64,000 bases of DNA, taken from the IMG/VR virus record IMGVR_UViG_3300037245_001167, positions 7,101 to 71,100 of that record, one strand, 5' to 3'. The first letter of the stretch is position 1. Every line of letters starts with the position of its first letter. A model generated the notes under the pieces. It was given only the letters and a program-made list of their open reading frames with translations, did no database searches and had not been told where the DNA came from. Below are positions 1 through 64,000 of the stretch, in pieces. The DNA is from a virus. Both the position numbers and the translations under genes were made by a program.

Positions 1-2
1 TG

Positions 3-1157
3 CGGCTGAACAAGAAAAAGGATCGAGCAGTTGAGCTTGAGCCAGCGAATGGCAAACCTATCGAAATTGTCAATCCTGAGTATTTCCGTTATGGCTCGTT
101 GAAGGCATTCAGGGGCAAAGATGCCAAGAGGGATGCATACTCGGCTGGTAAATGGCTTATGGCTACGGTTATGGGCCATACAGCGCAGGGTGCGGTAGCT
201 CGCCAGTGGTGTCGGGATCACGAAATTCGCGTCCAGACTGAAGGCATTAATACGGCCGGCGGCTTTATTGTGCCGACCGTAATGGAAACGGCGATTATCG
301 ACTTGCGAGAGGAATATGGTTTGTTCCGAAAAGAAGCAAGAATCCTGCCGATGTCGAGCGACCACACGCTTATTCCTCGTAGGTCTGGTGGGGTGGATGC
401 TTATTTTGTCGGCGAAACAACGGCAATTACCGAATCTGACAAGTCGTGGAATCAAGTCGAGCTAACGGCCAAGAAACTCGGAGCCCTTACTCGAATGAGT
501 ACCGACCTGAGCGAGGACTCAATCATCAATCTGGCTGATGATCTTGCTGGAGAAATGGCTTATGCCTTTGCAGTCAAAGAAGACGCTTGTGGAATCGACG
601 GCGACGGCACGGCGACTTACGGTAACATGACAGGAATCAGAACGATGATGATTGACGGTGCCCATGCAGGGAGTTTCTTCATCAATGTAACTCCGGGCGA
701 CCAGTGGAACGAAATCCTTGTCAGTGACCTGACCTCGACCGCGATGACCCTGCCAATGTATGCTCGTGCAAACGCAAAATGGTACTGCCATCCGTTAGTC
801 AAAGCGACAGTCTTTGATCGGCTGGCTTTGGCTATTGGCGGCAACTCCGCAGTTAATCTTGGTGAAGGTGCGATGCAGAAGTTTATGGGCTATCCCATTG
901 TCGAATCGGCATCTATGCCAAGCGTTGATGCCGGTACTGCAATGAATGGCCTGATCGGTATTATCTTCGGCGACATGAAACTCTCAACCACACTCGGCGA
1001 CCGTCGCGGCATTACCGTCAAGGTATCAACTGAGCGGTATCTGGAATATGACCAAATTGGTATTCAAGCTACGGAACGATTCTGCATCGTTAATCACGAC
1101 ATCGGCGGAGGGGCAGGCGTTTATGGCCCATTGCGCGGCTTGCAGATGAATACGTAA
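3..1157 (+). CDS. HK97-fold major capsid protein (5' end outside window)
   Basis: Frame open from position 3. Motifs GGFIVPT, AYFVGE, VELTAKKLGAL..S..L.EDS, FMGYPI, IIFGD, IGIQATER typical of the phage major capsid (HK97) family. Confidence 0.93.
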   Translation, partial: RLNKKKDRAVELEPANGKPIEIVNPEYFRYGSLKAFRGKDAKRDAYSAGKWLMATVMGHTAQGAVARQWCRDHEIRVQTEGINTAGGFIVPTVMETAIIDLREEYGLFRKEARILPMSSDHTLIPRRSGGVDAYFVGETTAITESDKSWNQVELTAKKLGALTRMSTDLSEDSIINLADDLAGEMAYAFAVKEDACGIDGDGTATYGNMTGIRTMMIDGAHAGSFFINVTPGDQWNEILVSDLTSTAMTLPMYARANAKWYCHPLVKATVFDRLALAIGGNSAVNLGEGAMQKFMGYPIVESASMPSVDAGTAMNGLIGIIFGDMKLSTTLGDRRGITVKVSTERYLEYDQIGIQATERFCIVNHDIGGGAGVYGPLRGLQMNT

Positions 1158-1175
1158 GATTGAATCAGAGATGAC

Positions 1176-1197
1176 CTCACCGGAATATGCCGGTGAG
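1176..1197 (+). terminator. Stem-loop after the capsid gene (partial terminator or mRNA stabiliser)
   Basis: CTCACCGG-aatatg-CCGGTGAG perfect 8-bp stem, no U-tract. Confidence 0.35.
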
Positions 1198-1227
1198 TAG
1201 AAACTTAAAACATAAGGAGTTAAAAAA

Positions 1228-1728
1228 ATGATACCTGCACAAAACGTAAAAACTATTTTGCTTCCCCCGAAATTGGCTACGGCTGACGGAACATTCGACA
1301 TGGCGTTCGACAGATCGGGATTCGATTATTGCGTTATCGATGTTTTAGTCGGGACAGGTGCCACAGACACAGGGTGTATTACCTCTCTCGAAGTTTTTGA
1401 GTCGGACACTGTAACGGTGGCATCGAGCATGACGAAAATTGTCGCACTAAGCGGAAGCGTGGCCACGTCTGCCACTTTCGGATATGCTATACCCGCCGGG
1501 AGCGCTACATCGATAGGGAATGTCATAACGTTGCAGTTCGATTTGAAGGGTCGCAAGAAGTATATCGGCCTTTACATGCTAACCTCAACGGCTGCTGGAT
1601 GTGCTGAAGTAGCTGCCGTTGCGAGACTGACGAGGGGTGAAGAGTCCCCAATCACAGCCGCTCAGCATGACGGTGTTAATTTGAGTGAAACGACAGTATC
1701 TGGTTGCATAACAGTTGTTTCTGCATAA
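1228..1728 (+). CDS. Putative capsid decoration/cement protein
   Basis: Directly after the capsid gene, strong RBS (aaggag), beta-rich Thr/Ala/Ser sequence, DLKGRKKYIGL motif like small post-capsid decoration proteins. Confidence 0.55.
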   Translation: MIPAQNVKTILLPPKLATADGTFDMAFDRSGFDYCVIDVLVGTGATDTGCITSLEVFESDTVTVASSMTKIVALSGSVATSATFGYAIPAGSATSIGNVITLQFDLKGRKKYIGLYMLTSTAAGCAEVAAVARLTRGEESPITAAQHDGVNLSETTVSGCITVVSA

Positions 1729-1815
1729 ATAGCTTTCATCTGTGGTGGGGGTGGGCGTTGGCCCGCCCTTGCCGCAGAGAAGCACAACAGATGAATAACA
1801 GATGAAAGGAAGAAC

Positions 1816-3630
1816 ATGGAAAAAGTAAAGATCAATCTTGGTGCCGGCGACGTTCCTATTGACGGGTATGTAAACATCGACCGCAAAACGGGACAAGAGG
1901 CGTATCCATTGGCTTACGAGGATAATTCAGTGGACGAGATACGCGCTTCGCACATCCTTGAACATTTCGGGATGAATGAAGTGCCTAAAGTGATAAAGAA
2001 CTGGGCAGACAAATTGAAACCGGGGGGGCTGCTTAAAATTGCAGTTCCTGATTTTGATAAGATTATCGAACAGTATAAGGCCGGCGATCCCAAGACAGCA
2101 GGATATGTTTGTGGCGGGCAAATTGACGACAACGATTACCACAAAAGCATATTCGACCGAAGATCACTAACTACGCATCTTGAAAAGGCGTGTCTATCTG
2201 ACATCAAGCATTGGGACAGCGAGATAGTCGATTGTGCAAGCCTGCCGGTCAGCCTTAATTTGCAAGCGACCAAGACAAGTGGAAGCCCTGAACTAAGAGA
2301 AATGCTTGATGGCTTTATGGCAAGGAAGAAAAATGTATATTCGCAGTATGGCGAAGATGGCATTATTGAAGCCATGTTTGAAAAAGTTGAGATAAAAAAT
2401 AAATGGTGTTTGGAAGTTGGTGCCGCTGATGGGATTTTGTTTTCAAATACTCGGCGATTGGTGGAGCAGGGCTGGAATGCCATTCTCGTCGAATCAGAGA
2501 AGCTTGCTTACGACAGGCTTGTTGAAAATTGCAAGGATTATCCGAATGCTCATCCTGTATTTGCAGAGATTGGGCAGGATTGCACATTAGAAAGCATTCT
2601 TGAGAAGTTTAATGCTCCCAAGGATATTGACTTGGTAGTTATTGATATAGACGGCCAAGATTACCACGTTGTTAATGCGATGATGAATTACAAGCCGAGG
2701 ATATTGGTCGTTGAGTATAAGCCAGAAATCGATACTGAATTTATTCCTACTCTTGGCGGCCAAGGACAGGCAGGTGCAGCGGCAATGGAACGGCTGGGCA
2801 GCTCTAAGGGGTATCGGGCTATGTTAATAACAGACTGTAATCTTATTATGATGCACAGTTCGTTATTCAAAATAGTTGATGAATCAAAAATTCCAGCTAT
2901 GCCGAGGCCGGAAACAGTAAGTACAAAAATAGGGGCAATTATGTCATGTCCCCGTCTTGGATTTACCAATAATTTAATGTGTCATACTAAAGTTTTCGCG
3001 CCGATGGGAATTGATTTTAATGTGGGATATGGCGTGTTCTGGGCACAGATACTTACAAGGATGATAGAGGAGCAAATAGCAAAAGGTATGGACTTGATTG
3101 CCATTTTGGATTATGATAGCTATTATCTAAAAGAGCATTTCTTGGCATTATGTCAGATTATGTTGAGTCATCCGGAAGCCGATGCCATTTTGCCGGTACA
3201 AATTAAGCGGGAAAATGACAGGGTACTGGCTGGCGTAGATGACCCGGTTAAGGCCAACTGTGAATATGAAGCCGATACTGAATTAATTGAAATCGATACC
3301 GGGCATTTCGGCTTAACTTTATTCAGAGCATCGTCATTCGCCAAACTCAAAAAGCCGTGGTTCCTTGCCGTACCGGATAAAAAGGGTGAATGGGGCGATG
3401 GCAAGCTGGATGATGACATTTATTTCTGGAAGAACTTGAGAAAGAGCGGGCTTAAAGCATTTCTTACGCCGCAGGTTTTGATTGGTCACATGCAACTCAT
3501 GGTGACGTGGCCCGGCACTTTCGAGAAAGGGTCAAAACCAATTCATCAGTATATAAATACTTGCACCGAAGAAGGCATTCCAGATTGTTGCAGGGTTTCT
3601 AAAAATTATGTTCCAAAACAAATAAAATAA
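1816..3630 (+). CDS. Three-domain enzyme: class I SAM methyltransferase + FkbM-like methyltransferase + GT-A (GT2-like) glycosyltransferase
   Basis: INLGAG..GYVNID..ASHILEH..LKPGG; YSQYGEDGII..LEVGAADG..SNT..VIDIDGQDY; ILDYD..GHFGLTLF..DDDIYFW..IGHM. Confidence 0.75.
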   Translation: MEKVKINLGAGDVPIDGYVNIDRKTGQEAYPLAYEDNSVDEIRASHILEHFGMNEVPKVIKNWADKLKPGGLLKIAVPDFDKIIEQYKAGDPKTAGYVCGGQIDDNDYHKSIFDRRSLTTHLEKACLSDIKHWDSEIVDCASLPVSLNLQATKTSGSPELREMLDGFMARKKNVYSQYGEDGIIEAMFEKVEIKNKWCLEVGAADGILFSNTRRLVEQGWNAILVESEKLAYDRLVENCKDYPNAHPVFAEIGQDCTLESILEKFNAPKDIDLVVIDIDGQDYHVVNAMMNYKPRILVVEYKPEIDTEFIPTLGGQGQAGAAAMERLGSSKGYRAMLITDCNLIMMHSSLFKIVDESKIPAMPRPETVSTKIGAIMSCPRLGFTNNLMCHTKVFAPMGIDFNVGYGVFWAQILTRMIEEQIAKGMDLIAILDYDSYYLKEHFLALCQIMLSHPEADAILPVQIKRENDRVLAGVDDPVKANCEYEADTELIEIDTGHFGLTLFRASSFAKLKKPWFLAVPDKKGEWGDGKLDDDIYFWKNLRKSGLKAFLTPQVLIGHMQLMVTWPGTFEKGSKPIHQYINTCTEEGIPDCCRVSKNYVPKQIK

Positions 3631-3645
3631 TAAGGAGAATTTGAA

Positions 3646-3969
3646 ATGAAGAAAATCAAAATGAGAATGTTAAAAGCGTGGGGGCCGTTTGTCCCCGGAC
3701 AGATTGTGGTATTTGCCGAGAGCAAAGCGAAGTGGGCGATTGGCGATGGTATTGCTGAGAAATACAAGATCAGCAAGGCCGAAATAAAAGCCAAGGCCCA
3801 GGCTGAAAAGGACGCCAAAGACAAGGCTAAAAAGGAGGCCAAAGATGCTAAAGACAAGGCTGAGAAAGAGGCCAAACAAAAAGCGGAAGCTGAAACCGCA
3901 ATGGTTGAGCCAGTTGCCGAGACAGCCGACGTCAGACCGTTGGGCAATAAAAAGAAAAGGGGTAAATGA
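3646..3969 (+). CDS. Lys/Ala/Glu-rich small phage protein
   Basis: RBS aaggag; AEKDAKDKAKKEAK repeats; N-terminal ..PGQIV..A.WAIGDGIAE module like small head-region genes. Confidence 0.5.
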   Translation: MKKIKMRMLKAWGPFVPGQIVVFAESKAKWAIGDGIAEKYKISKAEIKAKAQAEKDAKDKAKKEAKDAKDKAEKEAKQKAEAETAMVEPVAETADVRPLGNKKKRGK

Positions 3970-4307
3970 TGGGTAGTGAAGCATTGAAAATTCACAGGGC
4001 CACCGGCAATGTGGCGATAGCTTCGACCCTCGCGGCTACCAGGCCAATTAACATTGTGGCCGTCAAGCTGCACTTGTCTGCCGCAGGCGGTGCCGCCGAG
4101 AACTTTACTGTCACAATAGATTCGGCCACAGACCCCGTCTACGATACGGTTTTATTCAGTCAGGACATGACGACTGTGCAGGACATCTCCTGGGTTCCTG
4201 AATCGCCAATTCCGGTAATGGGTAACGACGAGATTGACTTTGCTTACAATAACGGCAACACCAGAACCTATGGTCTTGAGGTCACATATAGCCTGATAGG
4301 AGTATGA
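3966..4307 (+). CDS. Hypothetical virion-type protein
   Basis: Translationally coupled, beta-rich composition. Confidence 0.5.
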   Translation: MMGSEALKIHRATGNVAIASTLAATRPINIVAVKLHLSAAGGAAENFTVTIDSATDPVYDTVLFSQDMTTVQDISWVPESPIPVMGNDEIDFAYNNGNTRTYGLEVTYSLIGV

Positions 4308-4308
4308 T

Positions 4309-4773
4309 ATGCTGACGATAAACGGGAAAATTACTGAATTATTCTCGGATGTTCAGGTGAACGGTTCGCTGAAATTGGCAGATGGCTCGACAGGTGGTCT
4401 TTCGATTGTAGCTGCCGAAGCAGCAGCGGATATAGCGGCGGCGGCCACGATTACGATTCATGTTAATGTGCCGACTGGCTCGCGGCTATTGGGCTGCCAG
4501 TTGCGGGTTGATGCCGCTCTGGCTGCTACCGAAACATGGGACGCTGTATATGTGACCGGGGCAACTCAGTCGATAGCCACAAATCAGGCGGTTGCTGTCA
4601 ATACCAAGGTCGTCCAGCATTTCGACGTCAATACGGATACCGATATAGCATCTGGTGAAGTCGATATAACTATCGAAAAGAATTCTAATCCCGGCGTCGA
4701 TGCTTTTTCTGCTCAAGGTAATATTCGGGCGATTGTGTATTACACAGCATTTAACGCGATGGCGGACGTATAG
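4309..4773 (+). CDS. Hypothetical virion-type protein
   Basis: Coupled ORF with RBS ggag; Ala/Thr/Val-rich. Confidence 0.5.
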   Translation: MLTINGKITELFSDVQVNGSLKLADGSTGGLSIVAAEAAADIAAAATITIHVNVPTGSRLLGCQLRVDAALAATETWDAVYVTGATQSIATNQAVAVNTKVVQHFDVNTDTDIASGEVDITIEKNSNPGVDAFSAQGNIRAIVYYTAFNAMADV

Positions 4774-4784
4774 AAAGGCATATT

Positions 4785-5228
4785 ATGTTGATGTTGGATG
4801 GAAGACTATCGACGAATCAGCAAGTCGAGGCACTGGGCAAGAACAATCTGATACAGGATATCACATTTGCCAATAGTACCGGAACCGTGTCTGTATTTAC
4901 CGTTACCGGGGATGTTCTTATTAGGATCATTCCTATTATTACAACGGACTGTGTGCCGAATACAACGGCGAACATCCGGTTAGGGGTTGTCGGAAATACC
5001 GATGCGATGATTGTCGATTCTGCGAGTGCCGACCTTGACGCTCGCGGCATTTGGGTAGATCAGACCCCGGACAACGAAATCGAGCCGATAGATCGCATCC
5101 GGTCATATATAGTCACGGACGGTAACGATGTCGTTTTGACTTTGGATGCTCAAGTTAATAGCGGCGTGATTAGATTCTATGGCTTTTGGACTCCAATTTC
5201 GGGGGATGGCATGGTGATAAATGCATGA
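4785..5228 (+). CDS. Hypothetical virion-type protein
   Basis: RBS aaagg; beta-sandwich-like composition. Confidence 0.5.
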   Translation: MLMLDGRLSTNQQVEALGKNNLIQDITFANSTGTVSVFTVTGDVLIRIIPIITTDCVPNTTANIRLGVVGNTDAMIVDSASADLDARGIWVDQTPDNEIEPIDRIRSYIVTDGNDVVLTLDAQVNSGVIRFYGFWTPISGDGMVINA

Positions 5229-5264
5229 GAATGAACACATACGAGTGCGAAAGGTGAGTGTGTA

Positions 5265-5711
5265 ATGGCTAAAGAACACATAGCGGGCAGAGCGACTACT
5301 TTTGACAAGGTCGAGGTAATGGAGGAGCACATGCACAGTATCAGTCAGGTATATCCAACGCTCGTTGTTGGGATACCTATACTTGCCGGTGCTGCTGGGC
5401 CTCCGTGGGTACCTGGCAATTTTGTTGAGTTAATACCCGTAAACACAATCGGCGAGGATTTCGACATTCACTGGTTAGTTATTGAAGGCATATCTAACGA
5501 TGGAATATACGAACTCGTATTTTATGCGGCAACGACAGAAATATCAAGGGTAAGATTTTCCGCCGAAGCAGGCGTAGGTGGAACAGTCACTTACTCTCCA
5601 ATTCCGATACAAACGAGAATACAGCCAAAGAATACTCAAATACAATGCAAGCTCGCGTGTTCTGCGGGGGCAGAGACGGCAACTATTTCAGTTATCTATC
5701 ACGAATATTAA
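5265..5711 (+). CDS. Hypothetical virion-type protein
   Basis: RBS ggtga; beta-rich. Confidence 0.5.
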   Translation: MAKEHIAGRATTFDKVEVMEEHMHSISQVYPTLVVGIPILAGAAGPPWVPGNFVELIPVNTIGEDFDIHWLVIEGISNDGIYELVFYAATTEISRVRFSAEAGVGGTVTYSPIPIQTRIQPKNTQIQCKLACSAGAETATISVIYHEY

Positions 5712-5738
5712 AAACAGATGAACAGATGGAAGAAAGAC

Positions 5739-6689
5739 ATGAAATATATCCTTAAAAACTATCAGAGTCCCGGCGACATCGTAATGCTGACGGCTGCGGT
5801 TAGAGATTTGAAACTATCGCATCCCGAAATAGAGATCGATGTCGATACCGGCTGCTCGGAGTTGTGGGAGAACAATCCCCATCTCACTAAGGGAATTGAC
5901 GGCAAGCGTATCAAAGCCGATTACCCTCTAATTCACGAGAGCAATGAAGGCCAGCATCATTTCATCCACGCCTTCAGGCAGTTTTTGGAGAAGGAACTGG
6001 ATGTCAGAATAAAGCCGACAACATTCAAAGGTGATATTCATATCAGCGACGAGGAGAAAGGCTGGACTTCGCAAGTCGAGGACATGGGGATTAAAGACAG
6101 GTTCTGGATTATCAATGCAGGCGGCAAGTACGACTTCACCGCTAAATGGTGGAGCCTAATTTCGTATCAGAAGGTGATTAACCACTTCAAAGGCAAGATT
6201 ACATTTGTTCAGGTTGGACAGAAGGAGCATTGGCATCCAAAACTGCACGGCGTCGTGGACCTAATCGGCAAGACCGACCTGCGGCAGTTGATTCGTCTGG
6301 TATATCATTCATCCGGTGTGGTTACGGGGGTTAGCCTACTGATGCACCTTGCAGCGGCCATAGAGTCGAAGCACGGCCTGTTAAACCGGCCGGGGGTAAT
6401 TATAGCTGGTGGCAGGGAACCCGTGCAGTGGGAGGCGTACCCGCACCACAGATACCTTGCTGTTAATGGCGCAATGACCTGCTGCGATAACGGCGGATGC
6501 TGGAAGAGCCGGTGCCAGTTGGTGGGCGATGGCGATAAGAAGGATACCGAGGAATTATGCCTGCATCCGGTCGAACTCAGGACGAAGCCGCCGATCCGAA
6601 TCCCGAAGTGCATGGACATGATTAAGGCCGAGGATGTGATACGTGCAATTCAGACATATTACACCGGGGGCGTATTGGAGTTCAATTGA
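5739..6689 (+). CDS. GT9 (heptosyltransferase-like, GT-B) glycosyltransferase
   Basis: SPGDIVMLTAAVRDLK..HP, LWENNPH, K.W, DLIGKTDLRQL, SLLMHLAAA. Confidence 0.85.
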   Translation: MKYILKNYQSPGDIVMLTAAVRDLKLSHPEIEIDVDTGCSELWENNPHLTKGIDGKRIKADYPLIHESNEGQHHFIHAFRQFLEKELDVRIKPTTFKGDIHISDEEKGWTSQVEDMGIKDRFWIINAGGKYDFTAKWWSLISYQKVINHFKGKITFVQVGQKEHWHPKLHGVVDLIGKTDLRQLIRLVYHSSGVVTGVSLLMHLAAAIESKHGLLNRPGVIIAGGREPVQWEAYPHHRYLAVNGAMTCCDNGGCWKSRCQLVGDGDKKDTEELCLHPVELRTKPPIRIPKCMDMIKAEDVIRAIQTYYTGGVLEFN

Positions 6690-6954
6690 AAGGAGAGTAA
6701 GAAATGGAAACCGATACAATAGAACGGGCATGTCTGAAAATATTGTCTGGATTAAAATCTGGAAGATTTACGAGACTGGAATTGGAAATGCTATATGCAC
6801 TTTTTTCAAAACTGGTTGGAATAACCAAGAAAATGTTAGGAAAGTAAGATATGAAAACAAAAAATAGAAAGTCCATTCTTGTTCCAATACCAAGGAGCAT
6901 AAACCGTTGGATACAGCGCAACAAAGTAACTAAAGGAAAAAAGGGAATAGACTA

Positions 6955-7977
6955 TTGATAGCGATATTCTCAAAATTTGATATGGATGGCGGCTCAGAGC
7001 GAAGGTGCGTAGAGCTTGCCAATGGGATAATGAGGCACACGCCTCATCGCGCATGTATTCTGGCCGAGAAGGAATTTCCTGAGTCGCTGAAGGTATTGGT
7101 TGATGAGGGGGTAACGATAGTCCCAAACGCTCTATTAAAGCCGGAACACTTTGTTACAGCCCGATGTGTGATTGTAGTTAATACCGACTGCCGGGAGTTC
7201 TCTACGATGGATTATTGGAGTGGGAAAAGCCATCGTCATTCCACGCCAGTTCCCATTAGGAATATTAAGAAGATGCTGTTCTTATATAATTTCTTAGTGA
7301 GTCCGTCTCAGCACTTGCACGAAATCGCGGAGTTTGTGAATGTTGGTATTATCACAACCAACCTGAAATTTTATAACGAGATAACCAAGCAGGACAGGTA
7401 CGAAAGGATTCGGACATTACCGAGATATATTTTGGGCAGCCCAATCGACCCCGGTGCTATAAAGGTCAGGGTGCGTGATAAGGCCAAAATTTTCGGCTGT
7501 CATTCCAAGCGGCTCGGCAGTAAGTGGAATCCCGACTGGCCGAAGTTGGAAGAGAAGATAACGCGCAGATATTCATTGGCAGAGTTTCGATTTATGGGGA
7601 TGAAGGACTCCATCGCCAAGGGCATGAAAGGGTCGTGTCTCAAAGAGAACGAAAAGCCGGTAGCCGATTTTCTCGACGAGCTGGATGTGTTCGTATTCTT
7701 CCCTGAGTACAAGCGTGAGGAGCCGTGGGCAAGGGTTATCGCCGAGGCTATGGTGGCTGGCCTGCCGATAGTGGCTCTTAATAGGGGTGGGACTTCCGAT
7801 CAGGTTCTCACGTGGAATAATGGGATATTGTGCAAGAAGTTCGATGATTATCACAAGGCTCTTGTTTACCTGATAGAGCATCCAAAAGTGATAGAGACAA
7901 TGAGCCGGAACTCTATACGTATATCAAAAGAGTTTCATACCGAGAACGTAATCAAGAAGTTGATGGAGATTATCTGA
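6955..7977 (+). CDS. GT4-type (GT-B) glycosyltransferase
   Basis: N-terminal GGSER; C-terminal DVFVF..EEPWARVIAEAMVAGLPIVA.NRGG (EX7E), NGIL. Confidence 0.85.
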   Translation: MIAIFSKFDMDGGSERRCVELANGIMRHTPHRACILAEKEFPESLKVLVDEGVTIVPNALLKPEHFVTARCVIVVNTDCREFSTMDYWSGKSHRHSTPVPIRNIKKMLFLYNFLVSPSQHLHEIAEFVNVGIITTNLKFYNEITKQDRYERIRTLPRYILGSPIDPGAIKVRVRDKAKIFGCHSKRLGSKWNPDWPKLEEKITRRYSLAEFRFMGMKDSIAKGMKGSCLKENEKPVADFLDELDVFVFFPEYKREEPWARVIAEAMVAGLPIVALNRGGTSDQVLTWNNGILCKKFDDYHKALVYLIEHPKVIETMSRNSIRISKEFHTENVIKKLMEII

Positions 7978-8134
7978 TATGGGTAAGGCGACAATAATAA
8001 CGAGGTTTTGGTTTTGGGTATATCGTTGGTCACGAAGACTGACAGATTATTCTGAAAAAACAGCCGATCATCGCTATTTTAGAGAATGCAACCCAAATTC
8101 GATATGGCGGTCAGAGTTAAGGGACTAAAATAGT

Positions 8135-8956
8135 ATGATTCCGTGCAAAGCGATGACAATGTGGGATGGTGAGATAAAAGAGCCAGTCGTCAAACAATAC
8201 ACGATATCTTTTTGTATGAGCTGCCAGAATAGGATGCACAATTTGCGGGGTACTTTATTAGATAACCTAAAGAGGAATGAATCTTATCCATATTCAAATT
8301 TTATCTTAGTGGATTATAATTCTCAGGACGGATTGGAAGGCTGGGTAAAAGATAACACGATGGAACATATCGAAAGCGGGCGACTTGTCTATTATAAGAT
8401 GGTTGATCCGCAGCCGAAATACTTTAACTTTAGTCATGCAAGGAACGTATCCTTCCTCCTTGCAGATGGTGAGATAGTCAATAATCTTGATATCGACAAC
8501 TGGATATACAATGACAAAAACGGGAGGCAGAAGGGAATGTGCTGGGCGGCCTACCTGAATCTTCTTGCTAATCAGCAGAGCAGCAAGGTCATATTCGCCA
8601 AAGGCCGGAGGCGGATGCACGGCAGGTGCGGATTCTACAAAGACGAGTTTGTGAATGTCCTGGGCGGGTACGATGAAGGTATAAAAACGTATGAGGATTA
8701 TGACCTTGTTATCCGAGCGTGGAATTTGGGATTCACGATGTATTATTGGGGTGGCTGTTTTGAGAAACGGATTCACACAACAGTAGAAGAAAGAGACTCT
8801 GGTTGCGAGGGTGATTTCTTTGAGGGGGTAGAAAAAGCGAGAAGTAAGTCAGAAAGCAATGTGAGGAACAAGATATTCAAAGCAAACGCAGGCAGGCAGT
8901 GGGGCAAAGCTACTCTTATAAAGAACTTTACAGAGGAAGTAACGATATGGGCATGA
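8135..8956 (+). CDS. GT2/GT7C-like glycosyltransferase
   Basis: ISFC.SC.NR, ILVDYNSQDG, FSHARN, NLDID (DxD), LGGYDEG..YEDYDL..R. Confidence 0.85.
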   Translation: MIPCKAMTMWDGEIKEPVVKQYTISFCMSCQNRMHNLRGTLLDNLKRNESYPYSNFILVDYNSQDGLEGWVKDNTMEHIESGRLVYYKMVDPQPKYFNFSHARNVSFLLADGEIVNNLDIDNWIYNDKNGRQKGMCWAAYLNLLANQQSSKVIFAKGRRRMHGRCGFYKDEFVNVLGGYDEGIKTYEDYDLVIRAWNLGFTMYYWGGCFEKRIHTTVEERDSGCEGDFFEGVEKARSKSESNVRNKIFKANAGRQWGKATLIKNFTEEVTIWA

Positions 8957-9576
8957 ATACAGATTCATACGATTTCTTATTGGAGTCAACGAAGGCTGTT
9001 GGGATAAAAACCTTCAGAGATAAATGGCTGCTTGAATTAGGTAATCAATATATAAGGCCAAATCTCAGGACGAATCACAAGATTAACACTGAGATGTCAA
9101 AAGTCCACTTCCTCAACATGGGCTGTTATCACCATTCTATTGATTGGAATGGTAAGGACGGGGCTATACCTATTGACTTAACTTATCCCGTTCCCATACC
9201 TAAATTTATGAAGTGCTTTGATATTGTAACTGACTTCGGCGATATGGAGCATGTACGTGGATTCAGGGATTGGATGGAGGGGCTTGGGCATTGGAACGCA
9301 TGGAAGAACATTCACGATATGGGCAAGGTGGATTGTCTATATGTTCATACAGTGCCGATGGTCGGGTCATTCACGCATCACGGAAGTTATCATTATACGA
9401 TTGAGTTCTTTGAGAAATTATGCAAAGCGAATGACTACGAGATAGTGGCGTTGAGGTCAGTACAGTGCGATCCTCGAACCAAGACAAGAGAGTATGTATT
9501 TTGCTCGTATGTAAAAAGTGTAGACCAGGGCTTCGCCCCTGTACATGAAGTATTCAAGGGGTGGCTCCATCGCTAA
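8947..9576 (+). CDS. Putative SAM-dependent methyltransferase
   Basis: LLELGNQ, SIDWNG..IDL, FDIVTDFGDMEHV resemble class I methyltransferase motifs; sits in the glycosylation cluster. Confidence 0.6.
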   Translation: MGMNTDSYDFLLESTKAVGIKTFRDKWLLELGNQYIRPNLRTNHKINTEMSKVHFLNMGCYHHSIDWNGKDGAIPIDLTYPVPIPKFMKCFDIVTDFGDMEHVRGFRDWMEGLGHWNAWKNIHDMGKVDCLYVHTVPMVGSFTHHGSYHYTIEFFEKLCKANDYEIVALRSVQCDPRTKTREYVFCSYVKSVDQGFAPVHEVFKGWLHR

Positions 9577-10327
9577 AGTACATAGAATAAGTTTCTGCAC
9601 GACCTGTATGAACAGGCTGGATGATTTGATGATTACGCTGCCGGCGAATATCTATGCGAACGAGGATTATCCAGATTTGGAGTTTGTCCTGCTGGATTAT
9701 AATTCGTCTGATGGATTAGGTAATTGGATCAGGCACAGAATGATGAAGCATATCAATAGTGGCCGATTGGTCTATTACCGAACCGAAGATCCTGAGCATT
9801 ACAGCATGACCCATTCGCGTAACGTGGCGTTCAAGTTGGCGACTGGTGATATTGTCAATAGTGTGGATGCTGACAACTTTACTTTTGATGGTACGCCGGT
9901 GGCCGTGTCATTTGCACACTGGCTCAATGACCGCGCGAATGAGAACCCAGAAAAGACAGTATTTTGCAAGACGAAGCAGATAACCGTTATGCACGGGCGG
10001 ATAGGTTTTTACAAGAATGAGTTCATGGAGCTGGGCGGGTACAATGAGGATTTCAAAGGCTATGGGCACGACGACTTGGATTTAGTAGATAGGGCTGTGG
10101 CGTTAGGCTTCAAACTCGTCAAGTGGGGAAGTGGATATTTTTACCGAATCCAGACGTCATCAAAAAAGAAGGATATCAATCTTTCTGAGCATTGGGACAA
10201 GACGAGGCGGGAGAACAGGGAACTCTCGTGGAAGAACCTTGCCGAGAGTGTATTCGTAGCCAATCAAGGCAGGGAATGGGGCAAGGCAATCGTGACGAAG
10301 AATTTCAAAGAAAAGGTGGAAATATGA
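9545..10327 (+). CDS. GT2/GT7C-like glycosyltransferase, paralog of 8135..8956
   Basis: ISFCTTCMNR, LLDYNSSDG, HSRNVAF, SVDAD, LGGYNE.F.GYGHDD.DL. Confidence 0.85.
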   Translation: MKYSRGGSIAKVHRISFCTTCMNRLDDLMITLPANIYANEDYPDLEFVLLDYNSSDGLGNWIRHRMMKHINSGRLVYYRTEDPEHYSMTHSRNVAFKLATGDIVNSVDADNFTFDGTPVAVSFAHWLNDRANENPEKTVFCKTKQITVMHGRIGFYKNEFMELGGYNEDFKGYGHDDLDLVDRAVALGFKLVKWGSGYFYRIQTSSKKKDINLSEHWDKTRRENRELSWKNLAESVFVANQGREWGKAIVTKNFKEKVEI

Positions 10328-11001
10328 ACTCAGGTGATATCTGGAATTATGATCAATACGATTGGAGGAAATTCTATCCAGAAAAGATAGATTACATGCT
10401 TGATATTGGTGGGTGCGTTGGTGCCGCATCTGTATTCTTCAAGTCGATATGCCCAAGAGCACACGTAATATCAATAGAGCCGTGCATAGAAGATTATGAA
10501 CTTATGAAGGTATCGGCGGGAACGTGGGATGTTAGATGCTATAATATGGCATTGGGGAATGGCGAGAATCTATGTTTCGACAGGAAGGGCCGCAAGGGTC
10601 ATCGGTTTTATACCCAAGCAGAGAAGCGATGGTGGCCGGAGGAGCCGGAATACTTCGTGGAGAGCAGGACGCTTTCACAACTATTCAAGCATTTTAAGAT
10701 AAGGAAAAGGTACGTTATTAAAGTCGATGCAGAGGGTGGTGAGCGGTTTATTCTCGACGATAAGGATTGTATTGAAATCGTCAGGAATTCGGCCCAGTTC
10801 AATATCGAGATACACAGGGGCTTTGGTGGCGATAGAGAGCTGTGGCGTGACTGGTTTGCTCTATTCAAGGACACGCACAGAGTAGTAGGCAGAACGCTGG
10901 AAAGAGATGGGGCGAAGTCGTGTTTTGAGGATGTGGATATTCCAGGCACTCAATGGCGGGGCGAATATATCTTGCTAAGGAGAGGTCAAGATGGCACATA
11001 G
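10324..11001 (+). CDS. FkbM-family methyltransferase
   Basis: LDIGGCVG, ISIEP, NMALG, IKVDAEGGE. Confidence 0.8.
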   Translation: MNSGDIWNYDQYDWRKFYPEKIDYMLDIGGCVGAASVFFKSICPRAHVISIEPCIEDYELMKVSAGTWDVRCYNMALGNGENLCFDRKGRKGHRFYTQAEKRWWPEEPEYFVESRTLSQLFKHFKIRKRYVIKVDAEGGERFILDDKDCIEIVRNSAQFNIEIHRGFGGDRELWRDWFALFKDTHRVVGRTLERDGAKSCFEDVDIPGTQWRGEYILLRRGQDGT

Positions 11002-11656
11002 AATCTGGCTGCATGATAGTTATTCGTTAAGGAAATATGGTCCGAAGACCATAGACTACTTCCTTGATATTGGTGGGTGTGTCGGTTGTACGTCTTTGAT
11101 GTTCAAGGTGATAGACCCGTATGCAAAGATTCGGTCGATTGAGCCGTGCAAAGAGGACTATGAAAAATTGAAACGGTTGGGCGATGAGTGGGGGTTTAGG
11201 ACTTATAACTTTGCGTTGGGTGATGGAAATAATATGTGTTTCGGTAGGCATCGTCAGGGTACGCACAAGTTCTATACCGAAGCTGATAAACAGTGGTGGC
11301 CGAAAGTACCGGAGTATTTTGTAGAGAGCAAAACGATTGCAGAGATATTTGAATATTTCCATATAAGAGCAAGGTATATTGTCAAAGTTGATTGTGAGGG
11401 TGGTGAGCGGTTTATCTTAAATGACGAGAAATCTATCCCTCTTATCGGTGGTGCGGTTCAGTTCAATATCGAACTTCATAAATTTGGCGGGGCAGTAGAA
11501 GCATGGACGGCATGGTTTGAAAATTTCAAGGATACTCACTGTCTGTATAAGCGAACCACTACAAGGGAACATGATGAGAAGGGTCAGGATATTTATCACG
11601 AAATCGATGCACCCGATAGCAATAACCAAAAGGAATATATGTTGGTGAAGAAATGA
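10991..11656 (+). CDS. FkbM-family methyltransferase, paralog of the previous gene
   Basis: LDIGGCVG, SIEP, NFALG, VKVDCEGGE. Confidence 0.8.
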   Translation: MAHRIWLHDSYSLRKYGPKTIDYFLDIGGCVGCTSLMFKVIDPYAKIRSIEPCKEDYEKLKRLGDEWGFRTYNFALGDGNNMCFGRHRQGTHKFYTEADKQWWPKVPEYFVESKTIAEIFEYFHIRARYIVKVDCEGGERFILNDEKSIPLIGGAVQFNIELHKFGGAVEAWTAWFENFKDTHCLYKRTTTREHDEKGQDIYHEIDAPDSNNQKEYMLVKK

Positions 11657-12378
11657 AGAATTGCCTGACAGCCAATGTGACTAAGAGTTCGCGGTACGGG
11701 CTGGACAAGATTAAAGTCCTGCTGGATGCCCAGATTCTAAATAGCTTGGATGTCGGGTGGCTGCCGAAGGACATTATCCTGACTACTAATTTCGATTATG
11801 ACCTCTATGGCGTTAAGGCTTATCAGATAGAGTTCAACCCACTATGCCCGACGGCCAGTAAGATGTATGGCGTTCGATATGCTTTGCAGGAATGTGATTC
11901 CCTATGGGCGCACGACCTCGACGCTTGGCAGAATATCTGGTTTGACCTTCCTGAAATGAAGGACGTTGCCGGGGCGACTTATAACGGCCACAAGTACAAC
12001 GGCGGTTCTATATTCTGGAAGAAGTCCGCTATGGATATAGTGGATAAGATTATAGAAATGCTGGAAGAGGAAGAAGCGACCTATGAGGAGAATGTCCTGA
12101 ACCGCGTCTTTAAGAAGAACAAGAGGGTGACGAAATTAAACTTCACCTACAATGTGGGCTGCTCGAATTATCGGCAGCGGTGGGGCGATAGCGATAAGGT
12201 TGATGGTCAAATTAAGGTTGCTCACTTCCATCCGTATAACCGGATTGCATGGGAGACACACGCCTTGGATAGATGTCATTTAGGGGTGAAGGGGATTAGC
12301 GACAGGCTTGAGTTTTTGCTGCGGTCACATTATTCGTTGGCGACCGAGCTGAAGGAGGCCGTATGCTTGACCAGTTAA
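11653..12378 (+). CDS. GT-A nucleotide-diphospho-sugar transferase-like protein
   Basis: WAHDLDAW (DxD), YNGGSIFW, EE..LN, YNVG, VAHFHP. Confidence 0.65.
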   Translation: MKNCLTANVTKSSRYGLDKIKVLLDAQILNSLDVGWLPKDIILTTNFDYDLYGVKAYQIEFNPLCPTASKMYGVRYALQECDSLWAHDLDAWQNIWFDLPEMKDVAGATYNGHKYNGGSIFWKKSAMDIVDKIIEMLEEEEATYEENVLNRVFKKNKRVTKLNFTYNVGCSNYRQRWGDSDKVDGQIKVAHFHPYNRIAWETHALDRCHLGVKGISDRLEFLLRSHYSLATELKEAVCLTS

Positions 12379-12683
12379 ATCCTATATGTGAGCGATGCGG
12401 CAAATGCTGTGATGGCTATACCTTCTGGATGACTAACCGGAGTTATGACGATGACCCTCAAGGTATCAAGAAGCTGATAGAATTTCATGGCCTTAGAACT
12501 ATGAAGAATAGCAAAGGCGAAATGGGGATACATATCCCATCGAAGTGCATTAATCTTGAAATGGTAGATGGTAAGCCGTTCTGCAAAATACATGATACCA
12601 GGCCGGGCGTATGCCGGAACTATTTTTGCGAGAAAGTAATAGCAAAAGCATTACAGGGGGTTGCTAATGGCCTTTGCATTTAA
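12363..12683 (+). CDS. YkgJ-family CxxCxxCC cysteine-cluster protein
   Basis: CERCGKCC..C..L..CKIHDTRP.VCRNYFC. Confidence 0.8.
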   Translation: MLDQLNPICERCGKCCDGYTFWMTNRSYDDDPQGIKKLIEFHGLRTMKNSKGEMGIHIPSKCINLEMVDGKPFCKIHDTRPGVCRNYFCEKVIAKALQGVANGLCI

Positions 12684-15600
12684 TGCCGGAGATGCTGTTT
12701 CAGGTGATAGCTCTGCTAATCCCGTGCAGTTTTTATATACGACCGGGGCGAACAGCAGGCTTGTCGTGCTTACGCTGAGCTTCCATACAAATGGTTCCAC
12801 AGGTTCTACTGGTGCTCCTACCTATAATGGCAACCCTATGGCGGAGTGCGGGGTGACGCAAACTTCCGCCGAGGGTGCAACTGAAATATGGTATTATTTA
12901 ACACCGGATTCCGAAGTAGAGAGACAGATTAGCATACCCAATGGCAATGCCAACAATATCAGGTATTCATGCAGCGATTTTACTCACGCTACGGCTACGG
13001 CAGTAATGTTTGATAGTGATACCCTGAGTGACGGCAACGCGGCCGATGTGGTAGCTACGGTAACGGCAGTGCCTGACGGATCGGCCTGCGTCAGTTGTAT
13101 GGTACACGGAGAGAAGGATCAGTTTGCTTCTGTGAGTGGTTGTACTTCATTATTAGGTACGCCGAGCGTTGATGAAGGTAGCGTACAAACGGGAGCTGCT
13201 TATTCAATACAATCAGGCACCGGCGATGAAACCCATACATACACAAGCGGCGGTTCTGCCGACGACTACAATTATCACATGGGAGCGTGGGAGGAACTCG
13301 AACCTTCATCCAGTCATAGTTCAAGTAGTCATTCGAGTAGCAGTAGCTCAGTATCATCGAGTCATTCAAGCAGTTCGCATAGTTCGTCGAGCCACAGTTC
13401 AAGCAGTAGTTCTGTATCATCCAGTCACTCAAGTAGCCATAGCAGTTCATCTCATTCGAGTTCGAGTAGTTCGGTATCAAGCTCCAGCAGTTCAGTGTCA
13501 AGCTCCAGCAGTTCGGTATCATCGAGTCATAGTGCCAGTCCTGATGCAGATGAATTTCTCATTACAGATGAACTTACAAGTTTTATAGGTGCAGGATATC
13601 GTTTTCAGCGTAAACTTGCCAGAACTTCCAATGGTGATTTACATTGTGTTTATACCAGGAATGACGGAACAGAAGAACAATTATATTATAGCAAATCAGT
13701 TGATGATGGTGAGAATTGGTCGGAAACAAAATTAACATCAGAAGCATCGGGACAGCCTCAGCAAACTCCTGGTATAGCAATTGATTCAAGTGATACTCTA
13801 CACGTTATATGGTCAGGCCAGACACCAAGTTCTACTACATTTAACCAAATTCGATATATGTATAACGATGGCAGTTGGAGTGGTATTACTGAAATAACGA
13901 CAACTTCCGAGGGGGATTCCTCGCAAGTTTTTCCATCAATCGCTGTTGATTCAAGTGATAATCTGCATGTATGTTGGCAGGGCAAACCGGAAGATCCTCC
14001 CGAAAATGGTTACACACAGATTAGATATATAAAAAACGATGGTTCGTGGGGTTCGATACAGGAATTGACCACAGACACGGCTTATAACCAGTTGGTTCCG
14101 CAAATATCAGTTGCCCCAAATAATAATATTCATATCGTTTTTTACGGCAAACATAGCGGTTCTACTGTCTATAATCAAGTAAGACACTTAGTTTATACAG
14201 GTTCATGGCAAGCTATCGACAACGTAACGTCTGCTTCTGTTAATAATGCCGACCCATGTATGGCAATAGATTCTTCGGGTGACCTACATTTGGTTTACTG
14301 GAAAGCATCATCAATCCAATACCAAAAGTATGACGGCTCATGGAGTGGTGAAACAGAAATTGCCGATGCCACTTATGCTCAACTTGACCCAGGCATTGCC
14401 ATTGATGCTGGTGATAATCTGTATGTCACATGGGAAGGCAAACATGCTGCTTCTATTACGAAATATCAAGTTGGCTACAGATATTATGATGGTGACTGGG
14501 ATGCTGCTATTGAGTGGCTGACGAACCCCAGTGACGAAAATCGTGTTCCAAATTTGATATGGGCATACCACCCTATCGTATTCGGGGCAAGAACGAATCT
14601 GCCCAAAACTGGATATGCCTTTATTCATAGTTACGAGGGTGATGGTGTAGTTTCAGCATACTATTTTCCCAGCGGCGATTTGACATGGGATGCAGAAGGA
14701 TCGAGTAGTCACAGTTCATCCAGTCATTCAAGCTCCAGCCATAGTTCGAGTTCCAGTTCGGTGAGTTCCAGCCATTCAAGTTCTTCGCATAGTTCATCGA
14801 GCCATAGTTCAAGTAGCCATTCAAGTTCGAGTAGTTCGGTATCCAGCAGTCATTCGAGCAGTTCGCATAGCAGCAGCAGTTCTTCGGACGCTGGGGCATC
14901 AAGTTCCCATTCAAGTTCTTCTCATAGCTCTTCGAGCCACAGCTCCAGTAGTAGTTCGGTATCATCGAGTCACAGTAGCTCATCCCATTCGAGTTCGAGC
15001 CATAGTTCATCCAGTCATAGTTCCAGCAGTAGTTCAGTAAGCTCAAGCCATAGCAGCTCGTCTCATTCAAGTTCGAGTCACTCAAGTTCTTCTCATAGCA
15101 GTAGCAGCTCGTCGGTGTCGAGTAGCCATAGTTCAAGCTCGCACAGTTCTTCATCACATTCAAGTTCGAGCCATTCAAGTAGCAGCTCGTCGGTTAGTAG
15201 CTCGCATTCAAGTAGCAGCCACAGTAGTTCTTCTCACAGTTCAAGTTCGCATTCGAGTTCGTCCAGCTCAGTATCCAGCAGCCATAGTTCGAGCAGCAGT
15301 TCGGATATTCCGCTATCAAGTTCCCATTCAAGTTCGTCGCACAGTAGTTCGAGTCATTCAAGTTCTTCGCATTCGAGTAGCTCGCACAGTTCGAGTAGTA
15401 GTTCAGTATCATCGAGCCATAGTTCAAGTTCACATAGTAGCAGCAGTCATTCGAGTTCGAGCCATTCGAGTAGCAGCAGTTCGGTTTCAAGTTCTCATTC
15501 AAGCTCATCGCATTCAAGCAGTAGCCATAGTAGTTCGTCACATTCAAGTTCAAGTAGTTCGGTTTCAAGTTCTCATAGTTCGTCCAGCCACAGCTCAAGC

Positions 15601-16764
15601 TCAAGTTCAAGTCATTCGAGCAGCAGTCATTCATCGTCCAGTCATAGCTCAAGTAGTAGTTCGGTTTCGTCGAGTCACTCAAGCAGCAGTTCGTCTGATA
15701 CACCACTGTCATCGTCACATTCAAGTTCATCGCAATCGAGTAGCCATAGTAGTTCGAGCAGCTCGGTATCCAGTAGTCATAGCTCAAGTTCTCATTCGAG
15801 TTCTTCGCACTCAAGTTCCAGTAGTTCGGTATCGTCCTCACATTCGAGTTCGTCAAGTTCGGTATCAAGCAGTCACAGCTCCAGCAGTAGTTCGGTATCC
15901 AGTAGCCATAGTTCAAGTAGCAGTTCGGTATCGTCGAGCCACAGCTCATCGAGTCATAGCTCAAGTTCTCATTCGAGTTCTTCCAGTTCTGTTTCCAGCA
16001 GCCATAGCTCTTCCAGTAGTTCAGTATCGTCTTCGCATTCGAGTTCGAGCAGTTCTGTATCTTCCTCGCACAGTAGTTCTTCGCATAGCAGCTCGTCTCA
16101 TTCTTCGAGTAGCCATTCAAGCTCAAGCAGTTCGGTTTCGAGTTCCCATTCAAGTTCGAGTCACTCCAGTTCCAGCAGTTCAGTATCTTCGAGTCACTCA
16201 AGTTCGAGCCACAGTTCATCGAGCCACAGTTCGTCCAGCCATAGCTCATCAAGTTCTTCGGTATCGTCGAGTCATAGCAGTAGCAGCAGTTCAGTATCAA
16301 GCAGCCACAGCAGTAGCAGTTCGTCAGATACCCCGCTAAGTTCTCATAGCTCAAGCAGCCACAGCAGTTCGAGTCATAGTTCATCGAGTAGTTCTGTATC
16401 GAGCAGCCATTCTTCGAGCAGCCATTCGAGTTCGTCACACAGTAGTTCGTCTCACAGTTCCAGTTCTCATTCAAGTTCGAGCAGTTCAATATCATCCAGT
16501 CATTCGAGTTCGTCGCACAGTTCCAGCAGCAGCTCGGTTTCGAGCAGTCATTCGAGCAGTAGTCACAGTTCCAGTAGTCATAGTTCAAGTTCTCACAGTT
16601 CAAGTTCACATTCGAGTTCTTCACATTCGAGTTCAAGTAGCTCTACGGGCTTCCTGTATGGGCTATTGTTTGTCAATGATACCAATTCGGAATTAAGTAT
16701 TCATGACGACCATTCGTTATTAAGTGTATTTGCAAACCAATCAATATTAAGCGTGGTGGCATAA
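12667..16764 (+). CDS. Giant Ser/His-rich repeat virion-type protein with BNR-like beta-propeller
   Basis: N-terminal beta domain; 76-aa Ser/His tract; repeated IAIDSS.NLHV.W propeller blades; 648-aa Ser/His/Val tract; short C-terminal segment. Confidence 0.75.
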   Translation: MAFAFNAGDAVSGDSSANPVQFLYTTGANSRLVVLTLSFHTNGSTGSTGAPTYNGNPMAECGVTQTSAEGATEIWYYLTPDSEVERQISIPNGNANNIRYSCSDFTHATATAVMFDSDTLSDGNAADVVATVTAVPDGSACVSCMVHGEKDQFASVSGCTSLLGTPSVDEGSVQTGAAYSIQSGTGDETHTYTSGGSADDYNYHMGAWEELEPSSSHSSSSHSSSSSSVSSSHSSSSHSSSSHSSSSSSVSSSHSSSHSSSSHSSSSSSVSSSSSSVSSSSSSVSSSHSASPDADEFLITDELTSFIGAGYRFQRKLARTSNGDLHCVYTRNDGTEEQLYYSKSVDDGENWSETKLTSEASGQPQQTPGIAIDSSDTLHVIWSGQTPSSTTFNQIRYMYNDGSWSGITEITTTSEGDSSQVFPSIAVDSSDNLHVCWQGKPEDPPENGYTQIRYIKNDGSWGSIQELTTDTAYNQLVPQISVAPNNNIHIVFYGKHSGSTVYNQVRHLVYTGSWQAIDNVTSASVNNADPCMAIDSSGDLHLVYWKASSIQYQKYDGSWSGETEIADATYAQLDPGIAIDAGDNLYVTWEGKHAASITKYQVGYRYYDGDWDAAIEWLTNPSDENRVPNLIWAYHPIVFGARTNLPKTGYAFIHSYEGDGVVSAYYFPSGDLTWDAEGSSSHSSSSHSSSSHSSSSSSVSSSHSSSSHSSSSHSSSSHSSSSSSVSSSHSSSSHSSSSSSDAGASSSHSSSSHSSSSHSSSSSSVSSSHSSSSHSSSSHSSSSHSSSSSSVSSSHSSSSHSSSSHSSSSHSSSSSSVSSSHSSSSHSSSSHSSSSHSSSSSSVSSSHSSSSHSSSSHSSSSHSSSSSSVSSSHSSSSSSDIPLSSSHSSSSHSSSSHSSSSHSSSSHSSSSSSVSSSHSSSSHSSSSHSSSSHSSSSSSVSSSHSSSSHSSSSHSSSSHSSSSSSVSSSHSSSSHSSSSSSSHSSSSHSSSSHSSSSSSVSSSHSSSSSSDTPLSSSHSSSSQSSSHSSSSSSVSSSHSSSSHSSSSHSSSSSSVSSSHSSSSSSVSSSHSSSSSSVSSSHSSSSSSVSSSHSSSSHSSSSHSSSSSSVSSSHSSSSSSVSSSHSSSSSSVSSSHSSSSHSSSSHSSSSHSSSSSSVSSSHSSSSHSSSSSSVSSSHSSSSHSSSSHSSSSHSSSSSSVSSSHSSSSSSVSSSHSSSSSSDTPLSSHSSSSHSSSSHSSSSSSVSSSHSSSSHSSSSHSSSSHSSSSHSSSSSSISSSHSSSSHSSSSSSVSSSHSSSSHSSSSHSSSSHSSSSHSSSSHSSSSSSTGFLYGLLFVNDTNSELSIHDDHSLLSVFANQSILSVVA
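13306..13533 (+). repeat. Ser/His repeat tract 1 (SSSSH and SSSSSSV units)
   Basis: Read directly from the translation, 76 codons. Confidence 0.95.
14701..16644 (+). repeat. Ser/His repeat tract 2 (648 codons)
   Basis: SSSSH and SSSSSSV units punctuated by DAGA, DIPL, DTPL and DTPL. Confidence 0.95.
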
Positions 16765-16766
16765 TT

Positions 16767-17288
16767 ATGGCATATTTAATAGGTGACACAATAAGATTAA
16801 AGGCGACGATAATGAACCTCGATGATATCGAAGCGGCTCCGGCGGCTATCGACCTGACAATCTATCGAGAAGATGGAGAAACAAAGCTGTTGGTCGAAGA
16901 GGCTGGTACGCTCGAAGGAGGTACTACGGCCCAGTATTATGTCGATTGGACGATATCGGCTGAAAGCTATACCGTCGCGTTCGATTCCGGCAATGAGCTT
17001 AATCCGATAGAGGCTGGCGACAATCTAACAGGGTCAGTTGCCGGTGTAGCTCTTTGCTATGCCATTGAATATCTAACGGCGGCTACCGGAACGATAACGT
17101 ATATCGGAACGTCAAGTCAGTTCGTGAATCTCGAAACCATTACAGGTGGCGGCAATACAGTCGCGGTTGTAGGCACGCCGGCAGCAAGCACCGATTATCT
17201 GGCGGAAGCCGAGACATTGATAGCCGTATGGTCATGGACAGGCCCGCACTTAAAGAGAATCGATTTTGAGGCAATACCAGAGGTTTAA
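16767..17288 (+). CDS. Hypothetical virion protein
   Basis: Coupled between the Ser-rich gene and the connector; N-terminal Y.IGDTIRL motif. Confidence 0.5.
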   Translation: MAYLIGDTIRLKATIMNLDDIEAAPAAIDLTIYREDGETKLLVEEAGTLEGGTTAQYYVDWTISAESYTVAFDSGNELNPIEAGDNLTGSVAGVALCYAIEYLTAATGTITYIGTSSQFVNLETITGGGNTVAVVGTPAASTDYLAEAETLIAVWSWTGPHLKRIDFEAIPEV

Positions 17289-17292
17289 TATT

Positions 17293-17838
17293 ATGGCAAT
17301 ACAATCACCAATAACACTTGACGAAATGAAAGACCACCTGCGGATTACGCATACGGACGATGATCAGTACATCAATGCTTTATGTCTGGCGGCGACGTCG
17401 TGGGCGGAGAAGTTTCAGAACAGAACTTACGTTAAGCGGCCGAGAACAATGGTGCTCGATAAATTCCCAATGATTATCAGGCCAAAGTACCCGCCTTTAA
17501 TATCGGTGACGAGTATTGTTTACATTGATATTGACGGCGCAGAACAGACGCTCGCTGCCTCTGAATACCGGGTGGATACAGTAACAGAGCCTGGCAGGAT
17601 AACAGAGGCATACGAAGTCACGTGGCCGGATATCAGGAACGTTACAAACGCCGTGACGATTACTTACGTTGCCGGGTACGGTACGGAAGCGAAAGTGCCT
17701 GACGAAGTTAAGGCGGCGATAAAGCTGATGGTCGGCCATCTATACGAGCATCGTGAGGCGGTCAGCGAAATCGATATGGTGAAGGTGCCACTTTCGGTTG
17801 AGCATCTTCTATGGCTGGAGAAACTGGTGCTGGTATGA
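17293..17838 (+). CDS. Head-tail connector (gp6-like)
   Basis: ITLDEMKDHLRI...DDQYI, PPLISVTSI.Y, VP..VKAAIKLMVGHLYEHRE. Confidence 0.9.
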   Translation: MAIQSPITLDEMKDHLRITHTDDDQYINALCLAATSWAEKFQNRTYVKRPRTMVLDKFPMIIRPKYPPLISVTSIVYIDIDGAEQTLAASEYRVDTVTEPGRITEAYEVTWPDIRNVTNAVTITYVAGYGTEAKVPDEVKAAIKLMVGHLYEHREAVSEIDMVKVPLSVEHLLWLEKLVLV

Positions 17839-18170
17839 GAATCGGAAAACTGAGACACAAAATAGAGTTGCAGAGTTATACGACGACTCCCGATGCCGTC
17901 GGTCATCCGGTAAAGACATGGACAACCCACTCAACTGTATGGGCGTGGGTAAGGCCGATGTCCGGCCGGGAGGTAATGAACTCCCAGCAGCCGGTCGGTG
18001 AGATAACGCACAAGGTGACGATCCGGTATAACGATACGATAGTAGTTACGAACAGAATCAAATTTTATGATACAAAGAGGAAAGTTACACGGTATTTCGA
18101 TATCAATTTCCCCGGCAATTACGATGAGCGGAATGTGTTTATGGAAATTATGTGTAAGGAAAAATTGTAA
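17835..18170 (+). CDS. Head closure / head-tail adaptor
   Basis: GKLRHKIELQ..T.DAVG....W....TVWA.V.PMSGRE, THKVTIRY. Confidence 0.9.
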   Translation: MRIGKLRHKIELQSYTTTPDAVGHPVKTWTTHSTVWAWVRPMSGREVMNSQQPVGEITHKVTIRYNDTIVVTNRIKFYDTKRKVTRYFDINFPGNYDERNVFMEIMCKEKL

Positions 18171-18700
18171 TGGCTGACATGATTCAAATGAAAATTGAGA
18201 ACGCACAGTTGGTACAGAATGCCCTGAACGCATTTGCAAAGAAGGTATCTACAAAGATTGTACGCAAGGGCGTTCGGGCGGCTTGGACTCCACTGCTGAA
18301 AAGAGCTAAAGCGAACGCAAGGGCATTAGATCGCGGAAGAACCAAACAGAAAAAGAGCAAAAGGATGGGACATTTAATTGCGGTAGCTTTGATATTACAA
18401 CCATTCAAAAGACAGCGGCCGAACCAGTACGGGATGAAGGTGTGGATGAACCCAAAGAAGTCAGAACAATTTGTAGTGGATTCGCCAAGAACCGGCAATC
18501 GTAATTACATCCCGGCTGCAATTGAATATGGGCACGCATTCCCAGGCAGGGGAGCTGGGCCGGGCGGTGGCGCTCCGAAAGACGTAGCGGCCAAGCCATT
18601 CATGCGTCCGGCATTGGATGTAACTTTACCGGCAGCTCCCAAGATATTCGAGCGGCATTTAGTCCATGCCATCCATGAGGAAAACGCTAAAAGAAGGTGA
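18170..18700 (+). CDS. HK97 gp10-like tail completion protein
   Basis: IEYGH..AKPFMRPALD. Confidence 0.85.
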   Translation: MADMIQMKIENAQLVQNALNAFAKKVSTKIVRKGVRAAWTPLLKRAKANARALDRGRTKQKKSKRMGHLIAVALILQPFKRQRPNQYGMKVWMNPKKSEQFVVDSPRTGNRNYIPAAIEYGHAFPGRGAGPGGGAPKDVAAKPFMRPALDVTLPAAPKIFERHLVHAIHEENAKRR

Positions 18701-18703
18701 TCT

Positions 18704-19105
18704 ATGATATCGGAAGCAATATATAGTCTGTTGGTAAATAATACCTCAATAACCGATTTGGTAAGCAATCGAATCTATCCGATGATTCGCAATCAGAAGA
18801 GTGGCTTACCTGCGATAACATATCAGGTCATTAGTGGTGTTAGAAACTATGACCTTACTGGGCCGAATGGATTGGTCGAAAGCCGGATACAAGTAAACTG
18901 TTTTGCCGATGACCCACTTGAGGCGGGTGAATTGGCTGCCGTAGTCAGAGCGGCACTTAACGGGCATCGTGGTGGTGCGGCGGGTGTGCATATTGAGACG
19001 ATGCTATTAGAAGATCAAGGCGAGCTGCCGTTTATCGATCCAGAAAATGAGGACCAAAACGTATTTGCAAAAATGATGGATTTTTATGTGTTGTATAAAG
19101 AGTAA
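18704..19105 (+). CDS. Tail terminator (DUF3168-like)
   Basis: LVSNRIYP, LPAITYQ.IS, RIQVNCFA, VRAAL. Confidence 0.85.
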   Translation: MISEAIYSLLVNNTSITDLVSNRIYPMIRNQKSGLPAITYQVISGVRNYDLTGPNGLVESRIQVNCFADDPLEAGELAAVVRAALNGHRGGAAGVHIETMLLEDQGELPFIDPENEDQNVFAKMMDFYVLYKE

Positions 19106-19127
19106 ATAATTTTGAAAGGGTAACACA

Positions 19128-19544
19128 ATGGCAACATTAGGTTTTTCAGGGATGGGATCAGTGCTGGTTTTCGATGGCTCTACTATCGGTGAGATAGAGA
19201 GTATCGACGGCGGTGAGGTGACTATTGATTTCGAGGAAATCTTGACGATGGACTCGGTCAGTTATTACGCCGACATGATTTTAACCGCACTGAACTCAGG
19301 GCAGGTGGCAATCACTTGCATCTTCCAGCCGGACAATACGACCGGCAATTATGCGGTATTGAAGGCCAAAGCCGAAGCTCGAACCACAGGGACGCTTCTG
19401 CTCACATATCTCAATACGGCGTTCATCACCGGGCAGGCGGGAATAATCAGTTTGCAATTCCCATCGGCACCGGACGCCAAAGGCGTGCAGCGGTTCACTG
19501 CCACGTTCAAACGGTCTGGTATATTTACATATACCGGGACATAA
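19128..19544 (+). CDS. Tail tube protein
   Basis: Position after the terminator; IGEIESI, G.V.IT, FTATFK.SG. Confidence 0.7.
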   Translation: MATLGFSGMGSVLVFDGSTIGEIESIDGGEVTIDFEEILTMDSVSYYADMILTALNSGQVAITCIFQPDNTTGNYAVLKAKAEARTTGTLLLTYLNTAFITGQAGIISLQFPSAPDAKGVQRFTATFKRSGIFTYTGT

Positions 19545-19571
19545 AATTGAAATACGAAAGGAAAATTATCT

Positions 19572-20117
19572 ATGAATGCAGATGAAATTAAAAAGGCGAT
19601 TATCGAAAAGCATACAATACCAGCCAAGCCGGTCGAGAGTGCTGAGATGTTCGGTGTAAAAGGCTGGTTGTTCCGGTCATCCTCGTATCAAATGGAAGGC
19701 TGGCGACAGGTGTCGAACGATAAAGACCCCGAAGTACAGAGACTTGGCCCGGCCAAACTGATACAGATATCGTTTCGGGATGAATCGGGAAAGTTGGTAT
19801 TCGAGGAGCTTGACCTGCCGATGATCGGCGGGATGGACGATTCGGATGTCAACTTAATCTTCAAGCGGTGTCTGTCGATTAACGGTTACGGCGGCGAAGG
19901 CTGTGAAGCTTTACTAAAAAACTTAATAGCGATCTATGGCACCGATGGTGTGTACGCCTCGCTCGTGAATATAAATGCTCCCTGTCCGAACTGTTCAAAA
20001 GACACGAAGAATACGAACTCAGAGAGCAATACTTCGCCGAGCAATACTGGCCCAGCGGCAACGCAGCCGAGAGCTACAAAGCCATCCTCGCCGGACAGAT
20101 CGCAGGACAGAAAATAA
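19572..20117 (+). CDS. Tail assembly chaperone (gpG-like)
   Basis: Between tube and tape measure genes; RDESGKLVF; ..LLKN slippery site. Confidence 0.75.
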   Translation: MNADEIKKAIIEKHTIPAKPVESAEMFGVKGWLFRSSSYQMEGWRQVSNDKDPEVQRLGPAKLIQISFRDESGKLVFEELDLPMIGGMDDSDVNLIFKRCLSINGYGGEGCEALLKNLIAIYGTDGVYASLVNINAPCPNCSKDTKNTNSESNTSPSNTGPAATQPRATKPSSPDRSQDRK

Positions 20118-20248
20118 GCTTCGATGAGAAAACGCAAAAGAGTATTTCGATGATAGTCAAGATGCTTGACGGCACGTTAGATATCGAGAAGGACATCCCG
20201 AAGAAACGGGGACTTCCGCCGCCGGAAGAGATGTTAATGTATTTTTAA
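19916..20248 (+). CDS. gpGT-like -1 frameshift extension of the tail chaperone
   Basis: A-AAA-AAC heptamer at 19916-19922; -1 frame open to TAA 20246-20248 and encodes RLAREYKCSLSELF..ELREQYFAEQYWP, resembling gpT. Confidence 0.75.
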   Translation, partial: KKLNSDLWHRWCVRLAREYKCSLSELFKRHEEYELREQYFAEQYWPSGNAAESYKAILAGQIAGQKISFDEKTQKSISMIVKMLDGTLDIEKDIPKKRGLPPPEEMLMYF

Positions 20249-20267
20249 GAATTAAGGAGATATAAAA

Positions 20268-20792
20268 ATGACTGTTGGAACTACACGAATAAACGGAAAC
20301 GCCGGGGTGTCGGTCAATCTTACGGCGTTCTTGGCTGGCGACCTGTCGGAGATTAGAGTCCCGGCGATTGCCAATAGTATGGGTTGGTCCTACGGGACTG
20401 GTGCCGGTGCGGTGGATGTTATTTACGCCGATACGCATACGCTTACTCTCGGATCAACTATAACGATAGACCTGCTTGCTGGCACACCAGGCACCCTACT
20501 GGATATCTTTGGCCGGGCACTTACACTGGATGCGCTCAAGTTTCTCTATATTAAGAATACCTCGGTCGATTCGGGATTGTGGATTGGAGGTCAAGGGGCA
20601 GACGACCTTCTATTATTCAAAGCTCCTGGCGATATTATATACGTCCCGCCAGGTGGTTTTTTCGCATGGGCAGATCCATCGGCGGCAGGTATAGATACAA
20701 CGACCCAGACGGATTTGAAATTAGAGGACGATAGCGGCGGTGTTGCAGGTGATAGGTACATCGAAGTCATTGCAATGGGACTTGATGATTAA
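20268..20792 (+). CDS. Virion protein, paralog A
   Basis: WSYGTGA, KFLYIKN, W.DPSAAG shared with the next gene. Confidence 0.6.
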   Translation: MTVGTTRINGNAGVSVNLTAFLAGDLSEIRVPAIANSMGWSYGTGAGAVDVIYADTHTLTLGSTITIDLLAGTPGTLLDIFGRALTLDALKFLYIKNTSVDSGLWIGGQGADDLLLFKAPGDIIYVPPGGFFAWADPSAAGIDTTTQTDLKLEDDSGGVAGDRYIEVIAMGLDD

Positions 20793-20829
20793 CAATAGAA
20801 GAATAAAAATGAATTAAGGAGATATAAAA

Positions 20830-21342
20830 ATGACTGTTGGAACTACAAAGATAATTGGTCAAGCTGGGCCGGCGTCATCCTTGACGGCGTTTCTGGCCGG
20901 CGACCTTACAGAAATGCAAGTGCCAGTCTTACTCAATAACATGAGCTGGTCATACGGGACAGGAGCCAATGCGGTGAATGTTGTCTATGCTGACACGGTT
21001 CCCGTCGGCGATGGCGCAACGGTAGATATCGACCTGAACGCTTCCGGAACTTACCTGGATATCTTTACGCGGGCATTGACACTGGAAGCTGTCAAGTTTG
21101 TTTACATCAAGAACAACTCGGCCGATGCTACGCTGGAAATATTAGGGGTAGGAGCTACGACGCTTTTAATATGCAAGGCGGATGATGACATAATTACAAT
21201 CAAGCCGGGCGGTACATTTACGTGGACAGACCCCTCGGCTGCAGGATTGTCTTGCAATCCCGATGTATCTCTTAGGCTTGTGCATGACGGCACAGGCGAT
21301 AATGCGATGGATGTTGATATCATTATTATGGGCCTTGACTAA
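20830..21342 (+). CDS. Virion protein, paralog B
   Basis: Tandem paralog; identical 37-bp RBS/start region. Confidence 0.6.
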   Translation: MTVGTTKIIGQAGPASSLTAFLAGDLTEMQVPVLLNNMSWSYGTGANAVNVVYADTVPVGDGATVDIDLNASGTYLDIFTRALTLEAVKFVYIKNNSADATLEILGVGATTLLICKADDDIITIKPGGTFTWTDPSAAGLSCNPDVSLRLVHDGTGDNAMDVDIIIMGLD

Positions 21343-21358
21343 GATTAAGAGGTGACAA

Positions 21359-23545
21359 ATGATTCCTCTCGTAATGAGTGTAATCGCCAAGACCGAGACA
21401 TTCCAACGGGATATGGCTAAGGCGGGCAAATCTGTCAAGACTTTCAGTACGACGGCCAGTAGGACTACGGCAACGGTCACGAAGCTGGGCCGGTCATTTC
21501 TGATGATGGCCGGTGTCGGTGGTGGTCTGTATATGTTCAGCAATATGGTACGTAGCGGTATTCGTGAAGCGGCGGCATTTGAAAAGCAGATGGCTAATGT
21601 ATCGACGATGCTCGACGACCAGTCGATGTCGATATTGCCACGCTATACAGAGCGGTTGCGGTTTATGAGTAGGGAGTTTGGCGAGGGCACCGAAACGCTG
21701 GCGAAAGGACTTTATGATATCCTTTCGGCATCGATAGATACGGCGAAAGCTCTTGATGTTCTTACTGTATCTACCAAGGCGGCCAAAGCCGGAGTGACTG
21801 ATACAGGCGTTGCTGCTGATGCAATTACGACAATCTTAAACTCATACAGTCTTGAAGCAGAACGGGCTGGCGATGTTTCGGATAAGTTGTTTACGATTGT
21901 AAAACTTGGCAAGACGACGTTCGGCGAGTTGGCTCCGAACATCGGTAAAATTGCAGCGATAGCGGCGACTGTTGGTGCTTCATTCGACGATTTGGGTGCT
22001 ACGCTGGCAACTATGACGAGGGCTGGTGTTCAGACTGAAATTGCTATTACATCACTTCGGGCTATATTGTTGGGATTCATTAAACCGGGGCCTGAAGCGG
22101 CAAAATTAGCGATGGATGAATTTGGGCTTGCTCTTAATAGTGCCACTATACGATCAATCGGATTGGTAGGTGTAATCCAGAAACTCAAGACAGCGACAGC
22201 AGAGCAATTGGCTATTATTTTACCGTCATCGAGAGCTATTACTGGATTTGCAGCCGCCGTTCAAAAGGCTACGGCTCTGGCTGGTGATTATGATACTATG
22301 CTCAATTCGTTAGGGGCTACGGAAGAGGCGTATCAGAAGATTGCAGCTACTTCGGCATTCCAACTGGAACAGTCCAAACAACAATGGACTGATATCAAAA
22401 GATCGGTTGGCGATGCGATTTTACCCTCCTTGGCGGCGGCCCTCGATTCAATGAGTAAATCTCTGGAAAGAAATCGTGGAGCCATAAAGCGATGGGGTGA
22501 GGACACAGCCGAAGGCTTCGGTATGGCAAAGAGAGCTATGGATGCGTATTGGAATTCATGGATGATGATAGTGCCGCGTACAATAACAGGCTTCGTTATG
22601 CCCGCGAGTCTACCTGAATCGCCTGCCCAAGGTGAGACGTGGGCTGATACTATCAAGCGGTTTGAGGAAACTGGGCTGCTTTTGGCAGCCAGCACAGAAA
22701 TCAAAGCTCCACCCGGAAACGTAGCTACTGGAGCGGCAGGAAAAACCGACGAGGTTATGAAGGCCGAATTAGATGCCGTTAAGGAGAAAATTGCATCGGT
22801 TAGGGCGTTGGAATATTTGACACGGCAGGAGAGAATGACTGCCCTCAAAGAATATCAGACGCTTCATGGATATACGATGGACGGTATAACGGAACAAGAG
22901 ATGGCTTTGTCTGCTGAGATTACGAGTATCCATAAGAGCAGGCTCGATGCGATGAAGGTCTATCATTCGGAACTCAAAGAAGATATGCAGGACACATCGC
23001 TTTACATTTCGGAGAAATTTGCTGACGTCGCTCAGGAAATCGAGGGTTCGATGTCGAGTGCGTTCCAGTCGATGATACAAGGCGGGGCGAATTTCCGCGA
23101 TGCGATGAACCAGTTCTTTATGGATATTGGGGCATCGTTTGCAAAGATGGCATCGGATATGGCAGCACGAGCGATGATGAGTGGGATAATGAATGCAGTA
23201 GTTGGCGGTTTATTTGCTGGGGCGGCAGGTTCTGAGGGTAATCCATTCGTTGCCCCGGAAGGTTCTTTCGGCGCACCAACTCAGCACGCTGGCTGGGTTC
23301 CTCACGGAACGCCGAGCTTTCGGCGGGGCCGAGGACTCAAGAGTAACGAGATGGCGGCGATTATTGAGAAGGATGAAATGTTGGTTCCGAGTAAGCAGAT
23401 TGTCAAAGGCGGAGCGACAAATTTCGAGCCGAAGTTTAACATTATCATCGTTCGCGACGAAAAGGCTGCCCAGATTGAAGCGATGAATAGCAAAGAGGGC
23501 GAGAAATCTTACATCAGGCACGCGAGCCGGAATAGAAATATATAA
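21359..23545 (+). CDS. Tape measure protein (TP901-type)
   Basis: FEKQMANV.T, LAKGLYDILSA, GKTTFGELA, helical Ala-rich; position in tail module. Confidence 0.92.
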   Translation: MIPLVMSVIAKTETFQRDMAKAGKSVKTFSTTASRTTATVTKLGRSFLMMAGVGGGLYMFSNMVRSGIREAAAFEKQMANVSTMLDDQSMSILPRYTERLRFMSREFGEGTETLAKGLYDILSASIDTAKALDVLTVSTKAAKAGVTDTGVAADAITTILNSYSLEAERAGDVSDKLFTIVKLGKTTFGELAPNIGKIAAIAATVGASFDDLGATLATMTRAGVQTEIAITSLRAILLGFIKPGPEAAKLAMDEFGLALNSATIRSIGLVGVIQKLKTATAEQLAIILPSSRAITGFAAAVQKATALAGDYDTMLNSLGATEEAYQKIAATSAFQLEQSKQQWTDIKRSVGDAILPSLAAALDSMSKSLERNRGAIKRWGEDTAEGFGMAKRAMDAYWNSWMMIVPRTITGFVMPASLPESPAQGETWADTIKRFEETGLLLAASTEIKAPPGNVATGAAGKTDEVMKAELDAVKEKIASVRALEYLTRQERMTALKEYQTLHGYTMDGITEQEMALSAEITSIHKSRLDAMKVYHSELKEDMQDTSLYISEKFADVAQEIEGSMSSAFQSMIQGGANFRDAMNQFFMDIGASFAKMASDMAARAMMSGIMNAVVGGLFAGAAGSEGNPFVAPEGSFGAPTQHAGWVPHGTPSFRRGRGLKSNEMAAIIEKDEMLVPSKQIVKGGATNFEPKFNIIIVRDEKAAQIEAMNSKEGEKSYIRHASRNRNI

Positions 23546-23555
23546 GGGACGGATT

Positions 23556-24803
23556 ATGGCATATAAAATAGGTTTTGCAAACGGGCATAAAGAGTTGCTG
23601 GTTGCCGTCAAGGGCTTCCTGACAGACGCTAAAAAGGCGTGGAACATCACGGCGGGGGCTAATACGGGTGATGGCTATGTATCGGCTGAGCGGGCAGGTG
23701 CGGCCCCTATTGATGAAACGTGGACACTGACTGCGACGACTGCTACTAATTTCACGGTAGTCGGCGGAGTTTCCGGCGCTCAGGGAGCGGCTACGGTCGC
23801 TACGCCATACGATAATGGGATAGTCGCCTTCACAATAATTCAAGGCGATATCCTGTTTGTTGGTGGCGATTCGTTCACTTTCGTCGTAGTCGATGGCCTT
23901 GGTGGGACGGAGTTATACACGACGATGCGTTATGATACCGATTACGACGCCGTGGGCGGCCATGAGCTGATTCTAAAGGGGGTGGGTACGGCAGGTACGG
24001 ATGAGATATATACAGCCATACAGACGGTCGAGGACGGCGGGAACGACTGGTACAATTGGCGGATCGCCGGGATGACGAGCTATACAGCCACAGATTTAGA
24101 GTACATGCCGGGTTTGACTCAGGGTCGGATGGCTCGATTATTGTTATGGCAGGAAAAGATTCAATACTGGTGTGTGGCTAATGGTCGGCGGTTTATCGTA
24201 GTAGCGAAAGTCTCGTCAGTTTACGAGGCTTCGTATCTCGGCTTTGCTTTGCCGTATGGCCTGCCGACTCAGTTTCCTTATCCGTTGGTTGTCGGTGGTG
24301 CGGCGAGTCCTGATAATACGGCGATTGAAAACAGATATAGTACAACCCATGTAACTCATCGAGGCTTTGCGAATCCTTACGCAAATGCGGCTACGGTGTG
24401 TACGGCTTCAGTATTTGATACAACGAGTGATTATTCGACATTGAAAATTTTACAGGGGACGAGCTGGATAAAAATATTCGGTAAAACGGGTACGACAATA
24501 CAAAATACGAATATTGTTTGGCCTTATAGCTGTACTGATATAAGTAGTGCCTACCATCCTCATATTTTCAGTAACGATTTGCGGGAAAATATTGATGGTA
24601 CATATCCGGTATTTCCAACTGTGCCAATGATTGAGAATCCATCGAACCATATTGTGGGTGAATTGCAGGGAGTCTTTGCCGTTAATGGATTCGGTGGGAT
24701 AGCCGCCGAGGATACCTTTGCAATAAATGGCGGCACTTATGTTGCATTTCCTATTCTACCGAACGCCGATGCAAATGATTTTTGGGCTTTGAAATTGGAG
24801 TAA
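23556..24803 (+). CDS. Tail-associated virion structural protein
   Basis: ANGRRFIVVAKV..YEASYLG...PY..P.QFPYPL.V.G and GELQGVFAV resemble post-tape-measure proteins of D3112/YuA-like siphoviruses. Confidence 0.7.
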   Translation: MAYKIGFANGHKELLVAVKGFLTDAKKAWNITAGANTGDGYVSAERAGAAPIDETWTLTATTATNFTVVGGVSGAQGAATVATPYDNGIVAFTIIQGDILFVGGDSFTFVVVDGLGGTELYTTMRYDTDYDAVGGHELILKGVGTAGTDEIYTAIQTVEDGGNDWYNWRIAGMTSYTATDLEYMPGLTQGRMARLLLWQEKIQYWCVANGRRFIVVAKVSSVYEASYLGFALPYGLPTQFPYPLVVGGAASPDNTAIENRYSTTHVTHRGFANPYANAATVCTASVFDTTSDYSTLKILQGTSWIKIFGKTGTTIQNTNIVWPYSCTDISSAYHPHIFSNDLRENIDGTYPVFPTVPMIENPSNHIVGELQGVFAVNGFGGIAAEDTFAINGGTYVAFPILPNADANDFWALKLE

Positions 24804-24807
24804 TATT

Positions 24808-26004
24808 ATGTCATATCAAGCAGGTGTAAGTACAGGGCCGAACGATTTAATAAGCAAACTGGAAACCTTTCTCGTGGCCGAAGGATGGACGGTTAATTTG
24901 TCTGCTGGTATTGGGGCCGGGCATCGGCTTCACGTCCAAAAGACGGCCGCCGATACAACGGAGATGTACTTCAATTTCCGTTCGGCAATCGCGGAAACCG
25001 GAACGACTTTGATTACCGAAGATAACGATGGGGGTGCAAATGGCACTGTGACTGGTTTGGTTGTCAATGGTTCGACTGGTTATAATGGCGGCTCGCTTTG
25101 GCATGTCCAGCCAGGATACCCACAAAACTTAACTGATGCTAATACTTCGTTTGGTTGCGTAATGTCGCCAATGTCAACGACTGCGATTCCGGCGTATTAT
25201 TTCTTTACGCCAGACTCGGATTCCGATACCGTTCATATTGTGGTCGAGGTGACGGCAGGCAAATTTCAGTTCATGTCATTAGGGATGATGGTAAAGCAGG
25301 GAACGATTACCGGAGGTCAGTATTTTTCGGCTTCATTTAGTAGCCACCAGCCGTATTATGATTGGGCTACGAGTGGTCTGAATCGTGACGGTTCGAGATA
25401 TTTTCAAAACGAGCCTTATGACAATCAAGCCTGTAATGGTGCGGTTTATGTAGATGTTGACGGAGATGCGAGCTGGAGAAATGCGGGATACCGGGTCTCT
25501 AATGACCAAATTATTTTCCCCTGCCCATCCCCAAGCGATGCCCTTCCCGATATACACAAAGAAGGCATGGCATCATTCTTTTATTCAAAGTCTCCCGATG
25601 CATACAATGCAATGGCGGCAATGTGTCCTATTTATACTTTTTTGGAACGAGACGATGACAACTATTCATTGATAGGATGGCCGGATGGCGTGCGGTTTTT
25701 GAATACTACCAATTACGACCCTGCCGAGGAAATAACCTATGGAGCAGAGACATGGACAGTCTTTCACGCCGATAGTTTAGAAGGCGACCCACAGAATATG
25801 TTTACGGGTTTCGCATATAAAAAGGTATCATCCAGTTCATCGTCAAGCTCGAACTCAAGCTCGTCAAGCTCTGTATCCAGTAGCCATAGTTCATCGAGTC
25901 ATTCGAGCAGTTCGCACTCAAGCAGTAGCAGTTCTATATCGTCGAGTCACAGCAGTTCGTCGCATTCGAGCAGTAGTCACTCAAGCAGTAGTAGTTCAGA
26001 TTAA
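24808..26004 (+). CDS. Tail virion protein with C-terminal Ser/His tag
   Basis: MSYQ.G..TGPNDL..KL..FL...GWTV start; P.EEIT.G.ETW.VF; Ser/His tract at 25828-25998. Confidence 0.7.
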   Translation: MSYQAGVSTGPNDLISKLETFLVAEGWTVNLSAGIGAGHRLHVQKTAADTTEMYFNFRSAIAETGTTLITEDNDGGANGTVTGLVVNGSTGYNGGSLWHVQPGYPQNLTDANTSFGCVMSPMSTTAIPAYYFFTPDSDSDTVHIVVEVTAGKFQFMSLGMMVKQGTITGGQYFSASFSSHQPYYDWATSGLNRDGSRYFQNEPYDNQACNGAVYVDVDGDASWRNAGYRVSNDQIIFPCPSPSDALPDIHKEGMASFFYSKSPDAYNAMAAMCPIYTFLERDDDNYSLIGWPDGVRFLNTTNYDPAEEITYGAETWTVFHADSLEGDPQNMFTGFAYKKVSSSSSSSSNSSSSSSVSSSHSSSSHSSSSHSSSSSSISSSHSSSSHSSSSHSSSSSSD

Positions 26005-26016
26005 CGGAGTAAGTAA

Positions 26017-27714
26017 ATGCCAGCTTTCACAGGAATATTAGAACCGAGCATTTTTGTCGAGGACACGTTACGTTGTTCGGCCACAATCGCAGCGGCCCTC
26101 ACTCCCAGCCCGGTCGCACCAATGCTTCCATTAGAATCGGTCATTCCACTCGGTGATAGTTCATGGCATAGCTACCTGCCCGTCGAGCAGATTGAGCGGC
26201 TAAGAACGGGCACGAAGGTCGATTCGTTCCTCGACGATTACTATTACCGAATCCACGTAACGCCCGCGACGTTCGCGTTCGGTGCGGTACTGTCTGAATT
26301 GATCGACGAGTTTTATGTATGGAATTCATTTTTTGTCCAGAAGACCTGCGATGATATTACCGAAACATTTCCCGATGAATTTGAATTGGACGGACTGGCT
26401 GACCCGTTCGACCTTGAGGCTTTGGAATACACAACCTATACAATCACAGTACCGAAGGAAGGTTCAGCAACGTTTGAATCAACTATCACATTTGATTTCG
26501 GGACGGCTGGAATGAGGGTGGTAGTTCTCAACGGTACAAGGCTGATAGTATTCGCATTCACCCCGTTATTAAAAATACCTGAATCGCTGGAATGGCTGAC
26601 TGATATTATAACTCCGAGGGATGGTATCGGTTCGGAGCAGCGGATGAGCGTTAGGACTATTCCGAGGCAGAGATTCACGTATTCAGTGCCGTTGAAAACC
26701 GAAAAGGAGCAGAGCAGGTTCGAGGCCGTGATGTTCGGTTGGCAAAAGAGGTCTTTCGGGCTTCCTATATGGACGGAGCGAGTCACACATACAGCGACAA
26801 TAACGGCGGCCGATGATACTATTACCGTCGATACGACAAATGCGGATTTCAGAGATGACAGCTACGCTATAATCTGGAAGTCCATTACAGAATACGAGGC
26901 GGTGAAGATAGATACCGTTGCTGCTGGGCTACTCACGCTCGAATCGCCGGTAGTTGATACATATACCGGAACGAAGTTTATCCTCCCGCTGCGGATAGCT
27001 CAAGTCAATTCATCGGTCAAAAAGAGCAACTTGTCAGCCGGTTTGATGATAGCTACGGTTGGATTCTCGGTGAAGGATAATATCCTGCAAACCGGATACA
27101 CGCCAGCCACGACTTACAAGACCTTCCCCGTTCTGGAGGTTGGCTCGAAGCAGTTCGGCAGAATATCAAAAGCCAGTGGCTCGGACAGCGATTCATTTAC
27201 TCAGGATTACAAAAGCGGTGACTTCGACTACTACAGTGATTCCGAATTTAATATGATAAGTCAGGGATGGGGTTTCGTTAATGAGGACAAAGCCGCCTGT
27301 TGGGACTTCCGACTTTTCCTGCATTCATTATATGGTATGCAGGGCACGGTTTGGGTGCCAACATACAAAGATGACCTGGCCCAGGCAGATACTATCGGTG
27401 CGGCCGATACAGATTTCCAGATTGAGAATATCAAGTTGGCTGAGAATATGACGTTCAATACACTCAGAACTCACTTGGCATTTATCCTGCCAGATGGTAC
27501 GACCTATTACAGGGAGATTACAGGCATTGTTGAACTCGATGATAATATCGAGGTCATATCAATCGATGCGTTTCTGGGTGAAGAAATTGCCGTTGGCGGG
27601 TGTATGATAAGCTTCCTCGACTTGTGCCGAAGGGCTTCGGATACGGCCCTGATGGACTGGTTCTTTTTCGACCATAATAATATCAACGAAACATATATGG
27701 CGGTAGTAGAATGA
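26017..27714 (+). CDS. Distal tail / tail-tip structural protein
   Basis: DDYYYRIHV.P, ESLEWLTD, EQR..R..PRQ.F, FL..L.G....W.PT. Confidence 0.7.
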   Translation: MPAFTGILEPSIFVEDTLRCSATIAAALTPSPVAPMLPLESVIPLGDSSWHSYLPVEQIERLRTGTKVDSFLDDYYYRIHVTPATFAFGAVLSELIDEFYVWNSFFVQKTCDDITETFPDEFELDGLADPFDLEALEYTTYTITVPKEGSATFESTITFDFGTAGMRVVVLNGTRLIVFAFTPLLKIPESLEWLTDIITPRDGIGSEQRMSVRTIPRQRFTYSVPLKTEKEQSRFEAVMFGWQKRSFGLPIWTERVTHTATITAADDTITVDTTNADFRDDSYAIIWKSITEYEAVKIDTVAAGLLTLESPVVDTYTGTKFILPLRIAQVNSSVKKSNLSAGLMIATVGFSVKDNILQTGYTPATTYKTFPVLEVGSKQFGRISKASGSDSDSFTQDYKSGDFDYYSDSEFNMISQGWGFVNEDKAACWDFRLFLHSLYGMQGTVWVPTYKDDLAQADTIGAADTDFQIENIKLAENMTFNTLRTHLAFILPDGTTYYREITGIVELDDNIEVISIDAFLGEEIAVGGCMISFLDLCRRASDTALMDWFFFDHNNINETYMAVVE

Positions 27715-28508
27715 CATATAACGATTACGAAATATCAGCAGCTTCCGGCCAGCCGGTTGAACTATACGATATAGCGATGGGCTTGACTCACTGGCGATTA
27801 GCCAGCGGTGGTGAGGACGTCGAGTATATGGGGCACACTTACGAATCGGCTCCGTGCGAACGAACTGAGATAGAGCAGACGGGCGAAATACCGAAGGACG
27901 GTATTGAGGTTAATTTGCCGAGAGGCCACGCGCTCGGCGTGATATGTATAGCGGGTGTCCCGGAAGAAGAAATCACCTTAATTCTATACCGACTTCACGG
28001 TGCGTTTAGCGTAACGTATTTCCGGGGGTTTATGACTAACATGAAATTTGACGGCGATGCAATTCCGATAGCATTCTTTGAGCCGAGAAGTTCGGACTTA
28101 CCTTTCGTTGGTGGACGGCGGCGATGCATGAGGATTTGTGGGCATAAGTTATATGGCTATCGTTGCGGAGTTGATAAAGAAGCATACAAGATTATCGATA
28201 CGATCGATACGATAAGCGGGATAACTATCACAGCGACGGAGTTCGGGATTACTGCTTATGATTTCAGTTCAGGTGGCGAGATTATAGTCGGCACGGCTCG
28301 CCGGACAATAGTTTCGCACGCTGGGATTACGATAACGATTAATCGTCCATTTGGTTCTGATGTGTTGGCAGGCGATGCGTTTTCCGCCTATCCAGGCTGT
28401 GACCATACACCAACAACTTGTGATACGGATTATTCCAATATTGATAATTACGGTGGTCTTGCGTTCCTGCCGACCAAGAACCTTTATGCAGGCGATTTGA
28501 TATACTGA
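27711..28508 (+). CDS. Tail-tip protein, BR0599/DUF2163-like (gpL-type Fe-S motif)
   Basis: PVELY, C...LY...CGV, AYPGCDHT..TC...NYGG..FLP..N. Confidence 0.8.
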   Translation: MTYNDYEISAASGQPVELYDIAMGLTHWRLASGGEDVEYMGHTYESAPCERTEIEQTGEIPKDGIEVNLPRGHALGVICIAGVPEEEITLILYRLHGAFSVTYFRGFMTNMKFDGDAIPIAFFEPRSSDLPFVGGRRRCMRICGHKLYGYRCGVDKEAYKIIDTIDTISGITITATEFGITAYDFSSGGEIIVGTARRTIVSHAGITITINRPFGSDVLAGDAFSAYPGCDHTPTTCDTDYSNIDNYGGLAFLPTKNLYAGDLIY

Positions 28509-28515
28509 GAGAATT

Positions 28516-30321
28516 ATGATAGAAACTTTTCCAATTATAGCAGTGGCTGACCCGTTTACTATATGGCTTGTCACTTTTTTGATAACGCTGGCGTTATCCG
28601 TAGGCATTGCCTATCTTACAAAAAAAGATCCCAAAGACATAAGGTATGATCCCGACACTTTTAATTTCCCAGAGATAAAAGAGGGAACGAAGTTTCCAAT
28701 TATAGCCGGTACATGCTGGCAGACGGCTCCGATTATCGCGTGGTTCGGCGATATAAAGACCGAGGCGGTTAGGGTTCGTCTATCTGATACCGACGGCCAA
28801 AATGTATATCTGAATAAATACTTCTATGGGGCACATCATATTCTCGCACAGGGTTTCTGTGATGGCGTAGTGCAGACCAAGGTTGCCGACTTAGTTATCT
28901 GGCCTGACGAAACGGACAAGACCGTACTGAACGCAGACGCCGCCGCCTCGGCGATAATTGACCTACCAGAATTATACGGTGGCATTCACGAACACAATGC
29001 AAGCATAACCGGGCAGGGCGGAATTATAGGGACGATCGATTTTCAATATGGATTACCTGACCAGACGCTCAATAGTTATCTCGAAAGCGTACAGGGAGCA
29101 GGCGTATCGGCCAATCGCGGACTAACGGCAGCGATATTGCGACAGCCCTGGATTGGCATGTCAACCTCACCGCTGCAATGGAAATATCTCGTTAAGCGAA
29201 CGGAACACTTGACGACCGGCGAGGAACAGTGGTATGTAGCGAAGGCGACTATCCGAAATTATGAGATTAATCCTATTCACTGGCTTCGGGAAATCTACAC
29301 AGACACTGAGTGGGGGCTGGGGTATCCCGCTGCGATATTCGATAACGCTACTTTAGAGGCGGCAGCCGATGACCTATATGACGAAGGCTTTGGTATTTGC
29401 ATTAAATGGGAAGGCGATCAGTCGCTTGAGGATCACGTTAAAGATATTCTCAGATATATAAACGCCGTAATCCGAGAGGATTATTCGACCGGGCAACTCG
29501 AAATAAAATTGATTCGTGATGATTACGTTTTAGGTGCTCTCGAAGAGTTTGACGAGACTGATATTAATACCGTAGAGGATTATTCGCGGGGAGTTATCCA
29601 TAAAGTTGCCGATGTAACATACGTCAAATATTGGAGTTTGTACGACAACCTTCCGGTAACTATTCCTAATCACGACATGGCATTAGTCAGTGTCCAGAAC
29701 GAAATGCTCATTCCTAACAATGTCGATTATACCGGTGTTGTCAACGATGACTTGGCTGGGCAACTGGCGGCCCGTGACCAGTATCAGATTTCAGCATTCC
29801 CGGCGGTAATGAAAATCAAAGCCAAGCGGACAATGGCACACCTGATGGCAGGCGATGTTTTCAAGTTGACCTGGCCGCCGCTGGGTATTATCTCGATGGT
29901 AGTCCGTATAGTAACGCCGCATTATGGAACGCTAACTGATGGTGAAGTTTCGTTCGACTGCGTAGAGGATATATTCGGAATGAAAGATTCTCTGTTCGGC
30001 GTTCCGCCAGCTACGGGGTGGTCTGATGTCGTAGCCGATCCAGAATATGATGAAGATTATCTGATAGCTCAAATGGCCCTGGATACCGTTGACCCGACAG
30101 TTGTTGTTACCAGCTCTTCGTCATCGAGCCTGTCATCCAGCTCGCACAGCTCTTCCAGTCACAGTTCAAGCAGCAGTTCGGTATCGAGCAGTCATTCGAG
30201 CAGTAGCAGTTCTATTTCATCGAGCCATTCGAGCAGCAGCCATAGTTCAAGCTCTCATTCGAGTAGCTCGCATAGTAGTAGTCAATCATCGTCACATAGT
30301 TCGTCGAGTAGTTCAGATTAA
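28516..30321 (+). CDS. Central tail / tail-tip protein with C-terminal Ser/His tag
   Basis: EG...PI.AGT, LYGG, NPIH...E..TD..WGLG, LYDEGFG, KLIRDDY, VEDIF; Ser/His tract at 30112-30315. Confidence 0.75.
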   Translation: MIETFPIIAVADPFTIWLVTFLITLALSVGIAYLTKKDPKDIRYDPDTFNFPEIKEGTKFPIIAGTCWQTAPIIAWFGDIKTEAVRVRLSDTDGQNVYLNKYFYGAHHILAQGFCDGVVQTKVADLVIWPDETDKTVLNADAAASAIIDLPELYGGIHEHNASITGQGGIIGTIDFQYGLPDQTLNSYLESVQGAGVSANRGLTAAILRQPWIGMSTSPLQWKYLVKRTEHLTTGEEQWYVAKATIRNYEINPIHWLREIYTDTEWGLGYPAAIFDNATLEAAADDLYDEGFGICIKWEGDQSLEDHVKDILRYINAVIREDYSTGQLEIKLIRDDYVLGALEEFDETDINTVEDYSRGVIHKVADVTYVKYWSLYDNLPVTIPNHDMALVSVQNEMLIPNNVDYTGVVNDDLAGQLAARDQYQISAFPAVMKIKAKRTMAHLMAGDVFKLTWPPLGIISMVVRIVTPHYGTLTDGEVSFDCVEDIFGMKDSLFGVPPATGWSDVVADPEYDEDYLIAQMALDTVDPTVVVTSSSSSSLSSSSHSSSSHSSSSSSVSSSHSSSSSSISSSHSSSSHSSSSHSSSSHSSSQSSSHSSSSSSD

Positions 30322-30333
30322 AAAGGAGATAAT

Positions 30334-30789
30334 ATGTTGTGGACAAATAGAGGAAAGTTTTTGATGTTCGACTGGGTATTTCGCGCCGAGGCGATGCCGA
30401 CCAATATGTATGTGGTTTTATGCACTGACGCTGATACGCCAACGGTAGATATAAACACGCTCGGCGAGCTGACTGAAATTGCAGATGGTAACGGATACAC
30501 GGAGGGCGGTTATGAACTAACGCCGGGGGCTGGTGACTTCGACGTGATAACCGAAGACGATACACTCGATAAAGCAATCGTGCAAATTAAAGACCTCGTA
30601 TGGACTGCGGTTGCCGGGCCGATACCCAGTGCAGGCGACGGTGCGAGGTATGCTATACTGACCGACGACAACGGTGTAGTGGCTAACAGGCAGGTGATAG
30701 CCGCGTGGGATTTAGTGACTGCAAGAGAATGTACGGATACGCATACGATTACATTGCAAGATTGTGAATTACAAGCAATAGAACCATAA
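30334..30789 (+). CDS. Small tail-associated protein
   Basis: TNRGK, E...GNGYTEGG, VWTA..G.I, RYAIL.D. Confidence 0.55.
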   Translation: MLWTNRGKFLMFDWVFRAEAMPTNMYVVLCTDADTPTVDINTLGELTEIADGNGYTEGGYELTPGAGDFDVITEDDTLDKAIVQIKDLVWTAVAGPIPSAGDGARYAILTDDNGVVANRQVIAAWDLVTARECTDTHTITLQDCELQAIEP

Positions 30790-30807
30790 TTAAATAGAGA
30801 GAACATC

Positions 30808-31113
30808 ATGGCTAAGAATAGTAATGGAACGACGAGAAAGATTTTATTTGCAATATTAGTCGCAGGCTTTGCGATATCAATAGCCGCCGTTGTCTGGGAC
30901 GCCTCGCACAAGAGCAGTTCGATTGAAATAAACAGAAAGGATATTGATGTTCTGATTCCGAAGGTCGAAATGATTAAGGAGTCATCTCAGGAATATCGGT
31001 ATAAGATAGATACGCTTGAGACGAAGATGAATGAGTTGAATCTCGAACAGAAGGCACTCAGAAGGGATCAGCAGACAGGATTTGATAAGATATTGGATAG
31101 GTTACCAGAATGA
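30808..31113 (+). CDS. Single-TM coiled-coil protein (holin- or spanin-like)
   Basis: N-terminal hydrophobic helix plus coiled-coil, at the end of the tail module. Confidence 0.4.
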   Translation: MAKNSNGTTRKILFAILVAGFAISIAAVVWDASHKSSSIEINRKDIDVLIPKVEMIKESSQEYRYKIDTLETKMNELNLEQKALRRDQQTGFDKILDRLPE

Positions 31114-31487
31114 AAAAAGAACGGTGCAAAATAATAATGAATAGCTACGGAAAAGAACTAATACTCGACTTGCACGAATGCAAAAATATGGATGTCGATA
31201 CCCAGGAATTTTGCGAGGAACTTGCGGATCTGGTCAATATGCAAGTTGAGGACTATCACGCCTGGGAGTCCGAACCGGATGAGCCGAAGGACCCGAAAAC
31301 TTTCGGCAAATCGGCCATACAGTTTATTTTGACCAGCAATATCACAATCCACATATTGCCTCTACTGGGCAACGTGTATATAAACCTGTTTAGCTGCAAG
31401 GACTTCGATCAGGACATTGCAGCTAAATTCTGCGAGCATTACTTCGAAGGATTTATAGTTTCACGATATTGCATTGAAAGGCTATGA
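31110..31487 (+). CDS. speD: S-adenosylmethionine decarboxylase proenzyme
   Basis: YGKELILDL..C, QFILT-SNITIH (self-cleavage Ser), YINLFSCKDFD. Confidence 0.8.
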   Translation: MKKERCKIIMNSYGKELILDLHECKNMDVDTQEFCEELADLVNMQVEDYHAWESEPDEPKDPKTFGKSAIQFILTSNITIHILPLLGNVYINLFSCKDFDQDIAAKFCEHYFEGFIVSRYCIERL

Positions 31488-31488
31488 T

Positions 31489-32496
31489 ATGAATGTAGTT
31501 ATGATAATACCGACAGGTATCGGATGTAAGATCGGCGGTCACGCGGGCGATGCGACGCCGGCGGCCAAACTGCTCGGGGCCTGCTGTGATAAACTGATTC
31601 TGCACCCGAACGTCGTTAATGCTTCCGACATTAACGAGATGCCGCTGAATGCCCTGTATGTCGAGGGCAGTATTCTTGATAGACTTCTTGAAGGCACAAT
31701 CCAGTTAAGAGAAGTCAGGCAGAACAGAATATTATTGGCGGTCAATACCCCTGTACGAAATGAGACAATCAATGCAGCTTCGGCCACAAGATCATCTATG
31801 GGAGCGGATATAAGGATTATAGAGTTAGAAACACCATTAAGAATGGTGGGCAAGTTCAAGGATGGTAAGGCAACTGGAGATGTGTATGGCTGGGAGGAGC
31901 TTGTTGAGCAAGTCTGGAAGTATGAATTTGACGCACTTGCTATATCATCGGTTATAGAAGTAGCTGATGATGTCTGTTTGGAATATTTCAAAGAAGGTGG
32001 AGTGAATCCGTGGGGCGGTGTTGAGGCAAAGGCATCGAAACTAATAGCATCGAAACTCGATATGCCGGTAGCTCATGCGCCTGTCGAAGGATCGAGCAAC
32101 GAAACGCAAAATGAAATATTTTATAGTGTAGTCAATCCAGCTATGGCGGCTGAGGCCGTAAGTAATTGTTATCTTCACTGCGTTCTCAAAGGATTGCATC
32201 GTGCACCCCGGATCGGAAAGGGTTTGTCCGTCGATGATATTGATTGTCTGGTCACGCCTGTAGGCTGCGTAAGTAGGCCACACCACGCCTGTATAGAAGC
32301 GGGGATACCGATTATAGCGGTCAAAGAGAACACGACGGTTCTGAACGATCCGATACCGGACGAGTTCATATTTGTAGAAAACTATATCGAAGCGGCGGGG
32401 CTTCTGATGGTTATGAGGGCTGGAATATCGGTCGAATCGGTAAGGCGGCCTTTGGAGAAAACAGAAATAATAAGAACTAAATTAGATAAGGAGTAA
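31489..32496 (+). CDS. DUF3326-family protein
   Basis: IIPTGIGC.IGG.AGDA, LILHPNVVNA, YVEG..LD, GV.P.GGVEA..S, AAEA, CVL.GL..AP, AVKEN.T. Confidence 0.85.
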   Translation: MNVVMIIPTGIGCKIGGHAGDATPAAKLLGACCDKLILHPNVVNASDINEMPLNALYVEGSILDRLLEGTIQLREVRQNRILLAVNTPVRNETINAASATRSSMGADIRIIELETPLRMVGKFKDGKATGDVYGWEELVEQVWKYEFDALAISSVIEVADDVCLEYFKEGGVNPWGGVEAKASKLIASKLDMPVAHAPVEGSSNETQNEIFYSVVNPAMAAEAVSNCYLHCVLKGLHRAPRIGKGLSVDDIDCLVTPVGCVSRPHHACIEAGIPIIAVKENTTVLNDPIPDEFIFVENYIEAAGLLMVMRAGISVESVRRPLEKTEIIRTKLDKE

Positions 32497-32522
32497 AAGA
32501 AAGAGCCTTCCTCCTTTCGTAG

Positions 32523-32553
32523 CGGTCGGCGTCTCCGGCATCGGCCGTTTTTA
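32523..32553 (+). terminator. Intrinsic terminator ending the late operon
   Basis: CGGTCGGCGTC-tcc-GGCATCGGCCG followed by TTTTT. Confidence 0.6.
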
Positions 32554-32562
32554 TATAATAAA

Positions 32563-32596
32563 AAGATTTGACAAATCTTAATATGTTTGATAAGAT
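32563..32596 (+). promoter_or_regulatory. Sigma70-type promoter with operator-like palindrome over the -35
   Basis: TTGACA (32568) N17 TAAGAT (32591) with TG extension; AAGATTTG-A-CAAATCTT palindrome at 32563-32579. Confidence 0.6.
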
Positions 32597-33012
32597 AAAT
32601 AGAATGGATAAGAAACGAATACTTGAATTACGAAGTAAACTCGTCCAAATCAACAAGGCCATTGTAGATGTCAATAATCTCCTTCTCGAAGAATTCCAAG
32701 AACAAGTGGGTTTTATAGACTGCGGCAACGGCTGTAAGATACCAAAGCCTGATTTCCCAGACAGGGTATTTTCCCATAATGACGATATTTCCTAAATAAG
32801 AAATAGGGGAATAACAGGAAAATGAAGTATATAGGATTGACATACCCCAAATTGTTTGACAATCGAATTGTTAGATGGCTGTGGAAAAAATATATGTGTC
32901 CTAACGGGAAACACCTGTTAGACGAAACGGAGTCTCTGGATCACTGGTATTTTTCCTGCGATGCCTGCAATCTTGAGGTACATATAGACCATGTTGATGA
33001 TAGGTATGTAAA

Positions 33013-33279
33013 ATGAAGCCGGTTCTCACTCATACATTTAACGGACGCAAGTACAAGATTACGATACGCCCCCCTCTTGACGGCATGTGCAGCCAGTACA
33101 ATAACGAGCGGGAGTTAATTATTATGGAGTCCCTGCGAACCAAGAACGGCCTTATAACAGCCATACATGAATCGCTTCACGCTGAAAACTGGATAGCTAA
33201 AGAAGATACCGTTGATAGGGTATCAAGGGAAATCGGTACATTCTTATGGCGAATCGGCTATAGGTGGCGGCCTGAGTAA
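33013..33279 (+). CDS. Small HExxH zinc-metallopeptidase-like protein
   Basis: AIHESLHA..E..V. Confidence 0.5.
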   Translation: MKPVLTHTFNGRKYKITIRPPLDGMCSQYNNERELIIMESLRTKNGLITAIHESLHAENWIAKEDTVDRVSREIGTFLWRIGYRWRPE

Positions 33280-33371
33280 GTATAAATGCAAATGTGGAAA
33301 GGATGGATTCGTTGATGTAATTCACGGGGATAATCGGTATCCCTGCAAGCAACATTATCTGGAGCTGCGTA

Positions 33372-34421
33372 ATGCGAAACATAGACACAGAAAGCAAGAT
33401 AAAGAATTTACTCGAAAATGGGGCGACTTCTCGGCAGATAGTGGAAGAGATCGGCTGCGGCCACGGGATGATTTCGCGGCTCAGAAAAGAAATGAAGGAG
33501 TTGTCGCCCGACCACCCTAAGCCGGCGTTTGATTCTCCGCCACGCAACCCCATTGATCCGGTAGATTTCTTGCGGCAGGCGGCGAAGAGAACGTCAACGC
33601 ATACTATCGACAAGGATGTTAGAACCATTAAAATAGCTGCTACCAAGCCCATAGCGGTAATGAAAGCAGCAGACCTGCACTTCGGTGGGCTGGATGTCGA
33701 TTATGCCGCTCTACAAGCTCACGTAGAGTTTTTGCTGAATAATGATAATTTCTATTTACAGCTTTTCGGCGACGACATAAACTTGATGATTATGCATCAC
33801 ACGACCTCGGCACGACATGATGGCTGGACGCCGGAGGAGCAGGTTGCTTGGCTGGAATCGTTCGTGAATAAAATGCTCGAAAAGGGCAAGTTGATTTCTA
33901 TGGCTTCCGGCAATCATTCAGATGAATTCACCGAGCGCAATGCCGGATTCGGCTTGGTTCGGATGCTAATGAAAAAGAAAGTGCCGTACTTTCGTGGGCT
34001 TGGATATATTCATCTTGTGGTCGGCAAGCAGACTTATCCGATGGCATTTGTTCACAAGACGCGATTCAATTCTTTTATGAACCAACTCCACGGTGCCAAG
34101 CGAATGCAGCAATTGCACACGGAGTTCTTCGGGTCAAACCTACCAATCGCCAAGGAATATATCACTGCCCATACCCACAACCCAGCTTATTCAGCGGAGG
34201 GATGCCTGCCGGAAGAACGGATATGGTTCTTGAAATGCGGGACGTTTAAGACGAACTGTCTGTACTCACAGAGATACTTTGGGCAGGGACGAATCGGCGT
34301 GCCAACGGTGGTCTATCATCCTGATAGATTTGAGCATGTTTGTTTCCCGACGCCGTGGGAGGCGTATCGCTATATGCACGGGACCGATTACAAACGAATC
34401 ACAAACGACATCGTGACATAA
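33372..34421 (+). CDS. HTH plus calcineurin-like metallophosphoesterase
   Basis: N-terminal SRQIVEEIGCG..ISR; DLH, GDD, GNH, H and AHTH metal ligands. Confidence 0.8.
   Translation: MRNIDTESKIKNLLENGATSRQIVEEIGCGHGMISRLRKEMKELSPDHPKPAFDSPPRNPIDPVDFLRQAAKRTSTHTIDKDVRTIKIAATKPIAVMKAADLHFGGLDVDYAALQAHVEFLLNNDNFYLQLFGDDINLMIMHHTTSARHDGWTPEEQVAWLESFVNKMLEKGKLISMASGNHSDEFTERNAGFGLVRMLMKKKVPYFRGLGYIHLVVGKQTYPMAFVHKTRFNSFMNQLHGAKRMQQLHTEFFGSNLPIAKEYITAHTHNPAYSAEGCLPEERIWFLKCGTFKTNCLYSQRYFGQGRIGVPTVVYHPDRFEHVCFPTPWEAYRYMHGTDYKRITNDIVT
34401..34419 (+). repeat. 19-bp direct repeat, left copy (right copy 37162-37180)
   Basis: ACAAACGACATCGTGACAT exact in both places. Confidence 0.85.
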
Positions 34422-34523
34422 AACTTCGCTAATTTTCTTTGAATAAATCTTACTAAATAATCATCGTTTTTAGCCCAGTATCCACGATTTTGCAGGTATT
34501 TTCACATTCTCGTAAAGTTCTTA

Positions 34524-34552
34524 TTGACAATAGTCGATAATAGTTATATAAT
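34524..34552 (+). promoter_or_regulatory. Perfect-consensus sigma70 promoter (early)
   Basis: TTGACA N17 TATAAT. Confidence 0.9.
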
Positions 34553-34779
34553 GTTTAATAGAATTGAAAAGTAAATAATATGAAGCTAATAAACAAGAGC
34601 TTGCAAGCGGGGCACTGAGAGCCAAAAGCCTAACCCGCAAAAGTCTGGAAAACGCTGCTGACGATGGCCGGGCGGAAAACGAAGGCAAGGGGATCGAAAG
34701 ACGCGACACCGGGCAGGCAACACTGTCCGGACTCATGTTTTTTGACAATCAATACCAACTTCTTTTAAGGGGTTAGAAA

Positions 34780-34992
34780 ATGGAAACTACACAAAAAGAA
34801 ATCGAAGCAGGTATCAAAACTGTATTGGCAGTAGCCGAAGCAATCAAGAGTTTGGGTTCGGTTCCATCGGGTCATCTTTACGCAAGAGTCATGGGATTCT
34901 TGTCGCTGAGTCAGTACAATCAAATCATCGGCATACTCAAAAAACAAGGGCTGATTGAGGAATCATACCACGAACTTAAATGGATAGCATAA
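34780..34992 (+). CDS. Small early protein (winged-helix-like)
   Basis: RBS aagggg; GSVPSGHLYA..L...GLI. Confidence 0.6.
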   Translation: METTQKEIEAGIKTVLAVAEAIKSLGSVPSGHLYARVMGFLSLSQYNQIIGILKKQGLIEESYHELKWIA

Positions 34993-35052
34993 GTCGAAAC
35001 GCCCTCCGGGGCGTCTGCGGGATTGGCAACCCGTACTGAGGAGACACGCCAA
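34993..35052 (+). ncRNA. Type II hammerhead ribozyme with pseudoknot
   Basis: GTC-GAAAC-GCCC(tccg)GGGC-GTC|TGCGGG(attggcaa)CCCGTA-CTGAGGA-GAC; full core (CUGANGA, GAAA, GUC); loop TTGGC pairs with 3' GCCAA. Confidence 0.9.
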
Positions 35053-35077
35053 ACAATCGAATCGAAAGGGGTTAAAA

Positions 35078-35461
35078 ATGGACAAGAAAGAAACAATCAA
35101 TCAAATACGCAAAGCACTCAAAAGAAGGTCAGGAAAAAGTTGGAGCGTTACGGGCGGAAGTGGCACGGCATGGGGATGGCTTAACATCACGGCACCACCC
35201 AAACACTGCACAGGCCATGCAGTACAAATACAGGGAAGCATGGGCATGAATCCAGAAGATTTTGAGTACAAGGACACTGGCGAGCTGAATGGCAATATGA
35301 CGCCGACAGATCAAACCGAACTTGGCAAGTTGCTGGGGCTTGATAAACCAGTACATTTCCAGGGCGAAAGCATCCCGGCTGGCCATGACTACTGGCAGGA
35401 ATATATCGACAGAGCCGAGGGACGGACGCCGAGCGTTGTCGGAAAACAGTATTGGGATTAA
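35078..35461 (+). CDS. Hypothetical early protein
   Basis: Strong RBS gaaagggg; first gene after the ribozyme. Confidence 0.65.
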   Translation: MDKKETINQIRKALKRRSGKSWSVTGGSGTAWGWLNITAPPKHCTGHAVQIQGSMGMNPEDFEYKDTGELNGNMTPTDQTELGKLLGLDKPVHFQGESIPAGHDYWQEYIDRAEGRTPSVVGKQYWD

Positions 35462-35541
35462 AAGACAAGACACCGGGCAGAAAAACATCGCTGCTCGGAC
35501 TCATGTTTTTTGAAACTATAACTTTTTGAAAGGGGTTAAAA

Positions 35542-35826
35542 ATGACACGCGAAAATATCAGACAAAAGATTTACGATTATATGTTGCACAAAGGAGCTGA
35601 TCGGTTTTGGGCGAATGCAGCACTGAAGCATATCATGCTAAACTTTGCCGGCAACACTTTCTGGCTCGCAGATATCAGAGATCCCAAAGTAATCATCGGA
35701 GCCTATGGGATGATTAACAAGTTCACTGTAAAATGTTCGATCAATACCGAATCGCAAAAAGTGGATGGCAAGCTGATTTATACTTTCGGTCACGGCCATA
35801 AGGTACGGGTTACGGAAACGAAATAA
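35542..35826 (+). CDS. Hypothetical early protein
   Basis: RBS gaaagggg. Confidence 0.6.
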   Translation: MTRENIRQKIYDYMLHKGADRFWANAALKHIMLNFAGNTFWLADIRDPKVIIGAYGMINKFTVKCSINTESQKVDGKLIYTFGHGHKVRVTETK

Positions 35827-35859
35827 AGTCGAAAACAATCAAATTGAAAGGGCAAGAAA

Positions 35860-36063
35860 ATGACTAAAAAAGAATTACTCAAAGCAATTAAATCTTGCAA
35901 TCAAGTCTTTGCTTGTACCAGACTAACCGATAATGATATGTTTGACCTTCAAGTCACGAAAGTTGATTTGATTTGGAAGGTCAATCAATGCGATACCGAA
36001 ACATGGACTGAAGATCACTTCAATGCTTGGATTGATAAGAATAACAATCTTCGTCTTGGATAA
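35860..36063 (+). CDS. Hypothetical early protein
   Basis: RBS gaaaggg. Confidence 0.6.
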   Translation: MTKKELLKAIKSCNQVFACTRLTDNDMFDLQVTKVDLIWKVNQCDTETWTEDHFNAWIDKNNNLRLG

Positions 36064-36662
36064 CGAAAGTCGAAACGCCCTGCACGGCACGCAGGTTCGA
36101 CTCCGGCACAGGGCCTTGCGATGATATATTAACGATAGGGGCGGCATAATAGTCGCCTCTATCCTTTTTAACGCCTCAGACGGGGCGTGGGACTTGAAAA
36201 GATGGTATATTATGAAAACAAAAAAGAAAAAACTCAAGGGTAGAAAACGCCGAGCATTTGACCTTGAAGCGTTTAACCAAGTGAAATTTCGTCAAGAGGT
36301 GATGTGGAAAGAAGCTAAGTTGCGGCAGGCATTCCCTGACCGACAGAAACGGAAAGAGTATATAGCTGCACTGATCAACGGGCTTGAGACTGAGCCTATT
36401 TTAGAGCAATGGCCGGACATATAGTCGGGTGCAACCGAGATCGTCGCTCAGGCGGCGGCATAGAGAATCGAAAGGAGTTAGAAATGAAACGAAGCCTGTC
36501 GTATTGGAAGGCCAGGAAGATTGACATCCGCAATTGTATTGCCGCTGCTGACAAGAGGTCGTCTTACTGGGCCGATTTATGGAATGCCTACCGCTTTGCC
36601 AGCCGCAAAGTCGAGCAGGTGGAACGAAAGATATTAATCAGACATATTTGAAAGGAAGTAAA

Positions 36663-36902
36663 ATGATCGAACCATATATTCTGCCATGCATAGATTTCAG
36701 AAACCGGCTCATCGCCGAGATGAAACGGCAGGGCATCAGCATCCCAAAAATGAGCAGGCTGGTGGCCTGCAATCAGCAGACTCTATACAACTATTTTGCT
36801 GGTCGAACGTCGATTGGCTCCAATCTTCTGGCCGCAATCCTGAGCCAGCTCGGTGGGCAGTTATCGTTTGAAAACCGGACAAACAGAAGTAGTCCGAAAT
36901 AA
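36663..36902 (+). CDS. XRE/Cro-like HTH regulator
   Basis: MKRQGISI.KMSRLV.CNQQTLYNYFAGRT.IG..L..I...L. Confidence 0.75.
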   Translation: MIEPYILPCIDFRNRLIAEMKRQGISIPKMSRLVACNQQTLYNYFAGRTSIGSNLLAAILSQLGGQLSFENRTNRSSPK

Positions 36903-36927
36903 CTAAGTGTCCGATCAGATTTTTTTG

Positions 36928-36956
36928 TTGACAATTATTTCAAGATGTATTACTTT
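36928..36956 (+). promoter_or_regulatory. Putative sigma70 promoter
   Basis: TTGACA N17 TACTTT. Confidence 0.45.
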
Positions 36957-37112
36957 GTACTTTTCTTATGAGGTTTTAGTATGAGGTTTTAGGAAGACTT
37001 TGAAAACCTGAACTTTTTTGAAAGGGCAAAATTATGGTTGTGCACAAATCATGCTTTGTTAAATTAATAAGATAGTCAGCGCCGGGAGATCATCTTCCAA
37101 ATACAGCTTACT

Positions 37113-37149
37113 AAGCCGCCTCTGAGTTTTGGGGGCGGCTTTCTCTTTT
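37113..37149 (+). terminator. Intrinsic terminator
   Basis: AAGCCGCCTC..GGGGCGGCTT followed by TCTCTTTT. Confidence 0.7.
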
Positions 37150-37161
37150 GCTAAAAAACGG

Positions 37162-37180
37162 ACAAACGACATCGTGACAT
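37162..37180 (+). repeat. 19-bp direct repeat, right copy
   Basis: Identical to 34401-34419. Confidence 0.85.
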
Positions 37181-37471
37181 CCGCACGCTCAGATAAAAAA
37201 TAAGTTTTTCGTGTAATCTATCCCCTTGCCACACAAAGACTTACGAGGCGTTGCTCCAGAATTATTTCTTTGCTCTTGATTTTTCGCCAAATTTTGTTTA
37301 AGATATTTCCGTAAGTTAATACTCTTTTAGGATTAGCAGTATGAGAAGTCGGCAATCCACAATTCGGAACGAAATTTACCAACAATATCCCGCCCTCAGC
37401 CCATCCGAAAGCCCGACTTCTCACTTGGTCTTTTACGAGGGCGGGTTTATTTTTAAGAAAGGATAAGGATT

Positions 37472-37870
37472 ATGAGCCAATGGACACACGTAAATGGGGC
37501 TATAAGATATGATGCACTACGCATAGAAGGGATGCCTTTTAATACACTCGAAAGTTACAAAGAGCTTCTCGGCAATACGGCCTCTTTTGACGATGATGAA
37601 AAAGCGTGGGATAAATGTAATGTTCCATCTGGTTCTGAGGGGAGTATTCAATTTAATTTCTGGAAAAATCCTGATTTACATCATATAGCAGCTTTCGGCG
37701 TGCATATTTTTGGTGACTTACGAGATTTCGGCGACGATGAGCAAGTCGAGCGCATAAAAAAATGGTTCGAGAAGGTAACAACAGCAAAAAACGTCATAGT
37801 TCGTAGTGCTATTCTTGAAATAGCCGTAGAAGGAAGTGAGCCTATTATTTTACAGCATAAATCCGAGTAA
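37472..37870 (+). CDS. Hypothetical phage protein
   Basis: RBS aagga; MSQWTHV.G..PSGSEGS..I.GDLRD. Confidence 0.65.
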   Translation: MSQWTHVNGAIRYDALRIEGMPFNTLESYKELLGNTASFDDDEKAWDKCNVPSGSEGSIQFNFWKNPDLHHIAAFGVHIFGDLRDFGDDEQVERIKKWFEKVTTAKNVIVRSAILEIAVEGSEPIILQHKSE

Positions 37871-37899
37871 CCCCCAGACCAACAATAAAGGGCTAAGAA

Positions 37900-38271
37900 A
37901 TGAAGAAATTGACCTTAAACCAAACATGGACATTATGCCTTAGAATGTGGAAGTGGATAGCTTCTGTATGGAAGAAAGGAGACTACGTTCCCGACCTCAA
38001 AAGAAAATGGCTCAATGAAATAGCAGACGAGAAATATCTTCTTTGGAATAACTGTTTTTTTTGCGAGCGAGCCGTGTCGCAACGTCCGAGCAGAGATGAT
38101 GCACATCCAGAAGATTATATTAAAGGTGATGGTTGCGAAGATTATTGCCCTGGCACAAAAATAGATAAGCATTTTGATTGTGATAGTAGAGAATATGGTT
38201 ATCGTGTAAATCCCCCCGCTTTCTACGCCGAACTCCTCCGCTTAAACCGTATCAGGAAGGGCAAGAAATGA
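37900..38271 (+). CDS. Cys-containing hypothetical protein
   Basis: CFFCE, C...CP. Confidence 0.55.
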   Translation: MKKLTLNQTWTLCLRMWKWIASVWKKGDYVPDLKRKWLNEIADEKYLLWNNCFFCERAVSQRPSRDDAHPEDYIKGDGCEDYCPGTKIDKHFDCDSREYGYRVNPPAFYAELLRLNRIRKGKK

Positions 38272-38494
38272 GCAACTTTATAGCTAAAATGCAAATACTG
38301 ATAAGAAAGAACAAAACTCTCCAAGCCACAAACGCCACCCTCATCAAGCAGAGGGATGATTTGAAGGAAGCGCTGGAAACAATAAAAAAAGGAGAAGGTG
38401 CGTTTTCACGAGATAAATTAACACACGCTGAAAATGTCATAAAATCAATACAAGAGATAGCCAAAGCCGCCCTCGCCCAATGCAAGGAGAAACC

Positions 38495-38902
38495 ATGAGT
38501 AGAGATATAAAGTATCGATTATGGCATATAGCAGACAAGAAATATTACATTGTATATTGCCTTCAATTCTCTGATGAATTTGACGAGCCTCTTAATTACG
38601 AAGCTGCGCAGATACGCCGTAACGACGAGTGGGAATGGATTGAGAAAGACACTTATATTCTTGAGCAATTTACCGGACGCAAAGACAAGAACGGAAATCC
38701 AATCTATGAAGGGGATGTGGTTAAAAAAGATGGAAAAATTTACGTTATCCGATATAGCCAGCATTGTTTTGATTTAGCGTGTAGCACTAATGATTGGCCA
38801 AAACGACAAGATGGATATAGTTATTATAGCACATCATGGGATGATATTGAGATAATAGGAAATATTCACGAGAGCAAGGAGTTGATTGATGGGAACGATT
38901 AG
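38495..38902 (+). CDS. yopX: YopX-family protein
   Basis: RDIKYR.W, LEQFTG.KDKNG..IYEGDVV, EIIGNIHE. Confidence 0.9.
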   Translation: MSRDIKYRLWHIADKKYYIVYCLQFSDEFDEPLNYEAAQIRRNDEWEWIEKDTYILEQFTGRKDKNGNPIYEGDVVKKDGKIYVIRYSQHCFDLACSTNDWPKRQDGYSYYSTSWDDIEIIGNIHESKELIDGND

Positions 38903-39236
38903 CCCTCAATGTAGAGCAGCCAGCATTAAAGCCCGTAAAGGTAAGCATTCCGGTAACTGGAAAGGTGGTCGGATAAAAGATAAGGTGGGGTATATTCTTT
39001 TATACAAACCCGAACACCCAAATGCGGTATCTGGCAGAACGCACGGATATGTTTACGAACACAGGTTTATTATGTCTGAATATTTGGGCAGACCGTTGAC
39101 AAGCAAAGAATTTGTTCACCACAAAAACGGAGTTAAAGACGATAACCGTTTGGAGAATCTTGAATTGCTTTTACACAATGTTCACCGGGGCAAGGTTGAA
39201 TGCCCTTATTGCCGGAAGGAGTTTACGATACGATGA
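38886..39236 (+). CDS. HNH endonuclease (NUMOD-type)
   Basis: NWKGG..GY..HP..GYVYEHR..M...LGR.L...E.VHHKNG.K.DNR.ENLEL. Confidence 0.88.
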   Translation: MMGTISPQCRAASIKARKGKHSGNWKGGRIKDKVGYILLYKPEHPNAVSGRTHGYVYEHRFIMSEYLGRPLTSKEFVHHKNGVKDDNRLENLELLLHNVHRGKVECPYCRKEFTIR

Positions 39237-39613
39237 TTAAGAAATTCAGAGTTTGGGATATTGAGCGAGAAGAGTACATCAAGAACACCGGCAATCCATA
39301 TATTTTCCCTTTTAATGGGATAACGGCAATGAAATGCGCTGGTAGCAGTTGTGGGAGTATTAACGGGGAAAAAGACTATTCAGAGTATTACATACTTGAG
39401 CAGTGGACAGGTTTGCTCGATAAGCAGGGCAAGGATATATACGAGGGGGATATGATTAAATTTTTATCTCCATTGCAAAGACAAGACTTGTCACCGGCGA
39501 CTGTTGAATGGAGCGATACAGGTGGATATTGGGTACTGAAAGGTAAATTACCATTACTTTTGCATCGTGCTATAAATCCTGAAATCATCGGAAACGTCCA
39601 CACAAAAGAATAG
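39233..39613 (+). CDS. yopX: YopX-family protein, second copy
   Basis: KFRVWD, LEQWTGLLDKQGKDIYEGD, EIIGNVH. Confidence 0.88.
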   Translation: MIKKFRVWDIEREEYIKNTGNPYIFPFNGITAMKCAGSSCGSINGEKDYSEYYILEQWTGLLDKQGKDIYEGDMIKFLSPLQRQDLSPATVEWSDTGGYWVLKGKLPLLLHRAINPEIIGNVHTKE

Positions 39614-40148
39614 CTCTATATAAAAGTAAATACGGAATTTTGGCGGCGGCAATGTGTAAGGACAAAATATACTATCGGTAGGGAAAGTCCTCGAAAGTCC
39701 ATCCGAGCATTGCCCGCCAAATTCATAAATGTCCGGTGGCAGGCCGTCGTAGGCGGTTGGCAAGATCAGAGTGAAGCTCGTTATGGCTCTGTTCGTCGGG
39801 AACCCCACCGGACAGCACTTATGCAGGGGGACACCCTCTTACATTCTCCAAACGGAAAGTACGGCTAAATACATCCGCTTCGTTCCCCTGCTTTTATAAG
39901 TTAATAAGAAGAATGGATCAGACTCAGTGGGTGCGACCTTTATCCCGGAAGTGGAAAAGGTGCTACGTTCAAGACGAATCGAGGGAAAGGCTCTGAGGAT
40001 TATGACGTCTTACTCAGAGCAATCCAGTAAACATGCTCCAGAGTAAATAGACGAGCCTTACGAGCCATTCTTCTTGAACATTATCGGGGTGTTTTGGCAC
40101 GGATGCTACCCCCGTTTTTATGAAACGTATATTTGAAAGGTAAATGAA

Positions 40149-40388
40149 ATGCCAATGGATTTTCCAGATTTAGAGAGCTTGAAACAAGCGGCGGAAGTAC
40201 ATGGATTCAGAAAAGTCAGAGAAAATGAGCCAGAAGAAGCTTATCGCAATGCTTTGGCGAATCACGTTTCTTCAAGGGATTTTATTGAATCTGAGGAAAT
40301 AAGGAACAAGGTAGGGTGGGACAAATTTAGCAAAAAGCAGGACAGGGCAATGCTCGGGCGTAAAGGACTTAGATTTCCCCTTCCATAA
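40149..40388 (+). CDS. Hypothetical protein
   Basis: RBS gaaaggt. Confidence 0.6.
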   Translation: MPMDFPDLESLKQAAEVHGFRKVRENEPEEAYRNALANHVSSRDFIESEEIRNKVGWDKFSKKQDRAMLGRKGLRFPLP

Positions 40389-40827
40389 CGAGAGCCAACG
40401 CCGGAAGGCGGTTGAAAAGTGAATATTGAAAGTTCCAATGAAGCCGAAGGATGGCTTTTATAGGAGAAAGAAAATGAATGGTGCAGAATGTGGAAAATGC
40501 GGTCACATAACTTGTGTTTGTGACCAACGGAGAACGGAGAAAACTCAATGTGCTATAGAAGCCATCGAGGATGCAATCTTAAATCGGACGAAAGATGGAT
40601 TACCAATTGATATGGGATTGAATTGGGCGTTGGAATTATTGAAAAGTTAAACACAAACGTCTCACCGGGACGACACCCAGGGAATGTAGGGTGAATGATG
40701 GCTGGCTTTCCGCATGAACTTGTGCGAAAGGCCATGATGTAAGAATATAACACAAACAAGTTGATTAACGTAAGGTTTACCTTTATAGCACGATGCAGGA
40801 TGCCTGGTGAGGCGTTTTTAAGGAGCA

Positions 40828-41685
40828 ATGAAAATGGCTACATGCTTAGAATGCGAACATTATGAGAAGTACGAAGGAGATAGAAAGATAAATGGCAAAA
40901 GAGTAGTCATGTTCTGCCTGAAATATAAGAAAAGTTGCCCTAAAAGAGAAGGCTATAGTTATAGTACAAACCCCTGTAACGATGACTTCACCCCCAAGTC
41001 CAAGCCAACGTGCAAGGAGTGTGAGCATAACCCACCAGACTCATACTGTGGAGAATGTGAGGATTATGCTAAATTCACCCCCAAGAAGCCCGCCGAGGAA
41101 AAGAGTTGTAAGACTTGCAGGAAAAGGGAAGACCGAGATAATACATGCCCACCGATGGAAAAATGCAACTACGGCAATAATTACATGTGCTGGCAACCCA
41201 TCCCCAAGCCAAAGACTGACGACGAGGTTGGGAAAACTAAGATGTATGTATCAAGTCCAAGGAATTGCGGCAAAACTCATGCTTACGCAGAATATGTAGA
41301 GCATTTGAGAAAATCACCAGTAGCGTTTTATGATGAATTTTTAACCCCCAAACAAAAGGAGAACAAAATGAAGCTCACTAAAGTAATCTTTTACCCAATC
41401 AGAAGGTATGTGGCAACATGCGTGGTCATTGTAACTGCATGGATATGTATTTGGCTGAATCCGTTGGTGTTTTTTGTCGCCAAGATGGTTAAGCCGGAAT
41501 ACAGAAGAACAGTACGTGAACAACATTGGCTGGATGACATAATAACCCCGTGGAACTCCGGCGATTGGAAGCAGATAGCTGTCGTCTGGATTTGCGCAAT
41601 CGCCGCCGTCGCTGGTGTTATACTCGCACTCTATCTCTATAACCAATTCTGCAAAAAGCTCTGCAAAATGCTCGGAAGCGAATAA
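40828..41685 (+). CDS. Cys-rich repeat protein fused to a membrane domain
   Basis: Several CxxC modules; two hydrophobic segments; internal RBS and ATG at about 41368. Confidence 0.5.
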   Translation: MKMATCLECEHYEKYEGDRKINGKRVVMFCLKYKKSCPKREGYSYSTNPCNDDFTPKSKPTCKECEHNPPDSYCGECEDYAKFTPKKPAEEKSCKTCRKREDRDNTCPPMEKCNYGNNYMCWQPIPKPKTDDEVGKTKMYVSSPRNCGKTHAYAEYVEHLRKSPVAFYDEFLTPKQKENKMKLTKVIFYPIRRYVATCVVIVTAWICIWLNPLVFFVAKMVKPEYRRTVREQHWLDDIITPWNSGDWKQIAVVWICAIAAVAGVILALYLYNQFCKKLCKMLGSE

Positions 41686-42650
41686 GAAGTAACACTTTTA
41701 ATGGTGGTACGGAGAAAAGTAATGGAATTCCAGTTAATGACAAATGCCTTAGCCTTTACTTATAAGGCATTGGAGGACAGGATGATCGACTACGAATGTA
41801 TGCTGTGCGGTTATATTTTTGAATCAGTAAGGCCGGTTAGCTGCCCGATATGCTCTGCTCCAAAGTCTGACGTAATCAGCTTCACCCAAGCAGAGCGTAA
41901 TCGAGAGATTAACAAGCACGATGAATTCCTTGAGGATGAGAAAAATGGATAGGCATAAATTAGAACAACTGAGAGACAAGGTTGGGGAACTTATTCGGCA
42001 CGGGTCTCCGAGCTGTATTCGTCAAGCCCAGAGTATTATGAACACAGAATTTGAGAATGTTCTATTTTTCGCATTGGAAAAGACTGAGCCTAAACCAAAA
42101 CCTCAACATACTATTGCAGACAATTATCCTGCCGGTGGTATTCCAGAACCATGTATGTTTTGTGAAGACTTCGAAGAACTCCAAGCCGAGAACGATAGAC
42201 TAAAAGAAGGCTATGAGCGTATTGAGAACTGGCGTAAGGCATATCCATTGGAGTCATTCCCAAAGCCGGACTTAAAAAAGGCTCGTGAAGTATTGAAAGC
42301 AGCGGGCATGACACTTGATGCGATTTCTGCCGATAACATGCGTCATGTATTAGAAGGCATAAAAGATATTGTTGCCGAAGCCTTGACAGGGAAAGGATAA
42401 AAGAAATGGCCAGTAGTTGTAAAAAATGTGGCAAGGCAGAACATTATAATTTCGTATTGAACATTGGGATGTGCGATTCTTGTATTGAAAAAACTTTAGA
42501 CAAACTCCAAACCGAGAACGATAAGCTTAAAGAAGCACTAAGAGAAATAGAAAAAGCTGAGGGTGCATACAGTCAAGATGATTTGACCTTTGCACAAAAC
42601 ACTATTATGAATATGCAGAGCATAGCAACCGAAGCTCTGAAAGGGAACCA

Positions 42651-43469
42651 ATGATAGATAACGCCAAACTAAAGCAAGGAACTCCTGAATGGAAAAACGC
42701 CAGAAAAGGAAAAATAACGGGCACTGGTTTTGCCAAAGTCCTGTCTAAGAAAGGCAATGCCCGCAAGGACTACATGCGCCAGCTTGTCTTGGAACGAAAG
42801 ACAGGGGTGATTACAGAGGGCTTTAAGAATGAAGCTATGGAGTGGGGAACTAAGACTGAGCCACAGGCACGGGCATATTACGAGAGCGAATGGGAGGCCT
42901 CTGTTGAGCAGGTTGGATTTATTGAACACGAAGGCATTGATTTCAAAAGATATGTGGGTGTTAGCCCTGATGGATTGTGCGGTAACACGGGATGTATTGA
43001 GATTAAATGTCCAGATAGCAAAACCCACCTTGAATACATAGCCAAAAACGTTCTCCCGGCAAAATATATGGCTCAAGTACAAGGGATATTATGGGTAACA
43101 GGGCGATGTTGGTGTGACTTTATTAGCTTCGATCCGCGAGTGCCAAAACAACCATATTGGTGTATCCGTGTTGTTCGTGACGAGAAATATGCTGTCAATC
43201 TTGCCGAAGAAGTAGCTTTATTCATTGACGAAATGATAAAGATGAAAGAAGAATTCAAAGACGTTGACCCCCAACTCTTGATAGACGTTACCGAGGGCGG
43301 CTGTTCTGAGAGTGAATGGTTACAGGCAAAGCAGATGGAGATTCGAGGGAAGGTTAGGCATGGGGTTGTGTGTGCAATGATACAAGGCAAAAGTGGTTTG
43401 GTTGATTTAGACGAAGGCACTAAGGGTCTTATTGATATATATGTCGAATATATAATGACAGGCAAATAA
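42651..43469 (+). CDS. YqaJ / lambda-exonuclease-family nuclease
   Basis: QGTPEW..R.G.IT, AMEWG..EP.AR..YE, GVSPDGL, IEIKCP, Y.AQVQG, CDFISFDPR. Confidence 0.92.
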   Translation: MIDNAKLKQGTPEWKNARKGKITGTGFAKVLSKKGNARKDYMRQLVLERKTGVITEGFKNEAMEWGTKTEPQARAYYESEWEASVEQVGFIEHEGIDFKRYVGVSPDGLCGNTGCIEIKCPDSKTHLEYIAKNVLPAKYMAQVQGILWVTGRCWCDFISFDPRVPKQPYWCIRVVRDEKYAVNLAEEVALFIDEMIKMKEEFKDVDPQLLIDVTEGGCSESEWLQAKQMEIRGKVRHGVVCAMIQGKSGLVDLDEGTKGLIDIYVEYIMTGK

Positions 43470-44659
43470 CCATGAGCAACCAACACGAACCTGAATCCGA
43501 ATGCGAGCAATGTGGCAAGAAGCTTAAAGACCCCGGCGACGATCCTATTTATGTGGTAGCCTTAAATAAGCTTTTTTGTCGCGATAGCGATTGTTGGGAT
43601 ATTTGGAGAAAAGAAAATGAATATTAGATTTGAAACTTGCGAAAGACGTAGAGCTTTGGAATATTTGCAGGTATTCTATCCAAGTAGAAATCTCAAAGAC
43701 GAGGGCAAAACAAAGGCATTATTAGACTTGGTTGAGGCTGATATTATTAGGATACCAGACCCAAAATATCATCCTTCAGGCCAAGTATATCCAAACAAAA
43801 ACTGGGACAAAACAAAGGCAAATGAATATCTCAAGATATTGGAGGAGTTCGATAATGGCATGGGCTGAAATATTTACAAAGCAGAGGAGAAAACGTAATG
43901 GATAACGCCGATAAAATCCGCAAACTCCTCAAACAAAGGATTAATGCAGCAAAAAGGGCAGCAAAAAGAACCAATGATTTTATGATCCCTTTAGAAGACC
44001 GGCACATAGTTAAAATGTCCATTAAAGAGGCCAAGTTAATCCTTGCTCTCCTTCCTTGCGAGACCTGTGACGACACAGGCCAAGTAATTCCAATTCCTGA
44101 TATGAGTTTTTCGGCCTACCGGGAGTTAAGTGAAAATCCAATCCCTTGCCCAATTTGTAAGGGAGAAGAAAATGGATAACGGATGCCCGAAATGCAAGAA
44201 ATTAGCTGAGGATCATGTAATTGGTGAATACTTTGAACTATGCCTCGACTGCCAACTCGAACAGGCCGATGCAGATTTATCAAGAGATATGAAATTAGTA
44301 GAAAAAATCAAAAAGAAGATTAAGGAGAAAGAAGATGCAAGATGTGATAAATCAAATCATTAGCAATTTTGATTTTGAGAAAGTTCATAAAGTTATGATA
44401 TTATTAAATTGGGCATGGAGTAAGACTTACCCAGAAGTTCCCACAATAGGAATATTGGTATTAACAGCTAAGGAATTGCTTGAAGATGTATTGGCAGAAG
44501 AAGATGGAACAACTATTGAAACAGGCGGATTTGAAGCCCAGAGATTTAATGGAGAAGGCGGAAAAACATTCTTAGCATTAAAATTTTATGTAGATACTTG
44601 CCAAAGTTGTTCATCATGGGCAGCAGAAGAAATCAAAAAGAAGATAAAGGAGAACAAAG

Positions 44660-45229
44660 ATGTTTCAACAGATACAACAAACATTAGGTAATATGGACGG
44701 CGACTATCAAGCCAAAACCCTCGTGACGGCGTTCATCTCAGACGTTAAAGATGTCGAATACAATAAAAAAGGCACGCCAGGCCAATCCCTGTATTTAAGG
44801 CATGAAGGAACGGGTGAAATATCGTGGGTGAAATTCACCGGCAATGATGTTAAGGATAACCCTTTAACTAAAGACGATAAAGGAACGACGCGGGACTTCA
44901 AGATTTGGCCGTTTAAGCCTAAAGATTCGCCGAACACCTATCTTTATTGCTGGATACAGCGGCAAACCTCCCAGCAGTCCCAACAAGGCACTCAGCAGGC
45001 CACTCAGCAGCCTAACACCCTTCAAGGTAATCAATCCCCAGCCCAAGACGTCCGGGCTAAGGCGTTATATATAGCGGCCAGATTAGTAGCAGCAGGAATA
45101 CATAAAGAAGTGATGATTTACGGATTAGCCGACTGTATTGTGGATTACATTCAAACTGGCAAGCATCCGACGGGAGTAGCCAACGCAAACCCTCCGGAAG
45201 AACAAATGCCTTGGGACGGACAGGAATAA
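44660..45229 (+). CDS. Putative ssDNA-binding or recombination protein
   Basis: OB-like N-terminus, Gln-rich linker, acidic C-terminus PWDGQE; lies between the exonuclease and NinB. Confidence 0.4.
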   Translation: MFQQIQQTLGNMDGDYQAKTLVTAFISDVKDVEYNKKGTPGQSLYLRHEGTGEISWVKFTGNDVKDNPLTKDDKGTTRDFKIWPFKPKDSPNTYLYCWIQRQTSQQSQQGTQQATQQPNTLQGNQSPAQDVRAKALYIAARLVAAGIHKEVMIYGLADCIVDYIQTGKHPTGVANANPPEEQMPWDGQE

Positions 45230-45700
45230 ATGAAACAATTAGAATCATACGGGCAAGGGATGGACGGAGAGCTTGTACTGACGCTGCCGCAATTAGAATC
45301 AAGGAAGCAGTATCTCGTTTCTATGGAAGGAAAAGGGGTAACGGAGATTCTGAAGAAGACGGTAAAATCCAAGACGAATAAGCAAGTAAGGACTCATTTC
45401 GGATTGTTAATCAAGACTATTATTGTTAAAACAAACGATGAGGCAATTGATACATCCGAATTCCTGAAATTGATTGTCCGGTCTGATTTGCCAAGCGGAG
45501 TCGGCTTAACGAGCGATTTCCTACATCAGCTATTTCTAAATGTATGCCCTGTTTATGATGACGAGGGTAGAAAAGTAACGCTTAGTAAAATGACAACCGA
45601 CCAGGCTTCTAAATGGTTTGAGGAATGTAGAAATCTATTGTCAAGCAGGGGTATTTATGTTTCTGACCCCAATCCGAACTGGAAGAACGAGGTAAAATAA
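45230..45700 (+). CDS. ninB: NinB-like recombination protein
   Basis: KT..Q....FG, SKMT..Q.S.W.E.C, GI.V.DP. Confidence 0.6.
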   Translation: MKQLESYGQGMDGELVLTLPQLESRKQYLVSMEGKGVTEILKKTVKSKTNKQVRTHFGLLIKTIIVKTNDEAIDTSEFLKLIVRSDLPSGVGLTSDFLHQLFLNVCPVYDDEGRKVTLSKMTTDQASKWFEECRNLLSSRGIYVSDPNPNWKNEVK

Positions 45701-46332
45701 TGGCATGGATTGAAATACCACAAGAATTATACTCAGAAATATACATTCTATTTGAGGATGATTTGCAACCATTTGGGACTATTACTCATTTGGAAAACTG
45801 CTCTGCTTATGACGCTAAGATATTGACAGAATGGGGATTCAGGGATGCAGGGAGTCCACTTATTCGTTCTGTTTGCGAGCCTGAAAGCCAAAGAGATATA
45901 CCTAAAGACCCAATGGATTGGGAACATAGATATTATATTTACAAAGCAGTTGAGGACAAAGACAATGATTAAGAAAGAATCACTAAAAGAAGGCCAGAAG
46001 TTAGATACCATATTTTTCGTTGACGGAGAAGATATTACCACCATGAACGGCACGGAAATAACTGTCGTAATGGAATATGGGCAAATGGCCGGTGTGCCTT
46101 GGGCGGATGTACGAGAAATAGATGGCTGCGTTTGCCGATGGAATCTCGCATTGTGCTTAGGGGTAAGGCTTATTGAGGACAAAGACAATGAGTAAGTGGG
46201 AATGTAGCGAATGTTGCAAGGATAAATGTGTACTCAAGCTAACTTCTTGCCATGACGATTTTAATACAGAACCAAAGTCCTGCCCTATAAGCGGTACTGA
46301 TTGTGACTGGTATAAAGTAGAGGACAAAGACA

Positions 46333-46719
46333 ATGAAGAAACCAAAACCACCTAAATCCTTTGAGGAAGTTGAGGCTTACATAAGAGAAAAAAGACTCAA
46401 CGTAAATCCTAAGATATTTTGGGATTATTTCGATGTCTCTGGGTGGTATGATGGCACGGGAAATCCGGTATTGAACTGGAAACAAAAGGCAATCACTTGG
46501 CATGGACGGGACAAAAAGACTATTGCGGCATATCTAACAAAAAAGCTTAGTAAGCAAGAAAAAGAAAGAAGCATACAAAGGCTCCGGGATGATTACCAGG
46601 CTCATTTAGAAAATAAGTCTACGGAAGCATTGTTAGATTTGAAAAAAGATGGTGGTCAGCTATCCAAAGTATGCGGTTGGTTAATAGACGAGATTTTAAC
46701 AGAAAGGGCTAAGAAATGA
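46333..46719 (+). CDS. Phage replication-initiator C-terminal-like protein
   Basis: PP.S.EEV..Y, VNP..F.DY....GW, NWKQ...TW. Confidence 0.6.
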   Translation: MKKPKPPKSFEEVEAYIREKRLNVNPKIFWDYFDVSGWYDGTGNPVLNWKQKAITWHGRDKKTIAAYLTKKLSKQEKERSIQRLRDDYQAHLENKSTEALLDLKKDGGQLSKVCGWLIDEILTERAKK

Positions 46720-47217
46720 GCAGAGAAGAAGCAATAAAATTATTAAGAAAAGCACAAAAACCAAGTGTGTCTCAATATGAGGAGTTGCAAATCATTGGCC
46801 AAGTTCTTGCCCTCCTCGAATCCGCCACAAAACCGGTGGGCAAGTCCGAGCCTTTGTGTTGCAACTGCTTTATTTGCAATGCCCCTCAGCCGCGCCGTAG
46901 ATATATTGTATGCTCCGAATGCTACGTGAAACAAAAACAAGCGGCGGGCAAGTCCGAGCCTGAGGAGTACTCAGAAGAATGGTGGAAACTGGTAGATTCA
47001 TATCTTGAGAAACATAAAAAGGAAATCGACAGCCTGAGAGCCGCCAACAAGAACCTATGTGAAGAGCTTACGGCTGCGGAGTTGGAGATTAATGCCAAAG
47101 ATGTTATTATAGAAGAATTTGCGAGACACAAGCACAGTTGTTTTATGGGTGAATATAACGATATTAAAATAGGCAAAGGTTGTGATTGTGGCCTGTCTAA
47201 AGCCCTGAAAGGACAAG

Positions 47218-47652
47218 ATGAAACGAACAACAGCTAACCAATATATGTCTCAGTACATACTTTTGAGAGATGCCTTAGAGGATGTAAAGGCAGGGCGATT
47301 GCCCGATGACTGCCTGTATGAATATGTCTTGTGCAGGACTTGCGGTAAACCTGTACCGCGAATAGGTAGTAACTCTCATGGAGGGCATTTCGTTCCCAAA
47401 GGAATGGGTGGTGGATCAGGAGTTTATTACGACGAGAGAAACGTAAATTGCCAGTGTTATAATTGCAACGAATGGCTTGAGGGCAACAGGCTCGAATACA
47501 TAGATTATATGCGTGAGAAATACGGCCAGCACGTAATTGACGAACTGAGACTAAAGGATAAGCTCCCCCGCCCTCATTCAATAGAAGCATACGGCATATT
47601 TTATCGTGAAAACCTAAAGGAATTAAGGAAGGAGTTAGGAATTAAGAAATGA
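47218..47652 (+). CDS. ninG: NinG/Rap-like junction endonuclease
   Basis: QYI.LRD, C.TCG, GHF, YDE.NVN.QC..CN...GN..EY...KYG. Confidence 0.85.
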   Translation: MKRTTANQYMSQYILLRDALEDVKAGRLPDDCLYEYVLCRTCGKPVPRIGSNSHGGHFVPKGMGGGSGVYYDERNVNCQCYNCNEWLEGNRLEYIDYMREKYGQHVIDELRLKDKLPRPHSIEAYGIFYRENLKELRKELGIKK

Positions 47653-48480
47653 ACGAACTAATCAAAAAACTCAAAGACAAGGACTATGTACGGGCGTTTG
47701 GGCTGATGATGCCGGAAGAACAGGAATGCTTTAGGAAAGCAGGAGCAAAAAATTGCCTAAAATTCTTTTCAGATAGCGGATGGGGTAAATGTGAACATTT
47801 AGAGTGGGACGCCTTCACCTACGCCATCAAGCCCGACTACCAGCCAGAGCCGGAGTTTGTGGACTTGGAAATAAAAAAAGATACGCGTGGCAATAGATGG
47901 TTAGGTGTAGAAAAAACCGACAAAATTGATTTTGGAATACCAGCCGATTTTCTTAGCCTCCATTGCCTGCCGAGCCTGCCGAATTTCGAGAGATTCTGGT
48001 GGAACAATGATGGGGATTTCACTTTCATTGAAGATGTAGCCCGAAAGAGAAATGAAGGCAAGAAAGTCTTCGCAAGATTCAGAACAACTTCATAACTCAC
48101 ATTAACCCTTAATAGCTCAGAGAGCGAAAGGAGGCGCTGAATGTCTTAATTTATAAGTCCAGGCGGCGGGGAAAAATAATTACTAAAAGGGCAAAATATT
48201 GAGTCCCGCCGCTGCAATTATATATTTTATAGGAGAAATAATGGCTAAGTACAAAAATATCAAAGAATTAGCACAAGGATTTAAGTCGGGCGAATTAAAA
48301 GACTGGGTATTAATAGTTGATAATGACAGTACCTATCTTCGATGGATAGGTGATGGGCCAGAGAGCGAAGAATTTGAAGATCAAAAATCTGCTGAAGGCA
48401 GGACTTTATGGGGTAGTCCTGATTTTTATATACTCGACCAGGCTTTAACGGCAGCAGGGATACCCAACGAAGGCGTATAG

Positions 48481-48528
48481 ATGGACAAATACATAAACAA
48501 GATAATATGTGGTGACTGGATTGAGAGC
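48481..48528 (+). pseudogene. Orphaned 5' end of the DNA methyltransferase
   Basis: MDKYINKIICGDWIES matches the N-terminus found again at 49074; the rest of this ORF is antisense to the endonuclease. Confidence 0.65.
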
Positions 48529-49026
48529 TTAACTGTTCAATTCCTTAGACCGCCGATACAGACTTTCACACATAGCAAGGTATTCATCCGAAAGGCGTTT
48601 GTTTGCCACAAGGCGGACAGTGCCATATTGATTAGGAAAGGCACGTTTTCCAACAATTTTTGTGCGATGTTTTTGGCTCTCTTTTTGGAGTGTTCGCAAA
48701 GCAAGTGCATTTTGGGCACAATCTCTTTTAACTCGGAGATATGGCAACAATTGTTTCAATATGTGTTCTGCTTTACGACAACTTGCCTGGAAACAATAAA
48801 GAGGTTTGCCCTCGTGCGAGTGTGGTTTTTCTTTATAATACCAACCACCCAAGACTGTTGCCAGAAATTCCAAAGCCTGTTCATCAACCATGCGGACTTG
48901 AATCATTGTCTGATAGCAAGGGTTTTTAGACCCATTAGATTTCTGAGGTTTACATTTTTTGATTCTGATACAACCTTCACCATCAACCAGTCCTGCAAGA
49001 TAAGCCAAATCGGTTTGTTTGCTCAT
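48529..49026 (-). mobile_element. Free-standing LAGLIDADG homing endonuclease
   Basis: LAYLAGLVDGEGCI, L..L.PYL.VK; RBS aaagga. Confidence 0.9.
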
Positions 49027-49064
49027 AATAACTATCCTTTGAATACGGGAGATATTGTTACTAT

Positions 49065-49093
49065 ATAATAACTATGATAAGCGAATACGTCAA
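49065..49093 (-). promoter_or_regulatory. Promoter for the LAGLIDADG gene
   Basis: Minus strand TTGACG N17 TATTAT, overlapping the methyltransferase start. Confidence 0.6.
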
Positions 49094-50541
49094 TAAAATA
49101 TTTTTAGGTGATTGGATAAACATTCTTCGGGAGATTCCGGCGGGCGTGGCTCATTGTGTTGTGACCAGCCCGCCATATTGACTGGGGCCAGCGTGACTAC
49201 GGCTGCGAAGGGCAGATTGGACTCGAAAAGACGCCGGAAGAACATATCGAGAAACTCGTCGAGGGATTCCGTGAGGTCAGAAGGGTACTGAGGGACGATG
49301 GTGTGCTTTGGCTGAATTATGGGGATAAATACTGGGGAGGAAAAGGTAAGTCCGGCCAGGCATGGTCAACAAAACATACCGACAGGGACACTTTCCAGAA
49401 GCCGCATCATCAAATATCAGGTATGGGCGAAACAAGGCCGGGTGATGGAAAACACGATATATACCAAGCGGGCGATCTTCTCATGCTCCCGGCCCGCGTG
49501 GCTATAGCGTTACAGGCCGATGGCTGGATACTCCGTGATGACGTTATCTGGGCAAAGGCGATTAGCTTTAACGACAAATACTCAGGCTCGACTATGCCGG
49601 AAAGTGTGAACGGGACGCGGTGGGAGCGGTGTCGGGTTAAAGTGAAAAAGTCAAAACGAGCCAAAGGAATATATAACGAATTGGCTTATGAACATCCTCA
49701 AGGTGCTGTATCTGGTGGTGGCACAGATGGCTCTGCCGAATACAAAGACTGTCCCGGCTGCGAGAAGTGCGAACCTAACGGCGGTCTGGTACTTCGTCGC
49801 GGCTCATGGCGATGCACGAAGGCGCACGAGCATATCTTCCAGTTCGTTAAGACGAATGACTATTTCTGTGATATGGAGGCTGTGAGGGAGGATTTTGCTG
49901 ATGAGAGAATGGGGGACCCAGGCGGAGGTGGAAACTATGTAAAACATGCCTACAAGGGAATTGCTGGAGAAAATGCCCAATCAGGATTGGCAACTGGGAG
50001 ATTCACAAAAGGGAAAGAAGGTTTACAATCCGGCCGCAATCTCCGCAACGTCTGGACTATCAACCCGCGAGGCTACAAGGAAGCCCATTACGCCACGTAC
50101 CCTGAGAAATTGGTCGAGCCGTGTATTAAGGTCAGTACATCGAAAAAGGGCGTGTGTCCGAAGTGTGGTTGTCAGTGGGCAAGGATAGTTGATAGCAAGG
50201 CAATAAAGCGCGAACGGCCAAACGATAAGACCGACCGGCACAGTCAGGGTAATGGCGTTAATTCTTGCGGCAATACGGTCGCGGGGGTATCAACCACAAC
50301 TCTCGGATGGAAGGCCACCTGTCAATGTGACGTAGAGGAAACCGTCCCGGCGATAGTATGCGACCCCTTCATGGGAAGTGGAACCACCGCCGTGGTAGCG
50401 GCCAAGCTCGGCAGGAATTACTTCGGCTGTGAGATAAACCCTGAGTACAAGGATAGTCACATTGATGAGCGGGTAAGAGAGGCTGAAACCGGCGTACCCG
50501 TTAAAGAATCCAGACAAGGACAAGGAGCGTTATTTACATGA
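49074..50541 (+). CDS. N6-A/N4-C DNA methyltransferase (beta class) with a +1 frame break at 49179-49182
   Basis: VVTSPPY then TGA-C then WGQRDYG..QIGLE; LWLN.GD; HYATYPE.L; DPFMGSGTT; G.EINPEY. Confidence 0.85.
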
Positions 50542-51446
50542 AAACAATAGGTTTATACAATGTAGATTCAAAAATTCCAAACTTGGCATTAATGAAATTA
50601 TCTGCCTATCATAAAGCTAAAGGTGATAAAGTTTTATGGTGGTTACCATTAGAGCATTATGATAAAATATATGCCAGTAAAATATTTACAGATAGTCATT
50701 TAGAAACGCAAAATGGCATGGATATAGGTGGTAGTGGTTTTGATTTGAAAAAAGTATTGCCACAAGAAATTGACGATATAAAACCCGACTATTCGATATA
50801 TCCAGATTGTAATTATTCTATAGGTTTTACTACAAGGGGATGTATAAGGAAATGTGAGTTTTGTTTCGTGCCTGAAAAAGAGGGCAAAATAAGGGAATAT
50901 CGCAAGGTTGGAGATATTTGGCGGGGCAAAGGCGATTTAGTCCTTTTAGATAATAACATACTTGCTATGCCAGAAAAATTTGTTGAAGTATTAGAATTTT
51001 GTGCCTTGAACAAAATTCATGTGGACTTTAATCAGGGCTTAGATTGCCGATTAGTTACACAAGAAATAGCTGATTTGATAATCAAATATAAAACTCATAT
51101 ACAACCAGAAGTACGTTTTGCTTTTGATAACTTAAACTATCGGAAAGCAGTAGAAAATGTTTGTCAGTGGTTACCATTTCGTTGTCGATGGTATGTATAT
51201 TGTGACGAAGACTGGGAAAGTGCCTTAGAAAGATTGTTGATATTAAAAAGACTAAACCAAAGTCCGTATGTAATGAGGAACAAAAGGGTGGTTGGCCCTG
51301 AGTTTAGGAAATGGACATTATTGATGGGATGGGGTAGTTGGGACGCAAAGTTCAAATCTATGGATTTCTACGAATGGTTGCATTCAAAAGAAGGGGCAAG
51401 AAACATAAAGGATGCCAAGCAAGGACAAGGAGCGTTATTTACATGA
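50538..51446 (+). CDS. Phage radical SAM protein
   Basis: PNLALMKLSAYHK; TRGCIRKCEFC (CxxxCxxC); DFNQGLD.R. Confidence 0.88.
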   Translation: MKTIGLYNVDSKIPNLALMKLSAYHKAKGDKVLWWLPLEHYDKIYASKIFTDSHLETQNGMDIGGSGFDLKKVLPQEIDDIKPDYSIYPDCNYSIGFTTRGCIRKCEFCFVPEKEGKIREYRKVGDIWRGKGDLVLLDNNILAMPEKFVEVLEFCALNKIHVDFNQGLDCRLVTQEIADLIIKYKTHIQPEVRFAFDNLNYRKAVENVCQWLPFRCRWYVYCDEDWESALERLLILKRLNQSPYVMRNKRVVGPEFRKWTLLMGWGSWDAKFKSMDFYEWLHSKEGARNIKDAKQGQGALFT

Positions 51447-51694
51447 AATACAAAATATGCCCAGGCTGCAAAGACGAAAAGCTATTAGACGAAGAGCATT
51501 ACCACCGCGACATAGGCAGTAAGACCGGATTCGTAGCTCGGTGCAAGAAATGTGTAAAGAGAGGACGCATTAGAAAGCGTAAATGGGACAATCCTAAACC
51601 CAAACCAAAGGTGTGTGCTACCGACTATAACAAGGCTTGCCGAGAGGATGAATTGAGAAGGTATCAAGAGGGGAGCATATCTATCTACCAGTAG
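51443..51694 (+). CDS. Zinc-finger protein
   Basis: KICPGC..K....YHR.....G...RCKKC. Confidence 0.6.
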   Translation: MKYKICPGCKDEKLLDEEHYHRDIGSKTGFVARCKKCVKRGRIRKRKWDNPKPKPKVCATDYNKACREDELRRYQEGSISIYQ

Positions 51695-52083
51695 GCGTTT
51701 TAAGCACCAATTCGTAGTCAAGGATACTTTCTGTTGGGATACCTTCTATGAGCTTTAACGCTTTTTGTAGCCGTTTATGGTAAGCTTCTTTTATATCGTA
51801 GTTTTTTTGCCAAATTACATCTTTAGCTATAATTTTTGCCGCAATTCTATCGGGATCATGTTGCTTGCAATACAGTTTATCGAGGCCATGTTCTCTTTTT
51901 CGAGAACATTGACGACTACTACACCTATTGCTATAGACAGTTCCTATACATCGAGTTACATCCTCGATAATACCTTTTGGATTTCCTGCCCACACACCAT
52001 ACCTTTTAAGTTTTCTATCCATAATCATTCCTTTCTAATGCGTTTTAAGCCGTCTGAGAGGCCGTGTGGTCAGTTAAGTTGGC

Positions 52084-52632
52084 TTATCCCCACTGTTCAG
52101 CCATTGTTGCGATCTTTTTTACCCACACCTTAAATTCAGCGACAGATATATCGTTTTTTGCCACATTGCACCTTTTGCAACAGGTAACAACATTTTGAGT
52201 GGTATATTCCTTTGTCGTATCTACTCTATCTAATCCATTATAGGTAAAATCGTGCCCTCTGCCCGCTCCCTTTCGAGTCTGTGATGGCGGTTCACCACAA
52301 TAATGACAGTCTTGCTGAGAAAGCCTAAAGAACTCACCTTCTGTTATAAGCCATTTACGCCGTTTTCCACCCCGTTTGTAATTTTGCAACACAACTTGTC
52401 TCATTGCACCCAAGCCGCCAGGCAAGGCAGTCGCTGCTTTGATTTCTCTATTTAAGCAACCACAGCTTTTTGTGTTATTTGAGATTACCGCAGCCCCATG
52501 TATTACTTTCTTTGTGCCACAATCGCATCTAAAAACATAGTAAGCACGAAATCGCGAGTCAACATGGTCTAATCTTATGATTGTCAATCGATTTATTTTA
52601 ACGCCTGGTTTTAATTGTATTTTCTTTTTCAT
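52084..52632 (-). mobile_element. HNH homing endonuclease
   Basis: RLT, CDCG, SCGC, C.YCG, NGLDRVD...Y...NVV.CC..CN.AK; own promoter TTTACA N16 TACAAT 6 nt before ATG 52632. Confidence 0.88.
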
Positions 52633-52686
52633 GCCCCCATTGTATAGATATTCCATAGAATGTAAAGATAAATAATAAAACTTTTG

Positions 52687-53250
52687 TTAGCCCCAAGTTG
52701 CCGCCATACAATCGGCTATGCCCTGAAGTGTGATAGAGCGCAATTTACCCCTATCCTTTGATGGACTCATCTTCCATATTCTACCTTCTCGGCCATCCAC
52801 TATATTAGTTGGCTTGAGTTTGGAAAGTCCCCCCAACCACAGACAAGTAGCTTTTGTTTCTGGATGTCCAAATTGCCATGGTTGTATAATCTGGTCATAT
52901 TTCCGGCCTATCCGTTCAACTGCATATTTATGTGGTATCGGGTTTTCCCGTGCTATTTTAGGTATTGGTGCATCAAGCAGTTTTCTTGTGAATATACACG
53001 ATTCATCCAACTTCTTCCATCTCCCAAGTTCTTCATATAACCAGCGAACGCCACTGTTGCATTGATAAGTACAGGGATCGTGTGCTATCATCAAATCCCA
53101 ACCATCATCAAGAATCTCAAGTACATCGCCCTGGATATGCGGCCCCGGCCTTTCGGTAGGCAACAAATCGCACGAAACCGCATCATGCCCACGTTTAATA
53201 AAGGCGTCCCGGACAATACCACTGAATTCGCAAGCTATTAAGACCTTCAT
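52687..53250 (-). CDS. Phage C5-cytosine DNA methyltransferase-like protein
   Basis: MKVLIACEFSG.VRDAF, SCDL, AH.PCTY (catalytic PC), ENP, QPWQFG..KATCLWL, RS.T..GIA..MA..WG. Confidence 0.82.
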   Translation of the reverse strand: MKVLIACEFSGIVRDAFIKRGHDAVSCDLLPTERPGPHIQGDVLEILDDGWDLMIAHDPCTYQCNSGVRWLYEELGRWKKLDESCIFTRKLLDAPIPKIARENPIPHKYAVERIGRKYDQIIQPWQFGHPETKATCLWLGGLSKLKPTNIVDGREGRIWKMSPSKDRGKLRSITLQGIADCMAATWG

Positions 53251-53270
53251 TTCAAATCTCCTAATGCGTT

Positions 53271-56200
53271 TTAAGCCGTCTGAGAGGCCGTGTGGTCAAT
53301 TAAGTTCTTCTTTTCTAACCATCCTGCGATACATTTACATTTGGCCTCCCAAACGTCCGAGGCGTCTACAGAGTCAATACTAAATGAACCGTCTTTCATT
53401 TCGACATACCGTCCCCAATGAGAAGGCTTTAATCTTATTGCTATTACTGGGGGACACCCAGTTTCCCTTCTTGTTAAGTTATATACTTCACGTGAAAACG
53501 AACTCTGGTATCGACGAATATCGTCCATTATTCATGTCCTTAATTAAGTTCAGCCACAACCATCATTATATCAAAGGCGATGAGCCTGTCCAGGGCCAAA
53601 ATAAAGTTCTCGCAGGAACCATCGCCCAAATAATCGGCTACGATATAAGCATTAAGCTCAATTTGCTCTATTTGCTCCAGGGAGTACCCGGCCAGGCTCA
53701 AAAGCTCCTCGACTTCGGATATTAATTGATTGAAGTTTTGCATTTTAATTAAATCCTTCGATAAATTCCCGCACATCGTTAGACACACAATAATCCCGCA
53801 TAATTTGAGGAATTAATAACAATGCAGGATTTGAAGCTGTTGCTCGCATTGCTCTCATATTGTGTCCAAATGAAATCAAAGCACCTTTTACATCTCCAGC
53901 ATCAATGGTTTTAATCGCCATGTCCTTGCACCATTTTAAGTGGCTTTGTCTTTCCCTGCTGATTTTAGCCTCTTTGTCCAGCTTTATACGAAGGCTGCTA
54001 TTATTAAGTTTTGCTTTTTGTGCTTTTGATAATTTGAATTCTTTCATTTTAATCTCCGTCAATGCTCCTAAACCTACATTCTCTGCTACAATAATGTTTC
54101 TTGTTTTGGGCCACAATTCCCTTATCATCCCTATATTGTTTTTCTGCTAATTTTTTGTTGCCTTGATAATGCTGGGCGCAACCGCAAGAATCACATATTA
54201 TTTCATACCATCGATTTATCATCTTCCACTTCCTTTCAATGCCAAACCATGCAAACAAAACCTTTGTAAGCAAATATCCAGAATTCGACCATTATAACAA
54301 AGGCCACTATCCAGCACATTAGCTTTACCATTTCTACCTTTTGCTCTTCTCTGTATTCGTCTGAATTATTGCCAATGCGATAACTTCACGACTGACCAGT
54401 TTGCAAGGGAAAGCTAAATCTGCTATCCTATTTAGATAATCAACTAATCTGTAGTCAAGCAAGCCTGCTTCTGTGCAAAGCATTTTTGCAGCAATTTCGC
54501 AATGTTCATTGTTAGAATCTACATTACTCATATCTCACTTCCCTTCTAAGCCCCGATCTCAGTTGGCTTATAATTTCTCGAATATTGCATATTGTCGGCC
54601 TCTCGTATTAATCAGTATCGCTTTGCAATGATCACAAAGAGACATTTGCCCGATACGCCCATCCCATTTTCTTGCTTTTTTCTCGATAGCTTTCCAGATA
54701 GGCTTATTCTTGCATCTTATATAAGAACGAGGCCCAAATGTCATAAAGCTACCAGAGAGCTTTTCAGCTTGACACTGGCTTTTACTTATTCGACCGATTG
54801 GTTTCATATCTCACGTCCTCTCTAAGCCTCTAAAATAATCATAGGCACTATATGTCCGGCCATTGCTTTGATATATGGGAGCTATCCTTTCTCCGCCTTG
54901 CTAATGGCGTCGTCAACTTGTTTTAGCCAGTCGGGTTTATCTCGCTGTAAGATATGACACAATCCCACTTGCACAGCCTCGCACGCTTTCAGCAAATCAT
55001 CGTGGGAGTTCCAGCACTTGACAAGGCGTTCTGCATTGGCACGACGCTTATCTAACTGACCATGAACATCAGCAATGTGATGATCCACTCCAATCCAAAG
55101 CTCCCATCCTTTTATCGATCCTTTTTCTAACTTTCCCGGCGTATGTTTACTTTCACTCATTATCATTTCCTTTCAGTCTGCTTTTGGAATTGCAGAAATG
55201 TTCTATCTTTACCAGTTAATATCTATGATATAGTCGCCAGATTCCAGAAGCTCTTTTGTATGCAAGTCATTTGCGACCATTTGAACGTCTGGATAAAAGT
55301 TTCGCTCCCACCATAAATCATTGTCAAAGTGCGAGAATTGGGGAGGAGCTTTCGGGTCTCTTTTGAGCCATGCAGAGAAACTTACTCCCATTTCCTCATG
55401 ATTGACGATTTCGGGGACTGTATCTCGCTCATAGTCATCAGGCTCATCGGGCACACTAATACGGACGATTCCACGCTCCTTGCAACCATCCTGCTGTTGG
55501 AATGAGTATCGCCTTCCGTAAGTTTGTTCCACTAGCGCATCCCAATCGGATACATCAATCACTTTTTCGGTTCTTATCTTCATTATCATTACCTTTCAAT
55601 CCCAGAGGGCGGTTAAGATATTTCGTCACCATAATCCTGGGCAATTTGACAGCATAAGTTTATCAATCGGATTCGGCTTCTTTTTTCTTCATCGGATATT
55701 TCGTCGGCTTCGTCCATGTTTTCGTAACAATCATCTAAATCGCTAACAGTATTTTGAAATCGACAATAACTCATATTGCTCATTATCCTATCCTTTCAAA
55801 AGTTATCCATCTTTTCAAGTCCCGACTACCACGAGCAGCGGGGACTTGAGGAGAGGGTTGTTGAGTTAGTCAGTCTTGTTTTCTGGAATCATTACAACAA
55901 TCCGTTTTTCTTCCGGTATCAATTCCATAATCTCTTGGAAGGTTGGCGGTGTTGTTCCGTGCATAAGCTCCATTTTCAAGCCGTCCCTATTTAGTCCGAA
56001 TTCATGGGTAAATACAGGACGGCCTAAAGTCTTTTCAATAGCTTCGTGAAACACACCGAACGGCATACACAGCTTTTCCTCGAACAGTTGGAATTCCGCG
56101 CGTTCTCTAAAAGACAAATGTTTCCAAAATTCACTGTCATGTAATGCAATTGCTTCTTCTGTCGTCATTTTCTTTCCCTTTCAAAATATGCAAGCCGAGC

Positions 56201-57756
56201 CAAAGACGAGGAGAGAGATGAGCGTCCCGTCCCGGCCTGCGGTTAAATTGTTTAGTTTGCTTCAGGAGCATCTTTATTGCACGGCCATTGCCAGAATTTA
56301 CGATAGTCCCTGGCTTGATAAAATGGAATAGCCAAAACATCTGACATCGAGACTTTATCTTTCGCTACCTTTTCAATGTCAAATAATTCGCCATTGTTAA
56401 GCTTTTTCTGGTAATCTTTTGCTGCTTCATTTGCTTTCTTGGCATTAGTCGAAACGATCCTTACGCCCTTGCCAGTCTCTAATACTTCAAACATATTAGA
56501 TTTGCCAGTCGGTAGCCATAAAGTTGGTATCAAGTAATAGTCTGACATTTCTACTCTCCTAACTAAGTTAATTTAAGCTCATAAGCTAAGGCCGTCGAGT
56601 CGTCAAGTCCTATTTATAGCCCCGTCTCTATCCGGTTGCAAAAGTTGAACTGCGGCTTGACGGCCATCGCCTGCGGGTTCTTTGGGGATAGCATAATCAC
56701 ATTACACACTGGATTTCTCGGTTTAGCATAGTATCTATAATGCCATAATGCTCACCCATCTTTTTGTTTCCGTCTGGAAGTTCTGCGTTTTTCTTGTTTC
56801 TGTATTGCAAAGCTTTTTCTAAATCGTCGAATTGCACTTCTTCCTCTGGCTCAATCCCCCTTCTTATCCATCCATCAAAAGCATCGTAGAAATCTACAAT
56901 GTATCTCATAATTAACCCTTCCATTTCTACTCTCTTAAATTAAGTTGGTTTAAGCTCATAAGGCTGAGGCTCTCGGAGGGGAGCCCCGCCCTGCGGGCTT
57001 AATTAAAGCCAAGTATCCATTCTTCCATGTCGGCTGGCGTGCTTAGATTGCCGGAAAACATAAGTTGTACGCCTAACATCAAAGCGGAATGCCCAGCAGT
57101 TTTTTCGTGCTTAGACATATCCGAGGTGAATGAAGCAAACGCTTGAGTCAAATCATTTGTTTTGACATATTCCATTGCCCTGTCTTTGCACCATTGTAAA
57201 TGTTCTGTTCTGTCCATTTTATCTCTCCTAAACTGTTAAAAAGCCCCGTCCACCGCTCGGACCTGGACAGGAGATAAGCGGCTTTCGGGGCTTCGAGAAT
57301 GTCTTGTTTAAGTTTCTTCATTTCGTCCAAGTCCGTAAGAGAGGAAATTCTTATCCTTTTAGCTTATCAAGAATATCATCAATTTTACGAGACTCTAAAA
57401 TAAGCTTTAACTCGGGGCAATTACGCCATAATTGGAATTTGCCCAGTTTAGGCCAAACCGTACAACCGAATTGTTTGGCTAATTTCATCGCTTCTTGAAA
57501 TTTAGCTAATTGTGTTTTTTGCTTTGCCATTGTCCAAGTCCTTAAATAAGTGTTAGTTGATATAATTTGTTTGCCGACACCATGCCTCGTATGCTTCTGT
57601 TATAGCTCCGAAGCCATGAGATTTGATATAGCTAAGAGTGAAGGTGCGAAAGTCATTGTATGCCTTGCCAATAACGGGGGCTTTTAATCCTGTAGCCTCT
57701 ACAAAATCCATGAAGCTGTAATATGCCTCAAAATTGCCTCGTTCTGAATCGTCCAT
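53271..57756 (-). other. Minus-strand block of about 15 small hypothetical genes
   Basis: Closely packed short ORFs with good RBSs (e.g. 53271-53528, 54334-54531, 54568-54807, 54882-55166, 55209-55589, 55866-56168, 56252-56548, 56999-57217, 57553-57756); no recognisable families. Confidence 0.7.
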
Positions 57757-57797
57757 TTGTCCAAGTCCTCTATTTATTTGTCATTTAACCTAAAAGT

Positions 57798-57826
57798 ATT
57801 ATCGTCTATTTTAGCCAAAAAGTCCA
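57798..57826 (-). promoter_or_regulatory. Putative promoter for the minus-strand block
   Basis: Minus strand TGGACT N17 GATAAT. Confidence 0.45.
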
Positions 57827-57966
57827 AAGAAAAACATATAGTGACGTGAAGATTGTTCCAAGACTTTATAGATAAAAGGTTTATGAAGGTAAATATATTG
57901 CATAAAGTTGGAGCAGTGACACATTTTATTCTTTACGTATTTGTGTTTGTGGTTATAATAGTAATT

Positions 57967-58338
57967 ATGGAAAAACGAAACTGTTCAAAATGCAAAGAAC
58001 TGTTACCATTAACATCATTCAAGTTAAACAAGTCTGGCATGAGCCGAGTTTGTAATTTATGCTCTAAATCCATAACAACTAAAACTTGTTCGATATGTGG
58101 TCAAGAGAAGCAAGTAAAAGCCTTTAGGCTTAACAAGAGAGGATGGAGTAGGCGTTGTAAGGCATGTATAAGCTTGCAGGGAACGCAGATATATAAATAC
58201 AGATTCGTCAACTTAAAGTTAAAAATAACAGCATCGGAATACCAAAGTATCGGCTTAAAAGCACGATTAAGTGGCTTTTCGGTATCAAAATACGTGGTTT
58301 TTCTACATGAAAAAAATATGCAAAAAGATAAGAAATAG
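57967..58338 (+). CDS. Double zinc-finger protein
   Basis: CSKC..F....RVCNLC and CSICG..F....RCKAC repeats. Confidence 0.6.
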   Translation: MEKRNCSKCKELLPLTSFKLNKSGMSRVCNLCSKSITTKTCSICGQEKQVKAFRLNKRGWSRRCKACISLQGTQIYKYRFVNLKLKITASEYQSIGLKARLSGFSVSKYVVFLHEKNMQKDKK

Positions 58339-58339
58339 T

Positions 58340-58368
58340 TTGACAGCTTGAACTTTGTCCGTTAAACT
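58340..58368 (+). promoter_or_regulatory. Putative sigma70 promoter
   Basis: TTGACA N17 TAAACT. Confidence 0.5.
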
Positions 58369-58436
58369 ACGTAGGTAGTTAAATATGATTGTCTCAATGG
58401 AAGGATTCAGAATAGACAATTTAATCACAGCTTGTT

Positions 58437-58491
58437 CAGGCCGTCAAGTTTCACTGTTTACACGACAGAAACTCGGCGGCCTGCTTTTTTA
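58437..58491 (+). terminator. Terminator or attenuator hairpin
   Basis: CAGGCCGTC..GGCGGCCTG followed by CTTTTTT. Confidence 0.6.
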
Positions 58492-59548
58492 TGTGGGTGT
58501 TGGCTCGACGGGCAAAAAGTTAAATTGGCCGACTGACATTTTGTTTCGAGACATAGGTAGCTTGCAATGATGTCAACTAAAACCTACCCGCCCCATTTAT
58601 AATAGAGTTTAAGGTATTCTCGATAATACGAGGGCTTGAGGGCATATCGAGAGCATAGACGTGGCATTGTAGACGTCAACTGTTGTGTAAACAGTCGCAA
58701 GGAATTAACCCTACTTTGTGCCAATTAAGAGCTTATCTGCCACGTGTAGAAAAGGTCCTGTGGCCGTTATAAAAAGGCGGCCACTTTTAATTGACCTAAA
58801 ACTAAGGTGATTAGGTAGTCGCTGACAGTCGCTGAAATGGTGCGAATCCTTAGCTAAAAATCGACCGACGAACTCATTAAACCGGAAGATTAGCCCTTTT
58901 TGTAGGGCTATTTCTCCCTCAGAATCTATTGCCCGGAAGTTATGAGTTATCCAATACAAGACGATGAAGATATTCCAGAATGGCTTGCTAAAGTTGTTTA
59001 TGAAGAATATGTCAAAAGATATGGAAAGCAGCAATCTTTTGAAAGAATACGAGAACGTGGGGGTTTTGGTAAAATTGAAGTAATAAAATTATTAAAAGGT
59101 GAAAAGTTTTAGTATCTCAGGTTATAAGATATGATTAAATTAGCGTTTGAAGAAGGATTAAAAATAGGCTATAATGAGCCTCGGAATTTATCCTTAGCTG
59201 TTATGTCAGAATGTATGAGGCAGGGTGAAATTATAGGCGTATCAATATCGGACGAATTAAGGGAGAAATTAGAGACAACGGGTCAAGAAAACAAATTGTA
59301 CGGTTATCATATTATGAATGCTAAAGACTTATCAAAAGGCTTAATATGTCATTATAGTGATGGTTCGGCTATTTGGTGGGATGGCATAAGTGATGAAATA
59401 GAGCCTTATTGGCCAGATCATTTAACACCCGATGCGTTTGCAAGATAATGGACATTGAAGAGCTAAAAGACAAAAGAACACAAGACCACCTGGACTTTGT
59501 AGGTGAGAGAAAAGAATTAGTCGAAGAAATTAAAAAAAGGAGTAAAAC

Positions 59549-59770
59549 ATGATTGATATGATAGCCGAAACAGCCACAAAGATTGATCCTTCAGTGGTGG
59601 GTGGTGCGATAGCCTACGGCTTAATTATGATATTTAGGGCAATAGCGGCGGTGATACCGAACGAAACCAACAACAAATGGTGTAAGAAACTCCAAAGCAT
59701 TGTCAAGGTGATTAATGTACTTATTGGCCTCGACATGAAAGCCGGCGTGAAGAAATACGGCCCAAAATAG
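59549..59770 (+). CDS. Small membrane protein (holin-like)
   Basis: Hydrophobic helix, IAAVIPN..NNKW..L..IV..IN pattern. Confidence 0.45.
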   Translation: MIDMIAETATKIDPSVVGGAIAYGLIMIFRAIAAVIPNETNNKWCKKLQSIVKVINVLIGLDMKAGVKKYGPK

Positions 59771-59811
59771 GCCGGGAGAAACAAATAACCAACTTTTTAA
59801 GGAGTAAGACC

Positions 59812-60336
59812 ATGAGAACAGTAATATTGACAATCATCGCAATATTGTGCTTATGTGGCTCAGCCCAGGCAGCAGGACTAACGGTATGGGGCTTAACTGA
59901 CGGTGCAACCCAAGAGTATAACTTCAGGGTTGGCTATATGCTCGGCAATGAAGTGAGGGGCGGTTTGGAGCCATTTATTGGTACTTCAGTCTTCCCAGAC
60001 GATCCAACGCCTTCAACACTGAAATTAGGTGCTGTCCAACACTTGCCAGATATTCTCGATCCCAACGGTTTGATTCCATTCATTCCAGAAGCGTTCAAAA
60101 TACTATTTAGCGGTAAAATAACAGCCCGGCCATATTTTGGCGGAGAGGCGACCATCACATTTATTGATGAAGATGCTGGAAGTTATGCTGGTCTATTGGG
60201 TGCTAAGATTAAATTCACAGACGAGGATCCATCGGAATGGATAGTTGAAACCGGATACGGAAATACATTTAGTGCTCTGAATGAAGTACCGGACAACGAG
60301 CTATTCCTACGAATGGGCGTAAGGATACCATTCTAA
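59812..60336 (+). CDS. Secreted, probable outer-membrane beta-barrel protein
   Basis: Signal peptide ending SAQA; alternating beta strands; C-terminal FLRMGVRIPF. Confidence 0.55.
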   Translation: MRTVILTIIAILCLCGSAQAAGLTVWGLTDGATQEYNFRVGYMLGNEVRGGLEPFIGTSVFPDDPTPSTLKLGAVQHLPDILDPNGLIPFIPEAFKILFSGKITARPYFGGEATITFIDEDAGSYAGLLGAKIKFTDEDPSEWIVETGYGNTFSALNEVPDNELFLRMGVRIPF

Positions 60337-60392
60337 TGATTTATAAATGTGTAGTAGATAAAAAAATGAAACCCAAAAAGAAAGGAAGTAAA

Positions 60393-60725
60393 ATGGACAA
60401 TGCAAGCGAAGGAACGCCGGAAGTTGACAGAGATGTCAGAGTAGACGAGGCTTGGAAGGCCAATCTGAAGCGTACTTACGACGAGATGCAGCAAGAGAGT
60501 CTTGAGACTATCCGCACTTGCCGGATTCAGCAGGCCAGCATACAGGCTGTTGTTACACAGGCTCTTGCCAACATGGCTGAGAACGCCAATCTCGCTGCCA
60601 AGCGATGTCTTGACCACTGGGACAAGGCGGATATTTTAAGCAACAATGTTGTTGGTGTTGTTTGTGATGCGTCCGTTGACCAGTCGCCTCCTGACGAAGG
60701 AGTCCGGCAAGCAAAGACGGAATAG
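60393..60725 (+). CDS. Hypothetical helical protein
   Basis: RBS aagga; EAWKANLKRTYD. Confidence 0.5.
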   Translation: MDNASEGTPEVDRDVRVDEAWKANLKRTYDEMQQESLETIRTCRIQQASIQAVVTQALANMAENANLAAKRCLDHWDKADILSNNVVGVVCDASVDQSPPDEGVRQAKTE

Positions 60726-61495
60726 GGACTTAACCCCGTAGGGGCAATGGAAAAGCATAGCAAGAGGCATTAAATGGGCAAGAAAAGTAAAGGTTTTTAT
60801 AAAGACTATCCGAACCGCAAAGACAGGCGAGCTTCATATCCGAGGAACTCAGCGAGAGGTGTTGACCCGTCATGCAGGCCTGGTGGTAATTGTTATGTGT
60901 GTTTAGGCAATCGGAATCACAGCAATGAATTACGGCGTATTTCTGCCGATGAGCAATTAGCCGAGGTAGTCAAACAATGAAGATAGGCCCAATTACAATC
61001 AGATGGACTAAGGACAAGCACAAGGACAGACTGTATGATTTTGAAGGCAGATGCGAAGTATGCTGTAAGGAATTGAATATAAATCTTAGAAGACTCTCTG
61101 ACCGAGGGCTACACTTAACCCCTGTTGAGTGCACCGAACATCCGGGCAAATCTCATATTTTATGGCCACAAAGGGACGATATTGAGGTAATCAATCCATG
61201 ACAATATGGCCTATCACAATCCGCTGGACTAAGGACGTCAAGGCAGAGCAAGCCAAGGCACAAAGGATAGACCTACGCCAGAACAGGTGCATCGCAGGCC
61301 AGTACCACGACATACAGGCACTGCGGAAGACTGTAGAGAGGTGGAGGCCATTGATTGCTGCCTTGGACAGTCATCGAGTGGCCAAGATGCCCAAGGGATA
61401 GGATTTTGGAAGACAGTTAGGGGCAATGAAAAAGAATAACCAGTAGGGTATTTATGAGGTAGTCAAGTAAAGCAGAAAAAAGGAGAAAGTAAAAA

Positions 61496-62041
61496 ATGGC
61501 AGATGAAAGCGAAAAGACTCTCAGGGACCGAGGCATGATTCTTTTGTGTGGCAAGGTCGATGATGTGAATATTAAAAATACAGCAATGGATTTACTTTCA
61601 GTAGATTGCAAATTGGAGGCCGATTACGACCATATAGATTTGATTATAAACTCTCCTGGGGGGGCTTGTGATTATGGTTTTATGTTAGTTGATATTATTG
61701 ACTTATGCAGAAGGCCAGTACACATAACAGGGCTTGGAACATGTGCGTCGATGGGTTTTATAATCCTTTGTTCTGGTGAAAAGGGACATCGAAAAATAAC
61801 GAAGAATACAGCACTACTTTGCCATCAGTTTTCATGGAGTTTCAAAGGCAAAAGGCATGAGTTAGTTTCCCAGCGTAGGGAAGAGGAACTTTTGCATCAA
61901 CGGTTTATATCGCATTTGGTAAAGCATACAAAACTCAATAAGAAGGATGTTGAAAAGATTCTGTTGCCGGAAACTGATGTATGGTTATCACCAGAGCAGG
62001 CAGTCGAATATGGCATTGTCGATGAGATAATAAAGAATTAA
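61496..62041 (+). CDS. clpP: ClpP-family protease subunit
   Basis: IINSPGG, G.CASMG (Ser), HQ, D.WLSPEQAVEYGIVDEI. Confidence 0.9.
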   Translation: MADESEKTLRDRGMILLCGKVDDVNIKNTAMDLLSVDCKLEADYDHIDLIINSPGGACDYGFMLVDIIDLCRRPVHITGLGTCASMGFIILCSGEKGHRKITKNTALLCHQFSWSFKGKRHELVSQRREEELLHQRFISHLVKHTKLNKKDVEKILLPETDVWLSPEQAVEYGIVDEIIKN

Positions 62042-62199
62042 GGTATAATAATGAGAAATTGGCTATGTATAAGGTGTTGGGATACAGGTAAGATCGGAAT
62101 ATTCAAGAAAAGAAAATGTCCTAAATGTGGCGGGAACCCTAAAAGCCTATTGCCGCCAAAGCCTGAAATAAAAGTGGTGGGGCAAGGGGTAGTTAAGTA

Positions 62200-62526
62200 A
62201 TGCCAACAGCAGCCCCAACACACACACTGAAGCGAACACAGTTCAGGCGGCACAATAGTAGTATAAGGCCGTCTGCTTGTGCAAGAGGCTATGGCGGCAG
62301 GGCGTGGTATCGCAAGCGGCGGGCAACCTTCATCCGCGATAACTACACATGCCAGAGCTGCTGGCAGTTATGTATCGAGGGCTGTGAGGACAAGAGGCGA
62401 CGGCCACACTGTGACCATATCATCTCTAAAGAACAAGGCGGCAGCGACCTGCCCAGCAACCTCCAGACGTTGTGCGGTAGCTGTCATGGAAGGAAGACGA
62501 GGATGGAAGGCTTAAATGGTAGATAA
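62200..62526 (+). CDS. Terminase-associated HNH endonuclease
   Basis: RGYG..W..R...RDNY.CQ.C, DHI..K..GG.D..NLQ.LC..CH..KT. Confidence 0.9.
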   Translation: MPTAAPTHTLKRTQFRRHNSSIRPSACARGYGGRAWYRKRRATFIRDNYTCQSCWQLCIEGCEDKRRRPHCDHIISKEQGGSDLPSNLQTLCGSCHGRKTRMEGLNGR

Positions 62527-63400
62527 TATGTTTAGTTTATTGAATGTTCTTGAGCACAAAGGTGAACCGATAAAAATTATAGATGTTGGCGCTATGACGA
62601 TTGGCGACGAACCTTCTGATTATACTGTATTGCTGAAACCTGGTGTTGCTAAAGTCATCGGTTTCGAGCCTGACGAAGAAGAATGTCAGAAACTTAATCA
62701 ATTACACAACGATGATTGTTCGTTTCTCCCCTATGTTATTGGTGACGGTAGCAAACAAATCTTTAATTTGTGCAACCGTCTCGCGACATCTTCGCTCTAT
62801 GATCCCAATACAAACTTGCTGGAGAAATTTCAGTGTTTACCCGAATTAGCTCAGGTTATCAAACGCATTCCTGTATCCACTAAACGCCTGGATGATATCG
62901 ATGAGGTACAGAATGCTGATTACTTAAAGATAGATGTTCAAGGTGCCGAGGTTGATGTTTTTAATGGAGCGGAAAATTTATTGGCTGATATTATGATTAT
63001 CCATACTGAGGTGGAGTTTGTCCCTCTATATATCGGTCAGCCGCTGTTTGCCGAAGTGGATCAGATTCTGCGAAAACATGGATTTCTCTTTCATAAATTT
63101 TTCCGTGGCGCAATTCTTGGCCGAACTTTCAAACCGTTATTCGTTAATAATAATGTAGGTCAGATACACTGCCAACAGTCGACATATATCAGCCAGTCGC
63201 TTTGGTCGGATGCAATTTACGTTAAGAATTTTTTGCATTACGATCAGACGCCGCCGGAAAAACTTCTGAAATTAGCTATTATTCTGCACGAAGTTTACGG
63301 CTCTTATGATCTTGTTCATTACATATTAGTGGAGTACGACAAACAGACATCAGCTAAATATGCTGAACGGTACTTACGGTCAGTGAACTGGGAGATATAA
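62516..63400 (+). CDS. FkbM-family methyltransferase
   Basis: IIDVGA, GFEPD, SSLY.PN, DYLKIDVQGAE, EVEF.PLY.GQPLF. Confidence 0.88.
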   Translation: MVDNMFSLLNVLEHKGEPIKIIDVGAMTIGDEPSDYTVLLKPGVAKVIGFEPDEEECQKLNQLHNDDCSFLPYVIGDGSKQIFNLCNRLATSSLYDPNTNLLEKFQCLPELAQVIKRIPVSTKRLDDIDEVQNADYLKIDVQGAEVDVFNGAENLLADIMIIHTEVEFVPLYIGQPLFAEVDQILRKHGFLFHKFFRGAILGRTFKPLFVNNNVGQIHCQQSTYISQSLWSDAIYVKNFLHYDQTPPEKLLKLAIILHEVYGSYDLVHYILVEYDKQTSAKYAERYLRSVNWEI

Positions 63401-63428
63401 AGACACGGAACGAAAGGAAGGGAATAAT

Positions 63429-63887
63429 ATGAAATGTGATGGCTGTGGTAGATACGAGGGACCAGACGAGAAACTTATAACACTTTGTTCTAATTGTGAT
63501 GGCTCAAAGGCCGCCCTCTCCGCCGAAGCCGCATTAACCGAGAAGGCTATCGAATGTAAGCGTGAAGAATGTAAATGGTATAACGATGGATGGGCATGGG
63601 GAGAATGCCAAAGACATGCTCCTATTGCTGTTCCTAATCCTGAGTATGAGGGATATAAAGGATGTGGTACAAAGCCTATTATTCTAACTGAATACCCTGT
63701 TGCACTATGCCCTTGTGGCGATAAAGAAGGAGCAAGTTCGACCTTGGAACTACAAGACGACAATATGCGATTAAGAAAAGCTTTAATAGATATAGTTACT
63801 GTCTTTGAAAAGGAAAGAAAGCTTACAGAGAATGACAGCGGACTTATCATTAAAGCGTCCCATGCTATCGAGGGAATTGTGCTATGA
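63429..63887 (+). CDS. Cys-rich hypothetical protein
   Basis: RBS ggaaggga; multiple CxxC motifs. Confidence 0.5.
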   Translation: MKCDGCGRYEGPDEKLITLCSNCDGSKAALSAEAALTEKAIECKREECKWYNDGWAWGECQRHAPIAVPNPEYEGYKGCGTKPIILTEYPVALCPCGDKEGASSTLELQDDNMRLRKALIDIVTVFEKERKLTENDSGLIIKASHAIEGIVL

Positions 63888-64000
63888 TTACTCAAACAAA
63901 CAGATATAACAGCTTAGACAGGCAGCAGGGCATCAAGGATGGGGTGTGGGGGTGCTGGGGAGGGGGACATCAAATGATAGAGAGTGACATCCACAGAGAC

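Follow-up and report, generated by a model that had tools for sequence, protein, structure and literature searches.

Why would a tailed phage carry, between its capsid and head-tail adaptor genes, a block of glycosyltransferase-like and methyltransferase-like genes next to one for a protein of which more than half is serine tract? This question is raised by a locus of an uncultured tailed phage, which we analysed in a stretch of 64,000 nucleotides (the window). Judging from sequence, we consider it fairly probable that soluble phage enzymes O-glycosylate and methylate the serine tracts, and that enzymes and tracts form a mobile protein O-glycosylation module. The locus suggests a route to sugar-coated proteins that has not been described; in the literature we found no description of such a poly-Ser/GT9 glycosylation module.

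The block comprises a GT9, a GT4, two GT2 and a GT8-like GT-A glycosyltransferase, a three-domain methyltransferase/GT-A-like protein, two clear FkbM methyltransferases, a methyltransferase recognised by motif only, and the 1367-aa tract protein. Its genes share one strand (+, as do all features below) with short gaps, within the structural block, and every element of the original prediction was found where it had been placed, on the + strand. Enzyme families were called with Pfam and NCBIfam profiles. The 604-aa protein (1816..3630; Pfam, tblastn, alignment A4) combines a class-I SAM methyltransferase (residues 1-125; Methyltransf_11, 22.7 bits vs a cut-off of 21.2), an FkbM-like stretch (about 175-350; sub-threshold, 21.6 vs 22.7) and a GT-A-like C-terminal domain (about 370-600). 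Its profile matched the PDB in the methyltransferase half and nothing there for the rest; orthologues of the C-terminal domain yield sub-threshold GT2 matches, and D92/D94 and D192/D194 of the part aligned in A4 are invariant. Five small ORFs follow (107, 113, 154, 147 and 148 aa; 3646..5711) with no function assigned. The 113-aa ORF also occurs in capsid relatives, and the 113-, 147- and 148-aa ORFs also lie 5' of GT9 in L126.

Next come the GT9-family GT-B glycosyltransferase (323 aa, 5718..6689; PF01075, 32.5 bits vs a cut-off of 22) and a GT4-type GT-B glycosyltransferase (340 aa, 6955..7977; PF00534, 41.8 bits). The latter has weak, sub-threshold NCBIfam matches to SdgA/SdgB among many GT4 families and accompanies GT9 in L028, L029, L030, L035, L036, L045, G012, L128 and L196. 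GT2a, a GT2-like GT-A protein (273 aa, 8135..8956), scores 24.7 bits, below the Pfam cut-off of 27.3; it cross-matches in tblastn the same genes of relatives as GT2b (GT2 GT-A, 260 aa, 9545..10327; PF10111 41.7 bits, PF02709 30.4 bits), of which it is likely a paralogue. Between them lies a 225-aa protein (o225, 8899..9576) recognised by a class-I SAM-methyltransferase-type motif alone (LELGNQ type, alignment A3); it has no family match in Pfam, PHROGs or NCBIfam and belongs to the cassette in L045 and G012 too. Of two FkbM-family methyltransferases (TIGR01444), the first (269 aa from TTG, 10192..11001, 63.3 bits) has an uncertain start because it overlaps GT2b by 136 nt; the second is 221 aa long (10991..11656, 51.7 bits).

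The final enzyme is o241 (241 aa, 11653..12378), a retaining-type, GT8/GT6-like GT-A protein with a DxD motif. It has no Pfam match and was assigned from alignment A2, in which D-L-D and H-x-H-P are invariant, and from a model (pLDDT 82.7) with a retaining GT-A fold, whose best Foldseek matches are GlyE, alpha3GalT, glycogenin and LgtC, each at about E 1e-7. In the window, G012, L029 and L196 it is the last enzyme before the Ser-tract protein, either directly or with one short ORF between (106 or 136 aa), and in L045 one gene separates the two. The 106-aa ORF of the window (12363..12683; Pfam) encodes a CxxCxxCC (PF03692) metal-binding protein with a homologue in the tract-less relative G002 too. 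The six glycosyltransferase-like and five methyltransferase-like domains originally counted could be reproduced, but four of these calls are sub-threshold or motif alone: GT2a and the C-terminal domain of the 604-aa protein among the glycosyltransferases, and two of the methyltransferases.

How could such a set of enzymes work? A crude hydropathy scan found no TM-like segment in any cassette enzyme, and Pfam scans of the window ORFs revealed no flippase, polymerase, initiating phosphoglycosyl transferase or Gtr-type gene. Soluble, TM-free enzymes without flippase or polymerase fit cytoplasmic protein glycosylation. The enzymes would be produced together with the structural genes and would transfer sugar onto the hydroxyls of near-pure Ser tracts. 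GT9 would most likely add the first sugar to serine, possibly a heptose from the host ADP-heptose pool; nucleotide-sugar synthesis genes, said at the outset to be missing, are indeed not represented by any such family among the 71 ORFs scanned (minimum length 80-100 aa). Extension of the glycan would fall to GT4, the two GT2 enzymes, the GT8-like GT-A and the 604-aa protein through its GT-A-like domain, and its O-methylation to the FkbM and class-I methyltransferases.

The putative acceptors are four tracts in three proteins. The largest protein (12661..16764) consists of an N domain (12661-13305), a 74-aa tract with 82% Ser (13306-13527), a BNR-like beta-propeller (13528-14700), a 648-aa tract with 80% Ser (14701-16644) and a conserved C-terminal 39 aa (16645-16761). 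The 1365 aa first given for it correspond to an ATG at 12667, and a TTG at 12661 gives 1367 aa; the repeat region put at about 720 residues counts 722 residues of SSSH/SSSSH/SSSSSSV. As predicted, the same repeat ends two tail-tip proteins, a 398-aa tail-module structural protein (24808..26004; PHROG 687) with a 57-aa C-terminal tract (25828-25998) and a 601-aa protein (28516..30321; PHROG 1101, N-terminal third of the 1405-position profile) with a 68-aa C-terminal tract (30112-30315). Tracts orthologous to these are found in further contigs (L046, L050, L051, L057, L066, L206 and L207), which speaks against chance or artefact. Selection acts on the protein: the codons are scrambled (all six Ser codons are intermixed), the tracts hold 80-84% Ser and Thr is nearly absent (2 in 648). 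Slippage as the origin of the long tract is ruled out: no exact 36-mer recurs in its 1,944 nt.

The tracts look like a portable C-terminal tag rather than part of a fold, which would serve as a transferable acceptor on the two tail-tip C-termini and in the 1367-aa fibre-like BNR-propeller protein. Their carriers are otherwise unrelated: a tail-tip hub, the PHROG 687 protein, the BNR-propeller protein, an RHS protein, a tail-sheath homologue and stand-alone proteins. In line with the portability proposed originally, the tract is a C-terminal appendage present on part of the orthologues only (4 of 9 p687b and 2 of 17 tailJ orthologues with covered C-terminus), and the state of the two proteins was concordant in all five cases with both ends covered. 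Tract-positive tail modules are the nearest relatives of the window phage (tail protein 85-93% identical vs 56-62% in tract-negative ones), hence co-occurrence inside this clade counts as one event. The relatives that carry tracts are represented by short fragments. Within the propeller family (8003 representatives at E<=1e-3, with BNR_4/BNR_2 matches) a Ser tract was seen in 1 of the 150 listed.

The idea of a glycan coat or brush over the whole particle found no support: the major capsid protein, the adjacent 166-aa protein and the tail-tube candidates carry no tract, and those that do are tail-tip proteins and a single large fibre-like protein. What one would expect is a set of sugar-bearing, extended threads, some at the tail tip and some on a single large virion-associated protein, with no capsid coat.

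One could also argue that the tracts are glycosylated without decorating the virion: the large protein would be a glycogenin-like primer or scaffold for a glycopolymer, or a glycoprotein left on or in the infected cell, and the short tracts at the tail tip would be there only because the tag is shared. The 1367-aa protein has a PHROGs match of unknown function alone, the o241 fold resembles glycogenin, among others, and bacterial GT9 genes are paired with small stand-alone poly-Ser proteins and an RHS protein, with no virion role. However, two of the carriers are tail-tip proteins (PHROG matches at E 1e-43 and 8e-110), and the gene of the large protein is flanked by head and adaptor genes, a slot in which relatives have large proteins with lectin-like or beta-helix domains. 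Moreover, the conserved 39-aa C-terminus and the apparently swapped propeller, 38% identical to an orthologue vs 86% in the flanking domain (orthologues in L206 and L207), resemble a fibre with a variable binding domain. We regard this alternative as improbable, and favour the virion proteins as acceptors.

Is the association of enzymes and tracts more than a peculiarity of one genome? In all 25 capsid relatives (capsid 44-68% identical) the gene order is capsid, 166-aa ORF, methyltransferase/GT-like fusion, adaptor, and GT9, GT4 and o241 are absent from every one of them, as is any in-frame tract within a long ORF. The cassette was inserted, and the tracts came with it. The same cassette occurs in G012 (37.6 kb, 90% complete), a record without tblastn match to the structural proteins of the window phage. 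There GT4, o225, GT2b, FkbM and o241 (47-73% identical) stand in the same order as in the window, followed by a 136-aa ORF and a 1115-aa SSSSH protein; two further tract ORFs are present, and GT9 is located elsewhere in the record. In the 461-kb phage record L029, GT9, GT4, GT2, FkbM and o241 precede a Ser-tract ORF of 994 aa or more; in L045 the cassette is followed by a nearly all-tract protein of 473 aa and then by the adaptor; and on a bacterial chromosome (L196) GT9, GT4, GT2 and o241 precede a 2297-aa SSSSH + RHS protein. Enzymes and tracts were predicted to be one unit, and as one unit they recur in an unrelated phage backbone, a 461-kb phage and a bacterial chromosome.

GT9 is also linked to poly-Ser ORFs more widely. 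Such ORFs occur in 9 of 18 viral records with the GT9 subfamily and in 0 of 7 without it (243 kb in total), and in all five GT9 records that are at least 90% complete. Eight of the nine GT9 records that are tract-free in the sequence covered are short or at most 39% complete, among them G008, which has the fullest cassette and no tract over 55.6 kb (27% complete). The ninth, G021, is 76% complete and lacks a tract despite its GT9, albeit a distant one (41% identity). Among 80 bacterial or MAG loci, 44 have poly-Ser ORFs and 36 have none within 10 kb of GT9. The density of these ORFs falls from 15.6 per 100 kb at up to 0.5 kb from GT9 to 0.58 per 100 kb at 5-10 kb (about 27-fold), with 20 within 1 kb vs 3 at 5-10 kb (binomial p about 1e-10, uncorrected for relatedness). 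They share the strand of GT9 in 38 of 50 cases, never overlap it, and typically lie immediately upstream. Some at high-GC loci may be wrong-frame artefacts, but the distance decay speaks against these as the main source. These comparisons indicate a strong genomic linkage of the GT9 subfamily and poly-Ser ORFs; the evidence is association throughout, and serine is the presumed site of modification. In Chthoniobacter flavus Ellin428, where ordinary chromosomal genes flank the locus, a 180-aa SSSSH/SSSSQ protein ends 65 bp 5' of the GT9 start codon (144 bp before the tblastn match). An FHA-kinase gene lies directly downstream of this GT9.

The model of the phage GT9 (pLDDT 88) has VIA Z scores of 24.6 to 3tov, 21.5 to WaaF, 20.5 to TibC and 20.4 to WaaC, and sequence profiles found no relative of solved structure. 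LPS heptosyltransferases are the best-known GT9 enzymes, and the modelled fold, which matches TibC no worse than WaaF and WaaC, does not separate protein-acting from LPS-acting enzymes. The tracts could be unmodified flexible spacers or stalks, and the cassette could act on something else, such as phage DNA or the host envelope, where changes to LPS core or O-antigen would serve superinfection exclusion. Phage glycosyltransferases are commonly assigned to DNA or host-surface modification, at least in passages of PMC12619734 and PMC12801897. The 74-aa tract does separate two domains, and all capsid relatives keep the methyltransferase/GT-like fusion, including the C-terminal domain of the 604-aa protein, without a tract, so that enzyme, at least, has another target. 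Nevertheless, no domain follows three of the four tracts (two are terminal, and only 39 aa follow the longest), and the L045 and C. flavus proteins are nearly pure tract. No membrane glycosyltransferase, flippase or Gtr-type gene was seen, nor a base-hydroxymethylation gene adjoining the cassette; and the distance decay and shared strand around GT9, like the co-transfer, would be unexpected if tracts and enzymes were functionally unrelated. We consider spacers with a different enzyme target unlikely, if the least unlikely of the alternatives, and retain protein glycosylation.

Among the closest known counterparts are the bacterial autotransporter heptosyltransferases (BAHT: TibC/TibA, AAH/AIDA-I), whose genes adjoin their substrate genes. 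The phage GT9 model can be superposed on TibC residues 88-391 with an rmsd of 3.3 over 260 residues. TibC has a GT9 fold and glycosylates Ser, not Thr, in the cytoplasm, according to passages of PMC4358343, and the window tracts are almost Thr-free. The same passages place a four-Cys iron finger, as an insertion, within the catalytic domain of TibC; a Cys-rich part lies late in the catalytic domain of both enzymes, but the phage family has six invariant Cys in another pattern (255, 256, 261, 266, 281 and 298; alignment A1), where iron binding is putative. Furthermore, the phage enzyme has no N-terminal beta-barrel, its sequence similarity to TibC is undetectable, its acceptor would be a probably disordered near-pure Ser tract rather than a folded beta-helix repeat, and five further GT-like domains would build on its first sugar, with methylation in addition.

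The serine-rich repeat adhesins (Fap1, GspB, PsrP; SdgA/SdgB for SD repeats) also have a long Ser-rich tract adjoining dedicated cytoplasmic glycosyltransferases and a stepwise O-glycan, and in Foldseek o241 matches GlyE of the PsrP pathway best, level with other GT8/GT6 enzymes. Their system is defined by a GtfA/GtfB pair, SecA2/SecY2/Asp genes, a signal peptide and LPxTG, none of which was seen in our window scans. The streptococcal likeness drawn originally holds for the glycosyltransferase set beside a Ser tract, as an analogy only. The phage repeats are 3-7 Ser plus one interrupting residue, not S-x dipeptides, and the starting enzyme would be a GT9, not a GT4.

To our knowledge, the virion glycosylation of mycobacteriophages (Freeman et al. 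2023) involves no long pure-Ser tag. Passages of PMC12363180 and PMC12619734 describe phage glycosyltransferases that modify the C-termini of the phage's own virion proteins (Che8, Corndog, Myrna). Capsid and tail-tube subunits are the carriers in those phages; in the window phage, tail-tip proteins and a large fibre-like protein take this role. A tblastn search of 50,697 deposited phage records, which should include those phages, matched neither GT9 nor o241. The capsid glycans of chlorovirus PBCV-1 are N-linked. This eukaryotic giant virus encodes its own soluble glycosyltransferases and has methylated glycans on a virion protein (PMC9614988), as is putative for the window phage, but the glycans are those of the major capsid protein, a serine tag is lacking, and homology is limited to the common GT-A fold (A64R ranks 50 among the o241 fold matches). 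Polyserine linkers of secreted carbohydrate-active enzymes (the term appears in PMC2699552, among others) are Ser runs between domains, like the 74-aa tract between N domain and propeller; most tracts here are terminal or whole-protein, in contrast, and linked to a GT9 gene.

Finally, the serines could be modified otherwise, for example by phosphorylation or acylation, or the regularly spaced His could mediate metal or pH-dependent binding, with the glycosyltransferases unrelated. His recurs every 4-5 residues in the long tract (89 of 648), and the C. flavus kinase gene would suit this reading. The interrupting residue varies across the family, however (H/V here, V/I in L029, Y, W, D or N in L041 and L044, R in L045, Q in C. 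flavus), and Ser is the sole constant residue. Pfam shows no kinase in the phage cassette, and the GT9 linkage would be left unexplained, which makes this reading very improbable next to glycosylation of the serines. A third stand-alone FkbM methyltransferase (Pfam/NCBIfam) is encoded at 62516..63400, distant from the cassette. In Logan contigs of run X1, possibly the source sample, positions 10531-15804 lie within one contig with 0 differences, and the remainder is present in overlapping pieces.

Comparative genomics argues for a strong link between the GT9 enzyme of the phage cassette (5718–6689) and poly-serine proteins as its putative acceptors. A GT9 query found 18 viral loci. We count as a tract ORF any open frame that is 100 or more codons long and has 25 or more residues inside 20-residue windows containing at least 13 serines. 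Such ORFs are present in 9 of the 18 GT9-bearing viral records and in all five that are at least 90% complete. Eight of the nine records without a tract are 3–39% complete or short contigs; the ninth, viral record G021, is 76% complete and its GT9 is 41% identical.

The same association is found in bacteria. We scanned species-representative genomes with two motifs of the GT9 subfamily, so that membership is given by construction, and obtained 258 confirmed stretches. The best 80 of these 258 loci belong mostly to Planctomycetota, Verrucomicrobiota and Acidobacteriota, isolates included, and a tract ORF lies no more than 10 kb from GT9 in 44 of the 80. Base composition and wrong-frame artefacts are controlled for internally by the outer flanks of these loci: tract-ORF density is 15.6 per 100 kb at 0.5 kb or less from GT9 compared to 0.58 at 5–10 kb. 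In counts, there are 20 tract ORFs within 1 kb of GT9 and 3 at 5–10 kb (conditional binomial p of about 1e-10, treating the loci as independent, which they are not completely). Tract ORFs lie on the GT9 strand in 38 of 50 cases, most commonly directly upstream. In Chthoniobacter flavus Ellin428, for example (locus L162:9318–11035), a 180-aa protein consisting almost entirely of SSSSH and SSSSQ ends 65 bp ahead of the GT9 start codon. The neighbors of this pair are peptidase, NlpC/P60, FHA-kinase, WD40 and UvrD genes, with the FHA-kinase and the WD40 protein following GT9. C. flavus is a cultured, non-pathogenic verrucomicrobium and offers a tractable system in which to study the module in its bacterial form. 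In PMC open-access papers and bioRxiv, the literature covered here, we found neither serine-tract tags on phage proteins described nor any link of poly-serine tracts to GT9 enzymes.

The GT9 subfamily as a whole counts 4294 proteins at E≤1e-3 in a word-indexed search. Among the 120 long relatives listed, fusions to methyltransferases (Methyltransf_24, FkbM and class-I; e.g., proteins P0289–P0397) are very frequent, which fits methylation of the sugar that GT9 would add. Fusions to sulfotransferases, GT2 domains and TPR arrays are rarer among the listed relatives. A serine tract is fused to GT9 in none of the 120 long and none of the 120 near-length relatives listed, that is, these hold no Rosetta-stone fusion of enzyme and tag. 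Some relatives of 570–970 aa (P0279–P0283, P0311, P0346), which align to the query as two separate segments, contain intein or homing-endonuclease domains (PF14528, PF14890).

Gene order suggests that cassette and tract travel together. One case is viral record G012 (37.6 kb, 90% complete), which has no detectable structural protein in common with our phage. Its gene order matches that of the window: on one strand it encodes GT4, the 225-aa protein o225, GT2b, FkbM and the 241-aa protein o241, all five 47–73% identical to ours, then a 136-aa ORF and a 1115-aa protein with a 612-residue SSSSH tract. Two more of its ORFs bear tracts, and its GT9 (76% identical) is located elsewhere. PHROGs gave function names to 0 of 16 G012 ORFs; two matched only unknown-function or generic families. 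In a 461-kb record the run of GT9, GT4, GT2, FkbM and o241 leads, after no more than 190 bp, into an ORF of 994 aa or longer that contains SSSSSSV tracts. Contig L045 has, between the cassette and the adaptor, a beta-helix protein and then a protein of 473 aa made up almost entirely of tract. Finally, in a Chthoniobacterales assembly (L196:10001–20732), at a chromosomal locus surrounded by efflux and histidine-kinase genes, GT9, GT4, GT2 and o241 precede a 2297-aa protein that combines SSSSH tracts with RHS repeats. The module is shared by several bacterial phyla and by phages of very different sizes, and its reach is therefore wider than the original prediction had it.

Comparison with related phages indicates that the cassette is an insertion. 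Capsid relatives were found at 25 loci (44–68% capsid identity). Those that reach far enough show the order capsid, 166-aa ORF, a 390–560-aa fusion of methyltransferase and GT-A-like domain, sometimes one or two small ORFs or one large ORF, and then the adaptor. Of the 25 loci, 0 contain GT9, GT4, o241 or a serine tract in a long ORF. Relative to the shortest of them, our phage has gained about 13.3 kb (3966–17265). Seven GT9-less records, together 243 kb, likewise contain no serine tracts; six are capsid relatives and one is the tail-module relative G001, a 50-kb record whose tails lack the tract and whose sequence stops in the tape-measure gene, with the head region beyond its reach. The fusion lies between capsid and adaptor in 21 of the 25 loci, those that extend far enough (L004–L027, e.g., L010:8801–10423 and L013:11664–13331). 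Since it is kept in all tract-less relatives, it must act on some other target, perhaps the capsid or the small protein that follows the capsid. Directly ahead of the adaptor, several relatives have a large variable protein (1028 aa in L013, 967 aa in record G002, a ConA-like lectin in L010, a beta-helix protein in L045), which fits a position for fiber-type cargo.

The tracts themselves are exactly as originally claimed: 74 and 648 residues in the 1367-aa protein (12661–16764), 57 at the end of the 398-aa PHROG 687 protein (24808–26004) and 68 at the end of the 601-aa tail-tip protein (28516–30321). All four are 80–84% serine, composed of SSSH, SSSSH and SSSSSSV units, and contain nearly no threonine. 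One could argue that such sequences arise by recent slippage or assembly collapse. This origin is unlikely, because long identical DNA repeats would be expected and are not seen: no exact 36-mer is repeated in the 1,944-nt tract, and Tandem Repeats Finder reports only short, weak arrays. The six serine codons are intermixed throughout, and orthologous tracts occur in seven other contigs. In the Logan contigs of sequencing run X1, positions 10531–15804 lie in a single contig with 0 differences and the remainder in overlapping pieces; X1 may be the source sample, in which case this is the same data under a different assembler. Runs X2 and X3 account for small shares only, and none of the sequencing runs listed is an RNA run carrying the phage sequence. 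The many joints at low depth within the tract come from related variants or from repeats. The tracts are genuine and selected at the protein level. A 480-aa ORF on the opposite strand (15194–16636) lies wholly inside the second tract, and we take it as a by-product of the repeat. A scan with pure-tract protein matched 258 stretches, two of which passed a tblastn check (L206 and L207, both close relatives).

The distribution of the tract over unrelated proteins suggests that it behaves as a tag. We find it on a tail-tip hub, a PHROG 687 protein, a BNR-type propeller protein, an RHS protein, a tail-sheath homolog and stand-alone proteins. The propeller family alone has 8003 representatives at E≤1e-3, and the tract is present on one of the 150 listed; the propeller domain found no relative among viral contigs. 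In contig L206 (1–3684), the N domain of the 1367-aa protein is 86% identical and the C-terminal 39 residues are kept, with only 38% identity in the propeller. This looks like a fiber with an exchangeable binding domain, swapped as in receptor-binding proteins. Among 22 tail-module relatives, 4 of the 9 PHROG 687 proteins and 2 of the 17 tail-tip proteins with a covered C-terminus carry the tract, and where both carriers are covered the tract state agrees in five of five. The tract-positive modules are, however, our phage's nearest relatives (85–93% identity in a neighboring tail protein versus 56–62% in tract-negative modules), so that this pattern reflects one gain or loss within the clade and not repeated evidence. 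L046, L050, L057 and L066 are tract-positive, and L047, L058 and L059 tract-negative. When PHROGs were applied to 13 tract-bearing ORFs of other records, one was named, as tail sheath. It is a 953-aa homolog (phrog_279) with an internal tract (L125:90–2948, record G019), in a record with six tract-bearing ORFs on the GT9 strand.

The original prediction went further and proposed a glycan coat on the particle. Our results do not support this part of the interpretation: neither the capsid protein nor the following 166-aa protein nor the tail-tube candidates carry a tract, and the carriers are tail-tip proteins, expected to be low-copy, and the one large protein. What stands is the connection of enzymes and putative acceptors.

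The enzyme set also stands, every listed element being present. The assignments of GT9, GT4, GT2b and o241 are backed by Pfam, NCBIfam, two AlphaFold models and fold searches taken together. GT2a and the C-terminal domain of the 604-aa protein ahead of the cassette (1816–3630) are GT-A-like at sub-threshold level only, and the class-I methyltransferase at the start of the same protein barely exceeds its cut-off. Three FkbM domains (TIGR01444/PF05050) score above the cut-off of 37.7 bits (63.3 at 10192–11001, 51.7 at 10991–11656, 48.1 at 62516–63400); the FkbM stretch inside the 604-aa protein stays below it at 23.7 bits. From its motif alone, o225 (8899–9576) is called a putative methyltransferase. 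The fold model of o241 (11653–12378), with invariant D-L-D and H-x-H-P motifs, leads us to call it a putative retaining GT-A enzyme. Its best fold matches are GlyE, the GT8-type extender of serine-rich repeat proteins (E 6.5e-8), alpha-1,3-galactosyltransferase, glycogenin and LgtC, all near 1e-7, GT6 and other GT8 enzymes being tied with GlyE down to 7.8e-7. The ESM Atlas places o241 with viral clusters without names and one with 11% PF03407. PDB sequence searches with GT9, GT4, o241, the propeller and profiles of GT9, o241 and the 604-aa protein gave nothing useful except one methyltransferase match. At 10192–10327 the end of GT2b and the TTG-started FkbM ORF share 136 nt in different frames, and L045 has a match to the shared stretch; either the overlap is real or the true FkbM start lies further on.

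GT9 itself scores 32.5 bits against PF01075 (cut-off 22). It is not an LPS heptosyltransferase I, II or III, because the corresponding NCBIfam equivalogs reach 17–24 bits against cut-offs of 135–569. Its model (pLDDT 88.1) has a two-lobe GT-B fold nearest to solved GT9 enzymes, with VIA Z scores of 24.6 (3tov), 21.5 (1psw), 20.5 (4rap) and 20.4 (2h1h), the next unrelated GT-B chains following at about 11. The fold leaves the acceptor undecided, since the catalytic domain of TibC (Z 20.5) is matched as well as WaaC/WaaF (20.4–21.5). Six cysteines between residues 255 and 298 are invariant in 28 sequences, in a region where the model is less confident (pLDDT 68–74).

We propose, as the simplest model, that the tracts would be glycosylated stepwise in the cytoplasm, before or during assembly. 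A simple hydropathy scan finds 0 membrane-spanning segments in the cassette enzymes, and the 71 ORFs scanned include no lipid-carrier pathway and, as the original prediction stated, no nucleotide-sugar synthesis genes; the donors would be nucleotide sugars of the host. GT9 would act first, possibly with ADP-heptose. It is placed first because, of the cassette components, it is the one whose occurrence follows that of poly-serine ORFs in bacteria and phages alike, and because TibC, which has the GT9 fold, heptosylates protein serines and not threonines according to PMC4358343, and our tracts are nearly threonine-free. The remaining glycosyltransferases would then extend the glycan and the methyltransferases would methylate it, the order and the sites being inferred like the donor.

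How does this scheme relate to known systems? What is known of serine-rich-tract O-glycosylation in bacteria comes mainly from Gram-positive adhesins and BAHT/autotransporter pairs. The former, streptococcal serine-rich repeat proteins with their accessory Sec system, are defined by the initiating pair GtfA/GtfB and by SecA2/SecY2/Asp export genes beside the repeat protein. The likeness to them that had been drawn holds for the logic, which appears analogous, and fails for the genes: Pfam finds no SecA/SecY or Asp families among the 71 ORFs, and the GT4 gene is single, with no GtfB-like partner seen. The BAHT/autotransporter pair is closest in mechanism. Nevertheless, the phage GT9 is not a BAHT member, since its putative acceptor is quite different and it lacks the N-terminal beta-barrel (TibC residues 1–97, PMC4358343): the 323-aa protein aligns from its first model residue at TibC residue 88 onward. 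Its six late cysteines may recall the TibC iron finger, four conserved cysteines (339/342/358/370) in an insertion of the catalytic domain (PMC4358343). Closest in biology is the virion glycosylation of the mycobacteriophages Che8, Corndog and Myrna. Judging from papers that cite Freeman et al. 2023, it shares with our phage the phage-encoded glycosyltransferases and C-terminal candidate acceptor stretches on virion proteins (here two tail-tip proteins); the carriers differ, as here none is a capsid or tail-tube protein. GT9 and o241 differ from the Che8, Corndog and Myrna enzymes, because tblastn at E≤1e-5 gave no match for either among 50,697 deposited phage records.

To our knowledge, self-glycosylating phage particles have so far been documented for a few mycobacteriophages. 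Going by gene content, we tentatively raise the possibility, about which we have more doubt than confidence, of a widespread and undescribed serine-glycosylation system. In it a distinct GT9 subfamily would read serine runs as a transferable tag, the enzyme often being in fusion or in a pair with a glycan methyltransferase. Enzyme and tag would have been captured together by phages with several unrelated backbones (37–461 kb), which would have placed the tag on tail-tip and fiber proteins. There, methylated mucin-like threads may copy host surface glycoproteins, either to aid adsorption or to escape recognition by the host or by grazers. If this were true, pure serine tracts would be a new substrate class for the GT9 subfamily and, genetically, a simple means of marking a protein for glycosylation, possibly a portable glyco-tag. 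Uncultured environmental phages, very large ones included, would commonly have the trait, as would bacterial phyla that have received little study. Thousands of “ADP-heptose:LPS heptosyltransferase” annotations beside poly-serine ORFs would, moreover, gain a concrete hypothesis.

The phage record is linear, 71.1 kb long and an estimated 77% complete, the window being its bases 7101–71100. The 7.1 kb ahead encode small and large terminase, portal and S78 prohead protease. On the plus strand follow the major capsid protein (99–1157), the 166-aa ORF and the cassette region, then the head-tail adaptor (17266–17838), head closure, neck and tail terminator, and then the tape measure (21359–23545) and five tail-tip genes, the last ending at 30321. 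This structural block is of siphovirus type. Among the 50,697 deposited phage records the capsid has no close relative (best tblastn identity 31%). A scan of positions 1–20000 for promoters and terminators gave no excess over shuffles. The adaptor (190 aa) overlaps a 173-aa ORF by 23 nt (16767–17838). Judging by the adaptor ORFs of 285–297 aa in L010, L013, L045 and G002, with the connector domain in the second half, the two may be one gene elsewhere.

After the tail genes lie speD and a gene for a DUF3326 protein (31110–32496), a pair found directly 3′ of the neck protein in L045 (9018–10312). These genes prompted a cyanophage reading, which we rejected: GT9 relatives and a fragment close to this phage occur in assemblies labeled Planctomycetota or Verrucomicrobiota. 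Marine-sediment members of these two phyla are candidate hosts. The fragment, the 5,945-bp contig L126 in a Sedimentisphaerales-labeled bacterial MAG, is a near-identical piece of the head region (GT9 93% identical) and is either a binning artefact or a hint to the host. The tail module contains two tandem paralog pairs (20268–21342, 23556–26004), two phrog_22694 proteins (174 and 170 aa) and two PHROG 687 proteins (415 and 398 aa), the tract being on the second PHROG 687 copy only. The 265-aa tail assembly protein (27711–28508) is matched in two pieces about 500 nt apart by many of the loci L046, L048 and L050–L062, which means either an insertion of about 165 codons in the relatives or a deletion in our phage. 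Near the end of the record and far from the structural genes, a ClpP-type protease is encoded together with the third FkbM methyltransferase (61496–63400).
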